Virus record (IMG/VR): IMGVR_UViG_3300048438_000153 | Span: 186,001 to 250,000 of that record | Direction: 5' to 3' (one strand) | DNA: 64,000 bases | Shown here: in pieces, positions 1 to 64,000 of the stretch | Layout: the number at the start of each line of letters is the position of its first letter | Numbering within the stretch: position 1 is the stretch's first letter | The notes under the pieces: generated by a model | What the model saw: the letters and a program-made list of their open reading frames with translations, nothing else | The model's database searches: none | What the model was told of the DNA's origin: nothing | Translations under genes and position numbers: made by a program

Positions 1-649
1 CAACGCTCTCGTCGTCGCCCTCATGACCTGTCTCTTGCTGAACTACGTCCTCTGCCATGCGACGCATTTTAGAAGCGAGACGGGCGTTAGCCGCTTTGAG
101 CATGGCGATTTCTTCAGCCATGTCTTCTTCAGCCATCATCTCAGCCATGACGTTATCTACGCCCTCGTCATCACCCTCGTAGCCTGTAGCCTCTTGCATC
201 GCATCCTCTCCAAGAAAGTCTGAAGCGATACGCTGGATCTTGGCATTGATCTGACGTGATGGGAGATCCATGTAACGAAGGGCAAGATCCTCGATCTCAT
301 CCTGTGATGCAGTCCTACCGAGACGGCTCTCAGCAATCTCGATGCACTTAGAAGCCTTGCGCTCCATAGCCTTGCGGAGATTCTGCTCGTAGAGGTCAGA
401 AGTCTCCTCATAGTCTGAAATGATGTCCTCAGTAGCTGCGGGATGATCTGCTTCCCAACTGTATGAAGCGGGGGCAGGTCCTGAGCGGTAAGGACCTTCG
501 TGAACGCCCTCGCCAAATTCTGAGTCGATGCCATAAGCGTCAACTGAGGGCTGTGCTTGTGATGCGGGATGACCGAAGCTCTCGAAGCCCTGATCATCAT
601 AACCTGGTAGGCTAGAAGTGTTAGCCCTACGGAAACTATTCCTAGACAT
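1..649 (-). CDS. Putative capsid scaffolding protein (partial; runs off the left edge, absent from the ORF track)
   Basis: AAAGGA RBS then ATG at 649. Open frame MSRNSFRRANTSSLPGYDDQGFESFGHPASQ...AEEIAMLKAANARLASKMRRMAEDVVQQETGHEGDDESV to the edge. Very acidic, helical, with a repeated TGxEGDDExV unit. Lies directly downstream of the protease gene. Confidence 0.6.
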   Translation of the reverse strand, partial: MSRNSFRRANTSSLPGYDDQGFESFGHPASQAQPSVDAYGIDSEFGEGVHEGPYRSGPAPASYSWEADHPAATEDIISDYEETSDLYEQNLRKAMERKASKCIEIAESRLGRTASQDEIEDLALRYMDLPSRQINAKIQRIASDFLGEDAMQEATGYEGDDEGVDNVMAEMMAEEDMAEEIAMLKAANARLASKMRRMAEDVVQQETGHEGDDESV

Positions 650-674
650 AGGATTTCCTTTCTGCATGAAGGGC

Positions 675-2093
675 TTACCGCCCATGAACGAATGTGATAA
701 GCTTGGAAAGTCTTACCAAGCGAAGTGAGTCTTTGCGAGTTAACTTTGAACCATGACACTCCTCAGCGTCAGAGATAAAGCTAGCCACTTTATTATACCT
801 GTCTGCTGAGTCTATTTGACTAGCAATACGGTACAGGTAAGAAGGTAGGTAGACGTCGAAACGATCATTGACGAGTCTGATGTTATCGACTGCCTCTTTC
901 TTAGAGGAGGCGATCTTCACAGCGGTGTCAAGAGCTGAGAAATAGAGATTCTTTCTCTTTATCTTTCTCTTACTCTTGCCCTCTTTAATGATTGTATCGT
1001 CAGCGGTAGTAGGGTCGCCTGTTGCGGGTACATTAACCGCTTTCTGAGCGAGCTCCTCTTTGATCTCCTTTTCGAGCTTCTTTCTCATGCGACCAACGAG
1101 AGCTTCAGTCACTACGCCCTCAAGTTGATCGAGAATAGAATCAGGAGTCTCTTCTTTCTTAGTGGATTCACCCTCTTCATCGCCCTCGCCATCTCCGAAG
1201 TCGAAAGGACCTGCGAGATGGGATGAAGCAGACTTGCTCAACCACTGCGGAGGAACTTGATTAAGTTTTTCCTCTTGTGGGTTGGCGTCAGCGGAAGGGA
1301 TTTCAAGAGTATTCCTAGCGACCGCGCCCTTAAAGGCAGGTATGGCAACCCAAGAAGCCTCAATGAAGGTTACGCCACCTGTTTCCCCCGTAGTCTCATG
1401 ACCACAAAGCTCGGCAACACGGTGCTTGTTTCCATTCTCATCGAAGAAAACATTACCCTTCTCATACTTAACGTGTCGGCACATCTGAGGCTCATCAGCC
1501 GCGACGTGACCGCACTTGGTGCAGATGGTGAAATCGACAGAACAACCCATCGACATACCGTTCATTTCACCCGATAAGATTTGTCTAACGAGATCTTCGT
1601 GCTTTCTATCTGTGGCTACAAGAATATCCACATAGATAGATTCACCAATATCTCGCATAACAGCATCAATGATACGCCCTTTAGAGAGCTCTTCAACTTG
1701 AACGTGTTCAACAAAGTTATGCGCCCCCACAAACGTCTTATAAGACTTCTTAATAACGCCCCTAGACCAACAGTCGAGGTTGTTATTGATGTACTTATCT
1801 GTCTCGGAGGTGACTCGATAGTCTGCATACTTTCTGTTAATATTCTGACCCTCTTCCTCAACTGAACCTGTCTTTACATTAGGGACAGAAACAGCGTCTA
1901 CGGAGCACACAATCGTAGAGTGTGTGAGTAGAAACCGATCAGGAGTGAAGGGCTCGCCTAAAAGCTCTTCTGCTTTCTTCTTAAGGCTCGAATCGAGGCG
2001 CTTTTGACCCGAAGCGACTCGAATACGATCCCACTCAAGACCATGAAGCTGAGGTGTAACTACCTGTGCTCTAGCGTACTTTGAAAATGCCAT
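675..2093 (-). CDS. Prohead maturation protease (HK97/herpes-like fold) with Zn-finger insert
   Basis: NFVEH (His), GMSMGC (Ser), CTKC...CRH...C insert and FIEASWVAIPA (LxEvSxVxxPA-like). Lies downstream of the portal gene. Confidence 0.75.
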   Translation of the reverse strand: MAFSKYARAQVVTPQLHGLEWDRIRVASGQKRLDSSLKKKAEELLGEPFTPDRFLLTHSTIVCSVDAVSVPNVKTGSVEEEGQNINRKYADYRVTSETDKYINNNLDCWSRGVIKKSYKTFVGAHNFVEHVQVEELSKGRIIDAVMRDIGESIYVDILVATDRKHEDLVRQILSGEMNGMSMGCSVDFTICTKCGHVAADEPQMCRHVKYEKGNVFFDENGNKHRVAELCGHETTGETGGVTFIEASWVAIPAFKGAVARNTLEIPSADANPQEEKLNQVPPQWLSKSASSHLAGPFDFGDGEGDEEGESTKKEETPDSILDQLEGVVTEALVGRMRKKLEKEIKEELAQKAVNVPATGDPTTADDTIIKEGKSKRKIKRKNLYFSALDTAVKIASSKKEAVDNIRLVNDRFDVYLPSYLYRIASQIDSADRYNKVASFISDAEECHGSKLTRKDSLRLVRLSKLITFVHGR

Positions 2094-2095
2094 GA

Positions 2096-2437
2096 TTAAC
2101 CCCTCCTGTCCTTTCTTTCCCTGAGATATCGACTAGCCACTTTCTTAGAAGAAGGGCCTGAAGACACAGGAACGACGCCTCTACCTCCGGGGATGGAGTC
2201 AGGCGTGTTCGCTAGGTTTTGATAATCACCTGATGTGTCCAAAACTAAGTCCTCTACAGGATAGCGAGATACGCCGTGTGGGAACTGAACATCGACCATG
2301 CCGATGGCGGGGAAAATCTGAACAACGACCCCTGATTTATCAGGTTTACCTAAGAAATACGGGTAAACCCTCATTCCGATCTCGAAACGACGAGCTCGCT
2401 GTTGATAATCAACATAAGATGTTGCAAGTCTCTGCAT
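2096..2437 (-). CDS. Nested in-frame 113 aa gene (MQRLATSYVDY...; SH3-like beta domain)
   Basis: Own AAGGAG RBS (2446-2451) and late-promoter-like motif (2477-2492) inside the larger ORF. Confidence 0.55.
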   Translation of the reverse strand: MQRLATSYVDYQQRARRFEIGMRVYPYFLGKPDKSGVVVQIFPAIGMVDVQFPHGVSRYPVEDLVLDTSGDYQNLANTPDSIPGGRGVVPVSSGPSSKKVASRYLRERKDRRG

Positions 2438-5400
2438 AGAAGAAACTCCTTGGAGGTCACTACTTAAGCAACCCCTTATAAAAGGTTTATTAGAAGAGAA
2501 TTTGCGCGCTATTTTCTGAGCCGAGAAAGATTTCATGCGCGAGGTCATTCTCCTAGATAGATAATGCGACCCAAAAGACTTCTGCGAGGCTAATCTGAAG
2601 CTCCTACTGCTGTAGTTCGTGTTGATTTCTTCCTCGATCTTCTCAAGCAGACCAATAAGCTGATCTTGATCCCTACGCGGAGAGTCTAGAAGCTCCATGA
2701 TCTTCCGCGCCCTATACTTATTAGGATCGCCCGCGAACGCCGAGTCTTCATTGTAGCCCTCAATGTACTCACTAAGATTAAGAGATCTTAAGTTGGCTTC
2801 TCGCATAGACGCAAAGAGAGATGCGATCATATCCTCGTCTTTTTCGAGGAGCGCCTTCGCAAGAGCTTTCTTGTTCGACTTTAACCACCCCTTGAACTTG
2901 GTTTCTTTCCTATCTTCTTTCTTGTCTTTAGAAAGACCCCCTCTTCCCCCATAGCCCTTTTCGTCTTCTGACACGATAGAGTACATATCCATAGAAACCG
3001 TAGTCACATAGTCCCTCAGAATATTCCTCATTTCAGGTGGCATGGGCATGGGGCAATCTGCGACAGGGACTTTCTGACCCGCCGAATCACCGTTCATTGG
3101 GATGTCAGGGCAATACTGAGGGTCTAACAGCTCTGTAATCTCGCCGAAAGGACCACTGTCTCCACCTACGGCGCGCACAAAGTCTTCATCCGAAAGAGAC
3201 TCCATGAACTGCCTCTTGTGTGACCTTACCTCTTCAGGGGAAAGGCCGTTGTTTTCCCTCGAAAGATCAGAAACAACCATCATCGCATCTTGGCTGTTCA
3301 TCTGCTTGGCGTATTCTAAGAAAAAAGGGTCTACTTTAGAGCGTCCTTGAGGAATCTCCGCGTCGCCCTCCATGAGCATGGAGACATACGCCCCCTCTAG
3401 AGCCGACTCATACTTGAGCCTCCGCGCTTTCCTCTGATTCTTAGAAAGAGACTTATCTGTGTCGAGCTCAGACAACTTCTGTGAATAGAAGCTGAAAGCA
3501 TCTTGTCTGCGCTGAGCGTCTGAACCCTCTTCACCTCTTAGTCTGTCTACGGTGAAAGAAAGATTCTCTCCATATAAGCCCTCGTTCTCAGAATATTGTA
3601 TCTTCGCATAGCTGTCTCTTGACACATTGATGAACTGAGAGTTGGGAGGCATCCCATAATCGAAGTCGTTGAGAAAGTTAGCCTCCATCACAGCAGCCGC
3701 CATCGCCTGACCGAGCTCCCCACCCTTCATGTCAGAAAGAGGTCTGTTAAAGAGATCCTCTACGTCTTTCTTAAGGTCTTGGAGAACCTCTTGAGTGGAC
3801 TTATCAGAGGTGAAAGTATTAGTGAGACGATCAGCAGAGGCTTTGTACCCCTCCTCGAAATCTTCGAGGTCTTCTTCAGGCAAGCCCCCTAAGAGGTCGA
3901 TGAGATCTGAAAGCTTCCCCATAGACTTACTGCCTTTCAGAGCACTGTCTCTAGGGAGAGTGTCTCTGAGCTTAGAGGTGAACTCCTCTCTAGTCTCTTG
4001 AGCTTCTTTCTGATCCTCCTCAGACTGTTCTTCTGAAGCTGAATCTCTATTCGCCTTGTACAGCTCATGAAAGAACTTGAGGTTGTCGTCTTTATCTATC
4101 GCTTTGCGCCCTCGGTCAGACTTGCCAAGAAGGAAGTTAATCGCGTCCCCTTTCTTAGTCTCCTCAAGCTCTTTCTCTGACGAGATCCCCTCAACATCAT
4201 CTGTGAGGTCAGGAAACATCTTATCTAGGTCGAGCCCATCAACAAAGCCGATCAACTCACCCATTCTCTTAGAGAGAACATCTCTCGTCTCCTCTGTCGC
4301 CTCTTTGTCTCTCTGTGCTTGGATCTCACTGAGTTTTCCCTCAAGCTCTGCTTTCAGATCATCATCAGCTACCTCTATCTGTGACTTGACGTCCTGTATT
4401 TGGTAGTCAAGTTCAGGAATCTCAATCTTAGAGACAGAAGAAAGACCCGCGAGATCTCCCGCCTTGAAGTCTTTATCGAGAGTCATCTCCGCGAGAACTT
4501 GAAGGAAACGCTCTCGATCAATCTCTTTGCTTCCTTTCTGAAGAAGAGAAATGAAGTTACGTGGGTCATCTTCAAATTGTCTCTTTAGACCTATCCTGAC
4601 CGCCTTGAGCCGACGCTGTTCTGCTTTCTGCGCCTTCTGTTTCTTAGCAGACTCGGATTTGTGGTGGTTATCCACCCTTTTGCGTACTTCAGAGTGAGCG
4701 GAAGCGTACTCCCTCGAATCGGGGTCTGCGTTATAGGCTGTGTAGAAAGTGACCTTATTCCCCGCCTCTGAATCAAAGCGTGGGTTCTTATCTTTCTTAA
4801 GCTTGTCTACAATACTATCCTTTATGGGATCTTTTTTTTTTTGCTTCTCTTGAGCCATCCTCAGAGCGAACCTCAGCGCAACTCTCTTAGCCACTCTTTT
4901 GTGGTTCATCGAGAGGTCACGATCTCCCCCCGCACCCCCACCTAAGTTTTCTAGGTCAGGGTCATCAAATTTAACTCTCTTTCGAGAGAGGTCTTTGCGA
5001 GTGGGTTTTTTCTTAGGCTTAGGCTTTACGAGCCTTTCTACCTCGCGCTCTTCTTTCTCAAAGCTAGAAAGAGTGGCTAGTCTCATGTGTTTGCAGACAT
5101 CAGGCGCTCTTAAGCTCGCCATCTTTCTTACATCGAAGCACAGAGGAGTGTATTCTTTCCTCATGACCCTCAGCTCTTGGCTGACCTCACCGCAAGTGGG
5201 GTGGTATTTCTTAGTGTCTTTCGAGTCGATCCACCGAGCCTGTAGATCGCGCATAATCTGAGCTTTTCCCTCTAGGTAGTCCTCATACTCGAACTTCTTA
5301 TCTAGTGAGGTAGCCTCTTCATAGAGAGCCTCTATAGTAAGAAAGTGCTTTCTAATACAGTCAGGGCATCTCTTTCGAGGGCTGTTGAGATGATCCTCTA

Positions 5401-5497
5401 AGAGCGCAGACTGCTTACAAATTTCTCTGAGATTGAAGAGAGGGTTCATCACAGGGAGGATGCCCATCTTCTCTTCTTTCTTATTTGCGTATCTCAT
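2096..5497 (-). CDS. Large putative head/internal virion protein (about 1133 aa)
   Basis: Long ORF between portal and protease. Start moved to ATG 5497 (MRYANKK) behind an AAAGAGGT RBS. N-terminal CPDCIRKH motif; charged and helical. Confidence 0.55.
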   Translation of the reverse strand: MRYANKKEEKMGILPVMNPLFNLREICKQSALLEDHLNSPRKRCPDCIRKHFLTIEALYEEATSLDKKFEYEDYLEGKAQIMRDLQARWIDSKDTKKYHPTCGEVSQELRVMRKEYTPLCFDVRKMASLRAPDVCKHMRLATLSSFEKEEREVERLVKPKPKKKPTRKDLSRKRVKFDDPDLENLGGGAGGDRDLSMNHKRVAKRVALRFALRMAQEKQKKKDPIKDSIVDKLKKDKNPRFDSEAGNKVTFYTAYNADPDSREYASAHSEVRKRVDNHHKSESAKKQKAQKAEQRRLKAVRIGLKRQFEDDPRNFISLLQKGSKEIDRERFLQVLAEMTLDKDFKAGDLAGLSSVSKIEIPELDYQIQDVKSQIEVADDDLKAELEGKLSEIQAQRDKEATEETRDVLSKRMGELIGFVDGLDLDKMFPDLTDDVEGISSEKELEETKKGDAINFLLGKSDRGRKAIDKDDNLKFFHELYKANRDSASEEQSEEDQKEAQETREEFTSKLRDTLPRDSALKGSKSMGKLSDLIDLLGGLPEEDLEDFEEGYKASADRLTNTFTSDKSTQEVLQDLKKDVEDLFNRPLSDMKGGELGQAMAAAVMEANFLNDFDYGMPPNSQFINVSRDSYAKIQYSENEGLYGENLSFTVDRLRGEEGSDAQRRQDAFSFYSQKLSELDTDKSLSKNQRKARRLKYESALEGAYVSMLMEGDAEIPQGRSKVDPFFLEYAKQMNSQDAMMVVSDLSRENNGLSPEEVRSHKRQFMESLSDEDFVRAVGGDSGPFGEITELLDPQYCPDIPMNGDSAGQKVPVADCPMPMPPEMRNILRDYVTTVSMDMYSIVSEDEKGYGGRGGLSKDKKEDRKETKFKGWLKSNKKALAKALLEKDEDMIASLFASMREANLRSLNLSEYIEGYNEDSAFAGDPNKYRARKIMELLDSPRRDQDQLIGLLEKIEEEINTNYSSRSFRLASQKSFGSHYLSRRMTSRMKSFSAQKIARKFSSNKPFIRGCLSSDLQGVSSMQRLATSYVDYQQRARRFEIGMRVYPYFLGKPDKSGVVVQIFPAIGMVDVQFPHGVSRYPVEDLVLDTSGDYQNLANTPDSIPGGRGVVPVSSGPSSKKVASRYLRERKDRRG
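2477..2492 (-). promoter_or_regulatory. Late-promoter-like motif TAATA-AACCT-TTTATA, internal to a CDS
   Basis: Matches the motif found upstream of about 14 other genes. Confidence 0.55.
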
Positions 5498-5504
5498 ACT
5501 AACT

Positions 5505-5553
5505 ACCTCTTTATCTGTGGGCTTTACTTTACTCACAGATAAAGAGGTTATCA
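5505..5553 (-). promoter_or_regulatory. Late-promoter-like motif (5538-5553) with 15 bp RBS-sequestering hairpin
   Basis: TGATA-ACCTC-TTTATC. Perfect inverted repeat 5505-5519 / 5534-5548 covering AAAGAGGT before ATG 5497. Confidence 0.75.
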
Positions 5554-5566
5554 GAGGAGAGTATTA

Positions 5567-7240
5567 TTAGAATCTACCGCCCTCTTCTGTGGGCTTCTCA
5601 TAACTAAGACCTAAGTTCTCCGCGATCTTCTCAATGACCTCTGAGTTTTCAGCGATCATGCGCCCCGCCTCACCGTAGATGCCTCTCAACACCTCGTTAA
5701 ACTGAGAGTCGTTCATCGTCCACATATCTCTTTCTAGCTTTCTCTTAGTAGACTCAGGATCTACGTTCAAGAGCTCCAAGATGATGTCGATGTCAATAGA
5801 CCCCTTTTGATAAAGGTTAAAGAGGCTGTCGAAGGTGTCTTGATTATCTCTCAGACCTAAACGAGTGAAGCTCAGAGTAGGGTGTACCACGACTTCTTCT
5901 CCATCCTCGTCCTCTTCAACGAAGCCCATTCTTTTACACATAGGCTTTAGAATGTTCTCCTCGACCATTTCTTGAAGAACCTCGCGCATAAGCATATACC
6001 GTGTATTGATCACTTCTAGATTAACCCTATCCCCCGCATAGCTAGACTCACCACTTAAGAGAGACTCCGTAACTCCCAATCCCGCATACATCTGACGGTC
6101 AGTCATGTCGTACTCGCCGTTCAAGTCCAAAAGGCGCTGATCAGAACCCATTTCTTCCCATGAAATCTGAAAGTTAGCGATGATCGAGTAATCAGGGTCT
6201 TGAAGCGCGAGATCGACTTGTTCTCTTAACGCCTCAACATCGTTCATGTCCATGTCTTCAGCATAGACAAGACGAATGGGGGTCATGTGGCGAGAGGCTA
6301 TTGAAGTTTGCGCCTGTCTTAGTTTATCTCTGTAGACCAAAATCCTCAAGCACCTCTCAAGCATTGAGTGACCTCTCGGCTCGTATTGAGATTTCTTCCT
6401 CGCCATGTAGTAGCAGAAAGAACCTAGCTCCGCATTGGTGTTGAGGGGAATATTCTTACCGTCGCGAATCGCATTAACCACATCTTCGGGCATAGAGTCT
6501 GCTATACGCATCGCTTCAGGGTCTTGCATAGCCGATCTTTCCACGACATCCCTAGTCTTAGAGTCAGGGACTAGAGAAATGATCTTCTCGTTCGTGAAAG
6601 GAAAAGACTCCATATGAACTTGCTCTGGTGGCAATATTCTGATCGCAGTCCACCCTTTGTAATTCTTCTTCATCCAACGATAAGCCCTATCGTCGGCATC
6701 CTCTCTACGATCATACCTGACTTGAGCCTCACCCTCTTGGGTAATCTCGTTAGTCCGAGTATGAGTTATATCTTTCGGCATATCGGGGTTGTTATCTTCA
6801 CAGAAAACAAAGACTTCCCCTAGAAGATTGTACTCATGTAAGATCTCTATGAGTCGATGAAGCAAGCCCACTCGCTTCGCCCATTTCTCACAGAAACGGA
6901 GGGAAGCCATCGCCATGTCTCTGTTCTTCGCTCTAGGTATGCCCAAGCGAATCTTAGAGAGAGGGAGCTCTGTGTGGAGGTCTACAGCCTGACCCACGAA
7001 AGGGTCAGTGCGATAGAAGAATCTGAAATAGTTCCTCTGCTCGTCTTGGCTTTGAGGAAGCTCAAGGAAATCGGTAGACAGCTCGGGCGAATAAAAGTTA
7101 CCGCCCGACCCCATCTGAGTACCTGATGTAGTCATAGCAACTTTCACGCGAGACTTCATTTCAGAAGCAGTCAGTGACCGAGATGTCGCCCTTGATCTAG
7201 GCAGTATCTTTCCGACCTCTTTTGGCTCTTCTTCACTCAT
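5567..7240 (-). CDS. Portal protein
   Basis: 557 aa next to terL. Portal-like segments FFYRTDPFVGQAVDLH, LLGEVFVF, ILPPEQV, PRGHSMLERC, AGLGVTESLL. Confidence 0.85.
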   Translation of the reverse strand: MSEEEPKEVGKILPRSRATSRSLTASEMKSRVKVAMTTSGTQMGSGGNFYSPELSTDFLELPQSQDEQRNYFRFFYRTDPFVGQAVDLHTELPLSKIRLGIPRAKNRDMAMASLRFCEKWAKRVGLLHRLIEILHEYNLLGEVFVFCEDNNPDMPKDITHTRTNEITQEGEAQVRYDRREDADDRAYRWMKKNYKGWTAIRILPPEQVHMESFPFTNEKIISLVPDSKTRDVVERSAMQDPEAMRIADSMPEDVVNAIRDGKNIPLNTNAELGSFCYYMARKKSQYEPRGHSMLERCLRILVYRDKLRQAQTSIASRHMTPIRLVYAEDMDMNDVEALREQVDLALQDPDYSIIANFQISWEEMGSDQRLLDLNGEYDMTDRQMYAGLGVTESLLSGESSYAGDRVNLEVINTRYMLMREVLQEMVEENILKPMCKRMGFVEEDEDGEEVVVHPTLSFTRLGLRDNQDTFDSLFNLYQKGSIDIDIILELLNVDPESTKRKLERDMWTMNDSQFNEVLRGIYGEAGRMIAENSEVIEKIAENLGLSYEKPTEEGGRF

Positions 7241-7469
7241 ACTTCTCCCTCTCTTTATCTTTCTTAACGACCATCATAGCACACTGTTTAAGCAGTCTAA
7301 CTTGGTCAGGGTTGCCCTTGAAAAAACCTACCCAACTACCGCCAACTCTAAAATAGAGTTCTGAGATAAAATCTATCATCTCGTCAGGTGCGTTTTTCTT
7401 CCCGAAACTTAACTCCAGTATTCTACCGAGAACCCTATGGTCTGCTGTCTTTCTTTCTCTTGGGAGCAT
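7233..7469 (-). CDS. Hypothetical protein (78 aa)
   Basis: Fills the gap between terL and portal, overlapping the portal start. Confidence 0.6.
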   Translation of the reverse strand: MLPRERKTADHRVLGRILELSFGKKNAPDEMIDFISELYFRVGGSWVGFFKGNPDQVRLLKQCAMMVVKKDKEREKYE

Positions 7470-7472
7470 ACG

Positions 7473-10400
7473 TCACCTCTTCTTCCCTACAATTCTATTT
7501 CTTAAGCTGTGTCGATCACTTCGACTAGGAGAGGGAGATCTGCGCCTCGCATCCGAACCGCCTCTTAATCGAGGTGATCCCGCGAAGCCTTTACCCCCAT
7601 GTAAAACAGTACCCCCTATTGATGATCTACCCGAACCGCCCGCAAAGTATTTCTGCTTACCCACTTGCTTAGAAGCGAGCCAAACCATACGAGTGAGCGC
7701 GTCCGACATATCATCGTGCTTGCCCTGAACTTGAGGCGCTTCTACTGTGACGATGTGCTTACTCTGAACCTTCGCTTGAAGCTCCAAGAGCTCCTGAATG
7801 TAAGGCTCATGTCCGTTCTCTTCAGGGTGAAGGTCATCATACAGCCTGAGCCTCTCATCCCACATCATATCCTTAAAATTCTGAAAGATTTGAGAGGTGA
7901 GTTGCTTTGTCATTTGAACGGACTTCATTTGACCTAAACCGCGCTTGGCGAGGGCTTGCTCAAGAGGTATGCCCGCCCATTGGTCAAAGATTCCCTCGAC
8001 TATGTAGAACTTCTTAGTGAGAGAAAGAATCCAATCAGCGACATCATCAAAGTCTAGCCTTTCTTTCTCAGCGTAGTCTCCTTCTCCCGCCTTTATCTGA
8101 ACTACAAGATCAACAACAATATCGTCCTCTTCTAAGTGACCAATAGCCACCGCCGTTCCGTCACCTACGAGCGCGAGGTCAATGCCCATGAAATGAGGCT
8201 GTCGAGCTGGCGCTTTCTGACGCGCTCTAAGCTTAGGGTCAACGCAAGCAAAAAGGTCTTCAGACTTCTCGATCCAACCTCTCGTTCTGTCTGTAAACTC
8301 ACCACCATACTCCGTAAAGAAAACAGCGGCGTTCTTAAGATAGTGTTTCTCGAACTCTTCAGCGGGGACAGTGGGATTGACCTCCCATGTAGGCGCTTGA
8401 ACTGCGAGGATGTTCTCACTCGCTCGACCACCTCTCATACCAATCTGAAAGAGGCTGTAGAAAAGACCCTGTTTACCTAGCGGAGAAGAGATCAGAATAA
8501 TTCGACCCTCAACCTCACCTATAGGCACAGTGGGGTTGTTGGGGTCTTTAGCTGAGTATGCTGAGGTCGAAGGCACAACCGCGTTATAGACCTCTTCCGC
8601 GCCCGACTGACCCGACTCTGTGAAGTGAGCCACCTCATCAAGAATAACGCAGATATTACCCGCACCACGCAAGCCCTTCGCCACGCACGATCTGAATGTG
8701 ACCTTGAGTGTAGCTTTCGCGTTAGAGTTCTCTATGTAACGACCGTATTTATCTACGTCATTGGGCGTCTGAAAGCGAGCGTAAGAAAGAGTGTTGTTCG
8801 CGGTGTATGGACCGAAGAAAGAGCAGTTTCTATAGTGTCCTGACACCTCTTGGTAGAGAAGACCCGCTTGGTCTTTGTCAGTCGCCACAGAGATAATCTG
8901 AATGTTGTTACTTGCGGGCAACCCGTAGTATTTCTGAGGGTCGCCTTTCTTGATCAACTTATACGTCTCATAAGCAGCGATACACGCAGAAATCGTGGTG
9001 TTGTGGTTTGTGAAGGCGTTCCCCACAAACATCGAGCCGTCAGGTACGTTGAGGTCATAAACAGGACTCCTCGACCTCTCAACAGAAACGATCTCGTCAA
9101 AGTAATACCCTGAGTCTAGGATCAAGTTAATCTTAGACTTGAGGTGATCAGAAACCTTATCCGAAGAGGCCACTCTGTGAAGGAGTGTCAGCGTGGGGGA
9201 CGTTGAAGACACCAATTTGCTAGATAAGCCCTTTCCCCTTAAGAAAGACCCGAACCCTTTTGGCGAGCAACTTTGGTCTTTAAGACCGTAGCCCAATCGT
9301 CTACTGAGCTTGTTAGCTCGCTCTTTCTTTTTTCTAGAAATGAACCCAATGTCGTCAAGAAACCTACGATAAGATTGAGTTCCCTTGAGAGACACCACAC
9401 CCTCCTCAAACCCCGAATACCTCCTACCAAATCGACGAGATGTGAAAACTCCCATGTTCATCAAGAGAATCTGAGCTTCTTTGAGTATGAGAGGAGAGGC
9501 TGAAGACAAGGAAATCTCACGCCCGCCCTTATCGGCAATATGACCATCTGTCTCGAAAAGACCCCGAAAGAAAGCGCATTGGACAGAGTAAGGGCTCTCT
9601 AGGATCGCGAAAGGGATTGTCTTAGTCTTGTAAACTACATCAACTCCCCAACCCAATCGCTGAAGAAAAGTCCTGATCTCTTTGCTGTATGTGTTCACTC
9701 TGTAAACACTACCCTCTCCCTCGATAACAGACACTTTTCCAAATAGAGAAACCATCTTTGAGACGAGGTAGTTCTTAAAGTCCTCACAACCTGTGGTGAC
9801 GCCCACCTTCTTCCCACTAGTCCAACCGCCGTCACCCACTAAAATACCGAGCATCTCCCCCCAATCCTCATCAAGATAGTCAGGGAGCTTGCTCTTCACA
9901 GAGAGGTCTTCCTTGTACTCTGAAAGAGGCACGTAATGCTCAGGGAAAAGACCTCTACTCTTGTTAAGACAAGCGAGATCACCCACCTGTATGTCTTCAA
10001 GGTACTTCCAAGATATGTTGTATTCCTTGTCGAGAACTTTAATCCTGTGGTTGGGCGTACCCTCTAACTCAAACCCCGAGTAGGTCATGATCTTCTTAGT
10101 CTCTTTGACGCCTCCGTTATAGAAGAAAGCCGTTTGCGCTGTAGCCCCTCCCTCTTGAAGAACTTGAACAGAGAGAGGCTGATATTCGGGCGCACCATGA
10201 GAAGCGTCTCCTAGTGAGTCGAGCCTCTTCATCCCACCAGGCGTGGGGATCAGAGTATCACCTGTGACACACTTACCTGAGCGCCTTCCGATTGAAAGTA
10301 TCATCTCTCGGCGCTGTTTTCCGGGGATAACCTCTCCGACGTTACAACGACCCTCGTCGTAGAGTTTCTTAAGGTACGTCTTTTCTGTGTGTACCTCAAT

Positions 10401-10607
10401 GTTCTCTCTACGCCAATCAGAAATCTCAAAGGTATTTACATCATCGAGTTCAAGCCCATAGTGTACTTTCAGAATGACCCTCTGCACAGGAAAGAGCTTC
10501 ATCTTCAAGCCCCAAGGAGACTCAACAAACTCGATGATGTCTACGTTCTTCGTAGACTGTTTCCCCGCTCTCGCTGAGGCAGATATTGCTAATGATGAAA
10601 AAGACAT
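7473..10607 (-). CDS. terL: Terminase large subunit, intein-containing
   Basis: Walker A GRRSGK|T split by the intein, Walker B CVILDE, coupling motif ISSP, RNase H-like nuclease MGIDLA...HDDMSDA. Confidence 0.95.
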   Translation of the reverse strand: MSFSSLAISASARAGKQSTKNVDIIEFVESPWGLKMKLFPVQRVILKVHYGLELDDVNTFEISDWRRENIEVHTEKTYLKKLYDEGRCNVGEVIPGKQRREMILSIGRRSGKCVTGDTLIPTPGGMKRLDSLGDASHGAPEYQPLSVQVLQEGGATAQTAFFYNGGVKETKKIMTYSGFELEGTPNHRIKVLDKEYNISWKYLEDIQVGDLACLNKSRGLFPEHYVPLSEYKEDLSVKSKLPDYLDEDWGEMLGILVGDGGWTSGKKVGVTTGCEDFKNYLVSKMVSLFGKVSVIEGEGSVYRVNTYSKEIRTFLQRLGWGVDVVYKTKTIPFAILESPYSVQCAFFRGLFETDGHIADKGGREISLSSASPLILKEAQILLMNMGVFTSRRFGRRYSGFEEGVVSLKGTQSYRRFLDDIGFISRKKKERANKLSRRLGYGLKDQSCSPKGFGSFLRGKGLSSKLVSSTSPTLTLLHRVASSDKVSDHLKSKINLILDSGYYFDEIVSVERSRSPVYDLNVPDGSMFVGNAFTNHNTTISACIAAYETYKLIKKGDPQKYYGLPASNNIQIISVATDKDQAGLLYQEVSGHYRNCSFFGPYTANNTLSYARFQTPNDVDKYGRYIENSNAKATLKVTFRSCVAKGLRGAGNICVILDEVAHFTESGQSGAEEVYNAVVPSTSAYSAKDPNNPTVPIGEVEGRIILISSPLGKQGLFYSLFQIGMRGGRASENILAVQAPTWEVNPTVPAEEFEKHYLKNAAVFFTEYGGEFTDRTRGWIEKSEDLFACVDPKLRARQKAPARQPHFMGIDLALVGDGTAVAIGHLEEDDIVVDLVVQIKAGEGDYAEKERLDFDDVADWILSLTKKFYIVEGIFDQWAGIPLEQALAKRGLGQMKSVQMTKQLTSQIFQNFKDMMWDERLRLYDDLHPEENGHEPYIQELLELQAKVQSKHIVTVEAPQVQGKHDDMSDALTRMVWLASKQVGKQKYFAGGSGRSSIGGTVLHGGKGFAGSPRLRGGSDARRRSPSPSRSDRHSLRNRIVGKKR
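9000..10271 (-). mobile_element. Intein (424 aa) with LAGLIDADG homing endonuclease
   Basis: Starts CVTGDT, block B GTPNHRI, LAGLIDADG motifs LGILVGDG and FRGLFETDG, ends VYDLNVPDGSMFVGNAFTNHN followed by Thr. Confidence 0.95.
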
Positions 10608-10609
10608 TC

Positions 10610-11284
10610 TTAGCTCTCACCTTTCTCCATCTTCGCTTTGGCGTCTGCTATCCAATCTTGGTCATCCACTAAGCGCCCGAACTCCGCAAATACGCTCTCT
10701 GACATCTCAGGTCGAACTCCTGCTGTGTCACAAGCCTGTCTGAAAGTCTCAGCGATGTGCGTGAAGATAATCTTGAAAGCAGAGGATTCGAGATCTACGC
10801 CTGTTGAAGCGAGGACTTCTTTCTTCTTAAGCCATGTATCTCCAACAGCTTTGAGAGCTTGAACGCGCCTCATACTTATCTGAGAGGTGGATTCCCCTTT
10901 TCTTTCTGCCTCCAAGCGTTCAAAGTAGAGACTCGCCGACTCCTCTGCGATCCCCGCGATCACCTTCGTCAGAATATCAGGGGATTCAGGAGTAGACTTG
11001 GCTACAGATACGATCTCGTCTTTATCGAGAACGTCCTTCTTTCTACTCTTAATCGCGGAAATGACCGCGTTCGAGGTCGTCGAAGATCCTGTAGTGGGCG
11101 GTGTGGATGCGCTCTGAGGAGATGAGACTCCGGGAGAGCCATACATGACGTAGGGCTCTCCTGTGTTCGGATTGAACTTAATCGTATCTGTATTTCTGAG
11201 GTCTGAGGGCTTACGCCATACGGACTTCCCCACTTCATCTGTTACCTGAACGCGAGTAGCCCCTTTAGGAATTAAGTCTTTCAT
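10610..11284 (-). CDS. Hypothetical protein, possible terminase small subunit
   Basis: 224 aa helical protein immediately upstream of terL. Assignment is positional only. Confidence 0.4.
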   Translation of the reverse strand: MKDLIPKGATRVQVTDEVGKSVWRKPSDLRNTDTIKFNPNTGEPYVMYGSPGVSSPQSASTPPTTGSSTTSNAVISAIKSRKKDVLDKDEIVSVAKSTPESPDILTKVIAGIAEESASLYFERLEAERKGESTSQISMRRVQALKAVGDTWLKKKEVLASTGVDLESSAFKIIFTHIAETFRQACDTAGVRPEMSESVFAEFGRLVDDQDWIADAKAKMEKGES

Positions 11285-11302
11285 ATAACCTCCGAGATTT
11301 GT

Positions 11303-11974
11303 TTAGATACTAGAAATAGGTTTCACACTCCTACTCTTTCCTAACACAGTACCAACCGCGCTGTCGTCTACTGCGGGGTCGTAGATGGTATTTCCGTCTG
11401 TATCTTCAATGGTAAAGGGAGGTGCGCCGTTGAGGATAAGATAAGAATAACTGATCACAGTCAAGATTACGTTATCGTTGGGGAACGAGGGAGCTACCTC
11501 AATCCTTGTATTGTCAGCCTGAGAAACAGAGGCAGAAATGCCCAAGTTGAGGTCGTTGAGTGCTTCGCTCAGCTCAGAAGCTAAATCGACCACCGCTCCC
11601 ACGCCGTTTCCTATGGCTTGCCCGAAGTGATCACCCGCCTTAAGAGAAGGTAACATATCCTTCATCTCAATGTCATGCGCGTAGGCTTGAATCTCATCGA
11701 AGTTATAGTAGGGAGGTGGGTTAGCGGTACGCTGATTGAAGTAGTCAGTCGTGTTAACCTTAATCACCAAAGAGGGGAGGTTTCGAGGCTCTAATAGACC
11801 GAACGCGCCTGTGCCTCTTTGGGTAGAAATGAGCTGTGTCTCGAAGCCCTGACGAATCGCCACAGGGTTGCCTGACTCGCCCTTAGAGGGGTCTGACGCT
11901 CTCTGATGGTGCGCTACGAGGAGCTTAAAACGAGCAGAAGCCGTTTCTTTCTTAACATACATGGGTAAGGTCAT
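11303..11974 (-). CDS. Hypothetical (structural?) protein
   Basis: 223 aa ORF with GGAGG RBS in the head operon. Confidence 0.6.
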   Translation of the reverse strand: MTLPMYVKKETASARFKLLVAHHQRASDPSKGESGNPVAIRQGFETQLISTQRGTGAFGLLEPRNLPSLVIKVNTTDYFNQRTANPPPYYNFDEIQAYAHDIEMKDMLPSLKAGDHFGQAIGNGVGAVVDLASELSEALNDLNLGISASVSQADNTRIEVAPSFPNDNVILTVISYSYLILNGAPPFTIEDTDGNTIYDPAVDDSAVGTVLGKSRSVKPISSI

Positions 11975-11985
11975 GTCAGCCCTCC

Positions 11986-14586
11986 TTAAATCTCAAAGCC
12001 ACCGAAGAGAACATCCCCGACCTTCTCAAGTGAAGGCGCGTCGGAGAAATCAACACTGTGGTCTTGTTGAAGATTAAACTCTGAAGCATCGTAATCATTC
12101 ACAAAGAGAGATGCTGTCCTCTCCGAGTCTGAGGCGTCGGCGAGGCGGATCATCTCTGCTTGGTACTGACCCTTGTTCTCAACAATCTCCTCAGCAGAAG
12201 CGACGATCATCTTATTGTATTTCTGACAAGTACCGCCCGAGTTGAACACACAGCTCCCACACTTGGCAGACTTTAAGAGTGTAGGCACTTGATTAGCTCT
12301 ATGAATAAGCGCGCCCTTGTCACACCCATCCATGCCCTCAGTCATGTATGCGTCTGCATCTACATAGGCGTGTCCCGAAACACCCTCATGCGCCTCTCGG
12401 AGAGAAGCGATACGACTCTGATGATCTTGGAGAATACTCTGAGAGAACCGAGTAGAAAGAAGCACGTCGATCTCTCCTCCCGCTGATCCCTCAGACATCT
12501 TTTGACGTAGCCAAGTAGCGACCTTATCCCCTTGAACCTCAAAAGCAGTCTTAGTCGGTAAAGAAGCCCTCTTAGAAATATGAGCCTCATAACGATGACC
12601 CTTGAAATCTTCTTTCTTGGCTTTCACACCTTCAGAAGCGAGCCTGTGTAGGGCTCTGTACCTCTCCTCTCCATTAAGAGAGAGTGCTTTCTCAGCGTCC
12701 TCAGCGGAGATAAGTCCGTTAGAAACATACTTGCTCACGCTTGAAGCAATCTTCTTTCCTTCAGAGACTTCATTCGCGACTACTTTTGCCTTTGGCATCT
12801 TGTCCCGAGCAGTAATGACGTGAGCAGTCTCATGCCCCTTGTACGTCTGAGTCTGAGAGGGCTTCGCAAGGTAAGCAAACACAGACGCTACCTTATCTTC
12901 AGGGGTCTTCTTTCCCTTGATCGCCTGAGCTACCTCCTCGTAAGAAACTAGACCACTCTCTACCATCCTAGCGATCTTAGTCTGAGCTAGTTTGCTCCTC
13001 TGTGCGAGGTTGCGCGCTTCTCGATCCTCTATCTCAGCGTGAGGGTCAACACTTGACTTCTTGCTGAGGTAGTGAGCCTCTGTCGAACCCATGTACTTCT
13101 GAACTTGAGAGGGGCGAGAAAGGAACTCATACACCGCGTTAAGCTTGTCCTGTGGAGATCTCGCTTTCTTAGTGACTTTCTCCACCTCAGAAATCGTAAC
13201 GAGCCCTTGCTGTATGAGCTTCGCTACCTTCTCCTGACACTTCTTAGCCACTCGAACCGAGTCAACCTCAGAGACAGTCTGAACCTTTTCTGTGGGGTCG
13301 AGCTGTGACTTATAGGGAGTGTGAGCCTTCACCTCTCGGCCTAGACCTTGGTAGTCCGAAGACTGAACAGGCTTAGAGGCGATCTCGTAAAGGCGCTCAA
13401 TCTTCTGTGTCGCGGTGCGCTCACTCTGAACGATGTCCTCTACGATTTCTGACTCCACCATGCCCCGAGAAACGAGCTGAGACGCGATTCTAGAGAGCCT
13501 CTGCTCCTCCTTAGAATAAGCCCTCTCTGTAGGAGACTCGATGTAAGGGTTGTCTATTATAAACTCATCGAGAGCTTTCTTAGCGTGACCTAAAGAAAGA
13601 CCCTCCGTCACATCGGGTTGGATCTGAAACCAAGTTGAAGGCTGACCCGCGCTCTCAATACGACCTTCCATCACATCAATGAAAGCCTGACGGAGCATAT
13701 TCTTGTAGCTAGAGCCTGAAGTCTTAGAGATCCCGTAGACCTCTAGTTTCGGCATGAGCGTGTTGTAGGCTTGTTTCCAAGAAATGTCTTTCTCTGAAGC
13801 TACGACTTTCATACCTAAGAACCTGTCGAAAGCACAGTCCTCTTTCTCAGAGATGATATACATCGAAGAAGCGCACCTCTTATTGATGACCTCATCCCAC
13901 CGTCCATTGAAGAGGCCGGGGAAGGAGGCTTCCTTAATGTACACTTTCCCATGCAAGCCATACTCTTGACTCAGCTCCCTCATCATGTCGAGGGGAAGGG
14001 AATCGAGGTGGTCAGGAGAATCCCCATAGGCAACTTTCCTAGAGGCGTTCTCTTTCTGACGGCGGTAGGCGTCACCCGGTAGCTTCGACTGCTCCTTAGA
14101 GTAAGAGTTTTGATACTTATCGTGCGCTCTCTGCTTGTTAGGGATGATCTCAAGACCTGTTGTAGAGCCGTCAGCCCACGAGTCTTGAAGCGTCTTCATC
14201 TGATTCGCTTGAGGGTGATCAAAGCGACCTTCAGAGAAATGCTCTAGCACGTCATCGTAGCTTCTCATACCCTCCAAGTCCTCTTCAGCTTGAGAGGCAA
14301 GCCAAGAATGGTCTACGAGAGGGATGAGTTGCTGAGAGGCATCCTTAGTGAAATCTGAGAGGTCGAGGTCTACATCCACCTCAACCCCTTCGGGCAAATC
14401 TGAGGAGAGAGGGTTTTCAGACGGAATCATCCCACTAGGGAGCACCGAGAGCCCTTTTGTCTCAGGGAGGCGAGCTTTCTCGGACACGCCCCCATTATAC
14501 TCAGTGTCAAACTGAAAGCCATCAAGCATATAGTTTGAACCATGTGTTAGGGTGTAGCCCCCATTAGGTAAGTTACTCTTACTCAT
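11986..14586 (-). CDS. Putative head protein with four internal helical repeats and a C-terminal Cys cluster
   Basis: Repeats of the type KIARMVESGLVSYEEVAQ...KVASVFAYLAKP; CGSCVFNSGGTCQKY; many [KR]xAS motifs. Confidence 0.6.
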   Translation of the reverse strand: MSKSNLPNGGYTLTHGSNYMLDGFQFDTEYNGGVSEKARLPETKGLSVLPSGMIPSENPLSSDLPEGVEVDVDLDLSDFTKDASQQLIPLVDHSWLASQAEEDLEGMRSYDDVLEHFSEGRFDHPQANQMKTLQDSWADGSTTGLEIIPNKQRAHDKYQNSYSKEQSKLPGDAYRRQKENASRKVAYGDSPDHLDSLPLDMMRELSQEYGLHGKVYIKEASFPGLFNGRWDEVINKRCASSMYIISEKEDCAFDRFLGMKVVASEKDISWKQAYNTLMPKLEVYGISKTSGSSYKNMLRQAFIDVMEGRIESAGQPSTWFQIQPDVTEGLSLGHAKKALDEFIIDNPYIESPTERAYSKEEQRLSRIASQLVSRGMVESEIVEDIVQSERTATQKIERLYEIASKPVQSSDYQGLGREVKAHTPYKSQLDPTEKVQTVSEVDSVRVAKKCQEKVAKLIQQGLVTISEVEKVTKKARSPQDKLNAVYEFLSRPSQVQKYMGSTEAHYLSKKSSVDPHAEIEDREARNLAQRSKLAQTKIARMVESGLVSYEEVAQAIKGKKTPEDKVASVFAYLAKPSQTQTYKGHETAHVITARDKMPKAKVVANEVSEGKKIASSVSKYVSNGLISAEDAEKALSLNGEERYRALHRLASEGVKAKKEDFKGHRYEAHISKRASLPTKTAFEVQGDKVATWLRQKMSEGSAGGEIDVLLSTRFSQSILQDHQSRIASLREAHEGVSGHAYVDADAYMTEGMDGCDKGALIHRANQVPTLLKSAKCGSCVFNSGGTCQKYNKMIVASAEEIVENKGQYQAEMIRLADASDSERTASLFVNDYDASEFNLQQDHSVDFSDAPSLEKVGDVLFGGFEI

Positions 14587-14590
14587 TTGA

Positions 14591-15271
14591 TCACCTCGCT
14601 AAGTATCTGTCAGCGACCCTACGCGCTGAGAAAGAATGGGTTGTACTAGCAGTCTTTGATCTAGGCTCAGCGAAGCTTCTTTCGGTCGGGCCTGTGTTAT
14701 CCTTGTCCTTCTTTTTCTTCTTCGCCTTCTCCACCATCTTCTTAGACTGAACTTTGCTAACTAAGCCTGTCATGTCTTCCTGTTGCTCAGCCCACTCTTC
14801 GGGATCTTCCTTGATACCCTCGATCTCTCTGAGAACGTCCTCAACTAGCTTAGTCTGAGCATCTAACCAATGATCCGCATTGATCTCATCATAGATCGTG
14901 TCAGAAATGGCTGATAGGGCTTCTACTATATTCATGAACTGACGGCGCATCGCCTTGATTTCCATGATGTAGCCTCGACCCCCGAGCGCGCCATCGGGGG
15001 AGATGTCCCTACTCTTAATCTTAGCAAAGACTGCGTAAGCTGTCATCGCGTGACCTAGCGACATGAGAGTGGACTTGAGGACGCAAGCGATCTGCTTACT
15101 GCATTTCTTGTTCAATCTATGAGACGGGTCCATCTTTCTTTCTGAAGGCGCGTGTTGATTCCAAGCCCATGCGTTAGAATCGTCACCGTGATCCTTGATG
15201 AACCTAACTTCACCCGCTGTCTTAATACGACCTTCGGGCTTAATCTGTTTCTTATGGAGATCCTGAGACAT
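14591..15271 (-). CDS. Putative virion protein
   Basis: 226 aa. Late motif and hairpin upstream; ends ARRVADRYLAR. Confidence 0.6.
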   Translation of the reverse strand: MSQDLHKKQIKPEGRIKTAGEVRFIKDHGDDSNAWAWNQHAPSERKMDPSHRLNKKCSKQIACVLKSTLMSLGHAMTAYAVFAKIKSRDISPDGALGGRGYIMEIKAMRRQFMNIVEALSAISDTIYDEINADHWLDAQTKLVEDVLREIEGIKEDPEEWAEQQEDMTGLVSKVQSKKMVEKAKKKKKDKDNTGPTERSFAEPRSKTASTTHSFSARRVADRYLAR

Positions 15272-15275
15272 AAGA

Positions 15276-15335
15276 ATCCTCTTTATAGTAGGGGCTGAGC
15301 GTTTTAACTCTGCCTCAACTATAAAGAGGATATTA
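15276..15335 (-). promoter_or_regulatory. Late-promoter-like motif (15320-15335) with 14 bp RBS-sequestering hairpin
   Basis: TAATA-TCCTC-TTTATA. Perfect inverted repeat 15276-15289 / 15318-15331 covering AAAGAGGA. Confidence 0.75.
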
Positions 15336-15375
15336 GTCTGTATCTTAGTTCCTTACCTTACGTTCGGTTCTTACC

Positions 15376-16569
15376 TTACGTTTGGTTCTTATCGAAGTTT
15401 CTTGTTCTCCTACGTCTAGACGGACTTGAGCTAGACGGTTTTGAGCTAGACGGACTTGAGCTAGACGGACTTGAGCTAGACGGTTTTGAGCTAGACGGTT
15501 TTGAGCTAGACGGACTTTGAGTCTGAGGCGTCCGATCACTAAGACCACGACCTCTTTGCCCTCGTCTCTTTTTCTCCACACTCTTAGGTTTATCTCCTAA
15601 GCCATACATATCAAGGAGCTTCTTAGGCACTTTATCCTGATTTTCTATGACGTACTTCTTCAGGTATTTCTTAAGTACTTTCTTCTCAGGATCGAACTTT
15701 CGCCACATATCATCGCGCCTATTGTTTTTAGTTCGGTTCTTACCCTTCTTAGGTCCTTTGTACTCACCGCCCTCATAGTTTCTTACTTTTTCATTGTACC
15801 ATTTCTGATACGCCTTATCCTTACCTGTGCTCTTACCACCCCACTGACCATAATCACTATGGGTGTTATAGCACTCGCCGAACACATCCCCATTATTCTT
15901 AATCATCTCTTCCATGTAGTCGTTCCAAGAACCATCATTCCAATCCTTAAACTTCATGAAGGAGTCACAGTTCTTCTTTCTAGGGTTTTTTAATTTCCTA
16001 GAAAGCGTCTTTCTGTGCGCTCTCGCGACTTTGATGCTAAGAATACCTCGAACCTCGCCCCTGATCTGAGGGTTCTCGTAGGCGAGCTTGAGAAGACCCA
16101 ACCTCTCTTCACCTAGCTGATTTCTCAGACTCGCCTTCTTGTCTCCACCGCCCCTCTGATGTGTCTTTCCAAAAGGACGTGGGACAGTAGACCTAGAGCC
16201 TTTACCATTCTTAGGTTTCTGTTCCTTAGAGTCATAGAATTTCTTACGGTATTCGACCATGTATTTCTTTCTCTCAGGAGAGCCGTTCTTTCCTGCGTCG
16301 GCAGACCCGTGTTCATGGTGCTTCTGATAGCAACTTCCGTCGCCACTACCAACTCCGCCGACTTGATGAGGGAAAGAACAAGACCCTGAAGGGTTATTAA
16401 GTTTATCTTTCCTACTAGAGCTAGGTCTATTGCCACTACTACCATGACCTACAGGTTTTTCATCTTTCCAAGCAAGTCGTTCTCCTGTCATTTTCTCGAA
16501 CGCAAAGTCCTCGTCAGAATAAACGTCCTCAGCGAAGAGGTCATCTTCAAAGTCATACCGTCTGTTCAT
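15376..16569 (-). CDS. Basic putative internal head protein with acidic N-terminus and Ser/Pro tail
   Basis: 397 aa. Acidic leader ending RLAW, Lys-rich body, duplicated CYxxHxxxG motif. Late motif at 16610-16625. Confidence 0.6.
   Translation of the reverse strand: MNRRYDFEDDLFAEDVYSDEDFAFEKMTGERLAWKDEKPVGHGSSGNRPSSSRKDKLNNPSGSCSFPHQVGGVGSGDGSCYQKHHEHGSADAGKNGSPERKKYMVEYRKKFYDSKEQKPKNGKGSRSTVPRPFGKTHQRGGGDKKASLRNQLGEERLGLLKLAYENPQIRGEVRGILSIKVARAHRKTLSRKLKNPRKKNCDSFMKFKDWNDGSWNDYMEEMIKNNGDVFGECYNTHSDYGQWGGKSTGKDKAYQKWYNEKVRNYEGGEYKGPKKGKNRTKNNRRDDMWRKFDPEKKVLKKYLKKYVIENQDKVPKKLLDMYGLGDKPKSVEKKRRGQRGRGLSDRTPQTQSPSSSKPSSSKPSSSSPSSSSPSSSKPSSSSPSRRRRTRNFDKNQT
15416..15517. repeat. 15 bp tandem repeat, about 6.8 units (CTAGACGGACTTGAG / CTAGACGGTTTTGAG)
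   Basis: Read directly. Two unit types in order A B A A B B A; encodes (S/K)PSSS. Confidence 0.95.
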
Positions 16570-16768
16570 GCCTACCTTCTTTCTCAGGCTATTGTTAGAA
16601 CAGCTTTAATATAAAGAACCTAGTGACCCACCCAAATCGGTCGCCCAAAACCGAGCATCTCAACAAAATCTGAGAAATAGTTATCTGCCTGAGTGCTCCT
16701 AATAGGAAAGTAAGTCTTTAGTGGATTTATCCGCACCTAGAGGTATCTACGGAAAGGAACACTCAGGT

Positions 16769-18052
16769 ATGCGAAAAGCTGTCATGATAGATACGTCTGT
16801 ACTCATCCATGAACCGACCTCTTTCTTAGAGTTCGTTGACGAGTACGAAGTCTTGATCCCGATCTATGTCATCATGGAACTCGACTTACTCAAGGATAAG
16901 AAAGTCCAAGTCTCCCACCTCGCGAGAAGGTCAAGTTCTCTCATTCTCTCTGAAGTGGATAAAGGGGGGGTAAAGATCGTCTCGCACACAGACGAACTCG
17001 ACTTCGAGTCTCTTCAGAAAGCTGTAGAGGTCAGATATGTCGATCTCCTCATCTTGAAAACCGCTGAGAAATACAACCACGATTATGAGCAATTCTTATT
17101 ACTCACGAAAGACGTAAACTTGAGGATATTATCTGAGTGCGCGGGCATAGACTCAGAGGACTACATCAACACAAAAACCTCAGAGCGCGTTCTTTCTGAG
17201 ACAACCATCGAGGTGAGCCCGAGCATTGGGCTCAGGGCAAAGATGGCTAAGTCTTATTGGGAGGGCGCGGTGCGCCTCAACGAAGAAGAGATTGAAGAGC
17301 TTGGCCTGTTCAATAATCAGTACGTCACACTCACTGATCAGAAGCAGTCTAACCACCTCTTCCACTACAAAGACTACACTCTCTTCCCTATTAAGAAGAA
17401 GGAGGTGAGGGCAGGTAGAATCAAGCCCCGAAACCTTGAACAGACGATTGCCCTTGATCTCCTACTTAATCAAGAGATCAAGCTCGTCGCGCTCTTAGGG
17501 AAAGCGGGTACAGGAAAGACCTTCCTGACCCTCGCGTCGGCGCTCTTTCAGGCATCTACCTATCAGAGAATCTTACTCTCCAAGCCTGTTGTGGATGTCG
17601 GAAAAGGCATTGGTTTCTTACCAGGCTCTGTAGGTGAGAAACTAGAGCCTTGGATGCAGTCTTTCTTCGACAACCTTGATCAGATTAACCCTTATTGGGA
17701 AGTCGGGTCGAACGAGGAAGAAAGAGAGAGCTATTTCGAGAAAAACCACATCGAGATTCAGCCGATCAACTCAATCCGAGGGCGCTCTCTTAAAGACGCT
17801 TTCATGATCATCGACGAGGCACAAAACCTCACCAAGCACGAGATCAAGAGTATCATTACGAGAGCTGCTGAAGGTACGAAAGTCGTGCTGTTGGGCGACC
17901 CCTATCAGATCGACAACCCTTACCTAGACGAGAAGTCTAACGGACTGATATACGTCGTAGAAAAGATGAAGGGTCAGGGCATATTTGGTTATACGTCTCT
18001 CTCTAAGTCTGAGAGATCTGAGCTTTCTGACATAGCCGCTGACCTTCTCTGA
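16769..18052 (+). CDS. phoH: PIN-PhoH family ATPase (PhoH2/YlaK-like)
   Basis: N-terminal PIN (IDTSVLIH...ELD...VD...TKDVNLR), GKAGTGKT, GFLPG, RGRSL, IIDEAQN, GDPYQID. Start moved to ATG 16769 after AAAGGA. Confidence 0.92.
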   Translation: MRKAVMIDTSVLIHEPTSFLEFVDEYEVLIPIYVIMELDLLKDKKVQVSHLARRSSSLILSEVDKGGVKIVSHTDELDFESLQKAVEVRYVDLLILKTAEKYNHDYEQFLLLTKDVNLRILSECAGIDSEDYINTKTSERVLSETTIEVSPSIGLRAKMAKSYWEGAVRLNEEEIEELGLFNNQYVTLTDQKQSNHLFHYKDYTLFPIKKKEVRAGRIKPRNLEQTIALDLLLNQEIKLVALLGKAGTGKTFLTLASALFQASTYQRILLSKPVVDVGKGIGFLPGSVGEKLEPWMQSFFDNLDQINPYWEVGSNEEERESYFEKNHIEIQPINSIRGRSLKDAFMIIDEAQNLTKHEIKSIITRAAEGTKVVLLGDPYQIDNPYLDEKSNGLIYVVEKMKGQGIFGYTSLSKSERSELSDIAADLL

Positions 18053-18079
18053 TCGGCATAACCTCCTAGAAAGGGAGCA

Positions 18080-18352
18080 TTAAGTAGGGATGATGACGGT
18101 GTAGCCCGCGCGACTGAGACGATGGTAGAAACCCCCAAATTCGGATTCGTCACGAAAGAGACAAACTACCTCTTTCAAAGGGTTACCATTGTTTCCAAGT
18201 GATTCAGTGCTCGTGTTCACGCCTACAGATCCCGCCTCTGTAGCAATGTGAGAGATGTTCTTAACCTCACTCTTGGGAGCAAAAACAGCAACTATGGGAT
18301 CAAAAGCCCCTTCACTGATAAGTACAGGAGCTCTCAGTATTTGAGTCGTCAT
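18080..18352 (-). CDS. Hypothetical protein (90 aa)
   Basis: AAAGG RBS, variant late motif and hairpin upstream (18353-18394). Confidence 0.6.
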   Translation of the reverse strand: MTTQILRAPVLISEGAFDPIVAVFAPKSEVKNISHIATEAGSVGVNTSTESLGNNGNPLKEVVCLFRDESEFGGFYHRLSRAGYTVIIPT

Positions 18353-18391
18353 ATAACAACCTTTCTTTGATGATTTCTTTAAAGGATATTA

Positions 18392-18631
18392 TCAAAGATC
18401 TAAAACAGCCACTCTCGGATATTCAGCGCCGTCTAAAGCGATCTGACGAGCGATGAGGTATTCAGCGTATACATTGTTCAGATAAAGGATACGCTCGGTT
18501 GTATACTCCCACTCACCATGCTCCTCTTCATACCGAGCATAGAAGTCTATGATCCTCTCATAGACCTCAATCTGAATGTTAATCTCATGGAGATTACTTT
18601 TATTGACTTTCTGCCTGAGTAAGTCGTCCAT
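18392..18631 (-). CDS. Hypothetical protein (79 aa)
   Basis: GGAGG RBS; follows thyX. Confidence 0.6.
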   Translation of the reverse strand: MDDLLRQKVNKSNLHEINIQIEVYERIIDFYARYEEEHGEWEYTTERILYLNNVYAEYLIARQIALDGAEYPRVAVLDL

Positions 18632-18646
18632 CTTGCCCCTCCATTT

Positions 18647-19390
18647 CTATTCAAGACTAGGGATCTTGCCATGCTTAACGTAGTTGGCGTGAGCTATAGG
18701 CCATAGAGATTGAATCTGACGACTAATCTCCCTCGCTAAGAGTTTGATTTCCCACTGAGCATCCGCATGATCTCTCTTGGCTATGAAAGAATTCATCCAA
18801 TTATGGAGAGAGCCTGTTGCCCAATAAGTCGTATAGATATTCTGAGGGAGGATCATGCGCGCCTGTTCTCTAGCCACTCCCTGACCTATCATCTTATTGT
18901 AGAGCTTCACAGAGTCTGCGGTATGGTTTTTGATAGCAGACACAGCGTCTAGCCTTAAGAACTTAGGGTAGTCAAAAGCTTCAAACTCTATCGTTGGATT
19001 GAAAGTCTCGTCTAGGCTCGCCTGACGATTCTTAGTGTCCTGCTCCCTAAGCGCAGATGGGAAGTAAAACTCAATGTCTGCGGAGGTGTATCTCCGTGAG
19101 ATCTCATTGTAAGAGAAAGTCCTATGGCGCATCTGTTGGCGAGCGACAAAGAGCGGAACTTTAATCCAAAAAGTTACCACATTGTGCTCGCTTGTAGATG
19201 TATGACCCTCCCGAATGAGAAAGTTGGAGAGACGCTCCTCCTTTTCTCCCATTTCCGTACTGACCTGACCCAAACTAGCTCGCGCTGAGTTAACGAGGGT
19301 TAAATCATCACCCATACTCTGAATAAGAGCAACCCCACCGATACCGTCGTCGTAGATATCTACTTTATTCTCTCTGAAGTCCATTCTCAC
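18647..19390 (-). CDS. thyX: Flavin-dependent thymidylate synthase
   Basis: ThyX motif RHRTFSYNEISRRY, plus HTSTSEH, REQARMILP and HADAQWEI. Confidence 0.96.
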   Translation of the reverse strand: MRMDFRENKVDIYDDGIGGVALIQSMGDDLTLVNSARASLGQVSTEMGEKEERLSNFLIREGHTSTSEHNVVTFWIKVPLFVARQQMRHRTFSYNEISRRYTSADIEFYFPSALREQDTKNRQASLDETFNPTIEFEAFDYPKFLRLDAVSAIKNHTADSVKLYNKMIGQGVAREQARMILPQNIYTTYWATGSLHNWMNSFIAKRDHADAQWEIKLLAREISRQIQSLWPIAHANYVKHGKIPSLE

Positions 19391-19438
19391 ACCTTCTAGG
19401 TTATAGATCTGAGATGTTCTACCAAAGAGACATAAGAA

Positions 19439-20293
19439 TTAGCGACTAAACCTGTTGTATCGCCTTTGCTTTCTAACCCTTGCGCGTTGCCTACTCTGCT
19501 GAGTACGAGGCTTCCTAAGAGTTCTCCTCATCTTCTTGGTGCGGTTTTTAAGACCACTTCCCTTAAGAGCTTTTCTTAAGCCCTTACCAATAGCTCGGCG
19601 CACAGACGACTTGAGAGGACCTCTCCTCTTTCCTGACATGATCTCGTCAGCCAAGACCATAAGATCCTCTGCGAGTAGCTCTGCTTCTTTATCTGAAGCA
19701 GTGCGGTCAGTGCTCAAATCTGAAAAAAAAAAGTCCTCTGAAGCAACGCGATCAAGACCGATATCATCAATGATCTCATCATCGTAGAAAGAAGCCCTAC
19801 GATTTTTCATCGCTTGATAAAAATAATGATTATGACTCTTAGGTTGCTTCTCCTCAAGATCCATCAATTCCATCTCCTCTTCGCGAGTGAGCATGCCCTT
19901 TGATTTCTGACGGTTAAGATGCATAAGCCTGTGGGCAATGTTACCCTTAATTCTCGGGTCGCGCCTCTCAGCGGGAGTTTGGTATCCGAATCCAGCAACG
20001 CGATCAAGACCGATATCATCAATGATCTCATCATCGTAGAAAGAAGCTTTCTTACCAAGCTGACCAAGAGCTGAGATGTCTTCTTTGTCGTTACCCATGT
20101 TTTTCTTAATACGGTCTTGACTCATCTCGCCCGTTGAAGGATCGAAAGCACCCTCGTACTTATCCCAATCTTCTGCGGCTTCAGGGTTTTTCTTCTTAAA
20201 GTTCTTCTTCCACTCTTCGTAAGCTTTAGTGTCACCTTTAGGGATGCGAGCTTCTTTCTGAAACTCACTAGCGATGCGATCAAAAATATCCAT
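19439..20293 (-). CDS. Putative internal head protein with Arg-rich C-terminus
   Basis: 284 aa. Many [KR]xAS motifs, protamine-like tail, late motif at 20340-20355. Confidence 0.6.
   Translation of the reverse strand: MDIFDRIASEFQKEARIPKGDTKAYEEWKKNFKKKNPEAAEDWDKYEGAFDPSTGEMSQDRIKKNMGNDKEDISALGQLGKKASFYDDEIIDDIGLDRVAGFGYQTPAERRDPRIKGNIAHRLMHLNRQKSKGMLTREEEMELMDLEEKQPKSHNHYFYQAMKNRRASFYDDEIIDDIGLDRVASEDFFFSDLSTDRTASDKEAELLAEDLMVLADEIMSGKRRGPLKSSVRRAIGKGLRKALKGSGLKNRTKKMRRTLRKPRTQQSRQRARVRKQRRYNRFSR
19742..20047. repeat. Exact 54 bp direct repeat (19742-19795 and 19994-20047)
   Basis: Both copies encode ASFYDDEIIDDIGLDRVA. Confidence 0.95.
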
Positions 20294-20352
20294 GTACTCT
20301 CTCCATAGACGTAGGGGGTTCTGACTAGTTAATGATAAGAATAGAAAGACTA

Positions 20353-20865
20353 TTAAGCCTCATCTTCATCCTCGAAGTCGATTTCTATTTTTTCGGGCTT
20401 ATCTGTCTTCTTAATGGGGTCTATCCAATCCTGAACTACGCCTTTTAACTGCACCTGATCTTCCGTCTTTGTCTTAATGACGGACTGCCCACTAAAGACA
20501 GAGAGCTTCTCAATCACGGCTGACTGAAGCTCGAATATCTGCTCTCTGAGGAGTTGCATCTGTATCTGAGCATCTCTTAACCGAGCGATCAGCGCAGCTC
20601 TGTCTCCGTTTGCTGAGGCGAGCTTATCTTTCAGCTCTTCGACCTCACTAGGATCGCGCCCCGAAGCTATCGCGAGCATACTAGAAATAGAGCCTGTCAG
20701 CATCCCGATGATGCCGATAAGAATATCTCTATTCTTCTCCACTATTTCGTGGGTAGATAGAAAGTAGATAAGAACGCAGATCAGGAACATGAAGACTACG
20801 CTCGCCCACCACCCTCTCTTCGCTTTCTCACTCTGAGTGAACTGTTTATGTGAACCTTCTGACAT
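20353..20865 (-). CDS. Two-TM membrane protein with C-terminal coiled coil
   Basis: Hydrophobic segments WWASVVFMFLICVLIYFL and ILIGIIGMLTGSISSMLAIA, then heptad-rich EVEELKDKL...LREQIFELQ. Confidence 0.75.
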   Translation of the reverse strand: MSEGSHKQFTQSEKAKRGWWASVVFMFLICVLIYFLSTHEIVEKNRDILIGIIGMLTGSISSMLAIASGRDPSEVEELKDKLASANGDRAALIARLRDAQIQMQLLREQIFELQSAVIEKLSVFSGQSVIKTKTEDQVQLKGVVQDWIDPIKKTDKPEKIEIDFEDEDEA

Positions 20866-20869
20866 GATT

Positions 20870-21724
20870 CTACCCCTTAATTATCTTGATCAGATCTTGC
20901 CACACATAGACAAGGAAAGCATAAGTCTCGTCTACAACAGGCATATAGAGGGGGAGCCCTAGAAACATATTTCTAGCCATAGGGCGCACTATAATCTGAA
21001 AGAGTATGTAAATCCAAAATACTGAAGCGATGAATGCTACTCTCCAAAAGACCCAAGCCACCCATTCTTTCAGCTTTCTGTCCCTAGCCCTCGACCTGAT
21101 GTACTTCGGACCTCCGAGCCTCTTTACTTTCTCGGAACTCTTAGGAGGCTGAAGAGACTCAATAGACTCCCCCACTGCAAATATTTTCTGAGGCTTCTTC
21201 ACGCCCTTAAATCGGTAAAGACCGACACAGACGTACCTAGTACCTTTAGGAGTGTGTATATTTACTCTCCCTCTCGTCTTTCCCATAGCCTCTTCAGTCA
21301 AAAGCACTTGGCCTTCCGCGCACACACTCATCGTCCTCGCGGCGATATTCTTAGCTAGACCCTCTAGCTCAATCCTCTTAGCACCCGCCCCTACAAAGAC
21401 ATCATCCTGTTGAACCTCGATGACGCGCCCCCAATGGATTCCGATCCTCGTCTGTAGACGAGTCTTAGGAGGCACTTTCTTTTGGTAATGAAGGGCGAAG
21501 TTGACCGCATCTATAATGGTGTCGAAAGAAAGGAGAAACCCGTCAGACCTGTCAATCTCGCGACCGTTGAACTTGTAGCACAAGCTCCTCGCGAGTCGGT
21601 CATGGAACTGAAACCACTGAGCCGCTTTCTGTGCGCCGTATTTCTGAACAAACGCAGTTGAACCAATGATGTCCAAGAGGACTATGGCTAAGTACCTCTC
21701 TTTCATCGTCAATTCGTAGTTCAA
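20870..21724 (-). CDS. Class III nucleotidyl (adenylate/guanylate-type) cyclase with C-terminal membrane anchor
   Basis: LLDIIGST and SDGF metal Asp residues, RIGIHWG, NIAART (N/R), GQVLLT, FKG, then a hydrophobic C-terminal helix. Confidence 0.88.
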   Translation of the reverse strand: MNYELTMKERYLAIVLLDIIGSTAFVQKYGAQKAAQWFQFHDRLARSLCYKFNGREIDRSDGFLLSFDTIIDAVNFALHYQKKVPPKTRLQTRIGIHWGRVIEVQQDDVFVGAGAKRIELEGLAKNIAARTMSVCAEGQVLLTEEAMGKTRGRVNIHTPKGTRYVCVGLYRFKGVKKPQKIFAVGESIESLQPPKSSEKVKRLGGPKYIRSRARDRKLKEWVAWVFWRVAFIASVFWIYILFQIIVRPMARNMFLGLPLYMPVVDETYAFLVYVWQDLIKIIKG

Positions 21725-21960
21725 GGGATCTCTCCCCTGATGTATCTAAGTACAGCGTCGCACTCTGAGTTTAAGATAAGCTCAGCCGATTCTCTACTAC
21801 AAGAGCCCAAAGGAACTCGCGCGCCGAGACAGAAAGTTATCTTGTCTACGACTTGCTCACAAAGCGGTTTAACTTCTTTCGGAGTTAAGTCTGCCTCTTC
21901 CGCACACGCAGAAAGAGTGATCACAGAGGCGACTGCGGTCAGTATCATCTTTTTCATCAT
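21721..21960 (-). CDS. Small Cys-rich lipoprotein
   Basis: AGGAGG RBS, signal peptide MMKKMILTAVASVITLSA-C with lipobox, four further Cys, ATGA overlap with the cyclase start. Confidence 0.75.
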   Translation of the reverse strand: MMKKMILTAVASVITLSACAEEADLTPKEVKPLCEQVVDKITFCLGARVPLGSCSRESAELILNSECDAVLRYIRGEIP

Positions 21961-22072
21961 CGCCCTCCTGAGCGCCATCAAGAGTGTCCTCACAGTAGAA
22001 GCATACGTCCAGAGAGGGATCGACACATCTACAGTTAGGGTACTGAGGCTTTGTATTTACGGTATCGGACAC
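21869..22072 (-). CDS. Possible small Cys-rich acidic peptide
   Basis: GTG start just after the upstream stop; CRC...CFYC. Overlaps the lipoprotein gene by about 90 nt. Confidence 0.3.
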   Translation of the reverse strand: MSDTVNTKPQYPNCRCVDPSLDVCFYCEDTLDGAQEGDDEKDDTDRSRLCDHSFCVCGRGRLNSERS

Positions 22073-22077
22073 GGTAA

Positions 22078-22620
22078 TTAGACCTTAAGAGGATCGCCAT
22101 TAGGGTCAAAAAGACGCTCAATCTCAAACTCTCCGCCCTCACCTACTTTCACAGACCAAAGGTCTTTTGTAGACTTGTGTACGAGCTCGCCTGTAGCATT
22201 CGCATTTGAAGCGCCAAAGGCGGTTAAGAGAGACGGACCTGAGAGGATGATGAAGTCATCTAGACTAGCCACCCTCATCGAAGCTACTCTGAGAAAGTTG
22301 ACGCTCACACGGTCAATCTTATCCCCCCTACCATCCCACTGAACGAACACCTCTCCGTCCATAGACGTGACCTCACCCGAAGCAGTGCGAACCTTAACAA
22401 CAGATCCCTTTCTACCCGCCATAGGAAGCCTATTTGGGATTAAGAGTCCATTGTTGGTAGTAGAGACTACTCTAACGCCCTCAGTGAACTTAGCGAGCCT
22501 CTTAGACGTGACTGTTCGGTTAACGTCAACTAAGTCTGAGACTTTGGTGTTAATCACCTCGTCCATGCTTGCGGTCTTTTGAGCACTCGCAAACATATCA
22601 TTGAGCCATGAATCACTCAT
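22078..22620 (-). CDS. Putative virion protein (SH3-like beta domains)
   Basis: 180 aa with KTAS/RTAS/RVAS motifs. Late motif and RBS hairpin at 22619-22676. Confidence 0.6.
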   Translation of the reverse strand: MSDSWLNDMFASAQKTASMDEVINTKVSDLVDVNRTVTSKRLAKFTEGVRVVSTTNNGLLIPNRLPMAGRKGSVVKVRTASGEVTSMDGEVFVQWDGRGDKIDRVSVNFLRVASMRVASLDDFIILSGPSLLTAFGASNANATGELVHKSTKDLWSVKVGEGGEFEIERLFDPNGDPLKV

Positions 22621-22672
22621 AATACCCCTCTTTCTTTTCTGTGTACCTAAGAAAGAAGGATTATAAACAATT

Positions 22673-22720
22673 AAGCGAACCTAGAAAGGTTCTTGAGTTA
22701 GAAGCTAACTAGATTCGCTT
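22673..22720 (-). terminator. Long hairpin downstream of ssb (terminator or processing site)
   Basis: AAGCGAATCTAG...CTAGGTTCGCTT, 12 bp stem with one G-U pair, followed by AATTGTTT. Confidence 0.45.
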
Positions 22721-22758
22721 GGGTGCTGATCAAATCAGCCTAGAAGACACTCAGAGTA

Positions 22759-23463
22759 TCAGCCGAGAACATCGTCAAGAACGTCATCTACGTCGAGGCT
22801 TGAGGACATACCGCCACCGCTCACTGTAGGAGAACCAACCTCACCCGAGAGCTTCTCGCGAATCTGATCAATCGTCAAGTCTTGAGCGATGTCGTTCTGA
22901 AGGTTGTCGTGGATACTCTTAGCAGTAGAAACCACAGTGTTGAAGAAATCGACCTTCTTCTCCTTCAGAGTTGAGAGCAGCGAGTCACGGCAAGGTGAGA
23001 ACGTCATCTTGTGATACTGAGGGTCAGTCACCACGATGTTAAGGTCATGCTTCGTGAGTGGGAACTCCGCGTGAATCGCCTCAAGTTGACGATACTTGTC
23101 GAGGCTGAAAACCCAAGTCTGAACCTGAAACTCACCACCTGAAAGGCGACCTTTATCAAGCACACCATTCGCGTCTACAGGCCAAAAGACGAGCGTAGTT
23201 GCAATAGCAGTCTTAGAAGGTCCACCCGCGATCTTCTGATACTCAGGTCCATGATCCAAATAATATCCGACACCCTTAGCGTAGAGACGACGACCACCCT
23301 TGAAGACGGGTGCGTCTGCGTCAAGATTAGGATTGCCATTCTCAAGACCAGGGAGAGCGATGAAAGAAACACGGTACTTGCCCTTTTGGGGCTTCCAACG
23401 CGCCTTACCTGCAGAAAGAATAGGGCTGTTGCCACCGAGAGAGAAATCTGAAAAACCACCCAT
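22759..23463 (-). CDS. Putative single-stranded DNA-binding protein (gp32-like)
   Basis: 234 aa with an OB-like aromatic/beta pattern (KYRVSFI...HDLNIVVTD...MTFSPC) and acidic tail LDVDDVLDDVLG, in the replication cluster. Confidence 0.6.
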   Translation of the reverse strand: MGGFSDFSLGGNSPILSAGKARWKPQKGKYRVSFIALPGLENGNPNLDADAPVFKGGRRLYAKGVGYYLDHGPEYQKIAGGPSKTAIATTLVFWPVDANGVLDKGRLSGGEFQVQTWVFSLDKYRQLEAIHAEFPLTKHDLNIVVTDPQYHKMTFSPCRDSLLSTLKEKKVDFFNTVVSTAKSIHDNLQNDIAQDLTIDQIREKLSGEVGSPTVSGGGMSSSLDVDDVLDDVLG

Positions 23464-23555
23464 GTGGAATCTCCTGTTGTGTTGAGCCGAAATCGGCTTG
23501 TTTAAGTAAGAGCTGTGGAGGTCATCCGAAGTGATGTCCCGTTGCTCGAAAGGTA

Positions 23556-23565
23556 TATATCAGAA
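23556..23565 (-). promoter_or_regulatory. Early/middle promoter-like motif TTCTGATATA (also at 26845-26854 minus, 33394-33403 minus, 63065-63074 plus)
   Basis: Same TCTGATAT core upstream of ssb, recD2, holB and recA; resembles an extended -10 (TGnTATA). Confidence 0.55.
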
Positions 23566-23591
23566 AGGATTAGGGGGTAGGCAAAAAAAGA

Positions 23592-24341
23592 TCAAAAATC
23601 TTCGAGGAGCGCGTCGAGGTCGAAATCCTCGACCTTTTGAGGGTCATAGGACTCCAAAGGACTCTTAAAAAAGTTTTCCACATCCTCAGACGCGGTTTCT
23701 TTCTCAGGGAGCTTCTCTTCGCCAACCGCCTCAGAAAGTAAGTCATCGACGTACTGATCAGTCTCAGAAAAAACGCTTGAGTCAGCTCGGATGAGAACAT
23801 CAGCGCCCTCAGAAGACTCCACAGAAAGAACCTCGCCCGCGATGTGTCTATCGACCTTCATACCCCACCGCTGACCGAGCGACACTTGCTCTTGACAGAG
23901 CTTGAGCTGATCCCTAATACGCCCTTGCAAATCCTTAAGGTCAGTGCGCTTAGCTTTGATCACTTTCAGCACATCCTCTAAGTCATGTACCGCGAGCTTG
24001 CCGTTGTTAATATTAGATTGAATATGGACGAGCTGAGTTGATGCGAGAGCTTCTCTTTCTTGCTGACTCCGACCCGATCTAACATGAGGGTCAGTAGCCA
24101 TGAGCTGAGTTTGCTCCAAGTTGTACTGAGTCTCAGAAACCAACAGGTCGCGCTTGTACTTGTGGAGATTCTGAGACACCTCCATGAAAGTCTTCTCGGT
24201 CTGTGAAAGAAAGGCTCTGATTTGAGCAATCTTATTATTCAGCCGAGAAGGTCCGAACTCGATAGGATCAGAGTCAAGAGAAACGTCCATTGTCGAGAGG
24301 CGCGTATAGATGCTCTCAATGTACTTTAAATCTACGCTCAT
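23592..24341 (-). CDS. Coiled-coil protein with acidic tail (possible recombination mediator)
   Basis: Long heptad region, acidic C-terminus, located between recD2 and ssb. Confidence 0.5.
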   Translation of the reverse strand: MSVDLKYIESIYTRLSTMDVSLDSDPIEFGPSRLNNKIAQIRAFLSQTEKTFMEVSQNLHKYKRDLLVSETQYNLEQTQLMATDPHVRSGRSQQEREALASTQLVHIQSNINNGKLAVHDLEDVLKVIKAKRTDLKDLQGRIRDQLKLCQEQVSLGQRWGMKVDRHIAGEVLSVESSEGADVLIRADSSVFSETDQYVDDLLSEAVGEEKLPEKETASEDVENFFKSPLESYDPQKVEDFDLDALLEDF

Positions 24342-24688
24342 TTCTCACCTAACTTCGTGATAAGGTGGGTGTAGTTACCCTTGATCTTCTTATTTACCGA
24401 TTCCATTTGGCTCTGTGTGATCAGACCACCCGCGGCGGCTTGCTCATGGGCGAGAATGTTCACTTCTTTCCCTAGAATGTGGGATGCAATCTTAGCATCC
24501 TCAAGAGAGAGCATCTCACCACCATCTGTATCATCGGGGCTTCCATAATTTACAGTCATTGACAGGAATACATCACCGCCACTGCGAGGGGCTTTGACAA
24601 TACGAGAAACCATAATCTGAGAGACTTTTGTACCCTTTTTGATAATGGTGATTTTCTCTTTCAACTCTTTCAGCTTGTCCTCTGTCAT
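24338..24688 (-). CDS. Hypothetical protein (116 aa)
   Basis: GGAG RBS, ATGA overlap with the next gene. Confidence 0.65.
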   Translation of the reverse strand: MTEDKLKELKEKITIIKKGTKVSQIMVSRIVKAPRSGGDVFLSMTVNYGSPDDTDGGEMLSLEDAKIASHILGKEVNILAHEQAAAGGLITQSQMESVNKKIKGNYTHLITKLGEK

Positions 24689-24715
24689 ATCTTTCTCCGT
24701 ATGAGAGGGTTAATC

Positions 24716-26803
24716 TTACCCTTCCTCATATCGGAATCTAGAGTGCAGTCCACACATTAGGTTATCTGAAGAGACATTTGATACGCAGACAGCCACCACT
24801 TCTCTTTCCCCAACTAAGAATACTTTCTCCTTCGCTCTCGTCACACCTGTGTAGAGTAAGCTCCTCTGCAAGAGATTACTGTTATGGTCGAGTGACATCG
24901 GCATCAAGATAGTCTGATACTCCTGACCCTGAGCCTTGTGGACAGTTGTCGCATAAGCGAGTCTTAGGAGACTCCCAACTCTTTCTACAGGGATAGAAAC
25001 AAGCTGACTCTTACTGCCCTTGATAATGATCTCTACATCTGACCCTGAGATATGGTGAACAGTGCCGACGTCACCATTAAACACCTCTAGCTCATAGTCA
25101 TTCTTAGTGAACATCACACGATCACCTATGCGTACTTCGTCATTCCCTACCCTAACTGAGCGATGACCGAGCGCGTTCGGGTTAAGCACCGCCCTCAGCT
25201 CTCGGTTAAGGTTCGTGACGCCTAGCACACCGTGATGTGTAGGACTCATTACATGGAAATCAATACCGTCGAGCTGAAGCTCTCGGCACTTCTCTAAGAT
25301 AAAGTCGAGAGTGTCGAACTTGGTGTAGCGATCAACCATCTGATACTCACCCTCTTCCGTCGGTATTTCTCCCGCGTGAATCTTATGAGCCGCTTTTACG
25401 ACACCGCTACCCTCACCCTGCCTAAAGATCGTGGCGAGGTGAATTCTAGGGAGCACATTCGCCTCAATAATCTCTTGTAAGACAAAGCCCGCCCCTACAG
25501 GTGGAAGCTGTGCTATATCCCCCACCATAATGACCCGACAAGAGCGCGAAATACCTCTTAAGAGTCGCCACATGAGATGGAGGTCAACCATAGAAGCTTC
25601 GTCTATGATTACCACGCTCTCACTACGAGGGTTGTGAGGGTTGAACTTCCAATGCTCTTTGTGGCGGTCTGAATCGGCTTTCGCACTCAAGTCTGAAGAC
25701 TCCTCATCTCGCTTGACACCCTCGTAGTCAGCCTTCTTTTTCTTATCGTCATCAGGCATACCTGCGCCGAAAGCTCTGTGGATAGTCTGAGCTTCTAACC
25801 CTGTTAGTGACGACACCCTCTTCGCGGCTATCCCTGTCGGTGCTACGAGGAGGATCTTCTCTTTCTTTTCTATGAGCGCCTTGCAGAGCGTATTAAGTAT
25901 TGTCGTCTTTCCTGTCCCTGGAAGACCCGTCACAATGCTCACAGGCTCTATCAGACCTTGTTTGACTGCTCTGATCTGCTCATCGGTCAACTCAAAGCGA
26001 GAATACTTCCTGATATCATCATCTGAGATCTCCTGATAAAGATCTTCAGATTGAGTTCTTCTCTCTTCGCTCTGTAGAGAAGAAGCAACATCGTTTTCCA
26101 TTCGGTACATCGAGGGTAGGTAGAGCGCGTTCTTTCCCTCGATCTTATCGACCACAAGGTCGCCGTCTTCTCTTAATGCTTTAACGACATTAGCGATCTC
26201 TCGCACATCGGATAAGCCTGTCAAGATAGATGCATCTCTGAACACCGTCCCTGAGTCAAGAAAGCAGTGACCCTGTTGAGAGGCTTGCTTCACCGACCAC
26301 AGAATAGAGGCGGATACGCGCTCTTTTCTAGAGGGATCGAAATCTCCTATGAGCCTTCGGGCGATGTTATCAGCGACCTTGAAAGAAAGACCTTTTTGGA
26401 CGAGCACCCAAGGGTTCTGAGCGATAATCTTAGGGTTCGCCGAGATTTCTTTCCATAAAGAGTTAAGGACGGCTACATTAGCCCCACTTTCCGCGAGCGT
26501 GGAAAGTATCTCGATACTCTCTTGGGCGTTAGGGTCAGACCAATCTTTCCATTGGGTCAGTGAGCTACCTTTAAGAAACTTAGGGTTGATAGGAGTCCTA
26601 TCTATTTCAATGGCGGGACGACCTTGCTTATCGAAGGTTTTCTTGCCCTTGAAAGTGAAGACAGTACCGCGCCCTACAGGGCCAGCTATCTTACCTTTGA
26701 CAACAGCAGAGGTAGTCTCACCCTCGTAAGAAACGAGACACCTCAAAACATAAAAGGGAGGGTTCGCAAACACCTGCCCTAAGACTTTTGCTACGCAGTA
26801 CAC
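24716..26803 (-). CDS. recD2: RecD2-like SF1B helicase
   Basis: GLSFKVADNIA HhH, GLPGTGKTT, APTGIAAKR, IIDEASM, GDIAQLPPVG, IFRQ, YATTVHKAQGQEY, LYTGVTRAK. Confidence 0.93.
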   Translation of the reverse strand: MYCVAKVLGQVFANPPFYVLRCLVSYEGETTSAVVKGKIAGPVGRGTVFTFKGKKTFDKQGRPAIEIDRTPINPKFLKGSSLTQWKDWSDPNAQESIEILSTLAESGANVAVLNSLWKEISANPKIIAQNPWVLVQKGLSFKVADNIARRLIGDFDPSRKERVSASILWSVKQASQQGHCFLDSGTVFRDASILTGLSDVREIANVVKALREDGDLVVDKIEGKNALYLPSMYRMENDVASSLQSEERRTQSEDLYQEISDDDIRKYSRFELTDEQIRAVKQGLIEPVSIVTGLPGTGKTTILNTLCKALIEKKEKILLVAPTGIAAKRVSSLTGLEAQTIHRAFGAGMPDDDKKKKADYEGVKRDEESSDLSAKADSDRHKEHWKFNPHNPRSESVVIIDEASMVDLHLMWRLLRGISRSCRVIMVGDIAQLPPVGAGFVLQEIIEANVLPRIHLATIFRQGEGSGVVKAAHKIHAGEIPTEEGEYQMVDRYTKFDTLDFILEKCRELQLDGIDFHVMSPTHHGVLGVTNLNRELRAVLNPNALGHRSVRVGNDEVRIGDRVMFTKNDYELEVFNGDVGTVHHISGSDVEIIIKGSKSQLVSIPVERVGSLLRLAYATTVHKAQGQEYQTILMPMSLDHNSNLLQRSLLYTGVTRAKEKVFLVGEREVVAVCVSNVSSDNLMCGLHSRFRYEEG

Positions 26804-26864
26804 AGTATACCTTTCTGTGAGAAGGGGGTTTTACCTGTGTTCTACATATCAGAATTTACCGAAA

Positions 26865-27983
26865 CTAGTTTCGATATTGAGCTTCCCATTTCTTTATGTC
26901 ATCTAACTCTTCTGGAGTCAGAGGTTCAGATAAGTTCAACTGATTGATTCCCTTTAAGACTTCCTTTTCTATTATAAGGGTACTAATAGTCATCAGTCTA
27001 GATCTCATACCCTGTAAGTATTTCCTACCGACCCTAACGATCTCTGCTCTAGTCTCTTCTCCTATTTCTGAAGGAAATAGCCCTTCAAACATGGAAGGGT
27101 CTGCGCTATCCAAGTAAGTCCCCACAATGTCTCGCGCGTAACTCTTAGCTTCAGCCTTAACTCTGTCTCTTAACCGACGCGCTTTAATAGAGCCTCTCAC
27201 GCTGAAGTCAACGTATTTCGCAGCCTCTTCAACCATCTCAGCAAGTTCACCATCATCCAAGACTGAAAAGGTTCTGCTTCTGATCTCCGCCTCAATATCT
27301 GAAGCTAGAGGATTGGCGCTAAAGAACTTCTTCACCCTAGCTCTTGGATGAAAACCTCTTCTTACGGGAGTCTCTGCGCTCGACCCTGAATCTTGAGCCT
27401 TTTGCCGAGATATTTCTCTCCGCCTCTCATCCCTAGACGTAACCCTCTTAGAAATGTCGGGCATCTTAGATGCTAAGTACTGAGGAAAGTATCTTCGAGC
27501 GACCATTGGAAGCACATTTTCTTTAAGAAAGGAAGATGCTCTAGAGTAAGCAGACTCGCCCCCATTCACAGCCTCTTCGAGTACTTCACTTGCATCGACG
27601 TATGGCGCAACAAGGCTTTTAAGTTTATCGTTTGTCGCTAGTTCTTTCATCTCATCGTAGTCGTAGAATGAGTCTAGAGCCCTAGAAATGTCCTGATTGG
27701 TAATCTGACTCAAAAGGCGAGTGACGAGGCTATTCTTTCTGCGAATCCTCCTCGCGTTACCTCCAATGAAAGCACCTTCACCCTCAGATCTGTACTGATC
27801 TACGAGGATCTTCTCAGACTTTCTCCATAGAGGTGTTTGAGTCACGAGATTATAGAGGATCGAAGCCATCTCCTCAGCGAGATTATCCTCAGAAAAACCA
27901 ATAGCATCGACTTTCGTGTAGTCGATATTAGAGGCGATATGGATACTCGCGACCCTACGCGCAAAAGCTCTTTTAGAAATCAT
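26865..27983 (-). CDS. Putative virion-packaged protein
   Basis: Leader MISKRAFARRVASIHIAS; AGGGAG RBS; late motif 28031-28046 and hairpin. Confidence 0.55.
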   Translation of the reverse strand: MISKRAFARRVASIHIASNIDYTKVDAIGFSEDNLAEEMASILYNLVTQTPLWRKSEKILVDQYRSEGEGAFIGGNARRIRRKNSLVTRLLSQITNQDISRALDSFYDYDEMKELATNDKLKSLVAPYVDASEVLEEAVNGGESAYSRASSFLKENVLPMVARRYFPQYLASKMPDISKRVTSRDERRREISRQKAQDSGSSAETPVRRGFHPRARVKKFFSANPLASDIEAEIRSRTFSVLDDGELAEMVEEAAKYVDFSVRGSIKARRLRDRVKAEAKSYARDIVGTYLDSADPSMFEGLFPSEIGEETRAEIVRVGRKYLQGMRSRLMTISTLIIEKEVLKGINQLNLSEPLTPEELDDIKKWEAQYRN

Positions 27984-28043
27984 TGTGATCACTCCCTAAG
28001 TGTTATTTCTTCAACTACCTGAGAGAGCGAGATAAAGACTCTA

Positions 28044-29021
28044 TTAAGAAACCCCTATGACCGACCAATCAAAGTCCCCAACCATCCCATTCGCCGAATA
28101 ATCTGTGACAGTACCCTCAAAGAAATTCTTCATGGAGTCTCCTGAGATGATCCAATCGAGCCAAGAAAGAGGGTTTTCTTTCTGCTTAAAGATCGGCTTC
28201 AAACCAAGCTGAAGCAGTCTACGATCTGCCAAGTACCTGACGTATGTCTTAATGTCCTGAGAGGTCAGCTCATTAATCGTGTCGTTTGATCCGTAGACGA
28301 GATCGACAAGCGCGTCCTCAAGCCCTACCGCTTTCGTGTAGTTCGTGTAGATGTAACTCTTGAGCTCATCTGTCACTACTTGAGGGTTCTCAGTGCAGTA
28401 TGTGTGAAAGAGCTTAGTCATACCCTCAACGTGTGTCGTCTCGTCACGGATAGACCATTCAACTACCTCACACATACCCTTCATCTTTCCGAATCTCTGA
28501 AAGTTGAGGAGCATCACGAAAGCAGAAAAGAGACTCATGCCCTCGTTACACACCGAGCGCGCCATCTCGAACGCCATGTGAGCTTCATCTGAAAGACCTT
28601 TTGGAGCTTCCATCATGAACTCGATCTTCTCTCTCATAGCATCAAACTCTAAGAAAGCTGAGTATTCTTTCTCTGCAAACCCGAGAGTGTCATTCAAGAG
28701 CGCATACGCCCTTTGATGAGTACCCTCGCGGTTGGCGAAAGAAAGAAGCATATTCCTCACTTCGTTATTCTTGAAGAAAGGAATAAAGACCTCACAGTAG
28801 TTACCACCAACTGCGACATCACTTTGAGTGAAGATTCTCAAAATCTGAGTAATGTGTTCTTTCTCAGACTTTGAGATTTCACTGCCCTTCCACTGAGAGA
28901 CATCCTCTTGGAGCTTGGCTTCCCAAGTACCCCAATGGATCTTCTCATGGTCTTCCGCAAAGGTCATCGCCCATGCGTACTGAAAGGGCTTATAAGTCTT
29001 ACTGAACTCTGTAAGAGACAT
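28044..29021 (-). CDS. nrdB: Class Ia ribonucleotide reductase beta subunit
   Basis: FTQSD, REGTHQRAY (radical Tyr), NEGMSLFSAF, RDETTH, NFFEGTVTDY. Confidence 0.96.
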   Translation of the reverse strand: MSLTEFSKTYKPFQYAWAMTFAEDHEKIHWGTWEAKLQEDVSQWKGSEISKSEKEHITQILRIFTQSDVAVGGNYCEVFIPFFKNNEVRNMLLSFANREGTHQRAYALLNDTLGFAEKEYSAFLEFDAMREKIEFMMEAPKGLSDEAHMAFEMARSVCNEGMSLFSAFVMLLNFQRFGKMKGMCEVVEWSIRDETTHVEGMTKLFHTYCTENPQVVTDELKSYIYTNYTKAVGLEDALVDLVYGSNDTINELTSQDIKTYVRYLADRRLLQLGLKPIFKQKENPLSWLDWIISGDSMKNFFEGTVTDYSANGMVGDFDWSVIGVS

Positions 29022-29106
29022 ATTTTATGTCCTCCTGTGTTGAAAGGGATAGCATAGTACCCTCTCGGAGAACATAAAAGAGCTAGTACCTGTTAAAGTA
29101 CCGATC

Positions 29107-29940
29107 TTAGAGGTAATCCCTCCGATACCTACGCCTAGCGAGCTTAACTTCCTTGTACGGAGGCTTCCACTCAATCTCACCCTCTTCCATCAGCTTTTGA
29201 GCTCTCGGCACTTCATCAGGGTTAATGACAGGCATATCAACTCGGGCGGGCGCCCAGCCTGGTACTTGCTTGTTCATCGCGCGAACATTTGCACCCATCT
29301 GCTTGATGCCTTCGTTGACAGAACCGAAGCTCTTAATGAGAATGTCCTGAACCTTCTTTGGTGAGGTGAACTCGTTACCGTTGATAGCGAGGTTCTTGAT
29401 CTCGTTCATCACATTCTGATCTGTGTAACGAGTGATGTCGCCCTTACCGGGATTCCCATTTCTCGTTGGGAAAAGACCCTTTGTGATGATGTTGAGAACC
29501 TTAAGAAGTGTCTTGCCCTCAAGGTCTGCGACATAACCCCCCACCTTGACATTAGGTCCGAAAGCGATGATGGCTGCTGACCATCTGTGGTGTCCGTCCA
29601 TAATCTGACCGTCATTAGAAATGATCGCACCAAGATCAGTAGTAAGCTTTCCATCAAGCATAGCGAGAGCCATACCCACAGACTTACCGAGAACCATTGT
29701 GGTCTGAGAAGGTTTGAGGTTGCTCGCTTGAGCCTTCGTCTTTCTCACAGAAATCTTATCGCTCTTGTTATCGCCTGAATCAACCAAGTGCTTAGCGAGA
29801 TCGGCATCTACGTTTGAAAGACGACCAGCGTTCTGAATCTCTCTATACACCTCTTCAGGCGCTAAGACACGAGCGGTGCGCTCCATACGAGCGACTCTTA
29901 TTTCTAAATCTCTAAGGACTTCTGATGCGGTTCTTCTCAT
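29107..29940 (-). CDS. ParB/Srx-like domain protein with putative capsid-targeting leader
   Basis: LKPSQ...IISNDGQIMDGHHRWSA; N-terminal MRRTASEVLRDLEIRVARMERTAR. Confidence 0.75.
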   Translation of the reverse strand: MRRTASEVLRDLEIRVARMERTARVLAPEEVYREIQNAGRLSNVDADLAKHLVDSGDNKSDKISVRKTKAQASNLKPSQTTMVLGKSVGMALAMLDGKLTTDLGAIISNDGQIMDGHHRWSAAIIAFGPNVKVGGYVADLEGKTLLKVLNIITKGLFPTRNGNPGKGDITRYTDQNVMNEIKNLAINGNEFTSPKKVQDILIKSFGSVNEGIKQMGANVRAMNKQVPGWAPARVDMPVINPDEVPRAQKLMEEGEIEWKPPYKEVKLARRRYRRDYL

Positions 29941-29945
29941 TTTTT

Positions 29946-30004
29946 TCTCCTTACCATAGGTGTATCGAGAAGTTGGTTTACTGCCTACGATAAAGAGATT
30001 AAGA
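29946..30004 (-). promoter_or_regulatory. Late-promoter-like motif (29989-30004) with 15 bp RBS-sequestering hairpin containing three G-U pairs
   Basis: UCUCUUUAUCGUAGG (29984-29998) pairs with CCUAUGGUAAGGAGA (29946-29960). Confidence 0.75.
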
Positions 30005-30009
30005 AACTA

Positions 30010-31734
30010 TCAGCCCTGACAACTCATACACTCATCTATTTGAAAGTCTTTGAGTGCCTTTCGCTCTACCTTTTCAGAGACTTTCTCTCCTGTAACACCC
30101 GCATTTGTCCTCAAATAATAAAGACCCTTGAGCTTCTTCTTATAAGCTGAGAGATGAACCGCGTTGACATAGTTCGCGTCGCTACCCGAAGGGAAAAAGA
30201 GGTTCACACTCTGCCCCTGACAGACCCACTCTTGCCTGACGCCCGCGTGTTCCACTACCCACATCTGATCAAGTTCAAACGCCGTCTTGAACACCTCTTT
30301 CTCAAGATCAGAAAAGTAGTCTAGATGCTGTACGCTCCCCTGATTCAGAATCACGTCAGAAATCTGCTCGTCTACCCAACTATCAGACTCGCCCTTCTCT
30401 TCTTTCTTCTTCTGAATTAGGTTCAGTAGATGTTCGTTCACCTGTAAGAAAGAACCTGCGCGCGTTCTGTAGGTGAAGGCATTAGACTTCCAAGGCTCAA
30501 TGCTAGGAGACGTATTCAGAATGATCGCCGAGTTCGCATTCGGAGCAATCGCGAGGAGATGGCTGTTTCTTACTCCGCTACCCTCACCGTCCAAGTACTC
30601 CCCTCTCTTCTCTGCGAGGGATCTCGTGGCGCTCAGAGCTTTCTCTTTGATGGTAGAGTAGATCTTCCTATTAGCAGACACCGCGAAGACCGACTCGAAA
30701 GGAACTCCTTTACTCTGAAGATACGAGTGAAAGCCCATCGTCCCTAAGCCGAGCGATCTCTCTTTCTTGGCGGAGCTGATGGCTCTAGAAAGAGACTCAG
30801 GCGCGTTCTCTATGAAATACTCTAAGACATCATCAAGGAACTCAATCAAGTCCTCTACAATCGTGGTTTCTTTCCAAGCGTCGAAGTGCTCCACATTAAG
30901 ACTAGAAAGACAACAAACCGCTGACCTGTTCTCTCCTGTTGGGAGATGAATTTCGTTACAAAGGTTAGATCCGTTAATCTTCAAGCCTTTCTCTTTGAGG
31001 GGCTCGGGGAGGTGGCGGTTAGCCTCGTCGATGAAGTTAAGATAAGGCTCACCTGTCTTGAAGCGCACCTTCAATATTCTCTGCCATAGGTCGCGAGCGT
31101 CGAAAGTGTCTCTCACTGACCCATCTGAAGGATCAAGCAAGTCCCAAGAGTCACCCTTAAGAACTGCCTCCATAAAGTCATCTGTGATATTGAGCGCGTT
31201 GTTGAGGTTGAAGCACTTTCTGTTAGTGTCTCCACCTGTAGGAAGTCTCATGTTAAGAAACTCAATCACGTCAGGGTGAGAGATGTTGAGGTAGGCTGCG
31301 TAGCTTCCCTTTCTAGTTGACCCTTGTCGATACGCAACCATATCCGCGTCAACGGTCTTAAGAAAAGGGATAGGTCCAGGTGACTTGTCTGAGACTGAGC
31401 GCACACTCGACCAATGCCCTCCAACACCACCTCCCATCACGCTCATCATTCTGAGCTCTTCTGTATGAGAAATGAGTCCCTTAACTGAGTCAGGAACAAA
31501 AGTGAGGAAGCAACTGATCGGCATACCTTTCCCCCCCGCGTTGGAGAGGATCGGTGAGCTGAACATGAACCACCCTTTGCAAGCGTACTCATAGATTCTT
31601 TCTGCGAGCCCTTCATCTCTCGCGTAAAAATGCGAGGCTCTCTTAAAAGCCTCTTGTGGATTCTCCTCACCTTCTTTCATGTAGTATTTCTTCAGTAGGG
31701 ACTTGGCGTGTGTTGAAAACTCGAAACCTGTCAT
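30010..31734 (-). CDS. nrdA: Class Ia ribonucleotide reductase alpha subunit, no ATP cone
   Basis: ISCF, GGGVG, SNLCNEI, AVCCLSS, LAIAPNA, GLYYLR, C-terminal CMSCQG; only 574 aa. Confidence 0.96.
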   Translation of the reverse strand: MTGFEFSTHAKSLLKKYYMKEGEENPQEAFKRASHFYARDEGLAERIYEYACKGWFMFSSPILSNAGGKGMPISCFLTFVPDSVKGLISHTEELRMMSVMGGGVGGHWSSVRSVSDKSPGPIPFLKTVDADMVAYRQGSTRKGSYAAYLNISHPDVIEFLNMRLPTGGDTNRKCFNLNNALNITDDFMEAVLKGDSWDLLDPSDGSVRDTFDARDLWQRILKVRFKTGEPYLNFIDEANRHLPEPLKEKGLKINGSNLCNEIHLPTGENRSAVCCLSSLNVEHFDAWKETTIVEDLIEFLDDVLEYFIENAPESLSRAISSAKKERSLGLGTMGFHSYLQSKGVPFESVFAVSANRKIYSTIKEKALSATRSLAEKRGEYLDGEGSGVRNSHLLAIAPNANSAIILNTSPSIEPWKSNAFTYRTRAGSFLQVNEHLLNLIQKKKEEKGESDSWVDEQISDVILNQGSVQHLDYFSDLEKEVFKTAFELDQMWVVEHAGVRQEWVCQGQSVNLFFPSGSDANYVNAVHLSAYKKKLKGLYYLRTNAGVTGEKVSEKVERKALKDFQIDECMSCQG

Positions 31735-31762
31735 CCGTCTCTCTCCATTAAGACTCTAAGTT

Positions 31763-31816
31763 AAAAAGCGACCCTAACCTCCTCCCTCGCAGTTGAGGGG
31801 GGAGAGGGTCAGGGTC
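31763..31816 (-). terminator. Intrinsic terminator-like hairpin between holA and nrdA
   Basis: GACCCUGACC...GGUUAGGGUC GC-rich imperfect stem followed by GCUUUUU. Confidence 0.6.
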
Positions 31817-31849
31817 TAGCTCGACAAAATAGGTCTAAGTGGAGCGGTA

Positions 31850-32785
31850 TTAAGAAACCATAAGACGGAGCAACCCCGTTTTGAACGCCGAAAACGGCGA
31901 CACAACTCCGCTAATTGCAAGGTTTTCGCAATGATAGAGGACACCTAAGATTTCTCTCAATTTTTTTGTAGTGAACCTACGCGCTCTAGGAACGAGCACA
32001 TCACCCACAAGCCAACTTTGAACGCCTATTTCTTCAGAGATACCTTGCACAGAAGTGACCCCTCTGTCGATACAAAGTCTTACCGATAAGAGCTGAACTA
32101 TATTCTTGTGAAGTAGACCCGCGACCAATCCCATCGTCGGGTCTTTGTCTCTGTTCTTCTCAAAGCGAGCGCAAGTTTTAAGAAAGTTAGTCGGATTCCA
32201 TGAGATCACCGCATCAGTCAGAAGCACTCCATCCATTTCTTTCAAGGGCGCAATCACCGACAAGACCTCTATGGGAGTGACCTCACTCCCCTCAGCGACG
32301 TAGCCGATCTTCAGAGCCTCGTAGGTTAAGACTCCAACATCTTGACCTACTCGCTGAACCACACTCTCACAGATAGACAGACTGATCTGCTTCCCCTGAT
32401 CCGCCACCATCTTCTGAAAGAACTTCGCATACCACTCCGCGAGCTTCTTCTTACTCTTAGGTATCTCGTAACAGTCTTTCTTTTTGACTCCCATGAGTGC
32501 TTTCGGCACTACGCGGTCTGCTAAATAGAGAACACCGAAGCCCTCTTTCTGAGGGATGTGTGCGAGGTTCTTTAACCCTGTCGGGTTCGAGATCACGATG
32601 AGCTTATCCACCACGTCAAAGAGTCCCAAATCAAAGGCTTCCTCGATCTCACTCTTAGAGGATTTCTTTCCATCTAGGTAGATCACCTCCCATCCGAGCG
32701 CATAAGCATCGTTGATGATTTCTCTTGAAGCATGAAAGGCGAGGTCTTTGAACGTACCGTAGATGACTCTGTGTTCTTTCTTCAT
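31850..32785 (-). CDS. holA: DNA polymerase III delta-like clamp-loader subunit
   Basis: GLFDVVDKLIVI, VQRVGQDVGVLTYEALKI, VTPIEVLSVI, LTDAVISWN, ARRFTTKKLREIL: delta domain layout. Confidence 0.7.
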   Translation of the reverse strand: MKKEHRVIYGTFKDLAFHASREIINDAYALGWEVIYLDGKKSSKSEIEEAFDLGLFDVVDKLIVISNPTGLKNLAHIPQKEGFGVLYLADRVVPKALMGVKKKDCYEIPKSKKKLAEWYAKFFQKMVADQGKQISLSICESVVQRVGQDVGVLTYEALKIGYVAEGSEVTPIEVLSVIAPLKEMDGVLLTDAVISWNPTNFLKTCARFEKNRDKDPTMGLVAGLLHKNIVQLLSVRLCIDRGVTSVQGISEEIGVQSWLVGDVLVPRARRFTTKKLREILGVLYHCENLAISGVVSPFSAFKTGLLRLMVS

Positions 32786-33366
32786 TTGTGGACTCCTAGA
32801 AAGTATCCACTGAGGGCGGAGTGAGAAACCCTCTTCCTCGCTAAGAGTGACCTCAGCTCGTCTGTATACAAGTCGGTGTCCTCCTCTTTGATAAGGACTT
32901 CAAGATAGGCTTCCATAAATGCCCTCTCAGATCCCTTCTCCACCTTCGCAAGTACCTTGAGTCCTCTTAAGAGGTTATCTTCGCTCAGAGCGCCATACAG
33001 AGCCTCTGCGTCTTCATAGAGATCATGCTCCTGTCGGGGCGCGTAATGAAACTTCTCTCCACAGCGAGATCGGATAGTATTAGGAACGCCACCTAAGTCA
33101 TTCGCCCATAGGAAAAGGGTTGGGCTGTTGGGCGTAGGCTCTTCGATGCGCTTAAGAAGAATATCAAGGGCTGACGGATCAGCCTCATCGAGTGGACCTG
33201 CTACTAGACAGGGATTCTTATGGGGGTAAACCTGAGTGAAGAGGCTCATCAATAGCCTCACTCCGTCTACCTTCAGATTTGTGATCGGCTCATGAACAAG
33301 CTCATAGCCCTCTAGCTCTTCAGCGAGGCCGTTCTTAACGCCCCTTCCATGATGAATGAAAATCAT
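32782..33366 (-). CDS. holB: Truncated DNA polymerase III delta-prime-like subunit
   Basis: LKVDGVR, LDEADPSALDILLKRIEEP, VPNTIRSRC (SRC arginine finger). Start moved to ATG 33366 after AGAGGAG. Confidence 0.75.
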   Translation of the reverse strand: MIFIHHGRGVKNGLAEELEGYELVHEPITNLKVDGVRLLMSLFTQVYPHKNPCLVAGPLDEADPSALDILLKRIEEPTPNSPTLFLWANDLGGVPNTIRSRCGEKFHYAPRQEHDLYEDAEALYGALSEDNLLRGLKVLAKVEKGSERAFMEAYLEVLIKEEDTDLYTDELRSLLARKRVSHSALSGYFLGVHK

Positions 33367-33779
33367 GCTGTCTCCTCTCTTGTGACCCTTACCTATATCA
33401 GAACACCCATCAAGGTAAGAGATATCCATACAGGAGGTTATCTTAAGTTTCTGCTTGAACCTCGTCTCTGCCTCCGATATACAGGTTCACGATCTGACTC
33501 AACAACGGTTTGAGTCTCATGGGCTCTTCCCTCCGACTAGCGAAACTGAGGATAATCTTATCCCGACTAAAAGGAGGCAACCCTACTGAGCTTGAGAAAG
33601 CTCTTAGGGCAGAAACCCTCATGTGACGTAAGTCACTCGGTTGAAAAGCGTACCGATGGATCTCAATCAGTAACGAGACTCGGCAACTACTCTCTCAGAG
33701 TAAGTACCCTGTAGGTTGGTCAACTCCGTTGATAGAACCTGATAAACAGTCTGCTCTTTCTCACTCCCTTGATAGTCTC

Positions 33780-34280
33780 TTGTGAGCCTCTAGGTTTATT
33801 CTTTCCCTTACCTAGTAGGTTGTCTCAGATAGAAACTATCTTAGTATCTCTCTTTAGTAGAGATAGGAAGTATAGTTACTCTTCTAAGAAGAATATGAAT
33901 TAGAAGTAAGTAACTAGAGAAGACTTAGTAAGTCCTCCTAAAAACCAAAAGAAAAACTACTCGTACTACTACAAGTACTCTTACTAATCCTCAACCAACT
34001 ACACCTACAACTAATAGTCCTACTACTACAACAACACATACAGCTCATACTACAACAACTACTAGTCTTACTACATCTACAAGTAATACTACTCCAACTA
34101 GTACAGCTACACATACATGAACAGATACTATAGATGAACATACACTAAAAAAAGAAAGAAGTAGGTTAAGAAAGAACCTACTTATAGAAACTACTTTAGA
34201 AAAAAAAGACTATAGATAAGAAAGTACCTATATAGGTGACTTATAGGCTCCTACCTAGTGGAAGCATGAAAGAACACTAG
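33780..34280. other. AT-rich, strand-skewed low-complexity non-coding tract (candidate replication origin)
   Basis: G-poor CTA/ACT/ACA runs on the plus strand (about 33940-34150), several CTATAG-like words, palindrome ACCTATATAGGT at 34226-34237, between divergent genes. Confidence 0.5.
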
Positions 34281-34291
34281 GGATAAGAATC

Positions 34292-34590
34292 ATGATCGAC
34301 TTTTCAGAACAAAATCTAGATGATATGGACTTCGGAGGGATAGACCTATCAGGGTCTATCTTCAACACAAGCTCTCTTAAGAGGGCTAAGTTCATCGGAG
34401 GGACTTACAGGGACAGCCTGTTTGAAGAACTTCAACCTGATGATCTAGAGGATAATGAGCTTTCCCCATCAGATTTTTCAGGAGCACTTTCGTGAGATTC
34501 TCGATTGCAGATGGGACGACCTTCTATAAGTGTGACTTCAAGTATGTCACGCTGACGCGCTGTATCCGAAACCGCGTCAAAGGGATCTGA
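34292..34590 (+). pseudogene. Pentapeptide-repeat protein interrupted by a 1 nt frameshift
   Basis: FSEQN LDDMD FGGID LSGSI FNTSS LKRAK...DFSGA. Continues in the -1 frame FVRFSIADGTTFYKCDFKYVTLTRC to TGA 34590, 2 nt before the next ATG. Confidence 0.65.
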
Positions 34591-34592
34591 TC

Positions 34593-34997
34593 ATGTGGTT
34601 AAGAAAGTTCAGAGCGAACACAGAAAGTAAACCGCCCGAGCTACTCGCTGTAGAGTTTCCGAAGGCTCTAGAGAATCACATCAAAGAGCTTCTCTCTCTG
34701 AGGAATCAGTTCTACAAGACTTTTGATCGGAAAGTAGAGTCGGCGCTGAAAGAACACGCTGTGACAGGGCTGATCAATCTCTATCACTCTTATTTAGAGA
34801 GTACGCCCCTACACGACTACATAAAGACCTCTCTCAACGGCGTAGTGATTAGCCGAGAAGGAGGCGTCACTCGATACGCCCTCTCAGAAGCCTCATACGC
34901 GCTTCTAAGCAAGGTTGTCGAAGAGAGAGGTGTCAGTGCCTCAGCGAGAGTCTATTTCCTCCCTGAAGGGGTTATAGACGTCGTTGAGAATTCTTAA
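34593..34997 (+). CDS. Hypothetical protein (134 aa)
   Basis: Clean ORF, convergent with the next gene. Confidence 0.6.
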   Translation: MWLRKFRANTESKPPELLAVEFPKALENHIKELLSLRNQFYKTFDRKVESALKEHAVTGLINLYHSYLESTPLHDYIKTSLNGVVISREGGVTRYALSEASYALLSKVVEERGVSASARVYFLPEGVIDVVENS

Positions 34998-35302
34998 CTC
35001 TCTGCGTTGAACTCCGCGATCTTCTCTTTCAGCTCACTATCAGGATTCTCAACCATCGCATTATAGTCAATGTGACAGCCGTCCATTCGAGATGGGACAC
35101 GCATTCCCTCACGGACAAATCTTAGAGCAAAAGCTCGATGGATTGAAGCGAGCGAAGAGGCTTCAAATCCCTCCTCTTTCAACGTGCGAAGGAAAGCATT
35201 AGATCCCGCCACCCTACTCTGATGGATCAGGTCTTCAGTAGGGATCTCGTCGAGAATATAGCCAACCCACTCTTCAGTGGTTACAGGTGTCGTCATACCC
35301 AT
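34994..35302 (-). CDS. Hypothetical protein (102 aa)
   Basis: AAGGAG RBS, follows the SNF2 gene. Confidence 0.65.
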   Translation of the reverse strand: MGMTTPVTTEEWVGYILDEIPTEDLIHQSRVAGSNAFLRTLKEEGFEASSLASIHRAFALRFVREGMRVPSRMDGCHIDYNAMVENPDSELKEKIAEFNAES

Positions 35303-35307
35303 TTCTA

Positions 35308-38300
35308 TTACTCCTTGTCTTCAAACTCTGAGGCGGTCTGATAGTCGCCCTCGTCCATGAACTTCTCCCTGATGAGGGAGTTTCTTTCTACTGACTTAGC
35401 GACCGAAAGCCAAGCTTCTTCAAGAATGACGTCGCTCTTTCTCATGAGGTCTGTCAGCGCGTCCCTCTCTCTCTCAGGGCTTAAGAGTTTACTGAAGCCC
35501 TTTGACTTGAGTTTGAGCTTCTCGATAGTGCCAACGTCAGTCATCGAGCGCACATTGTCGTTTGAGTAGTAGGCGATCTTAAACTCGTTAGAGTAGGTCG
35601 AAATCGCCTCTAGTACGTCCTGTGCAGACCTTCTGCTCATGTAAGACTCCCAACATGAAGCGTCATCTACGTCGAAGGGCTCAGAGGGGCGCTTCAGGTA
35701 ATCTGAAAGACCCATCTCAAACTCGTTGCACTTCATCTTGAAATACACGTTGAGTACGCGCTGTGCTACGTCGCTATCGTTCAGAGAAAGAGACATCCTC
35801 TTGAGCGGAGTCCCATTCGCAGACCACCACCTCTGACCGATGAGCTCAGTCTTGTTATCGTCAGTACAGAGGAAGAGGTCAGACAAGCTAACCTCATTTC
35901 CGTTTCGGATGCGATCATTGTCTACGAGCCAATCTTTAATCGCGATCTCCTCCTTAGAAAGCACCTCATGATCAAGATCGAGGAAGTCAATCTGAATGTC
36001 TGAGCTGAAGCCGAGAGAAGGCAAGGTCATAAGGTCACTGCTGTCCATGTCGGCCTTGATAGAAGACACATTCTTATCTGCTCTCGCGCTCACAATCTGA
36101 CCGAAGATGAGCCTCGAAGGAACGTCCGAAGGCAGACACTTAGAGAAAGAAAGAGCCTTATTGTAGATCGTCCTCGTCATGTCGAGATTTTCTTCAACGA
36201 AGACCTCAAGGTTGATGTCCTCACTCTGAGAAAGAACATGACCCTCTTCAATGATCGCGAAGTCATCGTCTGACGTGAACTGATAAGAAACAATCGAAGA
36301 GAGCCCCGTGAGATCTGAGACTCTCCTAGCTTCAGAGGGGTCTTTTGATTCTTGAATTACAGAAGAGAACAGAGGATCTGACCTGAAGCGAGAGGGGTCG
36401 AGCGCGAGATACTTAAGTGGGTTCTCGTCCTCGTTCTCAAGGGCCTCTGAGACATCTTTGATGTTACTAGCAGAGGGGTCGAGGAGCATCGAGACAAGAT
36501 TCTTATTGATCCTGATCGACTCACCTGTAGTCCTCTCAACGCTATCGTAGTCTGCGATCAGATCAGTCTCCATGCCCTTTCTGATGATGTCCATGAAGAA
36601 GTCCTGATCCGCGCCCTGAATCAAGTCTTTCATCTCATCAATGGTCATGTCCATAGCGTCTTTTCCAAAAGCAGATGCTTTGTCTGAGTCGCCATAGCCT
36701 GAAGTCCTATCGCCACCCTTAGCGATCACCGCGTCAAGGTAGATAACCTCTACTTGCTTGTTTTGACCTGTGCGGTATGCGCGCGCTGTCCTCTGCTTAA
36801 CAAGCTCAGAGTCAAAACCCTCACCGCGATCAAGGTGAACCACCGTTCCGATGAACTGAAAGTTGAAGCCCTTCGCGTACTCGTCGGTGCAACTGATCGA
36901 CTTGATGCTTGGGTTGTCTTTAAAGATCATCTTAGTAGCGGAAATAGCCCACTGCTCGGAAACGAAAGCGAAGACGCCATTAGGGTTGAAGTAAACTTTC
37001 TTAAGAGCGTTCCTTGAAGACTTGACCCTCTTCACATCCTTATCGGTGAGAGCCTTGAAGAGATCGTTGAAAGGAGTCTCAATAACCTCTTTCTCCTCTT
37101 CCTCAAGTACGCTGTCATACTTGTTGAGGTTGAACTCTACGAGCTCGAAAAGATCCTGAACCTCCTCCCTAAACTCTTCTCCCGCTTTTGGGTGAGCATT
37201 TAAGAAAGAATAGTCTACAAGCCTACGCTCAAGTGCAGATAAAGACGCGAACCTACGACTGTCAAGGTTGACCCTAGAAAGCTCAGTCTTCCCTGTGTCT
37301 TTCTTGATCGCGCCGATATTCTTACCCGCTCGATAGAACTCGATGGAGTCCCTACGGAGCGCGACGTGAACACCGCCAACGCCCGACTTACTGCACTTAA
37401 CTGCGTTCTGTCTGACGATAGTCTGATCTGCTGAGAAATAACACACCGCCTTCCCCGGCCTGTCCATCAAGATTTTCTCAGCTTGATCGAGCTTCGGGTT
37501 AGGCACTTTCTCATTGAAATACTTTGAGGGGTTCGTGGTCAGGGTGATGAGATCCCTGATCTTGGAGACACTCTTAGCTTGAGCGAAGTCCACGATGTTC
37601 TTGAAAGAGGACTCCTGATACTTGCCCCCTTTCTTAATTACGTCTCTGTACTTCTTGACCATCGCCTTAAGCTCGCGAGCGAGTGCTCCTGAGAGCTTGC
37701 GGTACTCTTTCTCGACGCGCTCGTTGAGCCGAACTGTGATGACTTGTGAAGTGGGCTTCTGAAGCTTAGGGAGTCCGATTTCTTCAAGATTCACGTCCTG
37801 TTTGAAAGCGAAATAAGCGTTCGCCTTGACCCATGTGTTGAACTCTTCGCGAGTTCCTTTCTTAAGGCCGACGAATCGACCGCCGATGACGTTCCCGAAT
37901 CTCTCAGCGAAAGCTCTTTCCTTCTCTGCTGAGAACTCCGCGCCCCTCGCGACTGCGACGAACCTGTAAAGGTCGAGTGGATCTCTCTCCATCGCAGAAG
38001 CTGTGAGAAGAATCTTACGAGGGTGCTTCAGGTCAGAGAGAGCCTTTCTCTTAGTTCCTGTGAGCGCCTCATTGACTTCATCAAAGAAACAGATCGCGTA
38101 TTTGTCTTTGAAGTACTCAGTAGAGTCAGCGTAGTTGCTACCCATCTCAGGCTTAGAGGGGTCTTTCCAATAGTCTGAAGGGATATCCCTGAGCCTACGC
38201 TCCCTCTTCTTCGGGTCTTTCTCAGCGAGGAACTCCTCAACGCGGTCGATGCCTCTGACAATCTTAGCGAACTTGGTGTAGTTCATCTCGTAGATGCGGT

Positions 38301-40521
38301 TATCTACGACGCCGTGATCAGTCATGAAGTCTTTCATTTCTCTTGAGAAGTTACCTTGCAGTCTCTTCGGAGAAACGAACAAGAATTGTTTCTCAGATCC
38401 AGGAGCTTCTTTGGTCTTCATGTAGTGGCGCATAGCACCGCCCGCCAAGAGAGTCTTACCCACACCTGTGTCGAGAGCCATTAGACCTGAGTATGCGTTC
38501 GCCTCAAGCCAAGCCATCGCCTCCATCTGCTTGTTGTTGAAACGGAAAGGACGCCCCTTAAACTCTGAGACGAATCCTCCGATAGCATCGGGAGTGAATT
38601 TCTTAAGGTTCTCTTCATTGAGAGCGCGGTCACGAGCTGTGAGCTCACGGTAGTACTCGTCAAGGTAGTCAAGAGCAGGCTTAGAAACAGCGCATGAGCC
38701 GAGCGTGTCTCTAATCGACTCGTAAGCAGATGGGTCGAAGTAATAGAAAGGGTTCAGACCGTTCACAGTGGGAGCGAGTCTAGGGTCTTTCTTCTGCTCG
38801 ATGGAAGGCTTCATAATCTTAGCAAGATCTTTGATCGCGTTGCGGTCTTGCTTGCTCGCGTTAGAGCTAGGGATGCCAAGAACGAGTCTCTTCTTGTTCG
38901 CAGAAAGAGTGATATAGGGCTCTCTTAAGCGGTTATTCACGACCTTCATGTACTTGGCGCGCGCAGAGCCTTCGCCAAGATCAAGGAAGCTAACCTCTTC
39001 ACCGTCAGGTACGAGATCGCCTACCTCATTTCTTACAAAGTCACCCTCGATCATCTCGATCTTCTGAGTTTCTCCATCTGCGGTGCGCGTGTAGAAGCTA
39101 CCCTCGATGAGACGGCCTGAAGCATTGACGAGATCTTCTAAGAGAAAGCCTTTATATTGACCCTCAACGATCACGTCAACCATCGTGTCGCCAACGATCA
39201 TCTTCTTAACTTTAACTACACGAGTCAGCGCCCTCTTTGAACTACCCTTCGCATCTGTGAGCTGAGCTGTCCTCATATCCCCTGAAAGAGCGGAGACGTC
39301 ATAGCGAGTGAGAGGGAAACTCTCTTCAGCGCCCTCATAGGTAATCTTAGAAAGGTACTCATAGACAGGAGTCTCCTGAAAGACATCCTCGCCCTCATAT
39401 CCCTTTGGCTGACGCTTCTTTACTTTCTTAACGCCGACCTGAATACGCTCTTCTTCGATTGTAGGCATCTGATTGAAGAGAGCCATTTCCTTTCCGATTC
39501 GGCTCTCGAACGCCTCCTCGTAATCATCTTTCGAGGAGAACATCTGATAGTCTGAAGTCTCCTCATCCACCAAGTATGGAGAGTAGATTCCCTTGATGAA
39601 GGGCTCAAGCCTCTCCTCATAGGCTTTCATCGCCTTCTCGTACCCACTCGCCTCTACGCGCGCCTCATATGACTCCCGCGACTCTCCTCTTCTCTTAGAT
39701 GGTCTGCGAGGTGGCTTACCTAGTGACTTTACTTGAGGGTCATAAGCGACTGTAGCAGTCTTAGCGCCACCGACGCCGAGGTAGTCTCTAGTCTTTCCTA
39801 CGACAAAACCCTGTTGCTCAAGTGTCGTCTCAAGCTCTTTCTGCTGAATGTCGAAAGCTCTCTTAAGAACATCATATTCCTCAGTATCATCTTTCGAGGA
39901 CTTGTTGAGCGCGCTCTCAAGGCTTGAGGGAAGAGCGAACTGAATATAGGGGAGATTGACGGAGCTGTTTCTTTTCTGCTTCGTAGACACCTCAATCCCC
40001 ATCAGTTTGAAGACACGTCCAAGGAGATCAGAGTAATTCTCAACAAGGCGGTTCTTGTAGGTCGCTTTTCTGACATACTTTCTGATGCGCCTGATGCGGT
40101 CATCTACAGGAGTGTTGATCTCTGAGGTTTCACGGATGAATTTCTCGAAGTCCTCGATCTCAGCTCTCATTCTCTGAGTGTCTTGGATGAAAGACTCCGA
40201 CATCTCGCTTGCGAACTTTCTACGGAGGTACTTAGTACCCTCATCGAACTTATCCACGAGAAGGATATTGTAGTTCTTAAACCTGTCGGCTTTCGCCAAG
40301 ATTTTAAGCATGAACTCGTTAGGCGTGATGAGGTGAGTATATACCGTAAAGAGCGCGTCGATCTCTTTGCGACGAACGGCGATAAACACTCGATCCTCAA
40401 GACCTTTTTCCTTTCTCTCTAAGATTTCCTCCTCAGAGAGCTTACGCCTCTTACCATAACGCCTCTTAACAACATCTGTAAGGCGACCCCTAAAAGGGAT
40501 GACTGTCTGCCTGTTCTTCAT
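35308..40521 (-). CDS. Large SNF2-family helicase/translocase, probably virion-associated
   Basis: KQMEA (Q), ALDTGVGKT (I), FFDEVNE (II), LLTAS (III), KGFNFQ (V), QRTARAYRTGQ (VI). Late motif at 40578-40593. Confidence 0.85.
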   Translation of the reverse strand: MKNRQTVIPFRGRLTDVVKRRYGKRRKLSEEEILERKEKGLEDRVFIAVRRKEIDALFTVYTHLITPNEFMLKILAKADRFKNYNILLVDKFDEGTKYLRRKFASEMSESFIQDTQRMRAEIEDFEKFIRETSEINTPVDDRIRRIRKYVRKATYKNRLVENYSDLLGRVFKLMGIEVSTKQKRNSSVNLPYIQFALPSSLESALNKSSKDDTEEYDVLKRAFDIQQKELETTLEQQGFVVGKTRDYLGVGGAKTATVAYDPQVKSLGKPPRRPSKRRGESRESYEARVEASGYEKAMKAYEERLEPFIKGIYSPYLVDEETSDYQMFSSKDDYEEAFESRIGKEMALFNQMPTIEEERIQVGVKKVKKRQPKGYEGEDVFQETPVYEYLSKITYEGAEESFPLTRYDVSALSGDMRTAQLTDAKGSSKRALTRVVKVKKMIVGDTMVDVIVEGQYKGFLLEDLVNASGRLIEGSFYTRTADGETQKIEMIEGDFVRNEVGDLVPDGEEVSFLDLGEGSARAKYMKVVNNRLREPYITLSANKKRLVLGIPSSNASKQDRNAIKDLAKIMKPSIEQKKDPRLAPTVNGLNPFYYFDPSAYESIRDTLGSCAVSKPALDYLDEYYRELTARDRALNEENLKKFTPDAIGGFVSEFKGRPFRFNNKQMEAMAWLEANAYSGLMALDTGVGKTLLAGGAMRHYMKTKEAPGSEKQFLFVSPKRLQGNFSREMKDFMTDHGVVDNRIYEMNYTKFAKIVRGIDRVEEFLAEKDPKKRERRLRDIPSDYWKDPSKPEMGSNYADSTEYFKDKYAICFFDEVNEALTGTKRKALSDLKHPRKILLTASAMERDPLDLYRFVAVARGAEFSAEKERAFAERFGNVIGGRFVGLKKGTREEFNTWVKANAYFAFKQDVNLEEIGLPKLQKPTSQVITVRLNERVEKEYRKLSGALARELKAMVKKYRDVIKKGGKYQESSFKNIVDFAQAKSVSKIRDLITLTTNPSKYFNEKVPNPKLDQAEKILMDRPGKAVCYFSADQTIVRQNAVKCSKSGVGGVHVALRRDSIEFYRAGKNIGAIKKDTGKTELSRVNLDSRRFASLSALERRLVDYSFLNAHPKAGEEFREEVQDLFELVEFNLNKYDSVLEEEEKEVIETPFNDLFKALTDKDVKRVKSSRNALKKVYFNPNGVFAFVSEQWAISATKMIFKDNPSIKSISCTDEYAKGFNFQFIGTVVHLDRGEGFDSELVKQRTARAYRTGQNKQVEVIYLDAVIAKGGDRTSGYGDSDKASAFGKDAMDMTIDEMKDLIQGADQDFFMDIIRKGMETDLIADYDSVERTTGESIRINKNLVSMLLDPSASNIKDVSEALENEDENPLKYLALDPSRFRSDPLFSSVIQESKDPSEARRVSDLTGLSSIVSYQFTSDDDFAIIEEGHVLSQSEDINLEVFVEENLDMTRTIYNKALSFSKCLPSDVPSRLIFGQIVSARADKNVSSIKADMDSSDLMTLPSLGFSSDIQIDFLDLDHEVLSKEEIAIKDWLVDNDRIRNGNEVSLSDLFLCTDDNKTELIGQRWWSANGTPLKRMSLSLNDSDVAQRVLNVYFKMKCNEFEMGLSDYLKRPSEPFDVDDASCWESYMSRRSAQDVLEAISTYSNEFKIAYYSNDNVRSMTDVGTIEKLKLKSKGFSKLLSPERERDALTDLMRKSDVILEEAWLSVAKSVERNSLIREKFMDEGDYQTASEFEDKE

Positions 40522-40604
40522 ATATGTACCCCTTGTGACAAGTGAGGTTATTTCTCTTAAACCAATAGAGCTGAGTAGATAAAACTACTATCGAGGAGAA
40601 AGAG

Positions 40605-41060
40605 ATGTGGTTGACATACCTAATCTTATCTGTTTTTCTAACCACATTAGCCCACGAGTACAGTCATGTCGGTATGGCTCAACTCTTAGTAGGTGTAGAT
40701 CAATACTCCATCAAACCCTTCATCCATAAACACAAAGAATTAGGGCTTGTAGGAGGATCTGTCTCAATCACTTATAAGAGAGCAAGAACAAAGTCAGAAG
40801 AAGCTTGGATTGCCTTCGCCCCACGCCTCACTAATGCTCTCTTCTTAATACTCCTACCGTTCACTGTCGATAAAGGATCTCTAGTGATCATCTTAGTAGC
40901 TACATTAGGATGCTACGATATGCTCAGGGGATCACTCCCCAATGACTCTGACTGTAAAGTCTATTGCAGTCATTGGAGGGTGAGTCCTTACCTAGTCAGG
41001 TACTATCAGCTCACTCTTTCTTATGTGAGCTTCCTCACCTTTCTACTCAGGCTTTCTTAG
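40605..41060 (+). CDS. Membrane zincin-like metallopeptidase (HExxH)
   Basis: TM then LAHEYSH, IAFAP, second hydrophobic hairpin, NDSD; GAGGAG RBS. Confidence 0.65.
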   Translation: MWLTYLILSVFLTTLAHEYSHVGMAQLLVGVDQYSIKPFIHKHKELGLVGGSVSITYKRARTKSEEAWIAFAPRLTNALFLILLPFTVDKGSLVIILVATLGCYDMLRGSLPNDSDCKVYCSHWRVSPYLVRYYQLTLSYVSFLTFLLRLS

Positions 41061-44000
41061 AGGATCACAAAGTTGATCGTGATCACACTGTCTGCGTTAA
41101 TCTGAGAACCTATCCTGTTGACAAGGCTGAACTCGAAGCTCGTAGCGTTCGTGATCGAATGCGCGTATACCTCGATACCGCCCTCAGCGAGAATGTCTCC
41201 TCCATTATCAGCAGAGGCCACTGTAGCCATGATGACGCTTGTAGATAACACTGAAGTGTTATTGACCACAAATCCGATTGAGTGAGCATCATCTGCTATC
41301 GCGGTATCGGTTGTCACCGCGACTTGGAAAGCCTTAGTGTTGGTGCTAAAGAGAGGCGCGTTAGTCACGCCCTCGTCACCTGTAAGACCTGTAGTCTTAG
41401 CGACTGTAAGACCACCGTTCTTGACATTCAAGCTACCTACGTCAAGGGGAGCGAGATCTGAGTCAGGAACGGAATAAGATGCAGCCGGCTCAGTTATGTC
41501 AGCTCGACCATGAAAAATCTTAAACGCGCCTGACTTACCGCCTACGGTGTTGTCTACCTCATATACGACACCCATAAGGAAGTCAGCAAAGTTAGAATCA
41601 CCGTAAGCACCTACAAAACCGAGATCGCGAGTTGATGCTGTATTAGTGTAGCCCACATATAGGGTAGGGTCTTTGAATCTTAAAGACCCTGAAACCGCGC
41701 TGTTTCCTGTGATCACACCTGTGACATCAAGATCGCCCGAGAGAGTCACTTTCTGATCTGCTGTCAGAGTGATCGTAGTCTCTCCGTCTGAGTTCTGAAT
41801 GACGTTATTCCCAAGAATAAGGTTACTGCCTGTCTCTACCTCGCCCGTAAACGTAGCCTTGTTTGCAGAGCTAAGAGTCAGAACAGTTGAAAGAGCACCC
41901 GCATTATCTCCACCTGTCTGAAAGATAACCGAACCGCCTGTGCCTGTCCCATTACCAACACCCGAGGAAATAGTGAGGTTCTCACCTACGGTGTCTTCGT
42001 CAGTCTGAGTAGTCACAGAAATAGAGGTCGCGTTGCTTCCATCACCTAGAGCTACACCTCCACCGCTAACAGTAAGACTGTTCGATGTGAGTGACCCTGT
42101 AGTTGAAAGGTTCTCATCTCCGAAAGAAATAACCCCCCCCGAGTCGGTAATAGAACCGTCAGCAAGAGTAAGAGTTCCAACAGATGAGCCTGAGACTCCC
42201 TCAGACACTTTCCCGAAGACTACTTTCTCACCTTCATTCGTGGTGACGAACTTGAGGTAAGAGTTAGCTCCCTCTGCGATGTCGAGAGCAGTCGCCTGAG
42301 CATCCGTAAGACTGATAGAAATGGTATTTCCATCGGCGGAGATACTATCTAGGGAGATATCGCCTACGTTAGTGATGTCTCCATCAGCAACACTTAACGA
42401 GGTAACAGTGGTTGCGCCCGCTCCGAGAGTTCCCGTAGTTGAGAGGTTCTCATCTCCAAAGGAAATAGCTCCGCTTGAGTCAGTAATAGAGCCGTCAGCG
42501 AGAGTAAGAGTTCCAACTGTCGAGCCTGAGACTCCCTCAGAAACCTTTCCGAAGACTACCTTCTCACCAGCGTCAGTTGTTACGAACTTGAGGTAAGAGT
42601 TAACACCCTCTGTGATATCAAGTGATGATGCTTGGTTATCAGTGAGGTTAAGGGTGATCGCGTTTCCGTCAGCAGAAATACTATCGAGAGCAATATCCCC
42701 TACGTTAGTGATGTCCCCATCAGTAACACTTAACGAGGTAACAGTGGCAGACCCCGCCCCGAGAGTACCTGTAGTAGAAAGGTTCTCGTTCCCAAAGGAA
42801 ATCGCGCCCCCTGAGTCGGTGATCGACCCGTCAGCGAGAGTAAGAGTTCCAACTGTCGAGCCTGAGACTCCCTCAGAAACCTTCCCGAAGACTACCTTCT
42901 CATCAGCGTCAGTGGTGACGAACTTGAGGTAAGAGTTAGCTCCCTCAGTAATGTCGAGTGAAGACGCTTGGTTATCAGTGAGGTTAAGGGTGATCGAGTT
43001 CCCGTCAGCAGAAATACTATCGAGAGCAATATCCCCTACGTTGCTGATGTCTCCATCAGCAACACTTAATGAAGTGACAGTGGTTGCGCCCGCCCCGAGA
43101 GTACCTGTAGTAGAAAGGTTTTCGTCCCCAAAGGAAACAGCGCCCCCTGAGTCAGTAATCGAGCCATCAGCGAGAGTAAGAGTTCCAACAGACGATCCTG
43201 AGACTCCCTCAGACACCTTCCCGAAAACTACCTTCTCATCAGCGTCTGTAGTTACGAACTTGAGGTAAGAGTTAGCTCCCTCAGTAATGTCGAGTGAAGA
43301 CGCTTGGTTATCAGTGAGACTGATGGAAATGGTATTTCCGTCAGCAGAAATACTATCTAGGGCGATGTCCCCTACGTTGGAGATGTCCCCATCAGTAACA
43401 CTTAATGAAGTGACAGTGGTAGCTCCCGCGCCGAGAGTACCTGTTGTCGAGAGGTTCTCGTCCCCGAAAGAAATAGCTCCACTTGAGTCAGTGATCGACC
43501 CATCAGCAAGAGTAAGATCTCCAAAGGTAGATCCTGTTGCTCCCGAGACTGTGCCTGTAGCCTCAAGAGTGCTGACAAGTAAACCAGCCTTAGAAAGACC
43601 CACAACACCTGAGAAGTCGGTAGTAGTTCCATTTACCGCACCGCTGTGAGTGCCTAGTAAGAATTTACCTTCACCCTCATCCCAAATGATAAGAGCATCG
43701 TCCTCAAGACCTCTATTCAGGAAGATCCCGATATCAGAGTTATTGTTATTATCCCCAATGTCCTTGTTGAGCTCAATCACTTGATCTGCAACAGAAAGGT
43801 TGGTTGTACTGATGATAGTCTGAGTGCCGTTTACGGTAATGTTCGTACAGGTGATAGAACCTGTAGTGGTCAGGTTCTCATCATCAAAAGTGATTGTCCC
43901 ACCTGTGGAGGTAATAGAACCGTCAGCGAGAGTAAGAGTCCCTACGGTAGACCCTGAAGCAAGTGTAGCCACCCCCGCTCCGAGAGTACCTGTGGTAGAA

Positions 44001-46471
44001 AGGTTCTCATCCCCGAAAGAAATCGAACCACCTGAGTCAGTGATCGAACCATCGGCAATAGTAAGAGTTCCAACAGACGATCCTGAGACTCCCTCAGAAA
44101 CCTTCCCGAAGACTACCTTCTCATCAGCGTCAGTTGTTACGAACTTGAGGTAAGAGTTAGCTCCCTCAGTGATGTCGAGAGCAGTCGCCTGAGCATCTGT
44201 TAAAGAGATGGTGAGGGTGTCTCCATCGGCGGAGATACTATCGAGGGCGATATCCCCTACATTCGTGATGTCCCCATCAGTAACACTTAACGAGGTAACA
44301 GTGGTTGCGCCCGATCCGAGAGTTCCCGTAGTTGAGAGGTTCTCATCTCCAAAGGAAATCGCGCCCCCTGAGTCAGTAATCGAGCCATCAGCGAGAGTAA
44401 GATTTCCAACAGACGATCCTGAGACTCCCTCAGAAACCTTCCCGAAGACTACCTTCTCATCAGCGTCAGTTGTTACGAACTTGAGGTAAGAGTTAACACC
44501 CTCAGTGATGTCGAGAGCCGTTGCTTGAGCATCCGTAAGACTGATAGAAATGGTATTCCCATCAGCAGAAATACTATCAAGGGCGACATCACCTACGTTA
44601 GTGATATTTCCGTCAGTAACACTTAATGAAGTGACAGTGGCAGACCCCACTCCGAGAGTTCCCGTAGTTGAGAGGTTCTCGTTCCCGAAAGAAATAGCTC
44701 CACCTGAGTCAGTAATAGAGCCGTCAGCGAGAGTGAGAGTTCCTACGGTAGACCCTGAGACTCCCTCAGACACTTTCCCGAAGACTACCTTCTCACCTTC
44801 ATTCGTGGTGACGAAGTTAAGGTAAGAGTTACCCGCTTCTGTGATATTGAGCGCGGTAGCTTCGTTATCCGTCAAAGTGATGGTGAGGGCACTGCCGTCA
44901 GCAGAAATGCTGTCGAGGGCGATATCCCCTACGTTAGTGATATTTCCGTCAGTAACACTTAATGAAGTGACAGTGGTAGCCCCCGCGCCGAGAGTACCTG
45001 TTGTCGAGAGGTTCTCGTTCCCAAAGGAAATAGCGCCCCCTGAGTCGGTAATCGACCCGTCAGCGAGAGTAAGAGTTCCTACGGTAGATCCTGAAGCAAG
45101 TGTGGCTACCCCCGCGCCGAGAGTTCCCGTAGTTGAGAGGTTTTCGTTCCCGAAAGAAATAGCTCCACCTGAGTCAGTAATCGACCCGTCAGCGAGAGTA
45201 AGAGTTCCTACGGTAGACCCTGAGACTCCCTCAGAAACCTTTCCGAAGACCACTTTCTCACCTGCGTCAGTTGTTACGAACTTGAGGTAAGAGTTAACAC
45301 CCTCAGTAATGTCGAGTGAAGACTCTTGGTTGTCTGTAAGGCTGATAGAAATGGCATTTCCGTCAGCAGAAATGCTATCTAGGGAGATATCGCCTACATT
45401 CGTGATATTTCCGTCAGTAACACTTAATGAAGTGACAGTGGTTGCTCCAGCTCCGAGAGTACCTGAAGTTGAGAGGTTCTCATCCCCGAAAGAAATCGAA
45501 CCGCCTGAGTCAGTAATCGAGCCATCAGCGAGAGTAAGAGTTCCAACTGTCGAGCCTGAAGCAAGTGTAGCCACACCCGCTCCGAGAGTTCCCGTAGTTG
45601 AGAGGTTCTCATCCCCGAAAGAAATCGCCCCACCTGAGTCAGTGATCGACCCGTCAGCGAGAGTAAGAGTCCCTACGGCAGACCCTGAGACACTCTCAAA
45701 TACTTTCCCGAAGACCACTTTCTCACCCTCGTCAGTTGTTACGAACTTGAGGTAAGAGTTAGCTCCCTCAGTAATGTCAAGAGACGACGCTTGATTGTCC
45801 GTAAGACTAATAGAAATGGTGTTGTTATCGGCGGAGATACTATCTAGGGCGATGTCCCCCACGTTAGTGATGTTTCCTTCGTTAACATTAAGAGATCCAA
45901 GAGAGAGAGTCCCTGATGTAAAGTCAGCGTTCCAAGAGTTGTCATTCTCGGTCACGTCAGCAGTACCTAGAGCGAAATAGTTGTTCTCTTCATCGAAATA
46001 GAAAACGCCAGGGTTCTGAGCCCCACCACCCTCTCCATCAGTCTGAAGTGGTCGTGTGAAGATGATGCCGATGGAGTCTCCGTTTGTTCCATTCGCATCG
46101 TGGGCGTTACCCTCACTCCCATCAGCCAAGACGATAACTCTATCCTGAACGAGAAGATCATTCGTAGTATTCTGAGTGGTTACGTTAAGTGTCCCAGGAA
46201 TAGAAATGATCGAGTTGGCTTGACCTAATGTGATCGTGTTGGCTCCAAGAGTAGGACCAATCACGATTGATCCTGTCACCCCTATGTTTGAGGTGATTGA
46301 AGCATTGTTAGACATATCGGCGCGAAGAAGGTCTGCGCCTCCCGCATCTGCGCCGTTGTGGACGCGGATAGACTCAGTAGTGGTATCTACCGTGACCTCA
46401 CCGATTGCGCCCGTAAAGGCATTGTTCTCAGCAGTAGTGCCTCTGCGTAATTGTACTCTTCTTACAGCCAT
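41057..46471 (-). CDS. Long tail fibre with Mtd-N-like N-terminus and modular repeats (1804 aa)
   Basis: VQLRRGTTAENNAFTGAIGEVTVDT N-terminal fibre-attachment motif; G/S/T/D-rich repeats. Confidence 0.85.
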   Translation of the reverse strand: MAVRRVQLRRGTTAENNAFTGAIGEVTVDTTTESIRVHNGADAGGADLLRADMSNNASITSNIGVTGSIVIGPTLGANTITLGQANSIISIPGTLNVTTQNTTNDLLVQDRVIVLADGSEGNAHDANGTNGDSIGIIFTRPLQTDGEGGGAQNPGVFYFDEENNYFALGTADVTENDNSWNADFTSGTLSLGSLNVNEGNITNVGDIALDSISADNNTISISLTDNQASSLDITEGANSYLKFVTTDEGEKVVFGKVFESVSGSAVGTLTLADGSITDSGGAISFGDENLSTTGTLGAGVATLASGSTVGTLTLADGSITDSGGSISFGDENLSTSGTLGAGATTVTSLSVTDGNITNVGDISLDSISADGNAISISLTDNQESSLDITEGVNSYLKFVTTDAGEKVVFGKVSEGVSGSTVGTLTLADGSITDSGGAISFGNENLSTTGTLGAGVATLASGSTVGTLTLADGSITDSGGAISFGNENLSTTGTLGAGATTVTSLSVTDGNITNVGDIALDSISADGSALTITLTDNEATALNITEAGNSYLNFVTTNEGEKVVFGKVSEGVSGSTVGTLTLADGSITDSGGAISFGNENLSTTGTLGVGSATVTSLSVTDGNITNVGDVALDSISADGNTISISLTDAQATALDITEGVNSYLKFVTTDADEKVVFGKVSEGVSGSSVGNLTLADGSITDSGGAISFGDENLSTTGTLGSGATTVTSLSVTDGDITNVGDIALDSISADGDTLTISLTDAQATALDITEGANSYLKFVTTDADEKVVFGKVSEGVSGSSVGTLTIADGSITDSGGSISFGDENLSTTGTLGAGVATLASGSTVGTLTLADGSITSTGGTITFDDENLTTTGSITCTNITVNGTQTIISTTNLSVADQVIELNKDIGDNNNNSDIGIFLNRGLEDDALIIWDEGEGKFLLGTHSGAVNGTTTDFSGVVGLSKAGLLVSTLEATGTVSGATGSTFGDLTLADGSITDSSGAISFGDENLSTTGTLGAGATTVTSLSVTDGDISNVGDIALDSISADGNTISISLTDNQASSLDITEGANSYLKFVTTDADEKVVFGKVSEGVSGSSVGTLTLADGSITDSGGAVSFGDENLSTTGTLGAGATTVTSLSVADGDISNVGDIALDSISADGNSITLNLTDNQASSLDITEGANSYLKFVTTDADEKVVFGKVSEGVSGSTVGTLTLADGSITDSGGAISFGNENLSTTGTLGAGSATVTSLSVTDGDITNVGDIALDSISADGNAITLNLTDNQASSLDITEGVNSYLKFVTTDAGEKVVFGKVSEGVSGSTVGTLTLADGSITDSSGAISFGDENLSTTGTLGAGATTVTSLSVADGDITNVGDISLDSISADGNTISISLTDAQATALDIAEGANSYLKFVTTNEGEKVVFGKVSEGVSGSSVGTLTLADGSITDSGGVISFGDENLSTTGSLTSNSLTVSGGGVALGDGSNATSISVTTQTDEDTVGENLTISSGVGNGTGTGGSVIFQTGGDNAGALSTVLTLSSANKATFTGEVETGSNLILGNNVIQNSDGETTITLTADQKVTLSGDLDVTGVITGNSAVSGSLRFKDPTLYVGYTNTASTRDLGFVGAYGDSNFADFLMGVVYEVDNTVGGKSGAFKIFHGRADITEPAASYSVPDSDLAPLDVGSLNVKNGGLTVAKTTGLTGDEGVTNAPLFSTNTKAFQVAVTTDTAIADDAHSIGFVVNNTSVLSTSVIMATVASADNGGDILAEGGIEVYAHSITNATSFEFSLVNRIGSQINADSVITINFVIL
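42090..45890. repeat. Nine 336 bp (112 aa) units, some with an extra 129 bp (43 aa) module
   Basis: Equivalent positions at 42260, 42596, 42932, 43268, 44153, 44489, 44825, 45290, 45755 (spacings 336/336/336/885/336/336/465/465). Confidence 0.92.
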
Positions 46472-46532
46472 TTCTTGTTCTCCTAGAAAGATGGGAGGGT
46501 TCTCTATTCTTACGTTTTATATAAACACTCTA

Positions 46533-49500
46533 CTAAACCACTAAGACCCCGTAGTCGTCAGCGCAGTAGAGTACCGTGTCAGCCACCGAGCCGAAATCAA
46601 TGTTAAAGTCACCCTCCCCGAAAGCGTCGGCTACCGAGCCGTAGTCGATGACTTCCATGACTCGACCATAGATTACGAGGTCGCCTCCAACGAGAGCGTT
46701 CGGGTTCAGAGAAATACTCTGAGACGTAATCACAGGACTCTCGTTAACGTCTGTACCTATAGTTGGAACAGTACCCGGCTCAAATCTACTGTTGTTGGCG
46801 TTGTAGACAAGACCCTGACCATCGGCCAAATCAGTCAAGTCAACATCGGAGTGCGTTTCAACTGAGCCCAAGACGGTAAGATTTGAGCCATCTAACGCCC
46901 CTAACTTACCTTCTCCATCTGTAACAACCGCCTTGCCGTTCTCACCACCTCCGCCATTAATAGTAGTGTCGAGTGTAGAAGCAGAGCCGAGTCCTAAGTT
47001 GCCTCTCGCTACCGCTTCATTTCCCCCATCAGAAATCTCAGAAAGACTGTTGCCGACCTGAAGCAAGTCTGAAATGTCTGTAGTCGCTGTTGAAGTAAGA
47101 CCGAGAGTAGACCTAGCTGTCGCGGAATCCGCGTCATCCAAAAGTGTTCTCGCAAAGGCTGTTACATCAGCCTCAGCCCAAGTATCTACTCCTGTAGTAT
47201 ATATGAGCTTATCAGCGCCCGTCCCGAGATCAGAAATAGCACTCAAGGTGGCGTCAAAAGCTTGGACGTCAGTGTCGATCTCTAACCCAAGAGTAGTTCG
47301 AGCCGTCGCTGAGTCAGCGTCATCTAAGAGTGTCCTAGAGAAAGCAGAAAGGGTGGCTTCAGCCCAAGTATCTACTCCCGTAGTATATATGAGCTTGTTA
47401 GCGCCTGTCCCGAGATCAGAAATACTCTGAAGAGTAGCATCGTAGGCTTGGACGTCAGTGTCGATCTCTAACCCAAGAGTAGTTCGAGCCGTCGCTGAGT
47501 TAGCGTCATCTAAGAGAGATCTAGCGAACGCCGTAAAGATGGTGATTGAGAAAGTATCTACGCCACTTGCATAAATGAGTCTATCAGCGCCCGTATTAAC
47601 ACCAGCTAAAGCTTGTAATGTAGCATCATAAGCCTGAACATCAGAGCCGATCTCAACACCTAAGTTACCCCTCGCATTCGCGACGTTATCTAAGTCATTA
47701 AGATTATTAGCTGACTGAAGAAGATTGCCAATGTCTGTTGTGGCTGTCGAAGTGAGGCCGAGGGTAGTTCTCGCTGTGTTAGCATCAGCATCGTCTAAGA
47801 GTGTTCTAGAGAAAGCAGAAAGGGTGGCCTCAGCCCAAGTGTCTACTCCCGTAGTGTAAGCGAGCTTATCAGCCCCCGTTCCGAGCGCGGAGAGAGAAGC
47901 TAACGTCGCATCGTAGGCTTGAATATCAGTGTCGATCTCTAACCCAAGAGTAGTTCGAGCGGTCGCTGAGTTAGCATCGTCTAAGAGTGTCCTAGAGAAA
48001 GCAGAAAGGGTGGCTTCAGCCCAAGTGTCTACTCCCGTAGTATATATGAGCTTATCAGCTCCCGTCCCGAGATCAGAAATAGCACTCAAGGTGGCGTCAA
48101 AAGCTTGAACGTCAGACCCGATAGCGACACCGAGATTAGCCCTCGCATTCGCGACGTTATCTAAGTCATTAAGATTGTTAGCTGACAGAAGAAGATCAGC
48201 GAGGTCTGTTGTCGCAGTAGGGGTAAGACCGAGGGTCGCTCTAGCATCTGCTGAGTTAGCGTCATCTAAGATTGTTCTAGCGAAAGCAGAAAGAGTTGCT
48301 TCAGCCCAAGTATCCAATCCCGTAGTATATATGAGCTTATCAGCTCCCGTTCCGAGATCAGAAATAGCACTCAAGGTGCTGTCGAGAGGCTGATAAGTGT
48401 TTGCGAGATCCAAGTCTGTGATCTCTGCTTGAACATAAGCAGTAGTGGCGACGAGAGTTGAATCATCACCGAGATCAGGGCTTTCCACTCTTAATGGAGA
48501 AAGAGTCAGGTTGGCGTCATTAAACTCTGTGGCGGTGTGGGCATCAGTGGTCGTGCCTAGCTTGAACGTGTCTGTGCTCTCGTCAAAAAAGAACACCGCG
48601 TCATTTCCCGTAGTCCCACGCTCGAAGAAAAGACCGATGTCATTGGGGTTAGCTCCGCCATCAACGCCTTTATTAAGTCTGACAATCGTATCTTCTACAT
48701 CTAGTGTAGAAGTGTTGACTGTTGTCGTGTCGCCCTGAACTTGAAGATCACCACTTACGATAACCTTCGACCCAACACCTCCGAGCGTTAAGACTGAAGG
48801 GTTGCCATTATTGGTAGTCATCGTCGCGCCGATTGTTGCATCTGCGTTGGTGAAGTCGATTCCTGTCATGCCACTAAGAGTTGTGGAAGCCCCTCCCAAA
48901 GAAATGGATGTTGAACCTACAGTCAAAGAGCTGTTCGCGAGCTTATCGTTCGTGACGTCTCCATCAACAATCTTAGCAGTCGTAACAGAGTCGGCATCGA
49001 GCTTCGCCTCAGTGACGTTCCCATCTACGATTTTAGCCGTAGTAACGGAGTCAGCGTCGAGCTTCGCTTCAGTGATGTTGCCGTTCAAAATCTTAGCGGT
49101 GGTTACAGCATCGTTACTTATGGTAGCCAAGCCCTCGTTGGAGATAGAAACATCACCCGAGAGAGATACGTTCTTCCATTGATTGTCGTCCGCACCCCCA
49201 TCGGAGTCGTAGACGATAATCTGAGCGTCTGCGACGTCGGCGAGGAGGACATCGTTGAGGTCATCGAGGCTAGAGACGTTGCCTGCTGCTTGCATGACGT
49301 CATTGACCCACTCAGTAGTCGCTACTGTAGTGTCATCAGAGGCGAGGTCAGGAGTTGCTGAAGTAAGAGTACCCACCTCAAAGTTATATGCGAAAGCCCC
49401 GAAAGTAGTAGCTCTTGTGGTGAGCGCGATGCTTGCGTTGTCTGAGAGGTTAGACGTAGAAATCGTCTGATTCGCAAAACCACCATTTCCTGTACTCACT

Positions 49501-52031
49501 AAGAAATGGTTAGCGTTGACGAGTTCATCTCCATCCAAAGACACATCAGAAAGAGCGTCGATCCTCGCAGTGCTTCTCAAGAAGTTCTCTACTCCAAGCT
49601 GAATGCTGACCTTCTCGAAAGAATCAGCTCCATTACCTAAGAGTAAATCACCGTCAGCGATCCCTGTAATGGTATCGAGAGAAGCATCTTTGGCTTGGTA
49701 TGTGTTGGCGAGGTCGAGCGCAGTTATGTCTGCATCAATCGCGTCATCTACGTATTTCTTAGTGGAGGCGTGGGCATCAAGAGTAGGATCTTGGACACTG
49801 ACAGTAGAAAGCGTGAAATCGTAAGCGAAAGCCCCGAAGGTAGCTCCCACGCTCGTCTGAACTACATTACCTGTGTTAGAGAGGTCGCCGAAAGAAAGAA
49901 TGCTGTTCTCAAAGGTTGAGTCATCCGCTCCGATTCTTAGGACCTGACCCTCGGCCTTCACACCGATTGTAGTGTCAGAAAGATTGTCTGAAGCTCCCAC
50001 GCTCTTGAGGAAAGACTCTACGCCCTCTGTGACACTGACCTTCTCGAAAGAGTCAACGCCATTACCTAAGAGTAAATCACCGTCAGCGATCCCTGTGATG
50101 CCATCAAGAGAAGCATCTTTAGCTTGATACGTATTGGCGAGGTCGAGCGCAGTTATGTCTGTGTCAATCTGAGCGTCTACATAGGCCGTAGTAGCGAGCT
50201 TCGTTGAGTTGTCGCTTGCGTTCTGAGTGGTAGCCGTAGCGTTCGCGCCTGTAAGGTCTACATCAGCAGTAAAGGTGTTATTCGCGGAGAAAGTCTGAAC
50301 GGCATTGAGCCGAGCGACATTAGCGGTGTCTGTGAGGTCTGTAGAAGCAATGCTCACTGTCGCTGTGACTGTGCCGTCATTCACCCCCTCTGTGTCGTCA
50401 TAAGAGAAAGTGATCCCTGTGTTACCCACGTTGTTTGCGGTGAACATTGGGCCGACTATATCTTGGACTTGCTCATCAGAAAGCTGAGTATCCGTATCTG
50501 TTTCGTCAGCGACCTCGAAAGACCCATTGTTATACTTAAGAATCTTTCCGTCAACGACACCTACGAGATCGACATCAGAAAGATCACCAGCAGAGAACCC
50601 CCCAAGACTTACAGTTGCGTCTATCGTGTCTGCGTTATCGTTAGGGGAGAAAGAAACACCTGTGTGAGCTCCACCTTGTAGAGCTGTGCCAACAGCGTCC
50701 CTTGCCATTTCGTCTGTGTAAGTCTGAGTAGGAGCTGTAAACTCAAATCGGTTGTTCCCCGCCACCCAAGCGAGGACGTTTCCGTCTTGAATGTTCGCAA
50801 TCGAGTTGACGTCAGAAAGATCAGAGATGGAAGCACCTGAAGCGAGAAAGTCCCCTACATTACTCTGAGAAGCAGTGCCAAGAGCGAGCGCGAGGATGTC
50901 TGTGTCAATCTGAGCGTCTACATAAGCAGTGGTGGCGAGTTTCGTTGAGTTGTCGCTTGCGTTCTGAGTGGTGGCTAATACTGTTCCTGTGAAAGTCTGA
51001 TTGGCGCTGAGGAGAGCGACATCTCCTGTCCCTGACAGCTCAGAGAAATCAAGATCTTCGTTAATCCAAGCGCCGTTCTCGTACTTCAAGACTTGGCTAT
51101 TAGCGAGCCCCACTCCGCCAAGTGTGACGTTAGAAAGGTTTCCGATCTCAGCGTCAGTGCTTAAGAAAGACTCTAAGTCAGCACTGATGTTGATGACGCC
51201 AAAAGTGTCGTTTCCTGTAGCGATGATCAGGTCATTGTCTACAGGAGCGAGCGCGGATAAACCTGTCAAAGTCGCGTCGAGAGACTGTTTTGTAGCCACC
51301 TCGTCATCAACGTATTTCTTAGTCGATGCGTGGGCATCAAGAGTAGGATCTTGAACACTCACTGTAGAAAGAGTGAAGTCGTAAGCGAAAGCGCCGAAAG
51401 TAGACCCTGAGCTAGTCAAGACAACATCGGCGGAGTCTGAAAGCTCGGATGTTGATATCGTCTGATTCGCGAAGTTGTTTCCGTCAAAAACAAGGAACTC
51501 ATTGAGCGCGGGGTTCGCGACAGAAGCATCTCCGAGATCATTCAGATTAGCTGCGCCACCACCGCCACCTTGACCTGGTACCCACTGACCCACGTTCGCA
51601 TCATAGACTAAGGCGTTTCCGTCAACTAGACCTACTAGATTTACGTCAGAAATCAAGCTCAGAGTAAGGGTCGCGTTTTCCCATTTCCCAGCTCCCACGT
51701 TGTACTGAAGAAACTGATCATCAGCGAGTCCCGCTATCGTCACGTCAGATAGCTGAGCGAGTTGAGCGTTCCCCCCTAAGACTGCGTTTCCTACAACATC
51801 TTGGACGAACTCTGTGGTGGCGATGCGACCTGAACTCTCATTAAGTGGGATGCCACCTAAGATACTTAAAGTCCAATCACCTCCTGACCCTAGAATATAG
51901 CCTGATTGGTTGATGGAGGGTCCGGGTACAAGCCCGTCAGTACCCGCTTGCGCTCCATCTGTTCCTGTGAAAGCGGTCAAAACAATCGAAGAACCGCCCG
52001 TTGTGGTCGTGCCTGTGCCGAAAGAACTCAT
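46533..52031 (-). CDS. Long tail fibre with shaft repeats (about 1832 aa)
   Basis: LxDLxDV repeats, ATTAYV and ASTKKYVD knuckles, VTTAKI..GNVTEAKL repeats, six ADKLIY...AFxRTLLDDA.....RTTLGL units. Start moved to ATG 52031 after AAAGGAG. Confidence 0.85.
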   Translation of the reverse strand: MSSFGTGTTTTGGSSIVLTAFTGTDGAQAGTDGLVPGPSINQSGYILGSGGDWTLSILGGIPLNESSGRIATTEFVQDVVGNAVLGGNAQLAQLSDVTIAGLADDQFLQYNVGAGKWENATLTLSLISDVNLVGLVDGNALVYDANVGQWVPGQGGGGGAANLNDLGDASVANPALNEFLVFDGNNFANQTISTSELSDSADVVLTSSGSTFGAFAYDFTLSTVSVQDPTLDAHASTKKYVDDEVATKQSLDATLTGLSALAPVDNDLIIATGNDTFGVINISADLESFLSTDAEIGNLSNVTLGGVGLANSQVLKYENGAWINEDLDFSELSGTGDVALLSANQTFTGTVLATTQNASDNSTKLATTAYVDAQIDTDILALALGTASQSNVGDFLASGASISDLSDVNSIANIQDGNVLAWVAGNNRFEFTAPTQTYTDEMARDAVGTALQGGAHTGVSFSPNDNADTIDATVSLGGFSAGDLSDVDLVGVVDGKILKYNNGSFEVADETDTDTQLSDEQVQDIVGPMFTANNVGNTGITFSYDDTEGVNDGTVTATVSIASTDLTDTANVARLNAVQTFSANNTFTADVDLTGANATATTQNASDNSTKLATTAYVDAQIDTDITALDLANTYQAKDASLDGITGIADGDLLLGNGVDSFEKVSVTEGVESFLKSVGASDNLSDTTIGVKAEGQVLRIGADDSTFENSILSFGDLSNTGNVVQTSVGATFGAFAYDFTLSTVSVQDPTLDAHASTKKYVDDAIDADITALDLANTYQAKDASLDTITGIADGDLLLGNGADSFEKVSIQLGVENFLRSTARIDALSDVSLDGDELVNANHFLVSTGNGGFANQTISTSNLSDNASIALTTRATTFGAFAYNFEVGTLTSATPDLASDDTTVATTEWVNDVMQAAGNVSSLDDLNDVLLADVADAQIIVYDSDGGADDNQWKNVSLSGDVSISNEGLATISNDAVTTAKILNGNITEAKLDADSVTTAKIVDGNVTEAKLDADSVTTAKIVDGDVTNDKLANSSLTVGSTSISLGGASTTLSGMTGIDFTNADATIGATMTTNNGNPSVLTLGGVGSKVIVSGDLQVQGDTTTVNTSTLDVEDTIVRLNKGVDGGANPNDIGLFFERGTTGNDAVFFFDESTDTFKLGTTTDAHTATEFNDANLTLSPLRVESPDLGDDSTLVATTAYVQAEITDLDLANTYQPLDSTLSAISDLGTGADKLIYTTGLDTWAEATLSAFARTILDDANSADARATLGLTPTATTDLADLLLSANNLNDLDNVANARANLGVAIGSDVQAFDATLSAISDLGTGADKLIYTTGVDTWAEATLSAFSRTLLDDANSATARTTLGLEIDTDIQAYDATLASLSALGTGADKLAYTTGVDTWAEATLSAFSRTLLDDADANTARTTLGLTSTATTDIGNLLQSANNLNDLDNVANARGNLGVEIGSDVQAYDATLQALAGVNTGADRLIYASGVDTFSITIFTAFARSLLDDANSATARTTLGLEIDTDVQAYDATLQSISDLGTGANKLIYTTGVDTWAEATLSAFSRTLLDDADSATARTTLGLEIDTDVQAFDATLSAISDLGTGADKLIYTTGVDTWAEADVTAFARTLLDDADSATARSTLGLTSTATTDISDLLQVGNSLSEISDGGNEAVARGNLGLGSASTLDTTINGGGGENGKAVVTDGEGKLGALDGSNLTVLGSVETHSDVDLTDLADGQGLVYNANNSRFEPGTVPTIGTDVNESPVITSQSISLNPNALVGGDLVIYGRVMEVIDYGSVADAFGEGDFNIDFGSVADTVLYCADDYGVLVV
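47100..48400. repeat. Six about 60 aa (180 bp) tail-fibre shaft repeats
   Basis: DVQAFDATLSAISDLGTGADKLIYTTGVDTWAEATLSAFSRTLLDDANSATARTTLGL and variants. Confidence 0.9.
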
Positions 52032-52040
52032 ATCGAACTC

Positions 52041-52089
52041 CTTTATATGTCTCTCTTCTTTCTCCAAGAGACATATAAAGACTTAATCA
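52041..52089 (-). promoter_or_regulatory. Late-promoter-like motif (52074-52089) with 14 bp RBS-sequestering hairpin
   Basis: Perfect inverted repeat 52041-52054 / 52067-52080 pairing the AAAG of the RBS for the fibre gene. Confidence 0.75.
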
Positions 52090-52112
52090 ACCAAGACCGA
52101 GAAGGAGAAGAC

Positions 52113-52208
52113 TACAAAGTGGATAAGGTTATCTGTGTGATAGACCGCACCGATGCTTTGAAAGAGGTTCTTTCTTCTGAAGGCATAGGCTATGAGAGCT
52201 TGATTAAA
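52113..52208 (+). pseudogene. Possible relic of the C-terminus of orotate phosphoribosyltransferase
   Basis: YKVDKVICVIDRTDALKEVLSSEGIGYESLIK resembles the PyrE C-terminal V..V...VDR......L...G....SL segment. No N-terminal part is present. Confidence 0.35.
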
Positions 52209-52337
52209 GCCTCCCCGTTTCCTCGCGCAAAGAGAAAGGGTGAAAACCTTTACGCTACGAACGGTATTACGCCCCCAAAACTCGCTGACACCCTTCTTCT
52301 TCGCTTTTTTAAGAGAATGGGGGGACGAGGGAGAGGG

Positions 52338-52877
52338 TCACACCTTTACGAAGAAAGAAAGATTACCTGTGTTTCGGTCGGACTCTTTGTGGAAAGAGTT
52401 ACCCTTAGCCAAGAGACCTCTATCTACGCAGACCTTAAAAGATTTCTTAAAGTCCTCGATAGCGGAGGCTCGTTCCTCTTTCATGCGCTCTTTGAGAGAG
52501 ATGTCAAAGTTAAAGGCTTCGATCTCTAGGCACTCTTTGGTCGCTTTAGAAACCGAGTGGAGCGATGTCTTTCTTAAGTAATGGCGAACTTCTACAGAAG
52601 AGAAACCAACTACAGTCAGACAGATCAAGCCCTTATTGACAGTAAGGGTTTCGATATCCAAAGTGAGCGCCGACAAGCACTTGCGAAGGTACTTCTCCGC
52701 TTCAACACTAGCTATCTCTACGCACTGTTCTCTTAAGTCACCGAAAAAGTCGATGCGTAAGCTCTCTTCACTAGGAAGGTAAGTCGAAGAGAGTCCTCTT
52801 TTAGAAAACTCTTTCTTAACTTGAGTTATTGTGGGATTCATTTCTATGTCCTTTTCTCTGAAGTTCATCTCACACAC
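52338..52877 (-). CDS. Hypothetical protein
   Basis: Long ORF with late motif at 52885-52900. True start is probably a later ATG (MNPTITQ). Confidence 0.6.
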   Translation of the reverse strand: MCEMNFREKDIEMNPTITQVKKEFSKRGLSSTYLPSEESLRIDFFGDLREQCVEIASVEAEKYLRKCLSALTLDIETLTVNKGLICLTVVGFSSVEVRHYLRKTSLHSVSKATKECLEIEAFNFDISLKERMKEERASAIEDFKKSFKVCVDRGLLAKGNSFHKESDRNTGNLSFFVKV

Positions 52878-52944
52878 AGTGTTAGATAAATAAACTATCC
52901 CTAAGAAGAAAGAGGTCTTTGATCATAGGGAATGAGAGCGACGC

Positions 52945-53358
52945 CTACACGATAACATCGTACTTGACGTCTCCTGTAAAAGCCGTCGATAACTCAACTA
53001 CAAACCCTGTGGTAGACTTACTCTTGGCTCGCGCAAAAACGAAGTCTCCCACGAAAAAGAGGACTCGATAGTTAATGTTGGGCATAGGGGAGTCAAAGAA
53101 AACGCTAGCTTCAGATTGGTTCGCAAAAGTAACCGTACCGCTCAGGGTAGAAATGTTAGACATGATAACCTCCAAGTTTGAAATAGCATCACTGATCGCT
53201 CTTTGAACCTCTACAGGGTAAGACCCTAAGAAAGCTATATTGTCTTTAGTGACGCTTGATACGGAAATAGACCCGTACTTGTTAGCCGACACAGAGAACT
53301 TGAATAGCCCCTGAGTAGACGGGTAAGAGTAAGAAAGAGTAGTTTCTTGCAGTATCAT
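52945..53358 (-). CDS. Small structural protein with fibre-tip-like beta-sandwich
   Basis: SGTVTF...VFFDSPMPNINYRV...KSTTGFVV; similar to the C-terminus of 55999-56976. Confidence 0.55.
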   Translation of the reverse strand: MILQETTLSYSYPSTQGLFKFSVSANKYGSISVSSVTKDNIAFLGSYPVEVQRAISDAISNLEVIMSNISTLSGTVTFANQSEASVFFDSPMPNINYRVLFFVGDFVFARAKSKSTTGFVVELSTAFTGDVKYDVIV

Positions 53359-53359
53359 T

Positions 53360-53608
53360 TCAGCACTCCTCTACAAAGTAACCTTTGCTCTTGAGATAAG
53401 CCATTAAAGAGACAATCTTATAGGGGTCATTTGACGTGACTACGAGCTTGTTCTCTTTGAGCGAACACTCCCACTCCTCTTTCTCTTTAAGGGTTCTAAG
53501 AAACCTCTCAGAGAACTCTCCATACTGAGGGTGGACGGTCACAGAGTATTCTTTCTTAATAATTCTCTCTAACCACTTATCTGCTACTTTCTTGCTGATA
53601 ATGCTCAC
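53360..53608 (-). CDS. Hypothetical protein (about 82 aa)
   Basis: Start moved to GTG 53608 (GTGA overlap with the upstream stop); begins MSIISKKVADKWL. Confidence 0.55.
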   Translation of the reverse strand: MSIISKKVADKWLERIIKKEYSVTVHPQYGEFSERFLRTLKEKEEWECSLKENKLVVTSNDPYKIVSLMAYLKSKGYFVEEC

Positions 53609-54174
53609 AGAAGAACTCGCCTTACTTCCTGACCCCCCCCTGTCTTTCTTAGGAGGGTGAGGTTTGAGTTGACTGTGCTTAGAGCTAGGTGGATCTCTTT
53701 CAAGTCCTCGATCTTTTCTAGTGCGCTGAGACATCTTAGAAACCTATACCTTACTTTCCCTTGAGACTCTCCGATTTCCCTAGCCGCATGGCTTTGACTA
53801 GAGTAGAGATAAAGAAGTATCATTACTCTTATATCCTTCTTATCAGAAAAGTACCGAGAAAGATTATCTTGTAAGTATGCTTCTGTGAAGACAGGTATCG
53901 TGAGCAATACTCTGAGTCTATCCATAGCCCGATTCACACGATAGTGTATGTTCGGCTGAGTGTACCCGAATATCTTACCGAGAGATGATTGAGGCACACC
54001 TTTCAAGACGTGAAGCTCGATCATATCAGCCTCCACAGGGCTAATCCGACCCATGTGGTCGAGGACACACTCAAGCCTCTCTAAAGTCTCCTCGCTTGAT
54101 TCTTCTGAGTACGTTGGGAAGTTCGACATTGAGTGCTCATTAGAGAAGATTCTCTCCATGATGTGGCTATCCAT
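53605..54174 (-). CDS. Sigma70 region-4-like protein with two tandem HTH domains
   Basis: ISPVEADMIELHVLKGVPQSSLGKIFGYTQPNIHYRVNRAMDRLR and DKKDIRVMILLY...SQSHAAREIGESQGKVRYRFLRCL. Confidence 0.7.
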   Translation of the reverse strand: MDSHIMERIFSNEHSMSNFPTYSEESSEETLERLECVLDHMGRISPVEADMIELHVLKGVPQSSLGKIFGYTQPNIHYRVNRAMDRLRVLLTIPVFTEAYLQDNLSRYFSDKKDIRVMILLYLYSSQSHAAREIGESQGKVRYRFLRCLSALEKIEDLKEIHLALSTVNSNLTLLRKTGGGQEVRRVLL

Positions 54175-54703
54175 TAGAATCTCCTACTGAGAAAGAATCC
54201 ACTGTGAGAATCACTTCCGCGCTCCTCAGAGTGATCAATATCGAGTACCGTCCACCCTCAAACTCGCTTTCTTTTTCCAAGATATCGAGGACAATCCCTA
54301 CGCACCCTTTAAAGTCACCCCCCGTGATTTCAACCTCATCCCCCAATCGGTAGTTCCCACCACGACTGTAAGCCTCAGAGATCATCTTTCTTAAGTCGGA
54401 CTCGCTTATCGTTCCTTGAGATATCATGTCGCTTCGGGTGTCGTATTGACTGATCATGCTGTCTATGTAAACAGACCTCGCTAAGTCATAATACTTAGCT
54501 GAGGGATAGCCAGACTTGACGAAGATATACCCTTCTATAAGAAAGGTCGCTTTTGAAGAACCTCCTCTTAAGATCGGTATGTAGATGTCTTCAAGGCTTA
54601 CCTCAGCTAAGTCTTTCAGCCGTTGCGCTAAAAGTCCTAGCTTAGCTTCTTCCTCCCCCTTCGGCGATGTTTGCATCACCACCCAAGTCGATCTCTTTCT
54701 CAT
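54167..54703 (-). CDS. nusG: NusG/RfaH-family transcription elongation factor
   Basis: NGN domain (WVVMQT...GEE...IYIP...LIEGYIFVK) and KOW domain (GDEVEITGGDFKGCVGIV). Confidence 0.85.
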   Translation of the reverse strand: MRKRSTWVVMQTSPKGEEEAKLGLLAQRLKDLAEVSLEDIYIPILRGGSSKATFLIEGYIFVKSGYPSAKYYDLARSVYIDSMISQYDTRSDMISQGTISESDLRKMISEAYSRGGNYRLGDEVEITGGDFKGCVGIVLDILEKESEFEGGRYSILITLRSAEVILTVDSFSVGDSNG

Positions 54704-55952
54704 CTACACTCCCTCTGTAAGAGTTTGATCTCTCTATTATTCTCTTTACCCATTTCGAGAATAACATCAATGAAACTTCCTCTTCTTTCTCGCTAGTTTC
54801 TTTATCCGAAGGTGCGTTTTTTGCGTTTTCGGGGGCTGTGTCCAAAGAAGCGACCGCAGACTCTTCCGTAGAAGGGGCGACCGCCTCTATCTTAACTCCC
54901 CTAAATCGAAGCCACTTCAAGAGTTCACACTTGAACAGCGCCTCTGTAGAACGGCGCGGTTTTGAAGAGATTGCTTCTGCTAAGAAAATGAGCTTGTCTC
55001 CATTCTTCTCCCAAGCCTGAGAAAGAACATCTTTGTTCCAATAAGGAGGAGGGTTGCCCACGCCCATACCCAAGCTGATCGCAAGCATCGTGGCTGATAA
55101 GAGCCTGTCGAAAGCCACCCCCACAGGAGTGCTCGAAAGAACCTCATCGGATATTCTTAGAGCTTCTTTTTCATCGCTCACCAAGAGCTTGCAGATGAGG
55201 TCATTCCTGTCTACATGAAGATAAGAGCGAACCGCCTCTAGTGACACACTCTTAGAGTTCGATGAAGCAACTCCCTCAACTCCCTTGAGCGCGTCTCGGA
55301 TGTGACCCTCAGTGAAGTCTGCGATGAGTATGAGAGCTTCTCTTTCGTATGAGAAACCCTCCTGATCACAGACCACAGCAAGCCTACTTGCGATCTCTTC
55401 AGAATCGACATGGTGGATGATAAAGGCGGGAGCGCATCGAGAAAGAACTGTGGCTCTCATCTTCTCGGGCTCTGTAGTACAGAAGATGCAAACGAGCCTC
55501 TTCTCTTCAGACCCTTTGCGATTGTCCTCCATAGGCTTTAAGAGAGCGTCGAGGGCGCTAGGGGAGAGCTGATGCGACTCGTCAAAGAGGTAGAGCTTAC
55601 GCCTACCTGAGAAAGCACTGTAGTCCAACTCTTCGAGGATTTTCTTAACGTCAGCTTTACCGCTGTTGGTGGCTGCGTCCACTTCGACAAAAGCGTCACT
55701 CCCTCCCTCAAGCATACCCTTGCAAGATGAACACTCGTCACAGGGGTTTCCCTCGCTTGGGTTCTCACATAAAAGAGCGCGAGCTAGGATTCTCCCTAGC
55801 GTCGTTTTCCCTGATCCGAACGGGCCTGCGAACAGGTAAGACTGCTTCCACCCCGCTCCTTCCGAGACGATTCCTCTTAAGGTCTTGACCGCACCTGATT
55901 GACCCAACACATCTTCATAGGTGCGAGGTCTATACTTTGTATCTAAGCTCAT
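54642..55952 (-). CDS. dnaX: DNA polymerase III gamma/tau clamp-loader ATPase
   Basis: KYRPRTYEDVLGQ, GPFGSGKTT, C..PCDECSSC Zn module, EVDAA, FDESHQL, SRC, GHIRDAL. Confidence 0.95.
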   Translation of the reverse strand: MSLDTKYRPRTYEDVLGQSGAVKTLRGIVSEGAGWKQSYLFAGPFGSGKTTLGRILARALLCENPSEGNPCDECSSCKGMLEGGSDAFVEVDAATNSGKADVKKILEELDYSAFSGRRKLYLFDESHQLSPSALDALLKPMEDNRKGSEEKRLVCIFCTTEPEKMRATVLSRCAPAFIIHHVDSEEIASRLAVVCDQEGFSYEREALILIADFTEGHIRDALKGVEGVASSNSKSVSLEAVRSYLHVDRNDLICKLLVSDEKEALRISDEVLSSTPVGVAFDRLLSATMLAISLGMGVGNPPPYWNKDVLSQAWEKNGDKLIFLAEAISSKPRRSTEALFKCELLKWLRFRGVKIEAVAPSTEESAVASLDTAPENAKNAPSDKETSEKEEEVSLMLFSKWVKRIIERSNSYRGSVDEKEIDLGGDANIAEGGGRS

Positions 55953-55998
55953 CTCTTCCTCTTAACAGCATAGGTTTAACACCCCTACTCATATAGGA

Positions 55999-56976
55999 TT
56001 AGGAGAGAGCTGACCACCTTATCGTCTCGTCAATCGGATTCCCGTAGGTCAACGTGAATCCCTGATTAGTCTGATTAGATATTGAAGGCATAACACCTTG
56101 TGATGAGGGCTGTACTGAGATCGTGTACTCCGCGCCCTCCAAAGGACATGGGAGAGAGATTTCTTTCTCCGCTTCATTGTCAAAGTCTGAAGATCCGCTC
56201 ACGACACTCTGCTTCAGCGTGCTTCCGACATCGCCAACACAAGTATTGGCGTTCCCACTCAAGTAGAGATTAGAGTTAGTCAGCGCCACATCAAGAACGC
56301 TCGACACAGAAACGAAACTCTGACTGATCATATCGACGAGAGTGATGTCGGGCGCGCGAGCGCCTACTACCTCTAAATGACTCGCCTCAGAAACAGAGAT
56401 AGAACCTTGCCCTGAGAAAGAACATCCTGACGCGAGTACGCTCACCTTAGACGAGCTTAAGAAAGAAGAATCGGGGTGATCAGTCGTGTCAAGAGAACAG
56501 CCGACAAGCTCGATGGATTGCGTTGTGTCTTGCGCGGTAACTTCAATGATCGAAGGGTTATTGTTACCGACGAGATCCCTGATCACAAGACTCAGATTAT
56601 AACCTTTCAACGAAGCATCTGAGAGGGTGATACAGGGCGCGTCCGTTGAGTCTATAACCACCTCTCCCCTTGAGAACATCACCACAGGCTTAGAGATAGA
56701 GAGTGACTCAGAGTAAGTGCCTTGATAAACGACAACCACGCCCCCACTTTGAGGGAGGAAGTCAATGGCTTCCTGTACGCTATTGAAGTCAGCTCCCTGA
56801 TTACTCTTAGAGACAGAAACCACGTCATCGACGGCTCTTTCCCCTACAAGAGCCTTAAGCGAAATGCTCCCGACACTTGTGTCGTAAAACACTAGGCTAG
56901 AGGTTGTGTCTCTTTGGATGTTGGGATGGCTCGCTAGACTACCGAACTGAATCTTATCTGCTTTTATAGGGTTCAT
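55999..56976 (-). CDS. Tail-associated beta-helix (pectin-lyase-like) protein
   Basis: DFNSVQEAID...VVVYQGTYSE..ISKPV cap motif. Late motif at 57012-57027. Confidence 0.7.
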   Translation of the reverse strand: MNPIKADKIQFGSLASHPNIQRDTTSSLVFYDTSVGSISLKALVGERAVDDVVSVSKSNQGADFNSVQEAIDFLPQSGGVVVVYQGTYSESLSISKPVVMFSRGEVVIDSTDAPCITLSDASLKGYNLSLVIRDLVGNNNPSIIEVTAQDTTQSIELVGCSLDTTDHPDSSFLSSSKVSVLASGCSFSGQGSISVSEASHLEVVGARAPDITLVDMISQSFVSVSSVLDVALTNSNLYLSGNANTCVGDVGSTLKQSVVSGSSDFDNEAEKEISLPCPLEGAEYTISVQPSSQGVMPSISNQTNQGFTLTYGNPIDETIRWSALS

Positions 56977-57024
56977 AACCGTTCTCCTTTAGCTCTTCAG
57001 AAAGAGCTGACTATAAACGAGGTA

Positions 57025-57507
57025 CTACTCTTCAAGTCTCTTTCTATGTCTCTTGACAGCGCGGTAACAGTTAGACCTGTCAGTAAAGCCCGCTATTTTG
57101 GCGATCTTTTCATAAGACCAGCCATTTTTCTTTCTTAACTTGTAAGCGAACTCCGCTCTCTTGTCTATGAAAGGGTTAGGTAGGCTCTTGTCCTCACAAT
57201 ATCTTCTGATTCGATAGTAAACCTTGTCTTTGTGAAGCCCTACAAGCTGAGAAATATCCCGAACGCTCATGCCGTTCATAAAAAGCGCATGAAGGTAGTC
57301 TCCGTTGTATTTTCTAGTAGGCAAAGGATAGGGTGCGCTCGTCTTTCTCGCGTACTTGACGACCTGATACCTCACTCTTTCTTTCTTAATGCCCAAAGCA
57401 TACGCGATCTCTCGGTATGTCATGCCCTGAGAATAGAGGCTGTAAGCCTCGAAAGAAAGGGTGTCTAGTCCTCCCAAATCTGACTCCACCAACAGGCACA
57501 ATCCCAC
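57025..57507 (-). CDS. Protein with three tandem HTH motifs
   Basis: GMTYREIAYALG, GMSVRDISQLVG, GWSYEKIAKIAG. Confidence 0.75.
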   Translation of the reverse strand: MGLCLLVESDLGGLDTLSFEAYSLYSQGMTYREIAYALGIKKERVRYQVVKYARKTSAPYPLPTRKYNGDYLHALFMNGMSVRDISQLVGLHKDKVYYRIRRYCEDKSLPNPFIDKRAEFAYKLRKKNGWSYEKIAKIAGFTDRSNCYRAVKRHRKRLEE

Positions 57508-58415
57508 TTGTTAGCGGTGATATGGTGATGTCCTACAACGCCTGTAAAAGAACTCGTCATGTAACTCTTATCCATGACTCCATGATAGAAATCTCCCTCG
57601 TAGGACTGACCGTCCACACCGCGAGGACACTGATAAGGGATGTCGAGCACGTCGCAGAGAGACTTAATCGCCTCACGAACTGCGAGCGCGACTCTTGGGT
57701 CAAGCGTCAAGACCTTCTTGTCTCCGCGCCCTGTTGTGTTCTCTTCCACTGAAAGATTGTAGCCTTTTTTAGTGTAGTGGTCTTTCCACTTCAGGCTAGG
57801 TTGCTGACAGATGTCGATCCCTACTGAATAAGAGTTTGACCAACCTCCATGCCACGACTTGTGGTTGAGGTCGAGATACTGATAAATCGTAGGATCTCCG
57901 CTAGGGCTAAGTCCGATACCCGCATGACTAGAAACCTTTCTGTCAGGGTTTGAGAATATCCTATGACAGTGTGTGGGGTCGAGCCCTCCCCAATGCACGA
58001 CGATGAACGTAGGCTTTCTGCCGTTTCTAGAAGAGAAGTGACCAAAGCGGTGGAGATCAAGACCACCACTCTGATCGAAGTTGATAGTATGAACGTCTCC
58101 ATCAATCTCTACGTTGATGCGCCTGTCGTTCAGTGTCCAAAAGGGTTGGGTATCGTCAACGTGATCGAATTTCTTAAGGAGAACTGACCATGTTCCGCGC
58201 CCCATCTTACCATCTACTTGACTACCTGAGCCGTAGGTGTCTTCTTGGAAAGACTCAACCGCTAAAGCGAACTCTACTGAGTCATAAGGCGCGTCGAGAT
58301 TCGGATATGCTTCTATAGCACCACAGGGGATAGAACCGCCCCAACCGACACTTGAAGATGCTTTCAGATTGTAAGTGCAAGCACTCTTTTTCGTCTGTGT
58401 GATCAAACTTGACAT
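57465..58415 (-). CDS. Endolysin: N-acetylmuramoyl-L-alanine amidase (Amidase_2) with PG-binding N-terminus
   Basis: AVESFQ...VDGKMGRGTW PG-binding motif; IVVHWG, SSHAGI, WHGG..NSYSVGIDI, GHHH...KWDC. Confidence 0.85.
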   Translation of the reverse strand: MSSLITQTKKSACTYNLKASSSVGWGGSIPCGAIEAYPNLDAPYDSVEFALAVESFQEDTYGSGSQVDGKMGRGTWSVLLKKFDHVDDTQPFWTLNDRRINVEIDGDVHTINFDQSGGLDLHRFGHFSSRNGRKPTFIVVHWGGLDPTHCHRIFSNPDRKVSSHAGIGLSPSGDPTIYQYLDLNHKSWHGGWSNSYSVGIDICQQPSLKWKDHYTKKGYNLSVEENTTGRGDKKVLTLDPRVALAVREAIKSLCDVLDIPYQCPRGVDGQSYEGDFYHGVMDKSYMTSSFTGVVGHHHITANKWDCACWWSQIWED

Positions 58416-58417
58416 AA

Positions 58418-58451
58418 AATGACCTCTTTTCTTTCTTAAAGAAGGTTATTG
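58418..58451 (-). promoter_or_regulatory. Variant late motif (CAATA-N6-TTTAA) with hairpin covering the endolysin RBS
   Basis: AAUAACCUUCUUU pairs imperfectly with AAAGAGGUCAUU. Confidence 0.5.
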
Positions 58452-58464
58452 AGAGAGGAAAGCA

Positions 58465-59832
58465 ATGAGCTTCCGTTTATTTATACCCGACATTGAAGAA
58501 ATATCAGCTCTCCTAGTCTGCTCCCACGCCTCTAGTGGGAAAACTGTCGCGATCTGTAGAAATGGGCAAGTTTTCACTAACTTATCAGCCAAGTCTACAG
58601 TCAATCAATGGACTCCTCGACACCATTTCGTACAAAAAGCATTCTTAGAGATCATTGGCGAGGGTGATGGAGGGAAGCTAGGTTGCTTTCTCGCTATTTC
58701 TCTCATCAGAAGTTTAGCCAAACACAAACATGGTGGGCATCCTGATCTTACGAGGGAAGTGCTCAGCCACCTCCCTGAAATAGAAGCTCAGATTATCTCA
58801 AGATCGAGGGGCGCAGGAAGAAATGATCTCGTCAGCCTAGCTCAAGACTTGCCCTTTGCTGAGAGACTCGCCGATGCGGTTTTTCTATCAGGAGCGGAGT
58901 CTCATATATCCCTTGAGAAATACGAAGGTATTGGGTGTGAAGTCGTTGAGTCCGAGAGTCTATACTCTGAAGTGCGCTCAATGGGCGTGTCAGAGCAAGT
59001 CTCTCTCAAGGGCGCTATGGTAGCTCTAATCCCTAAGAGGCTATCTTCTTTCCAAGATATAGCTGAGCCCTTAGAGCTCATGGGTTCTTTCCCAAATAGA
59101 CCTCTTCTGATTGTTGCCCCGATGATCAGGGGGGAAGCACTCGCCACTATTAAGAAGAACAGAGATGGTGGTGTCGTTGAAGTATACGGTGTTGAAGCCC
59201 CTCTAGTCTCATGGGGGCGCGGTTGGTTAGAGGATATCGCCTCTTTCACAGGAGGGACGCTCTACGACCCTATGGTATACTCTGAATACGGCTTAGAGAT
59301 GTACGGCTCAGCGAGAGAAGTAACTCTCAAGCCTAATGAGATCATCATAGAACCTTATGATGATCACGCTGAATGCACCGCGCAGAGAATCAGTCAGCTT
59401 CTACATGAGGCGAGTCAGTCACCTCACGCGCACACAAGGGACTTGTGGAGAAAGAGGGCGTCCATGCTCGGAGGAACTCTTATTCGCTTGAAAGTGGGAG
59501 GGGTGACTGAAGCAGAGGGGCGCGTGAATAGGAATAAGGCAGAAAAGGCGATCACCTCTATGGGTATGATGTTACAAGGAGGTTGCGTGGAGGGTGTTAT
59601 CCCAATTCTTTCAGAAATACAGGGGGTACACCCTATTGTTGACCGAGCTTTGTTAGCTCCGCTTAGAGTAGTCGCGCTCAACAACAACATCGCTAACCTA
59701 GAGAGTGCTAAATCTCTTTCTCCTCGATTAAGAGATCCATTCCCGACAGAAAGAGCTCTCTCGTTGGTTCGGAAAAGCTTTTCAGTAGCCACCACGCTTT
59801 GTTCAGTTGCTAAGATTATTAAGGGGAAGTAA
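58465..59832 (+). CDS. Divergent GroEL-like chaperonin
   Basis: GEGDGG, RPLLIVA..IRGEALAT, VEAP....WLEDIASFTGG, IRLKVGGVTEAE, GCVEG: GroEL layout with ATP-site motifs altered. Confidence 0.8.
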   Translation: MSFRLFIPDIEEISALLVCSHASSGKTVAICRNGQVFTNLSAKSTVNQWTPRHHFVQKAFLEIIGEGDGGKLGCFLAISLIRSLAKHKHGGHPDLTREVLSHLPEIEAQIISRSRGAGRNDLVSLAQDLPFAERLADAVFLSGAESHISLEKYEGIGCEVVESESLYSEVRSMGVSEQVSLKGAMVALIPKRLSSFQDIAEPLELMGSFPNRPLLIVAPMIRGEALATIKKNRDGGVVEVYGVEAPLVSWGRGWLEDIASFTGGTLYDPMVYSEYGLEMYGSAREVTLKPNEIIIEPYDDHAECTAQRISQLLHEASQSPHAHTRDLWRKRASMLGGTLIRLKVGGVTEAEGRVNRNKAEKAITSMGMMLQGGCVEGVIPILSEIQGVHPIVDRALLAPLRVVALNNNIANLESAKSLSPRLRDPFPTERALSLVRKSFSVATTLCSVAKIIKGK

Positions 59833-59940
59833 ATGATAGAAATAAAGATAGATAACGGCACAGAAAGACTCAAGGGTCTAGAGGATAACTCTGTGGGCGC
59901 AATCATCTGTGATCCTCTATGTATAAGGATTAAGAAATGA
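59833..59940 (+). pseudogene. 35 aa internally deleted copy of the methyltransferase N-terminal gene
   Basis: MIEIKIDNGTERLKGLEDNSVGAIICDPLCIRIKK matches both the start and the end of 60254-60835. Confidence 0.75.
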
Positions 59941-60257
59941 TCATCACATTACTTAGAAAACCCTTAGAGGGGACAGTAGCTGAAAACACCCTTAAACATG
60001 GATGTGGGGCGATTAATATAGATGCCACTAGAGTTTCTTTTGATGATAACGAAAGCATCAATTTCAAAGCCCGACAAAGACAGCAAACAGCTTCCTACAA
60101 AGAGAGCGGGTGGTCTGGTCATGTCGCGCAAGTTGGTTCTGACATACAGATGTATAAAGAAAAGGGCAGATGGCCTGCTAACTTCTTCTTAACTAGTAAT
60201 ATCAAATGTGAAGGGTCAAATTTTTTTAAGCAGTTCAAGAAAGATAATGACCAATGA
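59937..60257 (+). CDS. DNA methyltransferase, middle fragment
   Basis: RKPLEGTVAENTLKHGCGAINIDATR...GRWPAN, the insert region of phage beta-class N6/N4 MTases. Confidence 0.7.
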   Translation: MIITLLRKPLEGTVAENTLKHGCGAINIDATRVSFDDNESINFKARQRQQTASYKESGWSGHVAQVGSDIQMYKEKGRWPANFFLTSNIKCEGSNFFKQFKKDNDQ

Positions 60258-60835
60258 TAGAAATAAAGATAGGTGATTGTGTAGATCGCCTCAAAGACCT
60301 AGAAGATAACTCAGTTGACGCAATCATCTGCGACCCTCCTTATGGACTTAAGTTTATGTCTAAAGGATGGGATGACATCGGTGACGGTAGTCAGCAGAGA
60401 GAATGGCATAGAGCTTGGCTAACTGAAGCCCACAGAGTTCTTAAGTCAAGTGGAGTCCTCAAGGCTTTCTCAGGCACAAGGACTTTCCATCATCTGATAG
60501 CGATGATGGAAGAAATAGGCTTCTCAGAGTTACGGGTAGAAGCATGGACTTACGGATCAGGCTTCCCAAAGTCACATAGCCTCTCGAAACAGTTTGAAAA
60601 GAGAGCGGGTGTAGAAGGTGATATAGTCGGTTACTCTAAGGGGGTTTCAGTGGAAGACTCTCAAGGCTACGGAGGGATCGGAAGAGGCGCTGTGGGTATT
60701 GTTCAGAAAGTAGTAGACTTACCTGTGAGAGCTCTCGTCACAGAAGAGGCAAAGACTTGGGAAGGTTGGGGGACTGCGCTCAAACCCTCATGGGAGCCTG
60801 TGTGTGTAGGGATTAAGAAAGAAAAACATGAGTAA
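60254..60835 (+). CDS. DNA methyltransferase, N-terminal catalytic fragment
   Basis: GDC...DNSVDAIICDPPYG, RVLK, WTYGSGFPKS, GWGTALKPSWEP; no FxGxG. Confidence 0.88.
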   Translation: MIEIKIGDCVDRLKDLEDNSVDAIICDPPYGLKFMSKGWDDIGDGSQQREWHRAWLTEAHRVLKSSGVLKAFSGTRTFHHLIAMMEEIGFSELRVEAWTYGSGFPKSHSLSKQFEKRAGVEGDIVGYSKGVSVEDSQGYGGIGRGAVGIVQKVVDLPVRALVTEEAKTWEGWGTALKPSWEPVCVGIKKEKHE

Positions 60836-61046
60836 AGAGTACGAGAAAGTAGACCACCCTGACCACTATCAGAGTGAGCGCATCGAAGCCATCGACGTGA
60901 TAGAGGCTTTCCGCCTCAACTTTTCTTTAGGGTCTGCGGTCAAGTACATCTTGAGAGCGGGAAAGAAACCTTCAGAGAAAGCCACTGAAGACCTCAGTAA
61001 AGCCGTTTGGTATCTACAGAGAGAAATTGAGCGCAGAAAACAATGA
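60828..61046 (+). CDS. DUF3310 family protein (T7 gp1.7-like)
   Basis: VDHPDHY...IEAIDVI...GSAVKYILRAGKK...EDLSKAVWYL. Confidence 0.88.
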   Translation: MSKEYEKVDHPDHYQSERIEAIDVIEAFRLNFSLGSAVKYILRAGKKPSEKATEDLSKAVWYLQREIERRKQ

Positions 61047-61519
61047 ACCCTAAGCATCTTAGAGTAAGAGTCGCTCAGTGCGATTTGATATCCTCAAACT
61101 CTCCATGCCCTCGTAGGAAAGTGGGTGCTCTTATCATTGACCCTCAGACTAATGTGGTAATCAGCGAGGGTTACAACGGCACTCCTAGAGGATCAGACAA
61201 AAGATACTGCGGTGGGGAGTATCTCTGTGAACGCGAAGAGATGGCTATCCCGAGCGGGACGAGAAACGATGTCGGATGTCACCACGCAGAAATGAACGCA
61301 ATACTTAATGCTTCAAGGGTAGGGCAATCTACACTTGGAAAATGGCTTATCGCCAACTGCGACCCATGCCTGATGTGCGCGAAAGCGATACATCATGCTG
61401 GTATTGAGAAACTATTCGCCCCCAACCTATCTTCGGGAGATCACATAGAGGGTCTTGAATATCTCAAGAATAATGGCATCTCACTCGAAGCACTGCCTAC
61501 CACAGAGGAAGACCCATGA
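61043..61519 (+). CDS. dCMP deaminase
   Basis: RRKVGA, GYNG, HAEMNAI, PCLMCAKAI. Confidence 0.92.
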   Translation: MNPKHLRVRVAQCDLISSNSPCPRRKVGALIIDPQTNVVISEGYNGTPRGSDKRYCGGEYLCEREEMAIPSGTRNDVGCHHAEMNAILNASRVGQSTLGKWLIANCDPCLMCAKAIHHAGIEKLFAPNLSSGDHIEGLEYLKNNGISLEALPTTEEDP

Positions 61520-62217
61520 AAGAAATGATCGACTATTTCCTAGCGATGATAACCCCTCCGATTGAGGACGCTTTAGTTCTCGTCTCAAAGCCTTCAGAAA
61601 TAGACTATGATAAGTATCTAGACAACAGTGGGATAATCCCAACCTATAAGCCCTCTGTTCATGGATTAATATTACTTTCCGAACCCACTGAGAAAGAGGC
61701 GGAGCTTATTTTCTCAATACTTAAACCTGGCGCCCACATCGTGCTAATCCCAAGCGAAGACACCCTAATCGGACATAAGGGTGTCATAGAGTTAGAGGAC
61801 ATTGGATGTGAGGTTCGAGATGCAATCTTTGTAGCAGAAGACGCTGAGAGCTTTTATTACACGTCAAAAGCGAGCCGTTCAGAAAGAGAATCGGGATTAA
61901 CACCTGAGAAAGAGGGGGCGCGAGCTAACACACATCCTACAGTGAAGCCCATTTCTATCATGGAGTGGTGCGCTAGAGACACCCCACCCAACTCCACTGT
62001 TGTAGACCCATTCTTAGGCTCGGGTACGACAGGCATTGCGATGTCTCGTTTAGGGCATTGCTTTGTGGGGATAGAGCTTCAGCCTGAGTACGCTAAAATC
62101 TGCGAGGCGCGTATTCGGTATTGGATGCCCATAGGCACTGAGGTTAACTCTGAAGCAGAGGTAGGAAAGACCGAAGAGAAAGAGGGGAGGACTCTTTCCA
62201 TCTTCGACCTCTTCTAA
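61516..62217 (+). CDS. DNA methyltransferase, SAM-binding fragment with degenerate N-terminal half
   Basis: FYYTSKASRSER, HPTVKP, VDPFLGSGTT, GIE. Upstream ILKPGAH...EDIGCEVRDAI but no DPPY. Confidence 0.85.
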   Translation: MKEMIDYFLAMITPPIEDALVLVSKPSEIDYDKYLDNSGIIPTYKPSVHGLILLSEPTEKEAELIFSILKPGAHIVLIPSEDTLIGHKGVIELEDIGCEVRDAIFVAEDAESFYYTSKASRSERESGLTPEKEGARANTHPTVKPISIMEWCARDTPPNSTVVDPFLGSGTTGIAMSRLGHCFVGIELQPEYAKICEARIRYWMPIGTEVNSEAEVGKTEEKEGRTLSIFDLF

Positions 62218-62385
62218 TATCTCTCGTACCATCGCTCTGCTTTGTACTCAGGACTCTCTATTTTCACTGAGAAGAACAGAGGGAGCAGAGAGATAAAAAG
62301 TAAGAATAAAAAACACATCAAATAGCCTCCTTAGTTAGTATACACACAGTATGTGGATGTAAGACTTATCGAAAGGAGATTACAT

Positions 62386-63036
62386 ATGATACTTGGATTA
62401 GACCCCTCTCTCCGAAACTTCGGATGGGTTCTCATGGAAGATGACGGCATCTTCTTAGACAAAGGAATGATGTCTACAGAAGCGAGCATGGTCTTCGTTG
62501 AGAGGTATGTCTTTCTCAGAGAAGGTCTGCGAGAAGTCGTTCAGAAAGTACGAGCAGATCACCCTGATAAGACGCTCAGAGTAGGTATCGAGTCACCCAT
62601 CTTCAACGACCTTTACTCTGAGGGTATGTACGGACTCTTTCTCTACTCTAACGAAGCTCTCATGCTAGAGAAGTGTGACACGGTGTACTTGTCGCCCAAT
62701 CAAGTCAAAGCTCACGCCGCTTCTTTCTTAAATCGACCGAAAGGGTGGAAGATGCAGAAAGGAGACATGGTGGACGCGGTTAAGGAAGCCACTGAGGGTC
62801 AGGGCGCGAAGAGGTGGAATCACCACCAAGCAGACGCTTATTGGGTCGGGCGCACTGCGGGTCGGTTTTGGCAACTGACCGAGGGTACGATCACCCGAGA
62901 TGATCTCTCAGACTTAGAGCGTAGGCAATTCACTGATTATGAGAAATATGTGCGCGGAAAGAAGGCGGGCAAGACCAAAAGGAAAGGCATAACCTACAAG
63001 GAAAACGACAGATATTTCCGTTGGTCTGAAGATTAA
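62386..63036 (+). CDS. ruvC: RuvC-like Holliday junction resolvase
   Basis: MILGLDPSLRNFGW, GIESP, PNQVK, HHQADAY. Start moved to ATG 62386 after AAGGAG. Confidence 0.85.
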   Translation: MILGLDPSLRNFGWVLMEDDGIFLDKGMMSTEASMVFVERYVFLREGLREVVQKVRADHPDKTLRVGIESPIFNDLYSEGMYGLFLYSNEALMLEKCDTVYLSPNQVKAHAASFLNRPKGWKMQKGDMVDAVKEATEGQGAKRWNHHQADAYWVGRTAGRFWQLTEGTITRDDLSDLERRQFTDYEKYVRGKKAGKTKRKGITYKENDRYFRWSED

Positions 63037-63119
63037 GTTTTTTATTCGGTGTGCGCCCTCACGACTCTGATATAAGGGTGTGTCACCTTTGATCCCTAAG
63101 AGGAAAGGAAGCCGAGAAC

Positions 63120-64000
63120 ATGGCTAAAGGAAAGAGAAAGACAGATTTAATGGCGGCGGCAAAAGTCGTAGCAGGCGTTTTGAAAGAGGATCATGTTGTT
63201 TCTCTCGACCCAAACAGTCTTAAAGAAAGCAGACCTCACGTTTCAACAGGGTCAGTAGCTCTCGATTATCTCATCGGGGGGAAAGAGAACGAACATGGAG
63301 TGCGCCCATGTCCAGGAATACCGAAAGGAAATATCACAAACCTTTACGGCTTGGCGGGTGCGGGAAAGACTACAATCGCGCTTCAGACTGCCGCTCAGGT
63401 GTGCGCGGAGGGCGGTACTTGTGTTTATATTGATTGGGAGCACGAAGTTGACCATAGATACGCCTCAGTCTTAGGTGTTCCTGTTTCTGACCCCTCCAAG
63501 TTTCTCCTGATTCAGCCTGATACTCTTGAGGCGGGACTGCGCTACATCTTTACCATGACTGATGCGGGAGTAGACCTCATCGTCATCGACTCTGTGGGCG
63601 CGGCTGTTCCGAAAGCCGTCTTTGAAAAGAATGACGATGGCCCTACGCCCGTAGGTCTTAACGCTCGTCTTTGGAGCACCTACCTCCCTAAGATCAAGAG
63701 TAAGATCAAATCCTCTGAGACTGCAATAATAGGCATTTCTCAGCTCCGTGAGTCCATCGGGGGAATGTCCTTCGCAGGCCCTAAGAAGATCCCTCAAGGT
63801 GGTAAGGCTTGGACGTTCTACTCGACCCTTCAGATTATGCTTCGCGTAGTCGGAAAAGAGAAAGGAAAACAGTGGGACGGTATGCAAGGAAAGGTCGTGG
63901 AAACCGTACTCGGTACTGCGGTGAGGGCGAAGCTCGACAAGTGCAAGGTTTCTGACTCGGCGCACAAGGAAGTTGATTTCTATCTGATGTCGGGAGAAGG
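63120..64000 (+). CDS. recA: RecA-family recombinase (partial; runs off the right edge, absent from the ORF track)
   Basis: AAGGA RBS. STGSVALDYLIG, GLAGAGKTT, YIDWEH, QPDTLE, LIVIDSVGA, ISQLRE, GGKAWTFYS. Confidence 0.95.
   Translation, partial: MAKGKRKTDLMAAAKVVAGVLKEDHVVSLDPNSLKESRPHVSTGSVALDYLIGGKENEHGVRPCPGIPKGNITNLYGLAGAGKTTIALQTAAQVCAEGGTCVYIDWEHEVDHRYASVLGVPVSDPSKFLLIQPDTLEAGLRYIFTMTDAGVDLIVIDSVGAAVPKAVFEKNDDGPTPVGLNARLWSTYLPKIKSKIKSSETAIIGISQLRESIGGMSFAGPKKIPQGGKAWTFYSTLQIMLRVVGKEKGKQWDGMQGKVVETVLGTAVRAKLDKCKVSDSAHKEVDFYLMSGE

What the first reader, a model, noticed from the sequence alone, without database searches (positions are those of the whole stretch)
1..29940. Pervasive [KR]-x-A-S and RVAxRYL motifs mark putative head proteins: candidate protease cleavage and capsid-targeting code
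Seen: RTAS/RVAS/RIAS/RLAS/KTAS/KKAS/KEAS recur densely in ORFs 1-649, 675-2093, 2096-5497, 11986-14586, 14591-15271, 15376-16569, 19439-20293, 22078-22620, 26865-27983 and 29107-29940, often at domain boundaries. A related amphipathic basic helix lies at protein ends: KKVASRYL, RRVADRYL, KRVAKRVALRF, QKIARKF, RRVASIHI, KKVADKWL. By eye these are much rarer in the metabolic enzymes. Most of these genes also carry the late motif. Known: T4 gp21 and phiKZ gp175 cleave short motifs in the propeptides of many internal head proteins. Inference: the Zn-finger protease at 675-2093 cleaves after [KR]-x-A and the basic helix directs cargo into the prohead.
Basis: partly seen in the sequence, partly recalled or inferred. 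Interest (0 to 1): 0.72.

Follow-up and report, generated by a model that had tools for sequence, protein, structure and literature searches.

The report
Head-protease cutting code in jumbo phage
A four-residue pattern (Lys/Arg, any residue, Ala, Ser) is strongly over-represented in the scaffold, the head protease and several unknown proteins of this uncultivated 275-kb phage and its relatives. It is most likely the site where the head-maturation protease cuts, much as herpesvirus proteases cut at Ala-Ser.

Summary
[KR]-x-A-S occurs 146 times in the 275-kb genome against about 56 expected from shuffles, or 74 from a dipeptide model. R.AS and K.AS are the two most over-represented of all gapped tripeptides. 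Codon use shows selection on the protein, not the DNA.

The motif concentrates in the protease (675-2093), the scaffold-position protein beside it, the 866-aa, 284-aa and 180-aa unknowns, and other proteins outside the range. It is at chance in the major capsid protein, portal and terminase. It is near chance in tail proteins and enzymes.

Across 80 related metagenomic loci, scaffold homologs carry 442 sites against 48 expected and proteases 200 against 25.
- One site sits at protease residue 25.
- Others fall in the linker after the catalytic domain.
- One lies 15-35 residues from the scaffold C-terminus in 46 of 48 homologs.

The protease domain models as the T4 gp21 / herpesvirus assemblin fold, with a zinc-ribbon insert. 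phiKZ and T4 show no enrichment.

The cleavage interpretation is well supported but unproven. The RVAxRYL tag is real, though not always terminal. A clearer candidate targeting signal is a 20-residue leader, MRRTASEIL..LE.R[IV]A.LE, shared by ten otherwise unrelated proteins.

The parts
675..2093 (-). Head-maturation protease, 472 aa. It has an N-terminal peptide (residues 1-27), an assemblin-fold catalytic domain (about 28-265), an acidic linker, and a helical C-terminal domain (about 380-470).
   Evidence: PHROG 18299; homologs annotated as head or capsid maturation protease; AF2 model and fold matches; C-terminal helices at pLDDT 81-89.
2010..2021 (-). RVAS at protease residues 25-28, the predicted N-terminal autoprocessing site.
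   Evidence: [KR]xAS at this aligned position in 37 of 44 distinct homologs. In 80 cluster representatives at 50% identity, position 25 is R or K in 61 and position 28 is S or A in 51.
1224..1235 (-). KSAS at protease residues 287-290, in the linker after the catalytic domain (R-site-like).
   Evidence: Sites cluster at aligned positions 267-287, totalling 36 in 44 homologs. Tunturi_5 and phage G proteases also have K[VI]AS just after the domain.
780..917 (-). KIAS (residue 393), RIAS (422) and KVAS (435) in the protease C-terminal helical domain.
   Evidence: positions 393 and 422 are shared by 20 and 16 of 44 homologs.
1398..1523 (-). Zinc-ribbon insert. C191, C194 and C205 are invariant; C230 and H232 are nearly invariant in the wider set. 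H207 is invariant among the 22 closer homologs.
   Evidence: Alignments A3 and A5; weak Zn_ribbon Pfam hits in 5 of 22 members.
1551..1706 (-). Stretch spanning the candidate catalytic His130 (1704-1706) and Ser181 (1551-1553).
   Evidence: Both residues, and His58, are invariant in 80 diverse homologs. Their placement in the active site was not checked in three dimensions.
1..685 (-). N-terminal 228 aa of the 681-aa acidic scaffold-position protein (genome 184640-186685). In-window sites are RKAS 350-361, RTAS 305-316, RIAS 221-232 and RLAS 71-82. Five more lie left of the window, including REAS 22 residues upstream of the conserved tail DELSKLWESAPDVSKYFG.
   Evidence: 9 sites vs 0.6 expected. 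The gene lies between the protease and the decoration and MCP genes. Homologs hold 442 vs 47.7. A C-terminal site is present in 46 of 48.
2096..5536 (-). 1146-aa protein between portal and protease, with 3 sites. The C-terminal tag KKVASRYL is at 2123-2146.
   Evidence: Homologs hold 144 vs 45.9. The K[KR]VASxY[LM] tail is conserved in closer relatives and replaced by a Cys-rich ribbon in others.
11986..14586 (-). 866-aa unknown protein with 10 sites spread along its length. It is a candidate internal or core protein.
   Evidence: 10 vs 0.97. The LR745208.1 homolog has 6, some at aligned positions.
14591..15271 (-). 226-aa unknown protein. KTAS is at residue 206 and the C-terminal tag RRVADRYL is at 14600-14623.
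19439..20293 (-). 284-aa unknown protein with 5 sites. Two of them lie in an internal duplicated segment.
   Evidence: 5 vs 0.28.
22078..22620 (-). 180-aa unknown protein with 4 sites.
   Evidence: 4 vs 0.12. The LR745208.1 homolog has RTAM and no exact motif.
26865..27992 (-). 375-aa unknown protein with the N-terminal tag RRVASIHI at 27936-27959.
29881..29940 (-). 20-residue leader MRRTASEVLRDLEIRVARME of the 277-aa protein 29107-29940. It is one of ten leader-bearing genes in the genome; the other nine lie outside the window.
5567..7240 (-). Portal protein, with no motif. It serves as context and a negative case.
   Evidence: PHROG 16240; 0 sites; homologs 8 vs 7.0.
7473..10607 (-). Large terminase with an intein, holding 1 site vs 0.63. 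It serves as context and a negative case.

Best explanation
[KR]-[TVIKRL]-A-S is the recognition site of this phage's head-maturation protease, an assemblin-fold serine protease with a zinc-ribbon insert encoded at 675-2093. The steps below are inferred, not observed.

1. Inside the prohead, the protease trims itself at residue 25-28 and in the linker after its catalytic domain.
2. It cuts the acidic scaffold-position protein at about nine sites.
3. One of those cuts detaches the conserved roughly 20-residue C-terminal tail, which probably holds the scaffold to the capsid shell. This mirrors the herpesvirus M-site.
4. It also processes a set of unknown proteins that are probably packaged in the head.
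5. The cut most likely falls between Ala and Ser, by analogy with herpesvirus assemblin.

Two terminal tags overlap the motif and are candidate signals that bring cargo to the prohead core and are then clipped:
- a 20-residue N-terminal leader, MRRTASE[IV]L..LE.R[IV]A.LE, on ten unrelated proteins;
- a short RVASxYL tag.

Shown: the statistics, the conservation of site positions, the protease fold, and the co-occurrence of motif and protease family.
For: Statistics:
- Top two of all gapped tripeptides.
- 146 observed vs 56 or 74 expected.
- Rearranged controls give 42-85, and codon use is neutral.
- Specificity extends over four positions.

Comparative:
- In 80 IMG/VR loci with protease identity 40-100%: scaffold 442/47.7, protease 200/24.6, MCP 13/10.1, decoration 2/6.5, portal 8/7.0, terminase 6/9.8, sheath 0/3.3.
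- K.AS is also the top gapped tripeptide in the head regions of LR745208.1 and phage G. It is enriched in Tunturi_5, and R.AS ranks second in the Bixzunavirus Tonenili.
- There is no enrichment in phiKZ or T4.

Position:
- In 81 single-domain cluster representatives at 50% identity, the protease N-terminal segment holds 33 vs 3.9 and the C-terminal region 127 vs 19.9. The catalytic core is near expectation.
- A scaffold C-terminal site is present in 46 of 48 homologs.

Enzyme:
- PHROG 18299.
- H58, H130 and S181 are invariant.

Precedent:
- Herpes R- and M-sites are YLQA-T and VQA-S, and the M-site frees the scaffold from the capsid protein (PMC4498786).
- SPN3US gp245 cleaves itself and removes 20-24-residue propeptides (PMC10052503).

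Leader:
- Ten proteins share it, and their remaining sequences are unrelated (BLASTP E > 0.3).
- Codons 8-20 vary synonymously.
- Sixteen further leader-bearing ORFs occur in relatives, often with a second [KR]xAS right after the helix.
Against: - No protein-level data exist. The genome is an uncultivated IMG/VR record.
- Several sites are not conserved in the nearest annotatable relative (RTAS vs RTAM, KIAS vs STS), so individual sites may not be used.
- One site (RTAS in 22078-22620) lies in what looks like a conserved folded segment.
- The phage G scaffold-position proteins gp20 and gp21 have no motif.
- T4 gp21 has the same fold but cuts after Glu, so the fold does not predict specificity.
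- The protease does not match Pfam Peptidase_S77 or S78, or any PDB chain, by sequence.
- Catalytic residues were not checked in three dimensions.
- Counts from the 80 loci are not phylogenetically independent.
- A cut at MRRTA|S would remove only five residues, which is odd for a targeting leader.
Confidence: 0.68

Rival explanations
1. The motif is a docking or assembly motif that is bound but not cut. For example, it could be a short linear motif through which scaffold, protease tails and cargo bind one another, the portal or the shell interior.
For: - The motif and its RVASxYL extension are about twice as dense near termini.
- The leader starts with MRRTAS, where a cut would remove only five residues.
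- Some sites lie inside helices of the protease C-terminal domain.
Against: - The positions flank the catalytic domain and precede the scaffold tail, where processing is known in T4, SPN3US and herpesviruses.
- A small P1 Ala and P1' Ser/Ala are typical of a protease subsite.
- Nine to ten copies spread along the scaffold fit degradation better than binding.
Confidence: 0.13
2. The motif is cut, but by another enzyme: the phage's ClpP-like protease (genome 90653-91336) or a host protease.
For: - A ClpP-family gene is present (E 1e-29) directly upstream of a leader-bearing ORF.
Against: - The motif tracks the assemblin-fold protease family and flanks that enzyme's own domain in hundreds of diverse homologs.
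- From general knowledge, ClpP has no such endoproteolytic sequence specificity.
- Whether ClpP is present in the relatives that share the motif was not shown.
Confidence: 0.07
3. The motif is a phosphorylation site of a basophilic Ser kinase (R-x-x-S type).
For: The basic residue at -3 from Ser resembles eukaryotic basophilic kinase sites. RRAS is the core of Kemptide (own knowledge).
Against: - No protein kinase domain (PF00069) was found in the genome, which is estimated 88% complete.
- The strict Ala at -1 and beta-branched residue at -2 are not kinase-like.
- Ser is replaced by Ala in half of the orthologous N-terminal protease sites, which rules out a need for a phospho-acceptor there.
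Confidence: 0.03
4. The motif is a compositional or DNA-level artefact, arising from local composition, internal repeats or restriction-site avoidance.
For: - The genome strongly avoids palindromes, which distorts dipeptides: Ala-Ala is 82 vs 392.
- A few sites lie in internal duplications (19439-20293 and the tail fibre).
Against: - Rearranged controls, the Markov expectation and neutral codon use argue against it.
- The same motif is enriched in distant relatives with different composition and is absent in phiKZ and T4.
- The Ala-Ser dipeptide itself is only 1.26x over-represented.
Confidence: 0.02

Closest known systems
Herpesvirus assemblin (UL26 family) with its R- and M-sites
   Same: - Predicted P1 is Ala and P1' is Ser, or Ala in relatives.
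- One site releases the catalytic domain from a C-terminal extension.
- One site lies 15-35 residues from the scaffold C-terminus, before a conserved tail (PMC4498786).
- Two invariant His and one invariant Ser are compatible with a Ser-His-His triad.
   Different: - P3 is basic here rather than V/L/I.
- Protease and scaffold are separate genes in this phage.
- The zinc-ribbon insert is an addition.
- There are many sites per scaffold rather than one.
- No sequence similarity is detectable.
T4 gp21 prohead protease with its L/I-x-E sites and the capsid targeting sequence of the internal proteins
   Same: - The logic is the same: self-processing, dicing of the scaffold, and a shared short N-terminal peptide on unrelated packaged proteins (T4 facts from own knowledge and from the discussion and reference list of PMC10052503).
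   Different: - T4 cuts after Glu, and [KR]xAS is not enriched in T4.
- There is no hit to Pfam Peptidase_S77.
- The leader is 20 residues, helical and unrelated in sequence.
- The MCP here is 292 aa with no propeptide and no motif.
phiKZ gp175 / SPN3US gp245 protease with A-x-E sites in giant-phage head proteins
   Same: A short motif marks multiple cuts in the propeptides of many head proteins. The protease removes its own C-terminal propeptide. Some propeptides are only 20-24 residues long (PMC10052503).
   Different: - The motif differs, and [KR]xAS is at chance in phiKZ (7 vs 6.7).
- The head module here is of the phage G type: decoration gene followed by a short MCP.
Phage G gp19, Tunturi_5 gp331 and Bixzunavirus capsid maturation proteases
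   Same: They are true sequence homologs. [KR]xAS lies just after their catalytic domains and is enriched in their head-gene regions.
   Different: - I found no published cleavage specificity for this clade in the papers I could search. The phage G structure paper (PMC7316594) was not held.
- The phage G scaffold-position proteins lack the motif.
- In Tonenili the protease domain is the N-terminus of a 1236-aa protein.

Membership tests
Assemblin-fold capsid maturation serine proteases (T4 gp21 / herpesvirus protease fold) | Catalytic-domain fold | tested here: met
   [not shown]
Assemblin-fold capsid maturation serine proteases (T4 gp21 / herpesvirus protease fold) | Conserved catalytic Ser and His placed in the active site | tested here: inconclusive
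   H58, H130 and S181 are invariant in 80 homologs drawn from clusters at 50% identity. Their superposition on the known catalytic residues could not be inspected because no coordinates were available.
Assemblin-fold capsid maturation serine proteases (T4 gp21 / herpesvirus protease fold) | Gene located in the head module between the portal and the scaffold and MCP genes | tested here: met
   Gene order is terminase, portal, 1146-aa protein, protease, 681-aa acidic protein, decoration-like protein, MCP.
Assemblin-fold capsid maturation serine proteases (T4 gp21 / herpesvirus protease fold) | Sequence membership in Pfam Peptidase_S77 (T4 type) or Peptidase_S78 (HK97 type) | tested here: not met
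   No Pfam family matches the protein or its 22 homologs. Neither family was found in the genome (the S77 control search found no hits in any control genome). Only PHROG 18299 and 2774 match.
Assemblin-fold capsid maturation serine proteases (T4 gp21 / herpesvirus protease fold) | Proteolytic activity | not testable with these tools
   This needs recombinant enzyme.
Prohead-protease cleavage-motif systems (T4 L/I-x-E; phiKZ/SPN3US A-x-E) | Short motif enriched in scaffold and internal head proteins but not in shell, portal, terminase or tail proteins | tested here: met
Prohead-protease cleavage-motif systems (T4 L/I-x-E; phiKZ/SPN3US A-x-E) | Motif at the boundaries of the protease's own catalytic domain (autoprocessing) | tested here: met
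   This is positional evidence only.
Prohead-protease cleavage-motif systems (T4 L/I-x-E; phiKZ/SPN3US A-x-E) | Mapped new termini in mature virions | not testable with these tools
   The genome is uncultivated, and no proteomics with cleavage mapping was found for relatives.
Prohead-protease cleavage-motif systems (T4 L/I-x-E; phiKZ/SPN3US A-x-E) | Cleavage after Glu | tested here: not met
   The enriched motif has no Glu. This would be a different specificity.
Herpesvirus-type M-site logic | Site a few tens of residues from the scaffold C-terminus, upstream of a conserved tail | tested here: met
   46 of 48 homologs have [KR]xA[SAT] 15-35 residues from the end, followed by the conserved ..LSKLWESAPDVSKFFG. 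Binding of the tail to the MCP was not tested.
Herpesvirus-type M-site logic | Protease translated in frame with the scaffold | tested here: not met
   They are separate, adjacent genes here (675-2093 and -1360..685). The protease does have its own 180-aa C-terminal extension.
T4-type capsid targeting sequence | The same short N-terminal peptide on otherwise unrelated proteins | tested here: met
   Ten proteins share it, and their remainders are unrelated by BLASTP (E > 0.3). Sixteen more occur in relatives.
T4-type capsid targeting sequence | Leader ends at a protease site | tested here: inconclusive
   All ten leaders have [KR]xAS at residues 3-6. Three of the ten have a second site within or at the end of the helix (RKAS, RTAS, RVAS), and two more have a non-basic LTAS. 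Many relatives also have a second site.
T4-type capsid targeting sequence | Sufficient to package a foreign protein | not testable with these tools
   This needs a leader-reporter fusion experiment.

The most novel reading that the evidence does not exclude
A very large, mostly uncultivated clade of phage-G-like jumbo phages uses a herpesvirus-like maturation logic. The clade's protease family has more than 2,000 clusters at 50% identity. An assemblin-fold protease would cut at [KR]-x-A|S, with an R-site-like release of the enzyme and an M-site-like release of the scaffold tail. This would be coupled to a portable 20-residue N-terminal leader (MRRTASEIL..LE.R[IV]A.LE) that is sufficient to load arbitrary proteins into the capsid and is then clipped off. 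That would amount to a readable protein-packaging code, allowing the packaged proteome of uncultured giant phages to be predicted from sequence.
Probability: 0.3. Interest if true: 0.78.

Novelty: new variant of a known kind. Interest (0 to 1): 0.6.

Why it matters
Prohead proteases and their cleavage motifs are known for T4 and for phiKZ-like phages. I found no published specificity for the phage-G-like protease clade in the papers I could search. That clade spans phage G, Bixzunavirus mycobacteriophages, an acidobacterial jumbo phage and thousands of metagenomic clusters.

If the motif is right, three things follow:
- The processed and probably packaged proteins of uncultivated giant phages could be predicted from sequence alone.
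- There would be a second, independent link between phage and herpesvirus capsid maturation beyond the shared fold: Ala-Ser specificity and a site that releases the scaffold tail.
- The 20-residue leader would be a candidate tag for loading foreign proteins into capsids.

All of this is directly testable with a handful of recombinant proteins, or by re-searching existing virion mass spectra.

Tried and rejected
- **Complex prediction.** Protease domain plus the last 57 residues of the scaffold gave no verdict (score 0.02, partner pLDDT about 30). This is not evidence either way.
- **Full-length protease model.** With a 22-sequence alignment it was poor (pLDDT 48). It was replaced by a domain-only model using 80 diverse homologs.
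- **Sequence searches.** A profile search of the protease against PDB chains and Pfam found nothing meaningful.
- **Unknown proteins.** Pfam and PHROG searches of the scaffold-position protein, the motif-rich unknowns and the ten leader-bearing proteins gave no function. The ESM Atlas gave nothing for the scaffold.
- **Nucleotide search.** A megablast search of the phage collection found no close relative.
- **Literature.** I found no cleavage data for Tunturi_5 or phage G. The phage G structure paper is not held.
- **Kinase rival.** No Pkinase domain was found.
- **DNA-motif rival.** Rejected on codon usage.
- **The [SG] variant of the motif.** Rejected.
- **Not done.** I ran no positive-control scan asking whether T4 or phiKZ cleavage motifs would be recovered by the same unbiased statistic.

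Full report
**What the window is.** The window is bases 186001-250000 of a single 275,102-bp contig. It is an IMG/VR virus record, linear and estimated 88% complete. No close nucleotide relative exists in the phage collection.

On the minus strand, the left part of the window carries a head module in this order:
- large terminase with a LAGLIDADG intein (7473-10607);
- portal (5567-7240);
- a 1146-aa unknown protein (2096-5536);
- a head-maturation protease homolog (675-2093);
- a 681-aa very acidic protein that starts at 685 and runs off the window;
- a 202-aa decoration-like protein;
- a 292-aa major capsid protein (PHROG 2522, E 4e-51).

This is the arrangement found in phage G. The capsid protein is 89% identical to that of the uncultured 485-kb phage LR745208.1.

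- [KR]xAS occurs 146 times. Within-protein shuffles expect 56, and a first-order Markov model expects 74.
- Among all gapped tripeptides a-x-b-c, R.AS ranks first (78 vs 25.9) and K.AS second (68 vs 29.1).
- Twelve rearrangements of the same residues give 42-85.
- Synonymous codon use at the Lys/Arg, Ala and Ser positions equals the genome average. Selection therefore acts on the peptide.
- The pattern is specific at four consecutive positions. Only K or R is enriched at the first. T (9.6x), V (6.8x), I, K, R and L are favoured at the second. A is required at the third and S at the fourth.
- Gly at the fourth position is not enriched.

**Where it is.**
- Five are individually striking: the 681-aa protein (9 vs 0.6), the 866-aa protein (10 vs 1.0), 19439-20293 (5 vs 0.3), 22078-22620 (4 vs 0.1) and the protease (5 vs 0.4).
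- The capsid protein, decoration protein, portal and terminase together have 1 vs 1.1.
- Nine annotated enzymes in the window have 7 vs 3.9, and the sheath and tail fibres have 3 vs 1.9.
- The remaining genome still shows a two-fold excess (106 vs 51).

**The enzyme.** The 472-aa protein matches PHROG 18299, 'head maturation protease', and phage proteins annotated the same way.
- A profile of its catalytic domain finds 2,381 cluster representatives in a 1.8-billion-protein library.
- With 80 of these as the alignment, AlphaFold gives a confident model of the domain (pLDDT 90.9).
- Foldseek's top hits are T4 gp21 and herpesvirus proteases, at weak E-values.
- His58, His130, Ser181 and Cys191/194/205 are invariant.
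- The protein does not match the Pfam S77 or S78 models, or any PDB chain, by sequence.

**Comparative test.** The protease alignment retrieved 80 IMG/VR loci with 40-100% protease identity. I grouped their ORFs by homology to this genome's genes.

| Homolog group | [KR]xAS observed | Expected |
|---|---|---|
| Scaffold-position | 442 | 47.7 |
| Protease | 200 | 24.6 |
| 1146-aa protein | 144 | 45.9 |
| Capsid protein | 13 | 10.1 |
| Decoration | 2 | 6.5 |
| Portal | 8 | 7.0 |
| Terminase | 6 | 9.8 |
| Sheath | 0 | 3.3 |

These loci are related to one another, so the counts are not independent events. However, the same picture holds in sets drawn from clusters at 50% identity:
- In 81 single-domain proteases, the first roughly 30 residues hold 33 sites vs 3.9 and the C-terminal region 127 vs 19.9. 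The catalytic core is near expectation.
- K.AS is also the top gapped tripeptide in the head regions of LR745208.1 and of phage G.
- It is enriched in Tunturiibacter phage Tunturi_5, and R.AS ranks second in the mycobacteriophage Tonenili.
- phiKZ and T4, which use other proteases and cut after Glu, show no enrichment (7 vs 6.7 and 10 vs 8.0).

**Positions of the sites.**
- In 44 distinct protease homologs, the site at residue 25 is present in 37. Further sites cluster in the linker at 267-287 and at 393 and 422. None lies in the catalytic domain.
- At the orthologous N-terminal site in 80 diverse proteases, position 25 is Arg or Lys in 61, and position 28 is Ser in 25 and Ala in 26.
- The scaffold-position proteins diverge greatly in length and sequence. 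Yet 46 of 48 keep a site 15-35 residues from the C-terminus, followed by a nearly invariant tail..(D/E)LSKLWESAPDVSK(F/Y)FG.
- In herpesviruses the M-site (VQA-S in pseudorabies virus) removes the C-terminal stretch that binds the major capsid protein. The R-site (YLQA-T) releases the protease domain (PMC4498786).
- The parallel in position and in the Ala-Ser/Thr pair is close, and the fold is shared.
- SPN3US gp245 likewise removes its own C-terminal propeptide and clips propeptides as short as 20-24 residues (PMC10052503).

**Site turnover.** Pairwise alignments with LR745208.1 show some sites conserved and others lost or shifted:
- conserved: KRCAS/KKCAS, and RIAS/RQAS at about the same place;
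- changed: RTAS to RTAM or RTAA, KIAS to STS.

This is normal for short linear motifs. It means that individual sites, especially one inside a conserved folded segment of 22078-22620, may not be used.

**Terminal tags.**
[KR][VI]A..[YFW][LIF] occurs 13 times vs 0.86 expected, and 8 of the 13 lie within 15 residues of an end. In relatives it occurs 58 times vs 3.3.
- The KKVASRYL tail of the 1146-aa protein is conserved in closer relatives and replaced by a Cys-rich ribbon in others.

**The shared leader.** A more striking element emerged.
- Ten proteins scattered over the genome, including 29107-29940, begin with the same 20 residues: M-R-R-T-A-S-E-[IV]-[LI]-x-x-L-E-x-R-[IV]-A-x-L-E.
- After the leader, the ten proteins share no detectable similarity (all BLASTP E > 0.3). 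None has a Pfam or PHROG function.
- Codons 8-20 vary synonymously while the residues are kept. Codons 1-7 are nearly fixed even at the nucleotide level.
- Sixteen further leader-bearing ORFs occur in related loci, several clustered just downstream of the head genes. They are often followed by a second [KR]xAS right after the helix.
- This resembles the T4 capsid targeting sequence in logic, but nothing here shows that it targets anything.

**Rivals.**
- A kinase site is unlikely. No kinase domain was found, and Ser is interchangeable with Ala at the orthologous protease site.
- A DNA-level or compositional artefact is excluded.
- A ClpP-like protease exists in the genome next to one leader gene. 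However, the motif tracks the assemblin-fold enzyme.
- A non-cleaved docking motif cannot be excluded without protein data. It is the main rival.

**Verdict.**
- The interpretation that this is the head protease's cleavage code is the best explanation (about 0.68). It is a new variant of a known kind of system.
- The scissile bond (Ala|Ser) and the targeting role of the tags remain inferences.

Noticed in passing
whole genome (G000:C1), including the window: The genome shows extreme avoidance of palindromic restriction-type sites. GCNGC occurs 85 times vs about 872 expected, GGNCC 95 and CCNGG 75. Many 6-bp palindromes are absent altogether (CTCGAG 0 vs 120, GTCGAC 0 vs 76, TTCGAA 0 vs 53, CCTAGG 0 vs 50). 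As a result the Ala-Ala dipeptide, which always creates GCNGC, is five-fold depleted (82 vs 392). This probably explains why the fourth motif position is Ser here, whereas relatives use Ser or Ala.
   Followed up: partly
window 7473-10607 (-): The large terminase gene is interrupted by an intein with a LAGLIDADG homing-endonuclease domain (Pfam Intein_splicing and LAGLIDADG_3). The LR745208.1 homolog is 639 aa and lacks it.
   Followed up: partly
database homologs of window 675-2093 (P0002, P0009, P0014, P0027, P0057 and others): Many homologs of the protease are 900-1850 aa long and match the 263-residue domain in 2-4 separate stretches. This suggests one to three inteins or other insertions inside the protease gene in relatives.
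   Followed up: no
genome 90653-91336 (+), locus L105; outside the window: A ClpP-family protease gene (E 1e-29) lies directly upstream of, and overlaps, a leader-bearing ORF (91302-91736, MKRTASEILSDLDRRLARLERTAS).
   Followed up: partly
L104:19872-23582 (Mycobacterium phage Tonenili gp249): In this Bixzunavirus the homologous protease domain is the N-terminus of a 1236-aa protein that lies two genes upstream of the major capsid protein. This could be a protease-scaffold fusion of the herpesvirus UL26 type.
   Followed up: no
genome 140934-142307 (-), loci L092 and L093; outside the window: Two adjacent leader-bearing genes share nearly identical upstream 45 nt and first 27 codons, but their remaining sequences are unrelated. 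This suggests recent duplication or recombination of the 5' module.
   Followed up: partly
leader genes, first seven codons (for example window 29920-29940): ATG AGA AGA ACA GCT TCA GAA is nearly invariant at the nucleotide level in ten genes, including the non-preferred Ser codon TCA in 9 of 10. This hints at an added constraint on translation initiation or at recent spread.
   Followed up: no
window 46533-52067 (-) and 41057-46471 (-): Two giant tail-fibre-like genes (1844 and 1804 aa) are present. The 1844-aa gene contains repeated units, for example ALDLANTYQAKDASLD at residues 640 and 783.
   Followed up: no
window 15376-16569 (-): This 397-aa protein ends in a long Ser/Pro low-complexity tract (..SSSKPSSSSPSSSSPSSSKPSSSSPS..) followed by a basic tail.
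   Followed up: no

What the first reader, a model, noticed from the sequence alone, without database searches (positions are those of the whole stretch)
2477..58451. Recurrent late-promoter motif built into RBS-sequestering hairpins: a systematic promoter-dependent translation switch
Seen: a minus-strand motif NRRTA-N5-TTTAT(A/C), with some variation in the first element, lies upstream of structural or lysis-type genes at 2477-2492, 5538-5553, 15320-15335, 16610-16625, 20340-20355, 22662-22676 (N4), 28031-28046, 29989-30004, 40578-40593, 46520-46535, 52074-52089, 52885-52900 and 57012-57027. TTTAA/N6 variants occur at 18378-18394 and 58436-58451. At many sites the motif forms or adjoins the 5' arm of a hairpin whose 3' arm is the Shine-Dalgarno of the next gene: 5505-5519/5534-5548 (15 bp perfect), 15276-15289/15318-15331 (14 bp perfect), 52041-52054/52067-52080 (14 bp perfect), 29946-29960/29984-29998 (15 bp, 3 G-U), 22619-22636/22649-22664, 18353-18364/18381-18392, 27989-27997/28022-28030 and 58418-58429/58438-58450. 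The arms differ in sequence between sites, and the G-U pairs form only on the sense mRNA. Known: T4 uses this logic for a few genes (e, soc, I-TevI), where read-through early mRNA hides the RBS and late mRNA starting inside the hairpin frees it. Inference: this phage uses it as a general timer for late genes scattered among early genes.
Basis: partly seen in the sequence, partly recalled or inferred. Interest (0 to 1): 0.88.

Follow-up and report, generated by a model that had tools for sequence, protein, structure and literature searches.

The report
Promoter-linked RBS-hiding hairpins, huge phage
An uncultivated 275-kb phage and its relatives share a short promoter-like DNA motif that, at about half its sites, also forms the first arm of an RNA hairpin hiding the next gene's ribosome-binding site, the trick known from a few phage T4 genes, here used widely but not yet shown by experiment.

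Summary
All eight hairpin arm pairs check out base for base. The exact pattern RRTA-N5-TTTATM occurs 8 times, all on the minus strand, against 0.7 expected. A weight matrix built only from relatives finds 16 minus-strand and 1 plus-strand hits in the window.

In 91 non-redundant motif sites from related huge-phage contigs, the Shine-Dalgarno is unpaired with probability 0.25 in long leaders, against 0.42 in controls. It opens once the 5' end lies about +7 past the hexamer, the usual -10-to-start distance. Arms match their own site only, and G-U pairs favour the sense RNA.

The best reading is a phage-specific promoter whose own transcripts lack the anti-RBS arm, as for T4 e, soc and I-TevI. 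The claim of a general late-gene timer goes too far:
- Only about 6 of 16 window sites, and about half family-wide, behave as a switch.
- The motif also precedes nrdB, a ParB-like gene and an SNF2-like gene.
- The two TTTAA variants are weak.
- No transcription start site is known.

This is a new member of a known kind, of moderate interest.

The parts
5534..5553 (-). Motif TGATAACCTCTTTATC (5538-5553) overlapping the 5' arm (5534-5548) of the hairpin upstream of the 1133-aa gene that follows the portal gene.
   Evidence: Exact pattern hit. PWM 15.7 bits. 15/15 WC pairs. Fold z -8.4.
5505..5519 (-). 3' arm holding the SD (AAAGAGG) of the gene that starts at 5497.
   Evidence: SD unpaired 0.01 in the long leader, 0.41 with the 5' end at +7.
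15318..15335 (-). Motif TAATATCCTCTTTATA (15320-15335) plus the 5' arm (15318-15331). It is the first promoter-like site of the operon 226 aa - 866 aa - 223 aa - 224 aa - TerL - p78 - portal.
   Evidence: 16.4 bits; 14/14 WC; z -7.3.
15276..15289 (-). 3' arm holding the SD of gene 14591-15271.
   Evidence: SD unpaired 0.00 to 0.52.
52067..52089 (-). Motif TGATTAAGTCTTTATA (52074-52089) plus the 5' arm (52067-52080), upstream of the 1832-aa tail-fibre gene.
   Evidence: PWM 11.4 bits. 14/14 WC. z -5.5.
52041..52054 (-). 3' arm adjoining and overlapping the SD (AAGGAG) of the tail-fibre gene (start 52031).
   Evidence: SD unpaired 0.12 to 0.75.
29984..30013 (-). Two overlapping motif registers (29988-30005 and 29996-30013) plus the 5' arm (29984-29998), between nrdA and the ParB/Srx-like gene.
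   Evidence: PWM 12.9 and 14.7 bits. 12 WC + 3 GU. z -3.5. The leader is kept in L048/L134 with changes in the 3' arm.
29946..29960 (-). 3' arm holding the SD (TAAGGAG) of gene 29107-29940.
   Evidence: SD unpaired 0.00 to 0.47.
22619..22676 (-). N4-spaced motif variant (22662-22676) and hairpin arms 22649-22664 / 22619-22636, upstream of the 180-aa gene.
   Evidence: 12 WC + 2 GU + 2 mismatches. z -2.6. SD 0.00 to 0.58. The orthologue in L134 has a canonical TTTATA and an 11/12 stem.
27989..28046 (-). Motif TAATAGAGTCTTTATC (28031-28046; its TAA is the nrdB stop codon) and arms 28022-28030 / 27989-27997, upstream of the 372-aa gene.
   Evidence: PWM 16.8 bits. 7 WC + 2 GU. z -1.5. The SD stays closed at +7 (0.00 to 0.09).
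29027..29089 (-). A 9-bp stem pairs the hexamer end plus TTCTCC with GGAGGACAT (arm coordinates approximate).
   Evidence: PWM 12.8 bits. Duplex z -3.0. Orthologues in L127/L134 keep the motif and a 12-bp stem in another register. Not relieved at +7 (0.17 to 0.23).
2477..2492 (-). Motif inside the 1133-aa ORF, 39 nt upstream of an in-frame ATG (2437) with SD AAGGAG. No RBS hairpin.
   Evidence: Motif, SD and ATG are conserved in 7 of 7 relatives (PWM 13-17.8 bits).
16610..16625 (-). Motif variant (CACTAG...TTTATA) in a divergent intergenic region, upstream of the 397-aa gene. No hairpin.
   Evidence: PWM 11.1 bits. z +0.4.
20340..20355 (-). Motif variant (TCTATT hexamer) upstream of the 284-aa gene. 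No significant hairpin.
   Evidence: PWM 13.7 bits. z 0.0.
40578..40593 (-). Motif in an 83-nt divergent gap upstream of the SNF2-like 1737-aa gene. No motif-linked hairpin.
   Evidence: (11.4 bits).
46520..46535 (-). Motif upstream of the 1804-aa tail protein. RBS open in both leader forms.
   Evidence: (15.7 bits).
52885..52900 (-). Motif upstream of the 167-aa gene. No hairpin.
   Evidence: (16.6 bits).
57012..57027 (-). Motif upstream of the 325-aa gene. It has only a small hairpin that does not cover the SD.
   Evidence: (11.6 bits).
18353..18394 (-). TTTAA variant and weak stem upstream of the 90-aa gene. Doubtful member.
   Evidence: Below 8 bits on the minus strand. z -1.0.
58418..58451 (-). 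TTTAA variant and weak stem upstream of the amidase (endolysin-like) gene. Doubtful as a motif instance.
   Evidence: Amidase_2, E 5e-11. Fold z -0.4, yet SD unpaired 0.06 to 0.51. The orthologue in L141 has a canonical TTTATA.
53605..54703 (-). Candidate trans-acting factors: a protein with two sigma-region-4-like HTH domains (53605-54174) and a NusG/KOW-like protein (54167-54703), next to the clamp loader.
   Evidence: Borderline Pfam hits. Foldseek top hits are sigma region 4 of ECF sigma factors, with weak E-values. The cluster is conserved in 55 of 57 clamp-loader loci. The link to the motif is inferred only.

Best explanation
The 16-nt motif, consensus T-(A/T)-A-T-A-G-T-T-T-N-T-T-T-A-T-(A/C), is a phage-specific promoter. 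Its TTTAT(A/C) part acts as a -10-like hexamer, probably read by host RNA polymerase redirected by a phage factor.

At roughly half of its sites, the spacer, the hexamer and the first ~10 nt after it are complementary to the SD and start codon of the gene 26-57 nt downstream. RNAs that enter from upstream carry both arms and fold the RBS away. RNAs that start about 7 nt past the hexamer lack most of the 5' arm and are translated. Translation of these genes is therefore tied to their own promoter firing. This is the logic of T4 e, soc and I-TevI.

Shown here: the motif, the stems, their site-specific complementarity, their sense-strand bias, and the position of the predicted switch point.

Inferred: promoter function, the start site, the timing, and any effect on translation.
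For: Motif.
- The exact pattern occurs 8 times against 0.70 expected, all on the coding strand.
- TTTATA is the top-enriched 6-mer in 458 upstream regions of relatives, with the window's contig excluded (60 against 7.9 expected).
- The ATAG element lies upstream at a fixed spacing, and the motif ends 26-57 nt before the ATG.
- A relatives-only PWM finds 16 minus against 1 plus hit in the window.
- In relatives it scores >=10 bits in 104 of 843 leaders where GC <0.5, against 2 of 1006 where GC >=0.5.
- It occurs in divergent intergenic gaps (20 of 91 sites).
- It is conserved inside a coding region in 7 of 7 relatives.
- Sigma-70-consensus promoters are depleted (32 against about 55 expected), and none lies at a motif site.
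- A gene for a sigma-region-4-like protein is conserved beside the clamp loader.

Hairpins.
- The three longest hairpin repeats in the window are all motif/SD stems.
- Fold z-scores reach -8.4.
- Motif region against its own RBS has a median duplex energy of -10.0 kcal/mol, against -7.2 for other sites' RBS (p 8.5e-10). Energies <=-16 occur in 20% against 0.6% (first set).
- The sense RNA is more stable than the antisense at 30 sites against 12 (p 1.3e-4). Of 84 G-U pairs, 70 have U in the 5' arm.
- Orthologous leaders keep the stem with different sequences and compensatory changes.

Switch point.
- SD-core unpaired probability is 0.25 in long leaders against 0.42 in controls (p 4.5e-8).
- It crosses the control at +5 to +7 and reaches 0.63 at +9.
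- RBS partners pile up at -9 to +10 and are depleted beyond +13.

Precedent. The T4 mechanism is described in PMC3014915 and PMC2988022.
Against: - There is no TSS, timing or translation data. The phage is uncultivated, and the nearest cultured relatives (phage G, Tunturi_5) lack the motif.
- RBS partners peak at +1 to +10. If transcription started right after the hexamer, the stem would largely persist (0.40 against 0.50 in controls).
- About half of the motif sites have no stem. In the window, 28031, nrdB and 40578 stay closed at +7.
- Stems also occur at divergent sites, where read-through is not expected (43% at E<=-10).
- The tail-fibre stem is not kept in L141/L142.
- The motif precedes nrdB, and a ParB-like and an SNF2-like gene, so a 'late' class is not established.
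- When neighbouring genes carry the same motif, the hairpin cannot act as a timer between them.
Confidence: 0.55

Rival explanations
1. Translational coupling. The hairpin hides the RBS on polycistronic RNA until a ribosome finishing the upstream gene melts the 5' arm. Downstream translation is then tied to upstream translation, not to promoter choice.
For: In 34 of 71 co-directional sites, the upstream stop codon is the TAA or TAG of the motif's upstream element, exactly 13 or 10 nt before the hexamer end. In 49% of sites with a motif-proximal arm, the arm starts within 12 nt of the stop.
Against: 51% of arms start more than 12 nt after the stop, and some up to 168 nt after it. The strongest window stems are far from any stop: 15320 lies about 40 nt away and 52074 more than 250 nt away. 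20 sites are divergent. Most RBS partners lie at +1 to +10, beyond the reach of a ribosome parked on a stop at -13 or -10. This rival does not explain why the arms are anchored to the hexamer.
Confidence: 0.15
2. The motif is an RNA-level signal rather than a promoter. It could be an AU-rich endonuclease cleavage site, RNase E-like or phage-encoded. Cleavage inside the 5' arm would free the RBS.
For: The motif is AU-rich and sits in or next to the 5' arm. The same truncation curve would follow from cleavage near +5 to +9. No TSS data exclude it.
Against: The motif is strictly bipartite with fixed spacing and near-invariant T/A positions, which is typical of protein-DNA recognition. It occurs in short divergent gaps that must hold a promoter. 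Sigma-70-type promoters are otherwise missing. The phage encodes sigma-region-4-like and NusG-like factors.
Confidence: 0.12
3. The motif is a promoter, but its own transcripts contain the stem because transcription starts at or before about +1. The stem then acts as a 5'-terminal stabiliser, or as an operator that needs a trans-acting activator or helicase to open the RBS.
For: RBS partners peak at +1 to +10. Stems occur at divergent sites. Sites 28031 and nrdB stay closed at +7.
Against: Pairing to hexamer and spacer positions is enriched 1.7- to 2.4-fold over controls. Many of the strongest stems lie wholly upstream of +3 (5538, 15320, 29989, L013, L041). Such stems cannot exist in a transcript that starts after the hexamer.
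Confidence: 0.1
4. Coincidence of composition. CT-rich promoter flanks pair with purine-rich SD sequences by chance and have no function.
For: Non-cognate motif/RBS pairs still reach -7 kcal/mol. About half of the sites lack a stem, and some orthologous stems are lost.
Against: Cognate pairs are far stronger than non-cognate pairs (p about 1e-9). Perfect stems of 14-22 bp occur. The stem is kept with different sequences at orthologous sites.
Confidence: 0.05

Closest known systems
T4 late-promoter / RBS-sequestering hairpins (genes e, soc, 49, I-TevI, I-TevII, I-TevIII, segB; mobE of phage Aeh1)
   Same: The SD and/or AUG is paired in transcripts arriving from upstream. [quoted passage not shown] The genes sit inside longer co-directional transcription units (PMC3014915, PMC2988022).
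   Different: - The promoter motif differs: T(A/T)ATAG-N4-TTTAT(A/C) instead of TATAAATA.
- The phage lineage is unrelated. It is a huge-phage clade only distantly related to Bacillus phage G (portal 27% identical).
- The scale is far larger: about half of roughly 100 motif sites across the clade, against about ten T4 genes.
- It is not limited to late or lysis genes.
- Nothing has been tested by experiment.
Translational coupling through RBS-occluding stems (for example the RNA-phage MS2 coat/replicase pair and bacterial ribosomal-protein operons; from general knowledge)
   Same: The downstream RBS is hidden in a stem whose 5' arm lies near the end of the upstream cistron. In about half of the sites here, the upstream stop codon lies inside the motif.
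   Different: The 5' arms here are anchored to a promoter-like hexamer rather than to the upstream coding sequence. Many are out of reach of a terminating ribosome, or lie in divergent gaps.
Phage-encoded sigma factors with compact promoters (T4 gp55; SPO1 gp28 and gp33/34; from general knowledge)
   Same: The signal is short, AT-rich and dominated by a -10-like element. The phage encodes sigma-like proteins. A gene for a sigma-region-4-like protein lies next to the clamp loader, which recalls the clamp dependence of T4 late transcription.
   Different: The protein here has two sigma-region-4-like HTH domains and no detectable region 2. No link between it and the motif has been shown.

Membership tests
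T4-type transcript-dependent RBS sequestration (e / soc / I-TevI type) | The SD and/or start codon is base-paired in the long (read-through) RNA. | tested here: met
   In silico only. Fold z reaches -8.4. SD unpaired 0.00-0.12 at six window sites. Family mean 0.25 against 0.42 in controls.
T4-type transcript-dependent RBS sequestration (e / soc / I-TevI type) | A promoter is placed so that its transcripts start inside or after the 5' arm. | tested here: inconclusive
   The promoter is inferred from a conserved motif only. The predicted switch point at +5 to +9 fits a -10-like hexamer. No TSS is known, and the partners peak at +1 to +10.
T4-type transcript-dependent RBS sequestration (e / soc / I-TevI type) | Transcripts from upstream promoters read through into the gene. 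| tested here: inconclusive
   71 of 91 sites have a co-directional upstream gene. No U-tract terminator precedes the main window sites. Stems are somewhat stronger in co-directional contexts (p 0.012), but the accessibility measure shows no difference.
T4-type transcript-dependent RBS sequestration (e / soc / I-TevI type) | Long and short leaders are translated differently. | not testable with these tools
   This needs reporter fusions or ribosome profiling.
T4 late promoter class (gp55-dependent) | TATAAATA at -10. | tested here: not met
   The consensus is TTTAT(A/C) with an upstream TATAG element. Only some low-GC relatives show TAAATA-like variants.
Sigma-70-type promoter | TTGACA - 16-18 nt - TATAAT. 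| tested here: not met
   No consensus match lies at any motif site. Such matches are depleted in the window.
Intrinsic (rho-independent) terminator | A GC-rich stem followed by a U-tract. | tested here: not met
   None of the motif/SD stems is reported by the terminator scan. The 3' arms are followed by spacer plus ATG, not by a T run.
Translational-coupling stem | The 5' arm lies within reach of a ribosome terminating on the upstream gene. | tested here: inconclusive
   49% of arms start <=12 nt after the stop and 51% start further away. 20 sites are divergent.
Any curated RNA family (Rfam 15) | A match at the gathering threshold. | tested here: not met
   0 matches in the window.

The most novel reading that the evidence does not exclude
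A whole clade of uncultivated huge phages may use promoter-embedded anti-RBS arms as a general design rule. Each cistron's translation would be tied to its own phage-specific promoter and insulated from read-through RNA. G-U wobble would reconcile a T-rich promoter with a G-rich SD. The upstream stop codon is often built into the same 16 nt. The promoters may be read by the conserved sigma-region-4-like / NusG-like module that sits beside the clamp loader.
Probability: 0.3. Interest if true: 0.65.

Novelty: new member of a known kind. Interest (0 to 1): 0.5.

Why it matters
- It defines a previously undescribed promoter-like motif for a widespread group of 200-375-kb environmental phages. The motif can be used to annotate their transcription units.
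- It suggests that transcript-origin-dependent translation, known from a handful of T4 genes, can be a common genome-wide strategy in an unrelated lineage.
- It gives sharp, cheap predictions: a TSS at about +7, closed-to-open behaviour at named sites, and compensatory mutations.
- If confirmed, the motif/hairpin pairs would be compact parts for promoter-gated translation in synthetic circuits.

Tried and rejected
- Megablast of 4.9 kb against GenBank phages gave no match.
- Cultured distant relatives (Bacillus phage G, Tunturi_5) carry sigma-factor genes but not the motif or the stems. Tunturi_5 shows a different recurring GGGTATTA motif.
- Loci holding the ParB-like gene in other phage lineages do not share the leader design. 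Only close relatives do.
- The 397-aa gene downstream of site 16610 was considered as the major capsid protein. It has only six homologues and no family hit, so this was dropped.
- The 277-aa 'late' gene between nrdA and nrdB turned out to have a ParB/Srx-like fold and is not structural.
- Within the window alone, stem z-scores of motif against non-motif leaders are not significantly different (p 0.083), because half of the motif sites have no stem.
- The test of co-directional against divergent contexts gave mixed results.
- A second (early) promoter motif in motif-less gaps was looked for by eye only, and none was found.
- Rfam and tRNA scans found nothing.
- Literature searches found no description of this motif or of a genome-wide use of the T4 logic.

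Full report
**What the window is.** The window is part of IMGVR_UViG_3300048438_000153, a 275-kb uncultivated phage contig.
- Genes run almost entirely on the minus strand from 1 to 58415. A plus-strand block follows from 58465.
- Recognisable head and tail genes:
  - a prohead-protease-like gene (675-2093)
  - portal (5567-7240)
  - a 1044-aa large terminase that contains an intein (7473-10607)
  - a 1804-aa tail protein
  - a 1832-aa tail fibre
- Recognisable nucleotide and DNA-metabolism genes:
  - PhoH
  - ThyA
  - a Dda/RecD-like helicase
  - NrdB and NrdA
  - an SNF2-like 1737-aa protein
  - a clamp loader
- Also recognisable are an Amidase_2 endolysin-like gene (57465-58415) and, on the plus strand, methyltransferases, dCMP deaminase and RuvC.
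- The nearest database phages are an unannotated 485-kb metagenomic phage (portal 69% identical) and, far off, Tunturiibacter phage Tunturi_5 (36%) and Bacillus phage G (27%).

**The motif is real.**
- The strict pattern RRTA-N5-TTTATM occurs 8 times, all on the minus strand, against 0.70 expected. No shuffle reaches 8. The hexamer alone is not enriched, so the signal is the bipartite element in context.
- Independent support comes from relatives. A portal search returned 42 loci in 27 dereplicated groups.
  - In 458 upstream regions of these relatives, with the window's own contig excluded, TTTATA is the most enriched 6-mer (60 against 7.9 expected). ATAGTT, TAGTTT and TAATAG follow.
  - Aligned on the hexamer, the consensus is T-(A/T)-A-T-A-G-T-T-T-N-T-T-T-A-T-(A/C). 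It ends 26-57 nt before the start codon.
- A PWM trained on relatives only finds 16 minus-strand and 1 plus-strand hits at >=10 bits in the window.
  - It recovers 12 of the 13 reader sites.
  - It does not support the N4 site at 22662 in that register, nor the two TTTAA variants.
  - It adds a site upstream of nrdB (29072-29089) and a weaker one upstream of nrdA.
- In a larger set of 76 dereplicated loci (1.5 Mb), the motif is confined to relatives with GC below 0.5: 104 of 843 leaders, against 2 of 1006 in high-GC relatives.

**The hairpins are real, but not at every site.**
- Folding z-scores against dinucleotide shuffles:

| Site | z-score |
|---|---|
| 5538 | -8.4 |
| 15320 | -7.3 |
| 52074 | -5.5 |
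| 29989 | -3.5 |
| 22662 | -2.6 |
| 28031 | -1.5 |
| 18378 | -1.0 |
| 58436 | -0.4 |

- The other seven sites have no RBS-occluding stem.
- In the whole window, the only non-palindromic inverted repeats found (seed 10, arms within 60 nt) are three of these stems.
- Among 58 window leaders, the three most extreme RBS-to-upstream complementarities are all at motif sites.

**The link between motif and stem holds across the family.**
- Portal set: duplex energy between the motif region and its own RBS has a median of -10.1 kcal/mol, against -7.0 for non-cognate pairs (p 1.6e-7).
- Expanded set of 91 non-redundant sites: -10.0 against -7.2 (p 8.5e-10). Energies <=-16 occur in 20% of cognate and 0.6% of non-cognate pairs.
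- The stems are more stable as sense RNA than as antisense (30 against 12 sites, p 1.3e-4). Of 84 G-U pairs, 70 put U in the T-rich 5' arm opposite an SD guanine (first set). This points to an RNA-level function on the mRNA strand.
- Downstream of the portal gene, and upstream of the small gene that precedes it, different lineages keep an RBS-occluding stem with quite different sequences. This includes double compensatory changes, among them at the variable last base of the hexamer.
- Conservation is not universal. The 14-bp tail-fibre stem is absent from the orthologous leaders of L141 and L142.

**Where the switch would be.**
- In MFE folds of long leaders, the partners of RBS nucleotides pile up at -9 to +10 relative to the last base of the hexamer. 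That is about three times the control density. They are depleted beyond +13.
- SD-core unpaired probability, by 5'-end position:

| 5' end of the RNA | Motif sites | Controls |
|---|---|---|
| long leader (-45) | 0.25 | 0.42 (p 4.5e-8) |
| +1 | 0.40 | 0.50 |
| +7 | 0.57 | 0.51 |
| +9 | 0.63 | 0.52 |

- The predicted switch point is therefore where a -10-like hexamer would place the start site.
- Window sites, long leader against a 5' end at +7:

| Site | Long leader | 5' end at +7 |
|---|---|---|
| 5538 | 0.01 | 0.41 |
| 15320 | 0.00 | 0.52 |
| 22662 | 0.00 | 0.58 |
| 29989 | 0.00 | 0.47 |
| 52074 | 0.12 | 0.75 |
| 58436 | 0.06 | 0.51 |

- Sites 28031, nrdB and 40578 stay closed. The rest are open in both forms.

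**Why a promoter is the best reading.**
- The motif is strand-specific, bipartite with fixed spacing, and at a fixed distance from starts.
- It is present in short divergent gaps (20 of 91 sites).
- It is conserved at the nucleotide level inside a coding region in 7 of 7 relatives, 40 nt before a conserved in-frame start.
- Sigma-70-consensus promoters are depleted in the window, and none coincides with a site.
- The phage encodes a protein with two sigma-region-4-like HTH domains and a NusG/KOW-like protein next to the clamp loader. This cluster is conserved in 55 of 57 related loci.
- Phage G and Tunturi_5 also annotate sigma factors.
- None of this shows transcription initiation.

- The motif precedes two tail genes, the amidase and the head operon. 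Known DNA-metabolism genes such as PhoH, ThyA, Dda, the clamp loader and the plus-strand block lack it.
- It also precedes nrdB, with a stem. It precedes a gene with a ParB/Srx-like fold that carries a DGHHRW motif, and an SNF2-like gene. 'Late' is therefore a hypothesis.
- Where adjacent genes (nrdA, the ParB-like gene, nrdB, the 372-aa gene) each carry the same motif, the stem cannot time one against another. It would instead tie each cistron to its own promoter.
- Stems also occur at divergent sites.

**Rivals.**
- Translational coupling is a live partial alternative. In 34 of 71 co-directional sites, the upstream stop codon is the TAA or TAG inside the motif (exactly 13 or 10 nt before the hexamer end). 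About half of the arms begin within 12 nt of it. The strongest stems and the divergent sites are out of a terminating ribosome's reach.
- An RNA-cleavage signal would give the same truncation curve and cannot be excluded without primary 5' ends.
- A start site directly after the hexamer would leave many stems intact. Against this, pairing to hexamer and spacer bases is enriched, and several of the best stems lie wholly upstream of +3.
- Intrinsic terminators and known RNA families are excluded.

**Comparison with what is known.**
- The mechanism is that of T4 e, soc, 49, I-TevI/II/III, segB and Aeh1 mobE. There, a late promoter lies in the DNA that encodes the 5' strand of an RBS-sequestering helix (PMC3014915, PMC2988022).
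- Here the promoter motif is different and the lineage is unrelated.
- The use is much broader. Nothing has been tested by experiment.
- I found no description of this motif, or of such wide use, in the searchable literature.

**Verdict.** This is a new member of a known kind of control, with a newly defined promoter-like motif and a clear, testable prediction: starts at about +7.

Noticed in passing
window 7473-10607 (-): The 1044-aa large terminase carries an intein (LAGLIDADG_3 and Intein_splicing, residues about 147-536). Relatives' TerL matches start at residue 537, so many of them lack it.
   Followed up: partly
window 2096-2492 (-): An internal motif, an SD and an in-frame ATG at 2437 lie inside the 1133-aa ORF. 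They would give a nested 113-aa product just upstream of the prohead protease. Motif and small protein are conserved in 7 of 7 relatives.
   Followed up: partly
window 53605-55952 (-); loci L141-L197: The gene order clamp loader, NusG/KOW-like, then a protein with two sigma-region-4-like HTH domains is conserved in 55 of 57 related loci, across GC 29-67%. It recalls the clamp-linked late transcription of T4. The function is untested.
   Followed up: partly
91 motif sites in relatives; window 28044-28046: The upstream gene's stop codon is very often the TAA or TAG of the motif's TAATAG element. The distance from the stop to the hexamer end is exactly 13 nt (20 sites) or 10 nt (14 sites) out of 71.
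   Followed up: partly
window 29107-29940 (-): The 277-aa gene between nrdA and nrdB belongs to a large, well-conserved family with no Pfam domain and an invariant DGHHRW motif. Its predicted fold resembles ParB/Srx (pLDDT 93; Foldseek top hits ParB, E about 0.01).
   Followed up: yes
window 54790-54807 (+): The only strong plus-strand PWM hit (12.5 bits) lies antisense inside the clamp-loader gene. It is either a possible antisense promoter or a chance match.
   Followed up: no
window 41057-46471 (-): The 1804-aa tail protein starts with an Mtd_N domain (major tropism determinant N-terminal, E 7e-11) and contains many internal repeats. No search for a diversity-generating retroelement was made.
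   Followed up: no
window about 31765-31810 (-): A GC-rich stem followed by a T run lies upstream of nrdA. It is a terminator-like element between gene 31850-32785 and nrdA.
   Followed up: no
window 1-60000: Sigma-70-consensus promoter matches are about half as frequent as in shuffled sequence (9, 16 and 7 found, against about 18 expected per 20 kb).
   Followed up: no
L044 (Tunturiibacter phage Tunturi_5): A different recurring upstream motif, GGGTATTA, appears before several genes of this distant cultured relative.
   Followed up: no
window 33430-34291: A large non-coding region of about 860 nt lies around a divergent junction and contains AT-rich and repeated stretches. It could be an early-promoter or origin region.
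   Followed up: no

What the first reader, a model, noticed from the sequence alone, without database searches (positions are those of the whole stretch)
20353..22072. Phage-encoded lipoprotein + membrane-anchored class III nucleotidyl cyclase + 2TM coiled-coil protein: candidate cyclic-nucleotide signalling module
Seen: three tightly coupled genes (ATGA overlap at 21721-21724, 4 nt gap at 20866-20869) downstream of the late motif at 22662. They encode a lipobox lipoprotein with four extra Cys, a cyclase keeping both metal Asp residues and the N-x-x-x-R pair with a C-terminal TM, and a 2TM protein with a long coiled coil. The base-selecting positions are non-canonical (EIDRSDG in place of VKxxGD; IELEG in place of the Asp/Thr site), so the product may not be cAMP. 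From memory, IDRSDG and EGLAK match the cyclase domain of the xanthomonad 'putative peptide modification system cyclase' family; this needs confirming. Known: cyclase plus TM effector is the layout of Pycsar/CBASS-type defence. Inference: an envelope sensor-cyclase-effector unit for superinfection exclusion, lysis timing, inter-phage conflict or host second-messenger manipulation.
Basis: partly seen in the sequence, partly recalled or inferred. Interest (0 to 1): 0.82.

Follow-up and report, generated by a model that had tools for sequence, protein, structure and literature searches.

The report
Phage membrane cyclase with conserved partner
An uncultivated marine jumbo phage carries a membrane-anchored, apparently active nucleotide cyclase that is almost always encoded beside one highly conserved two-helix membrane protein, so these phages probably run their own cyclic-nucleotide signal at the host membrane, for a purpose not yet known.

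Summary
The three genes are real, on the minus strand: a lipoprotein (21721-21978), a tail-anchored class III cyclase (20870-21724) and a 2TM coiled-coil protein (20353-20865). The cyclase passes Pfam's threshold, and its model superposes on the Rv1900c cyclase domain (TM 0.88-0.92). It keeps both metal Asp, the Asn/Arg pair and a phosphate Lys in over 100 relatives. The base-selecting positions are non-canonical but invariant (Asp52, Glu113).

The conserved unit is two genes, not three. Of 93 distinct cyclase loci, 91 have the 2TM gene within 2.5 kb, and 99 of 100 2TM loci have a cyclase. Synonymous sites are saturated, so both genes are under strong purifying selection. The lipoprotein occurs only in one subclade. 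Other phages have a 12-Cys mini-protein or nothing at that position.

The cassette is absent from cultured phages and from 185,579 species genomes. It matches no PADLOC model and its partner has no cNMP-binding domain, so it is not Pycsar or CBASS. The 2TM protein shows a consistent sub-threshold SLATT signal.

Best reading: a phage-private cyclic-nucleotide switch acting on the inner membrane. Function is unproven.

The parts
20870..21724 (-). Tail-anchored class III nucleotidyl cyclase. It is 284 aa from TTG 21724 and 278 aa from ATG 21706. The cyclase homology domain covers residues 1-200 and the conserved basic juxtamembrane segment about 185-212.
   Evidence: Pfam Guanylate_cyc scores 25.7 bits against a gathering score of 21.9. 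NCBIfam TIGR04510 N-terminal domain, E 7.4e-44. AF2 pLDDT is 84, and Foldseek matches Rv1900c CHD at TM 0.88-0.92, rmsd 1.7 A. At least 714 homologues exist.
21542..21673 (-). Stretch holding the catalytic acidic residues: metal Asp D12 (21671-21673), invariant D52-R53-S54-D55 (21542-21553). D55 is the second metal Asp and D52 sits at the canonical substrate-Lys position.
   Evidence: Invariant in alignment A1 of 25 sequences. Kept in divergent subfamilies. Positions mapped by HMMER alignments to Rv1900c and Ma1120.
21335..21370 (-). Second active-site stretch: E113 (at the canonical Asp/Cys base-selecting position; Asn in a sister subfamily), E115, N120 and R124 (the transition-state pair).
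20996..21070 (-). C-terminal transmembrane helix of the cyclase (about residues 213-237). It is followed by a periplasmic tail of about 40 aa with a weakly conserved P-x2-R-x4-G-L-P motif.
   Evidence: AF2 gives a continuous helix over residues 200-240. The segment is hydrophobic with a polybasic stretch before it.
20353..20865 (-). 2TM plus coiled-coil partner protein (170 aa). TM1 is about 20755-20811, TM2 about 20659-20724, and the long cytoplasmic helix about 20494-20652. The C-terminal tail is acidic and variable.
   Evidence: AF2 helices 11-38, 43-67 and 72-124. At least 1545 homologues at 52-100% identity, with 63 invariant columns. It lies adjacent to a cyclase in 99 of 100 loci. SLATT_fungal matches sub-threshold in 22 of 23 members.
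21721..21978 (-). Small secreted lipoprotein: signal peptide, lipobox L-S-A-C, acidic +2/+3 residues and four conserved Cys. It is an accessory gene found only in a subclade.
   Evidence: lipoprotein signal-peptide hits. Family alignment A3 has the lipobox Cys and four further Cys invariant. It lies upstream of the cyclase in about 15-18 of 101 loci and was found only next to cyclases.
22078..22620 (-). 180-aa gene of unknown function. It lies between the promoter-like site and the cassette and is probably in the same transcription unit. It is not part of the conserved cassette.
   Evidence: Homologue upstream of the cyclase in only a few related contigs (L028, L041, L042). No family assignment.
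22660..22670 (-). Promoter-like TTGTTTATAAT in the 138-nt intergenic region, preceded by a hairpin at 22677-22692.
   Evidence: There is a single exact copy. A looser T-C-T-T-T-A-T-like motif recurs upstream of many genes, seen by eye and not tested.

Best explanation
The conserved unit is a two-gene membrane signalling cassette of uncultivated marine (mostly jumbo) phages. This genome adds an accessory lipoprotein.

Shown. The cyclase is a catalytically competent-looking class III nucleotidyl cyclase held on the cytoplasmic face of the inner membrane by a C-terminal TM helix. It is co-inherited with one extremely conserved 2TM protein whose long coiled coil most likely also faces the cytoplasm; that topology rests on the positive-inside rule only.

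Inferred mechanism. The cyclase dimerises in the plane of the membrane and makes a 3',5'-cyclic mononucleotide of unknown, possibly non-cAMP, base. This acts as a phage-private signal on the 2TM partner. The partner is a SLATT-like, glycine/serine-zipper hairpin that oligomerises to permeabilise or de-energise the inner membrane. This would give the phage an enzymatic switch for a membrane event, either lysis timing or shutdown on superinfection. The invariant basic juxtamembrane segment of the cyclase and the invariant acidic segment after TM2 of the partner are the likely contact. The 4-Cys lipoprotein, where present, is a periplasmic add-on: an input to the short periplasmic tail, or an independent exclusion protein.
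For: Cyclase identity and intact catalytic set.

Obligate pairing: the 2TM gene lies within 250 nt in 84 of 93 distinct loci and within 2.5 kb in a further 7. Of 100 2TM loci, 99 have a cyclase. Pairing survives gene-order inversion (L044, L152), inserted genes (L015, L083, L129) and replacement by a cyclase subfamily only about 41-45% identical, whose partners stay 62-82% identical (most 73-82%) to the window's.

Selection: both genes are under strong purifying selection. dS is saturated while dN is 0.15-0.6.

Distant branch: tail-anchored cyclases at 38-46% identity again have a start/stop-overlapping TM plus coiled-coil partner.

Partner features: SLATT_fungal is the top recurrent Pfam match, in 22 of 23 members with best E 8.8e-4. 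TM2 has a small-residue zipper and is invariant.

Private signal: the base-selecting residues are non-canonical but invariant, which fits a private messenger rather than host cAMP.

Distribution: absent from 185,579 species genomes and from 50,697 phage records, but present in at least 20 seawater metagenome runs.
Against: The partner has no recognisable nucleotide-binding domain, and its model has no structural neighbour. The SLATT signal stays below Pfam's threshold, comes from closely related sequences, and covers hydrophobic helices that are prone to compositional matches.

The sister cyclase subfamily changes E113 to Asn while keeping nearly the same partner. That is odd if residue 113 sets the base and the partner reads it.

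The partner is more conserved than the enzyme, which is unusual for pore-forming effectors and holins. It could instead reflect binding to a conserved host membrane protein.

The cassette usually lies among nucleotide-metabolism genes such as ThyX and dCMP deaminase, not lysis genes. No expression data exist.
Confidence: 0.4

Rival explanations
1. Host second-messenger takeover. The cyclase floods the infected cell with cAMP, cGMP or another host-readable cNMP to reprogramme host metabolism or envelope genes. The 2TM coiled-coil protein is not an effector. It acts as the membrane scaffold or activator that sets cyclase dimerisation, like the TM plus coiled-coil transducer that precedes the catalytic domain in canonical membrane cyclases, but supplied in trans.
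For: The partner is a TM segment plus a long coiled coil with no ligand-binding domain. A non-homologous TM plus coiled-coil partner fills the same slot in the distant branch (hhalign probability 8.5%), so the architecture is conserved rather than a particular pore. The cassette sits with early/middle-type metabolic genes: ThyX in 58 fetched loci, also dCMP deaminase and RNR. The closest solved relatives are adenylyl cyclases.
Against: The substrate-selecting Lys/Asp of adenylyl cyclases is replaced by invariant Asp/Glu. The extreme conservation of TM2 is not explained by a scaffold role, because the cyclase's own TM helix is poorly conserved. The host, and hence any host receptor, is unknown.
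Confidence: 0.27
2. Lysis cassette. The 2TM protein is a class II-type holin (or, in the distant branch, the 1TM coiled-coil protein is an i-spanin) and the lipoprotein is an o-spanin or similar. The cyclase is either a lysis regulator or merely a neighbour.
For: The distant-branch partners hit PHROG 'Rz-like spanin' families (phrog_739, E 1.2e-7 to 4e-3). The window's lipoprotein and 2TM protein give weak spanin and holin/antiholin PHROG hits (E 0.026-0.095). The 2TM protein has holin-like size, N-in/C-in hairpin topology, a small-residue zipper and a charged tail.
Against: The only recognisable endolysin in the window (Amidase_2, 57465-58415) is 35 kb away. The lipoprotein is absent from most cassettes. 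Charge distribution places the coiled coils in the cytoplasm, not the periplasm as a spanin requires. The PHROG hits are to TM plus coiled-coil composition. Holins are normally poorly conserved, unlike this protein.
Confidence: 0.15
3. A phage-borne abortive or exclusion system of Pycsar/CBASS logic. The cyclase fires when a competing phage superinfects, and the 2TM effector then kills or seals the cell. The lipoprotein acts as a Cor/Llp-like receptor blocker.
For: The two-gene cyclase plus TM-protein layout matches PycC/PycTM and PucC/PucTM (bioRxiv 10.64898/2026.08.12.744502). There is a sub-threshold SLATT signal and a weak Cor-family PHROG hit on the lipoprotein (E 0.0054).
Against: No PADLOC model matches any of the three proteins. 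Pycsar cyclases are not among the sequence or fold neighbours. The effector lacks the CNBD that defines PycTM/PucTM. Core-like conservation and saturated dS are unlike fast-turnover defence cargo. The Cor hit covers only the signal peptide.
Confidence: 0.1
4. The cyclase domain is a non-catalytic structural or binding module (a pseudoenzyme), and the pair has a purely structural membrane role, for example in virion assembly or the injection apparatus.
For: One distant homologue lies inside a baseplate gene cluster, between Phage_base_V and GPW_gp25. The related bacterial TIGR04510-type domains have never been assayed, to my knowledge.
Against: Every catalytic residue of the class III set is invariant across subfamilies down to about 40% identity. 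That is not expected of a pseudoenzyme.
Confidence: 0.05

Closest known systems
Class IIIc mycobacterial adenylyl cyclase domains (Rv1900c/LipJ CHD, PDB 1ybt/1ybu; Ma1120, PDB 4wp9)
   Same: Same fold (TM 0.88-0.92, rmsd 1.7-2.5 A). Same two metal Asp, the Arg of the Asn/Arg pair, and dimer-type catalytic domain. They are the best sequence matches in the PDB.
   Different: Identity is only 22-25%. The phage protein has Asp/Glu at the base-selecting positions and lacks the partner domains of those enzymes. It is anchored by a C-terminal TM helix and is encoded by phages.
TIGR04510 'putative peptide modification system cyclase' and related large bacterial STAND/TPR/Ser-Thr-kinase proteins (Rubrivivax, other Burkholderiales, Xanthomonadaceae)
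   Same: This is the closest cyclase-domain subtype. It shares the E-I-D-R-S-D-G-F and E-L-E-G-x-x-K-N motifs and is 34-46% identical over about 190 aa.
   Different: Those proteins are 800-1400 aa with AAA/TPR/kinase/WD40 regions, and they are soluble or differently anchored. The phage protein is the bare domain plus a TM tail. It scores 150 bits against the family cut-off of 400. No peptide-modification genes lie nearby.
Pycsar / Pucsar (PycC or PucC cyclase plus CNBD-TIR or CNBD-3TM effector)
   Same: Two-gene logic of a class III-type mononucleotide cyclase next to a membrane protein, with non-canonical base selection.
   Different: There are no PADLOC PycC or effector matches. The partner has 2 TM helices and a coiled coil, with no CNBD and no pJV1-spdB3 3TM fold. 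The cyclase itself is membrane-anchored. The cassette sits in lytic-phage genomes as a conserved gene pair, not in bacterial defence islands.
SLATT-domain 2TM effectors of SMODS/SLOG conflict systems (CBASS-like)
   Same: A two-helix membrane hairpin followed by a cytoplasmic helical region, encoded next to a nucleotide-signal synthase. There is a consistent weak Pfam match in 22 of 23 members.
   Different: The score is below threshold (13.9 bits against 26.5). The synthase here is a class III cyclase, not a CD-NTase/SMODS.
Phage holins and spanins (class II holins; Rz/Rz1)
   Same: Small membrane proteins with charged tails, a TM plus coiled-coil protein next to a Cys-containing lipoprotein, and weak PHROG hits.
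   Different: Not adjacent to the endolysin. The lipoprotein is dispensable across the family. The coiled coil is predicted to be cytoplasmic. Sequence conservation is extreme. The pair is obligately linked to an enzyme.

Membership tests
Class III nucleotidyl cyclase (Pfam PF00211) | Sequence match above the curated threshold | tested here: met
   25.7 bits against a gathering score of 21.9, residues 10-176.
Class III nucleotidyl cyclase (Pfam PF00211) | Cyclase homology domain fold | tested here: met
   AF2 model with pLDDT 84. Foldseek to Rv1900c CHD gives TM 0.88-0.92 and rmsd 1.7 A, and 185 PDB matches have E <= 0.001; all 50 listed are class III cyclases.
Class III nucleotidyl cyclase (Pfam PF00211) | Two metal-binding Asp and the transition-state Asn/Arg pair | tested here: met
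   D12, D55, N120 and R124 are invariant in 25 sequences and in divergent subfamilies. They were mapped through alignments to 1ybt and 4wp8.
Class III nucleotidyl cyclase (Pfam PF00211) | Canonical base-selecting pair (Lys/Asp for ATP, Glu/Cys-Ser for GTP) | tested here: not met
   Asp52 is at the Lys position. Glu113 (Asn in a sister subfamily) is at the Asp position. This pair sets specificity and is not required for family membership.
Class III nucleotidyl cyclase (Pfam PF00211) | Forms a 3',5'-cyclic nucleotide | not testable with these tools
   Needs an enzyme assay.
TIGR04510 putative peptide modification system cyclase | N-terminal cyclase domain of this subtype | tested here: met
   E 7.4e-44, profile positions 7-204 of 814. 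Bacterial proteins with E-I-D-R-S-D-G-F are 34-41% identical.
TIGR04510 putative peptide modification system cyclase | Full-length architecture (about 800 aa with the C-terminal region), scoring above the 400-bit cut-off | tested here: not met
   150.4 bits. The protein is 278-284 aa, with only a TM tail after the domain.
Pycsar / Pucsar | Cyclase belongs to the PycC/PucC clade | tested here: not met
   No PADLOC model matches at E <= 1. No Pycsar cyclase appears among the PDB sequence hits or the top 50 fold hits.
Pycsar / Pucsar | Effector carries a cyclic-nucleotide-binding domain fused to TIR or to a 3TM module | tested here: not met
   The partner is a 2TM hairpin plus coiled coil, with no cNMP_binding hit in 23 members.
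Pycsar / Pucsar | Bacterial anti-phage defence locus | tested here: not met
   Found only on viral contigs up to 376 kb. None of 185,579 species genomes holds the phage-type cassette.
CBASS | CD-NTase (SMODS) signal synthase | tested here: not met
   The synthase is a class III cyclase. There are no PADLOC hits.
SLATT 2TM effector domain | Match to a SLATT profile above threshold | tested here: inconclusive
   PF18142 scores 13.9 bits against 26.5 for the window protein, but it matches 22 of 23 family members at E <= 1 (best 8.8e-4) and is the most recurrent family. NCBIfam NF033635 gives E 0.14. No SLATT alignment was at hand for a profile-profile test.
Holin / spanin lysis cassette | Clustered with the endolysin | tested here: not met
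   The Amidase_2 protein is at 57465-58415, 35 kb away, with no TM protein beside it. Only 64 kb of about 275 kb was visible.
Holin / spanin lysis cassette | i-spanin (N-in TM, periplasmic coiled coil) with an adjacent or embedded o-spanin lipoprotein | tested here: inconclusive
   Distant-branch partners hit Rz-like PHROGs (E 1.2e-7 to 4e-3). Against this, the lipoprotein is missing from most cassettes, is separated from the coiled-coil gene by the cyclase, and charge distribution favours a cytoplasmic coiled coil.

The most novel reading that the evidence does not exclude
A globally distributed clade of uncultivated marine jumbo phages carries, as a near-core gene pair, its own private cyclic-nucleotide circuit. 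A membrane-tethered cyclase with an unusual base pocket makes a messenger, possibly not cAMP, that gates a SLATT-like 2TM protein. In this reading the phage uses the logic of bacterial abortive-infection systems as an enzymatic clock or trigger for inner-membrane permeabilisation, that is, a nucleotide-gated holin or exclusion switch.
Probability: 0.2. Interest if true: 0.88.

Novelty: new variant of a known kind. Interest (0 to 1): 0.72.

Why it matters
Cyclic-nucleotide signalling in phage-bacterium conflict is known almost entirely from the bacterial side (CBASS, Pycsar, Pucsar). Phages are known to contribute only nucleases and sponges that destroy or soak up the signal.

Here a signal synthase is a strongly conserved phage gene, tied to one dedicated membrane partner, in hundreds of marine viral contigs. 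It is absent from all cultured phages searched. If the enzyme is active, phages write cyclic-nucleotide signals as well as erasing them.

The finding also offers a tractable pair of small proteins for discovering a new messenger-effector relationship or a new way of timing lysis in jumbo phages. In addition, it gives the first biological context for the unassayed TIGR04510-type cyclase domain subtype.

Tried and rejected
1. The HMM score was -0.1, and 248 of 500 shuffles scored at least as high. The family has no member anywhere in the window. Rejected.

2. 'Late motif': there is a single exact copy and no enrichment. The sigma-70 scan was at background level.

3. PADLOC gave no hit for any of five proteins.

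4. The cultured-phage collection gave no DNA match. The cyclase has one 26% hit in a faecal phage contig. The 2TM protein has none even at E 1.

5. The fold search of the 2TM model found no PDB match. Two ESM Atlas searches returned only its own viral clusters and chance-level named clusters.

6. Homology between the 2TM partner and the 1TM partner of the distant branch: hhalign probability 8.5%. I treat them as analogous, not homologous.

7. Expression data: no RNA run was listed as holding the cassette.

8. Literature: searches for phage-encoded class III cyclases, for jumbo or huge phages with cyclases, for PF00211 with phage, and for the TIGR04510 name found nothing relevant.

9. A locus scan with the lipoprotein alignment failed for lack of a conserved stretch. 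The single-sequence scan found only contigs already known to carry the cyclase.

10. Complex prediction (cyclase dimer with partner and lipoprotein) could not be run, because the structure tool takes single natural sequences only.
Full report
**What is in the sequence**

On the minus strand of 20353-22026 lie three co-directional ORFs.

- The first is a small lipoprotein. Its frame opens at GTG 22026, and the likely starts are ATG 21978 (preceded by GAGGA) or 21960/21957. It has lipobox L-S-A-C, acidic residues just after the lipid Cys, and four further Cys.
- The second starts at TTG 21724. The first ATG is at 21706. Homologues carry the same short extension before M-K-E-R-Y-L, so the TTG start is likely.
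- The third follows after a 4-nt gap (20866-20869).

A 180-aa gene (22078-22620) and a 114-nt spacer separate the cassette from the promoter-like TTGTTTATAAT at 22660-22670. That motif occurs once exactly and is not enriched. Nothing shows it to be late-specific.

**The genome**

The window belongs to a huge tailed phage. It encodes:

- a portal 69% identical to that of a 485-kb uncultured phage and 27% identical to that of phage G;
- a prohead protease, an intein-bearing terminase, RNR, ThyX, PIN-PhoH and a RecD-like helicase;
- a sigma-like factor, a NusG/KOW-like protein and an Amidase_2 endolysin candidate.

An IMG/VR contig of 275,102 bp holds the identical cassette. The stretch occurs in at least 20 seawater or marine metagenome runs from many studies.

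**The cyclase**

- It passes Pfam's curated threshold for Guanylate_cyc (25.7 against 21.9 bits).
- Its AlphaFold model (pLDDT 84) superposes on the Rv1900c and Ma1120 cyclase homology domains (TM 0.88-0.92, rmsd 1.7-2.5 A).
- HMMER alignments to those structures, with a 25-sequence family alignment, identify D12 and D55 as the metal Asp, N120/R124 as the transition-state pair and K167 in the phosphate-binding F-K-G motif. All are invariant.
- The base-selecting positions are unusual but also invariant. Asp52 stands where adenylyl cyclases have Lys, and Glu113 stands where they have Asp.
- After the domain comes an invariant basic juxtamembrane stretch, then one long TM helix and a tail of about 40 residues. 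The protein is therefore tail-anchored, with the enzyme in the cytoplasm.
- Exhaustive HMMER and a scan of 185,579 species genomes show where this subtype occurs in cells. It is otherwise the N-terminal or internal domain of 800-1400-aa STAND/TPR/kinase proteins of Rubrivivax, other Burkholderiales and Xanthomonadaceae (34-46% identity).
- No cellular genome holds the short phage form.

**The partner**

The 170-aa protein is a helical hairpin (helices 11-38 and 43-67) followed by a long helix (72-124) and an acidic variable tail. By the positive-inside rule both ends are cytoplasmic.

It is remarkably conserved. There are at least 1545 homologues. A 23-sequence alignment has 63 invariant columns, concentrated in TM2, which is rich in Gly, Ser and Thr, and in the first half of the coiled coil.

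Pfam's SLATT_fungal model (the SMODS- and SLOG-associated 2TM effector domain) is the most recurrent match. It hits 22 of 23 members at E <= 1, best 8.8e-4, but always below threshold. There is no cNMP-binding domain. Neither the PDB fold search nor the ESM Atlas gave a useful neighbour.

**Co-conservation**

I fetched about 170 viral loci with either protein and scored them by tblastn.

- Among 93 distinct cyclase loci with at least 700 nt on both sides, the 2TM gene lies within 250 nt in 84 and within 2.5 kb in 7.
- The two exceptions belong to a distant branch, described below.
- Among 100 distinct 2TM loci, 99 have a cyclase. L153 is the exception.
- Pairing survives inversion of gene order (L044, L152) and insertion of other genes.
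- It also survives replacement of the cyclase by a sister subfamily. That subfamily is only about 41-45% identical, carries D-A-S-D-G-H and I-N-L-E-G motifs, and keeps all catalytic residues. Its partners remain 62-82% identical (most 73-82%) to the window's.
- Synonymous sites are saturated in nearly all comparisons while dN is 0.15-0.6. The conservation therefore reflects selection, not recent transfer.

In a more distant branch of tail-anchored cyclases (38-46% identity), the neighbour is instead an upstream 91-111-aa protein whose stop overlaps the cyclase start. It has one TM helix, a coiled coil and a Q-C-R-D-G-R-I-x-I-W-E motif. It is not detectably homologous to the 2TM protein (hhalign probability 8.5%). 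What recurs is the architecture: a membrane coiled-coil protein plus a tail-anchored cyclase.

**The lipoprotein**

It forms a coherent family, with the lipobox Cys and four further Cys invariant. It was found only next to cyclases. However, it precedes the cyclase in only about 15-18 of 101 distinct loci, all in one jumbo-phage subclade.

In about 25 other loci the upstream gene is an unrelated acidic 12-Cys mini-protein. Elsewhere the upstream gene is a terminase-like ATPase, a DNA methylase, dCMP deaminase or ThyX.

The lipoprotein is therefore an accessory, and the conserved unit is two genes.

**Comparison with known systems**

The layout recalls Pycsar/Pucsar (cyclase plus membrane effector) and SMODS-SLATT systems, but membership tests fail.

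- There are no PADLOC matches.
- No Pycsar cyclase is among the sequence or fold neighbours.
- The partner lacks the CNBD that defines PycTM/PucTM.
- The synthase is not a CD-NTase.
- The cassette is a conserved phage gene pair, not defence-island cargo.

A lysis-cassette reading gains some support from PHROG 'Rz-like spanin' hits of the distant-branch partners (E down to 1.2e-7) and from weak spanin/holin hits in the window. It is weakened in three ways. The only recognisable endolysin is 35 kb away. The lipoprotein is dispensable across the family. The coiled coils are probably cytoplasmic.

I found no paper describing such a phage cassette.

**Most likely mechanism**

Shown: a catalytically intact-looking cyclase, membrane tethering, obligate pairing and strong purifying selection.

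Inferred: the enzyme dimerises on the inner face of the membrane and makes a cyclic mononucleotide. The invariant but non-canonical base pocket argues for a phage-private messenger. That messenger acts on the 2TM partner, which then changes inner-membrane permeability or energisation. This would serve as a switch for lysis timing or for a response to superinfection.

The main rival is that the partner is the cyclase's activator or scaffold and the product is read by host receptors. That reading fits the lack of a binding domain and the metabolic gene neighbourhood. It is also compatible with the E113-to-Asn change occurring without a change of partner.

I put the effector model at about 0.4, host takeover at 0.27, a lysis cassette at 0.15, a phage-borne exclusion or abortive system at 0.1 and a pseudoenzyme at 0.05.

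**Verdict**

The finding is a real, widespread and uncharacterised phage cassette. It is best filed as a new variant of cyclase-plus-membrane-partner signalling systems, with a phage-side origin that a specialist would find surprising. Simple enzyme and co-expression assays would decide between the models.

Noticed in passing
L008:3270-3437, L042:4783-4971, L130:3902-4114, L170:4032-4202 and about 20 further loci: A family of small (55-95 aa) acidic proteins with 12 Cys in CxC/CxxC pairs is encoded directly upstream of the cyclase in many related phages. It occupies the slot that the lipoprotein fills in this window. It has no Pfam or PHROG match and no member in the window.
   Followed up: partly
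It does not match the 12-Cys family above chance and is probably not a gene.
   Followed up: yes
window 19439-20293 (-): The 284-aa product of the gene just downstream of the cassette contains an exact 18-residue internal repeat (starting at residues 83 and 167) and an extremely basic Arg/Lys-rich C-terminal tail. The length of the repeat region differs between two otherwise identical contigs (L005 and L006). It has no family match.
   Followed up: partly
window 7473-10607 (-); also L001:9300-12425: A 1044-aa ORF carries an intein with a LAGLIDADG homing endonuclease domain. I read it as the large terminase from gene position and from memory of similar phage genes, not from a family match. The same arrangement is conserved in a 360-kb relative.
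   Followed up: no
window 57465-58415 (-): An Amidase_2 (N-acetylmuramoyl-L-alanine amidase) protein, the likely endolysin, lies 35 kb from the cassette with no obvious holin beside it.
   Followed up: partly
window 35308-40521, 41057-46471, 46533-52067 (-): Three consecutive giant ORFs (1737, 1804 and 1844 aa). The translation of the third (46533-52067), the only one I read, shows many internally repeated segments, such as repeated T-T-A-Y-V-D-A-Q-I-D-T-D and L-S-A-F-x-R-T-L-L-D-D-A stretches. They are probably fibre or adhesin-like virion proteins.
   Followed up: no
L034 (start of IMGVR_UViG_3300033182_000980) and L234 (its end): In this 375,691-bp contig the lipoprotein gene lies at the very end and the cyclase at the very start. 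This suggests a circularly closed or terminally permuted complete genome.
   Followed up: no
L019:4328-7788 and L020: A distant tail-anchored cyclase (46% identity) with its 1TM coiled-coil partner sits inside a contractile-tail baseplate cluster, between a Phage_base_V spike gene and a GPW_gp25 gene.
   Followed up: partly
L153:4992-5444: This is the single locus where the 2TM gene has no cyclase within reach. It is flanked by a 404-aa protein of unknown function and, on the other strand, a 551-aa protein; neither was assigned to a family.
   Followed up: partly
58 of the fetched loci; window 18647-19390: ThyX lies within 5 kb of the cassette in 58 fetched loci (duplicates included), and dCMP deaminase is the direct upstream neighbour in several. 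The cassette travels with pyrimidine-metabolism genes.
   Followed up: partly
window, upstream of genes ending at 5536, 15271, 16569, 27992, 29940, 52067, 56976 and others: A loose motif (C/G)-T-(C/G)-T-T-T-A-T-(A/C) recurs 20-70 nt upstream of many minus-strand genes, including both head-region and RNR genes. It may be a phage promoter element. It was seen by eye and not tested statistically.
   Followed up: no
window 16721-18052 (+), 53605-54174 (-), 54167-54703 (-): The window also encodes a PIN-PhoH fusion protein, a sigma-70 region-4-like protein and a NusG/KOW-like protein. The last two suggest phage-encoded transcription factors.
   Followed up: no
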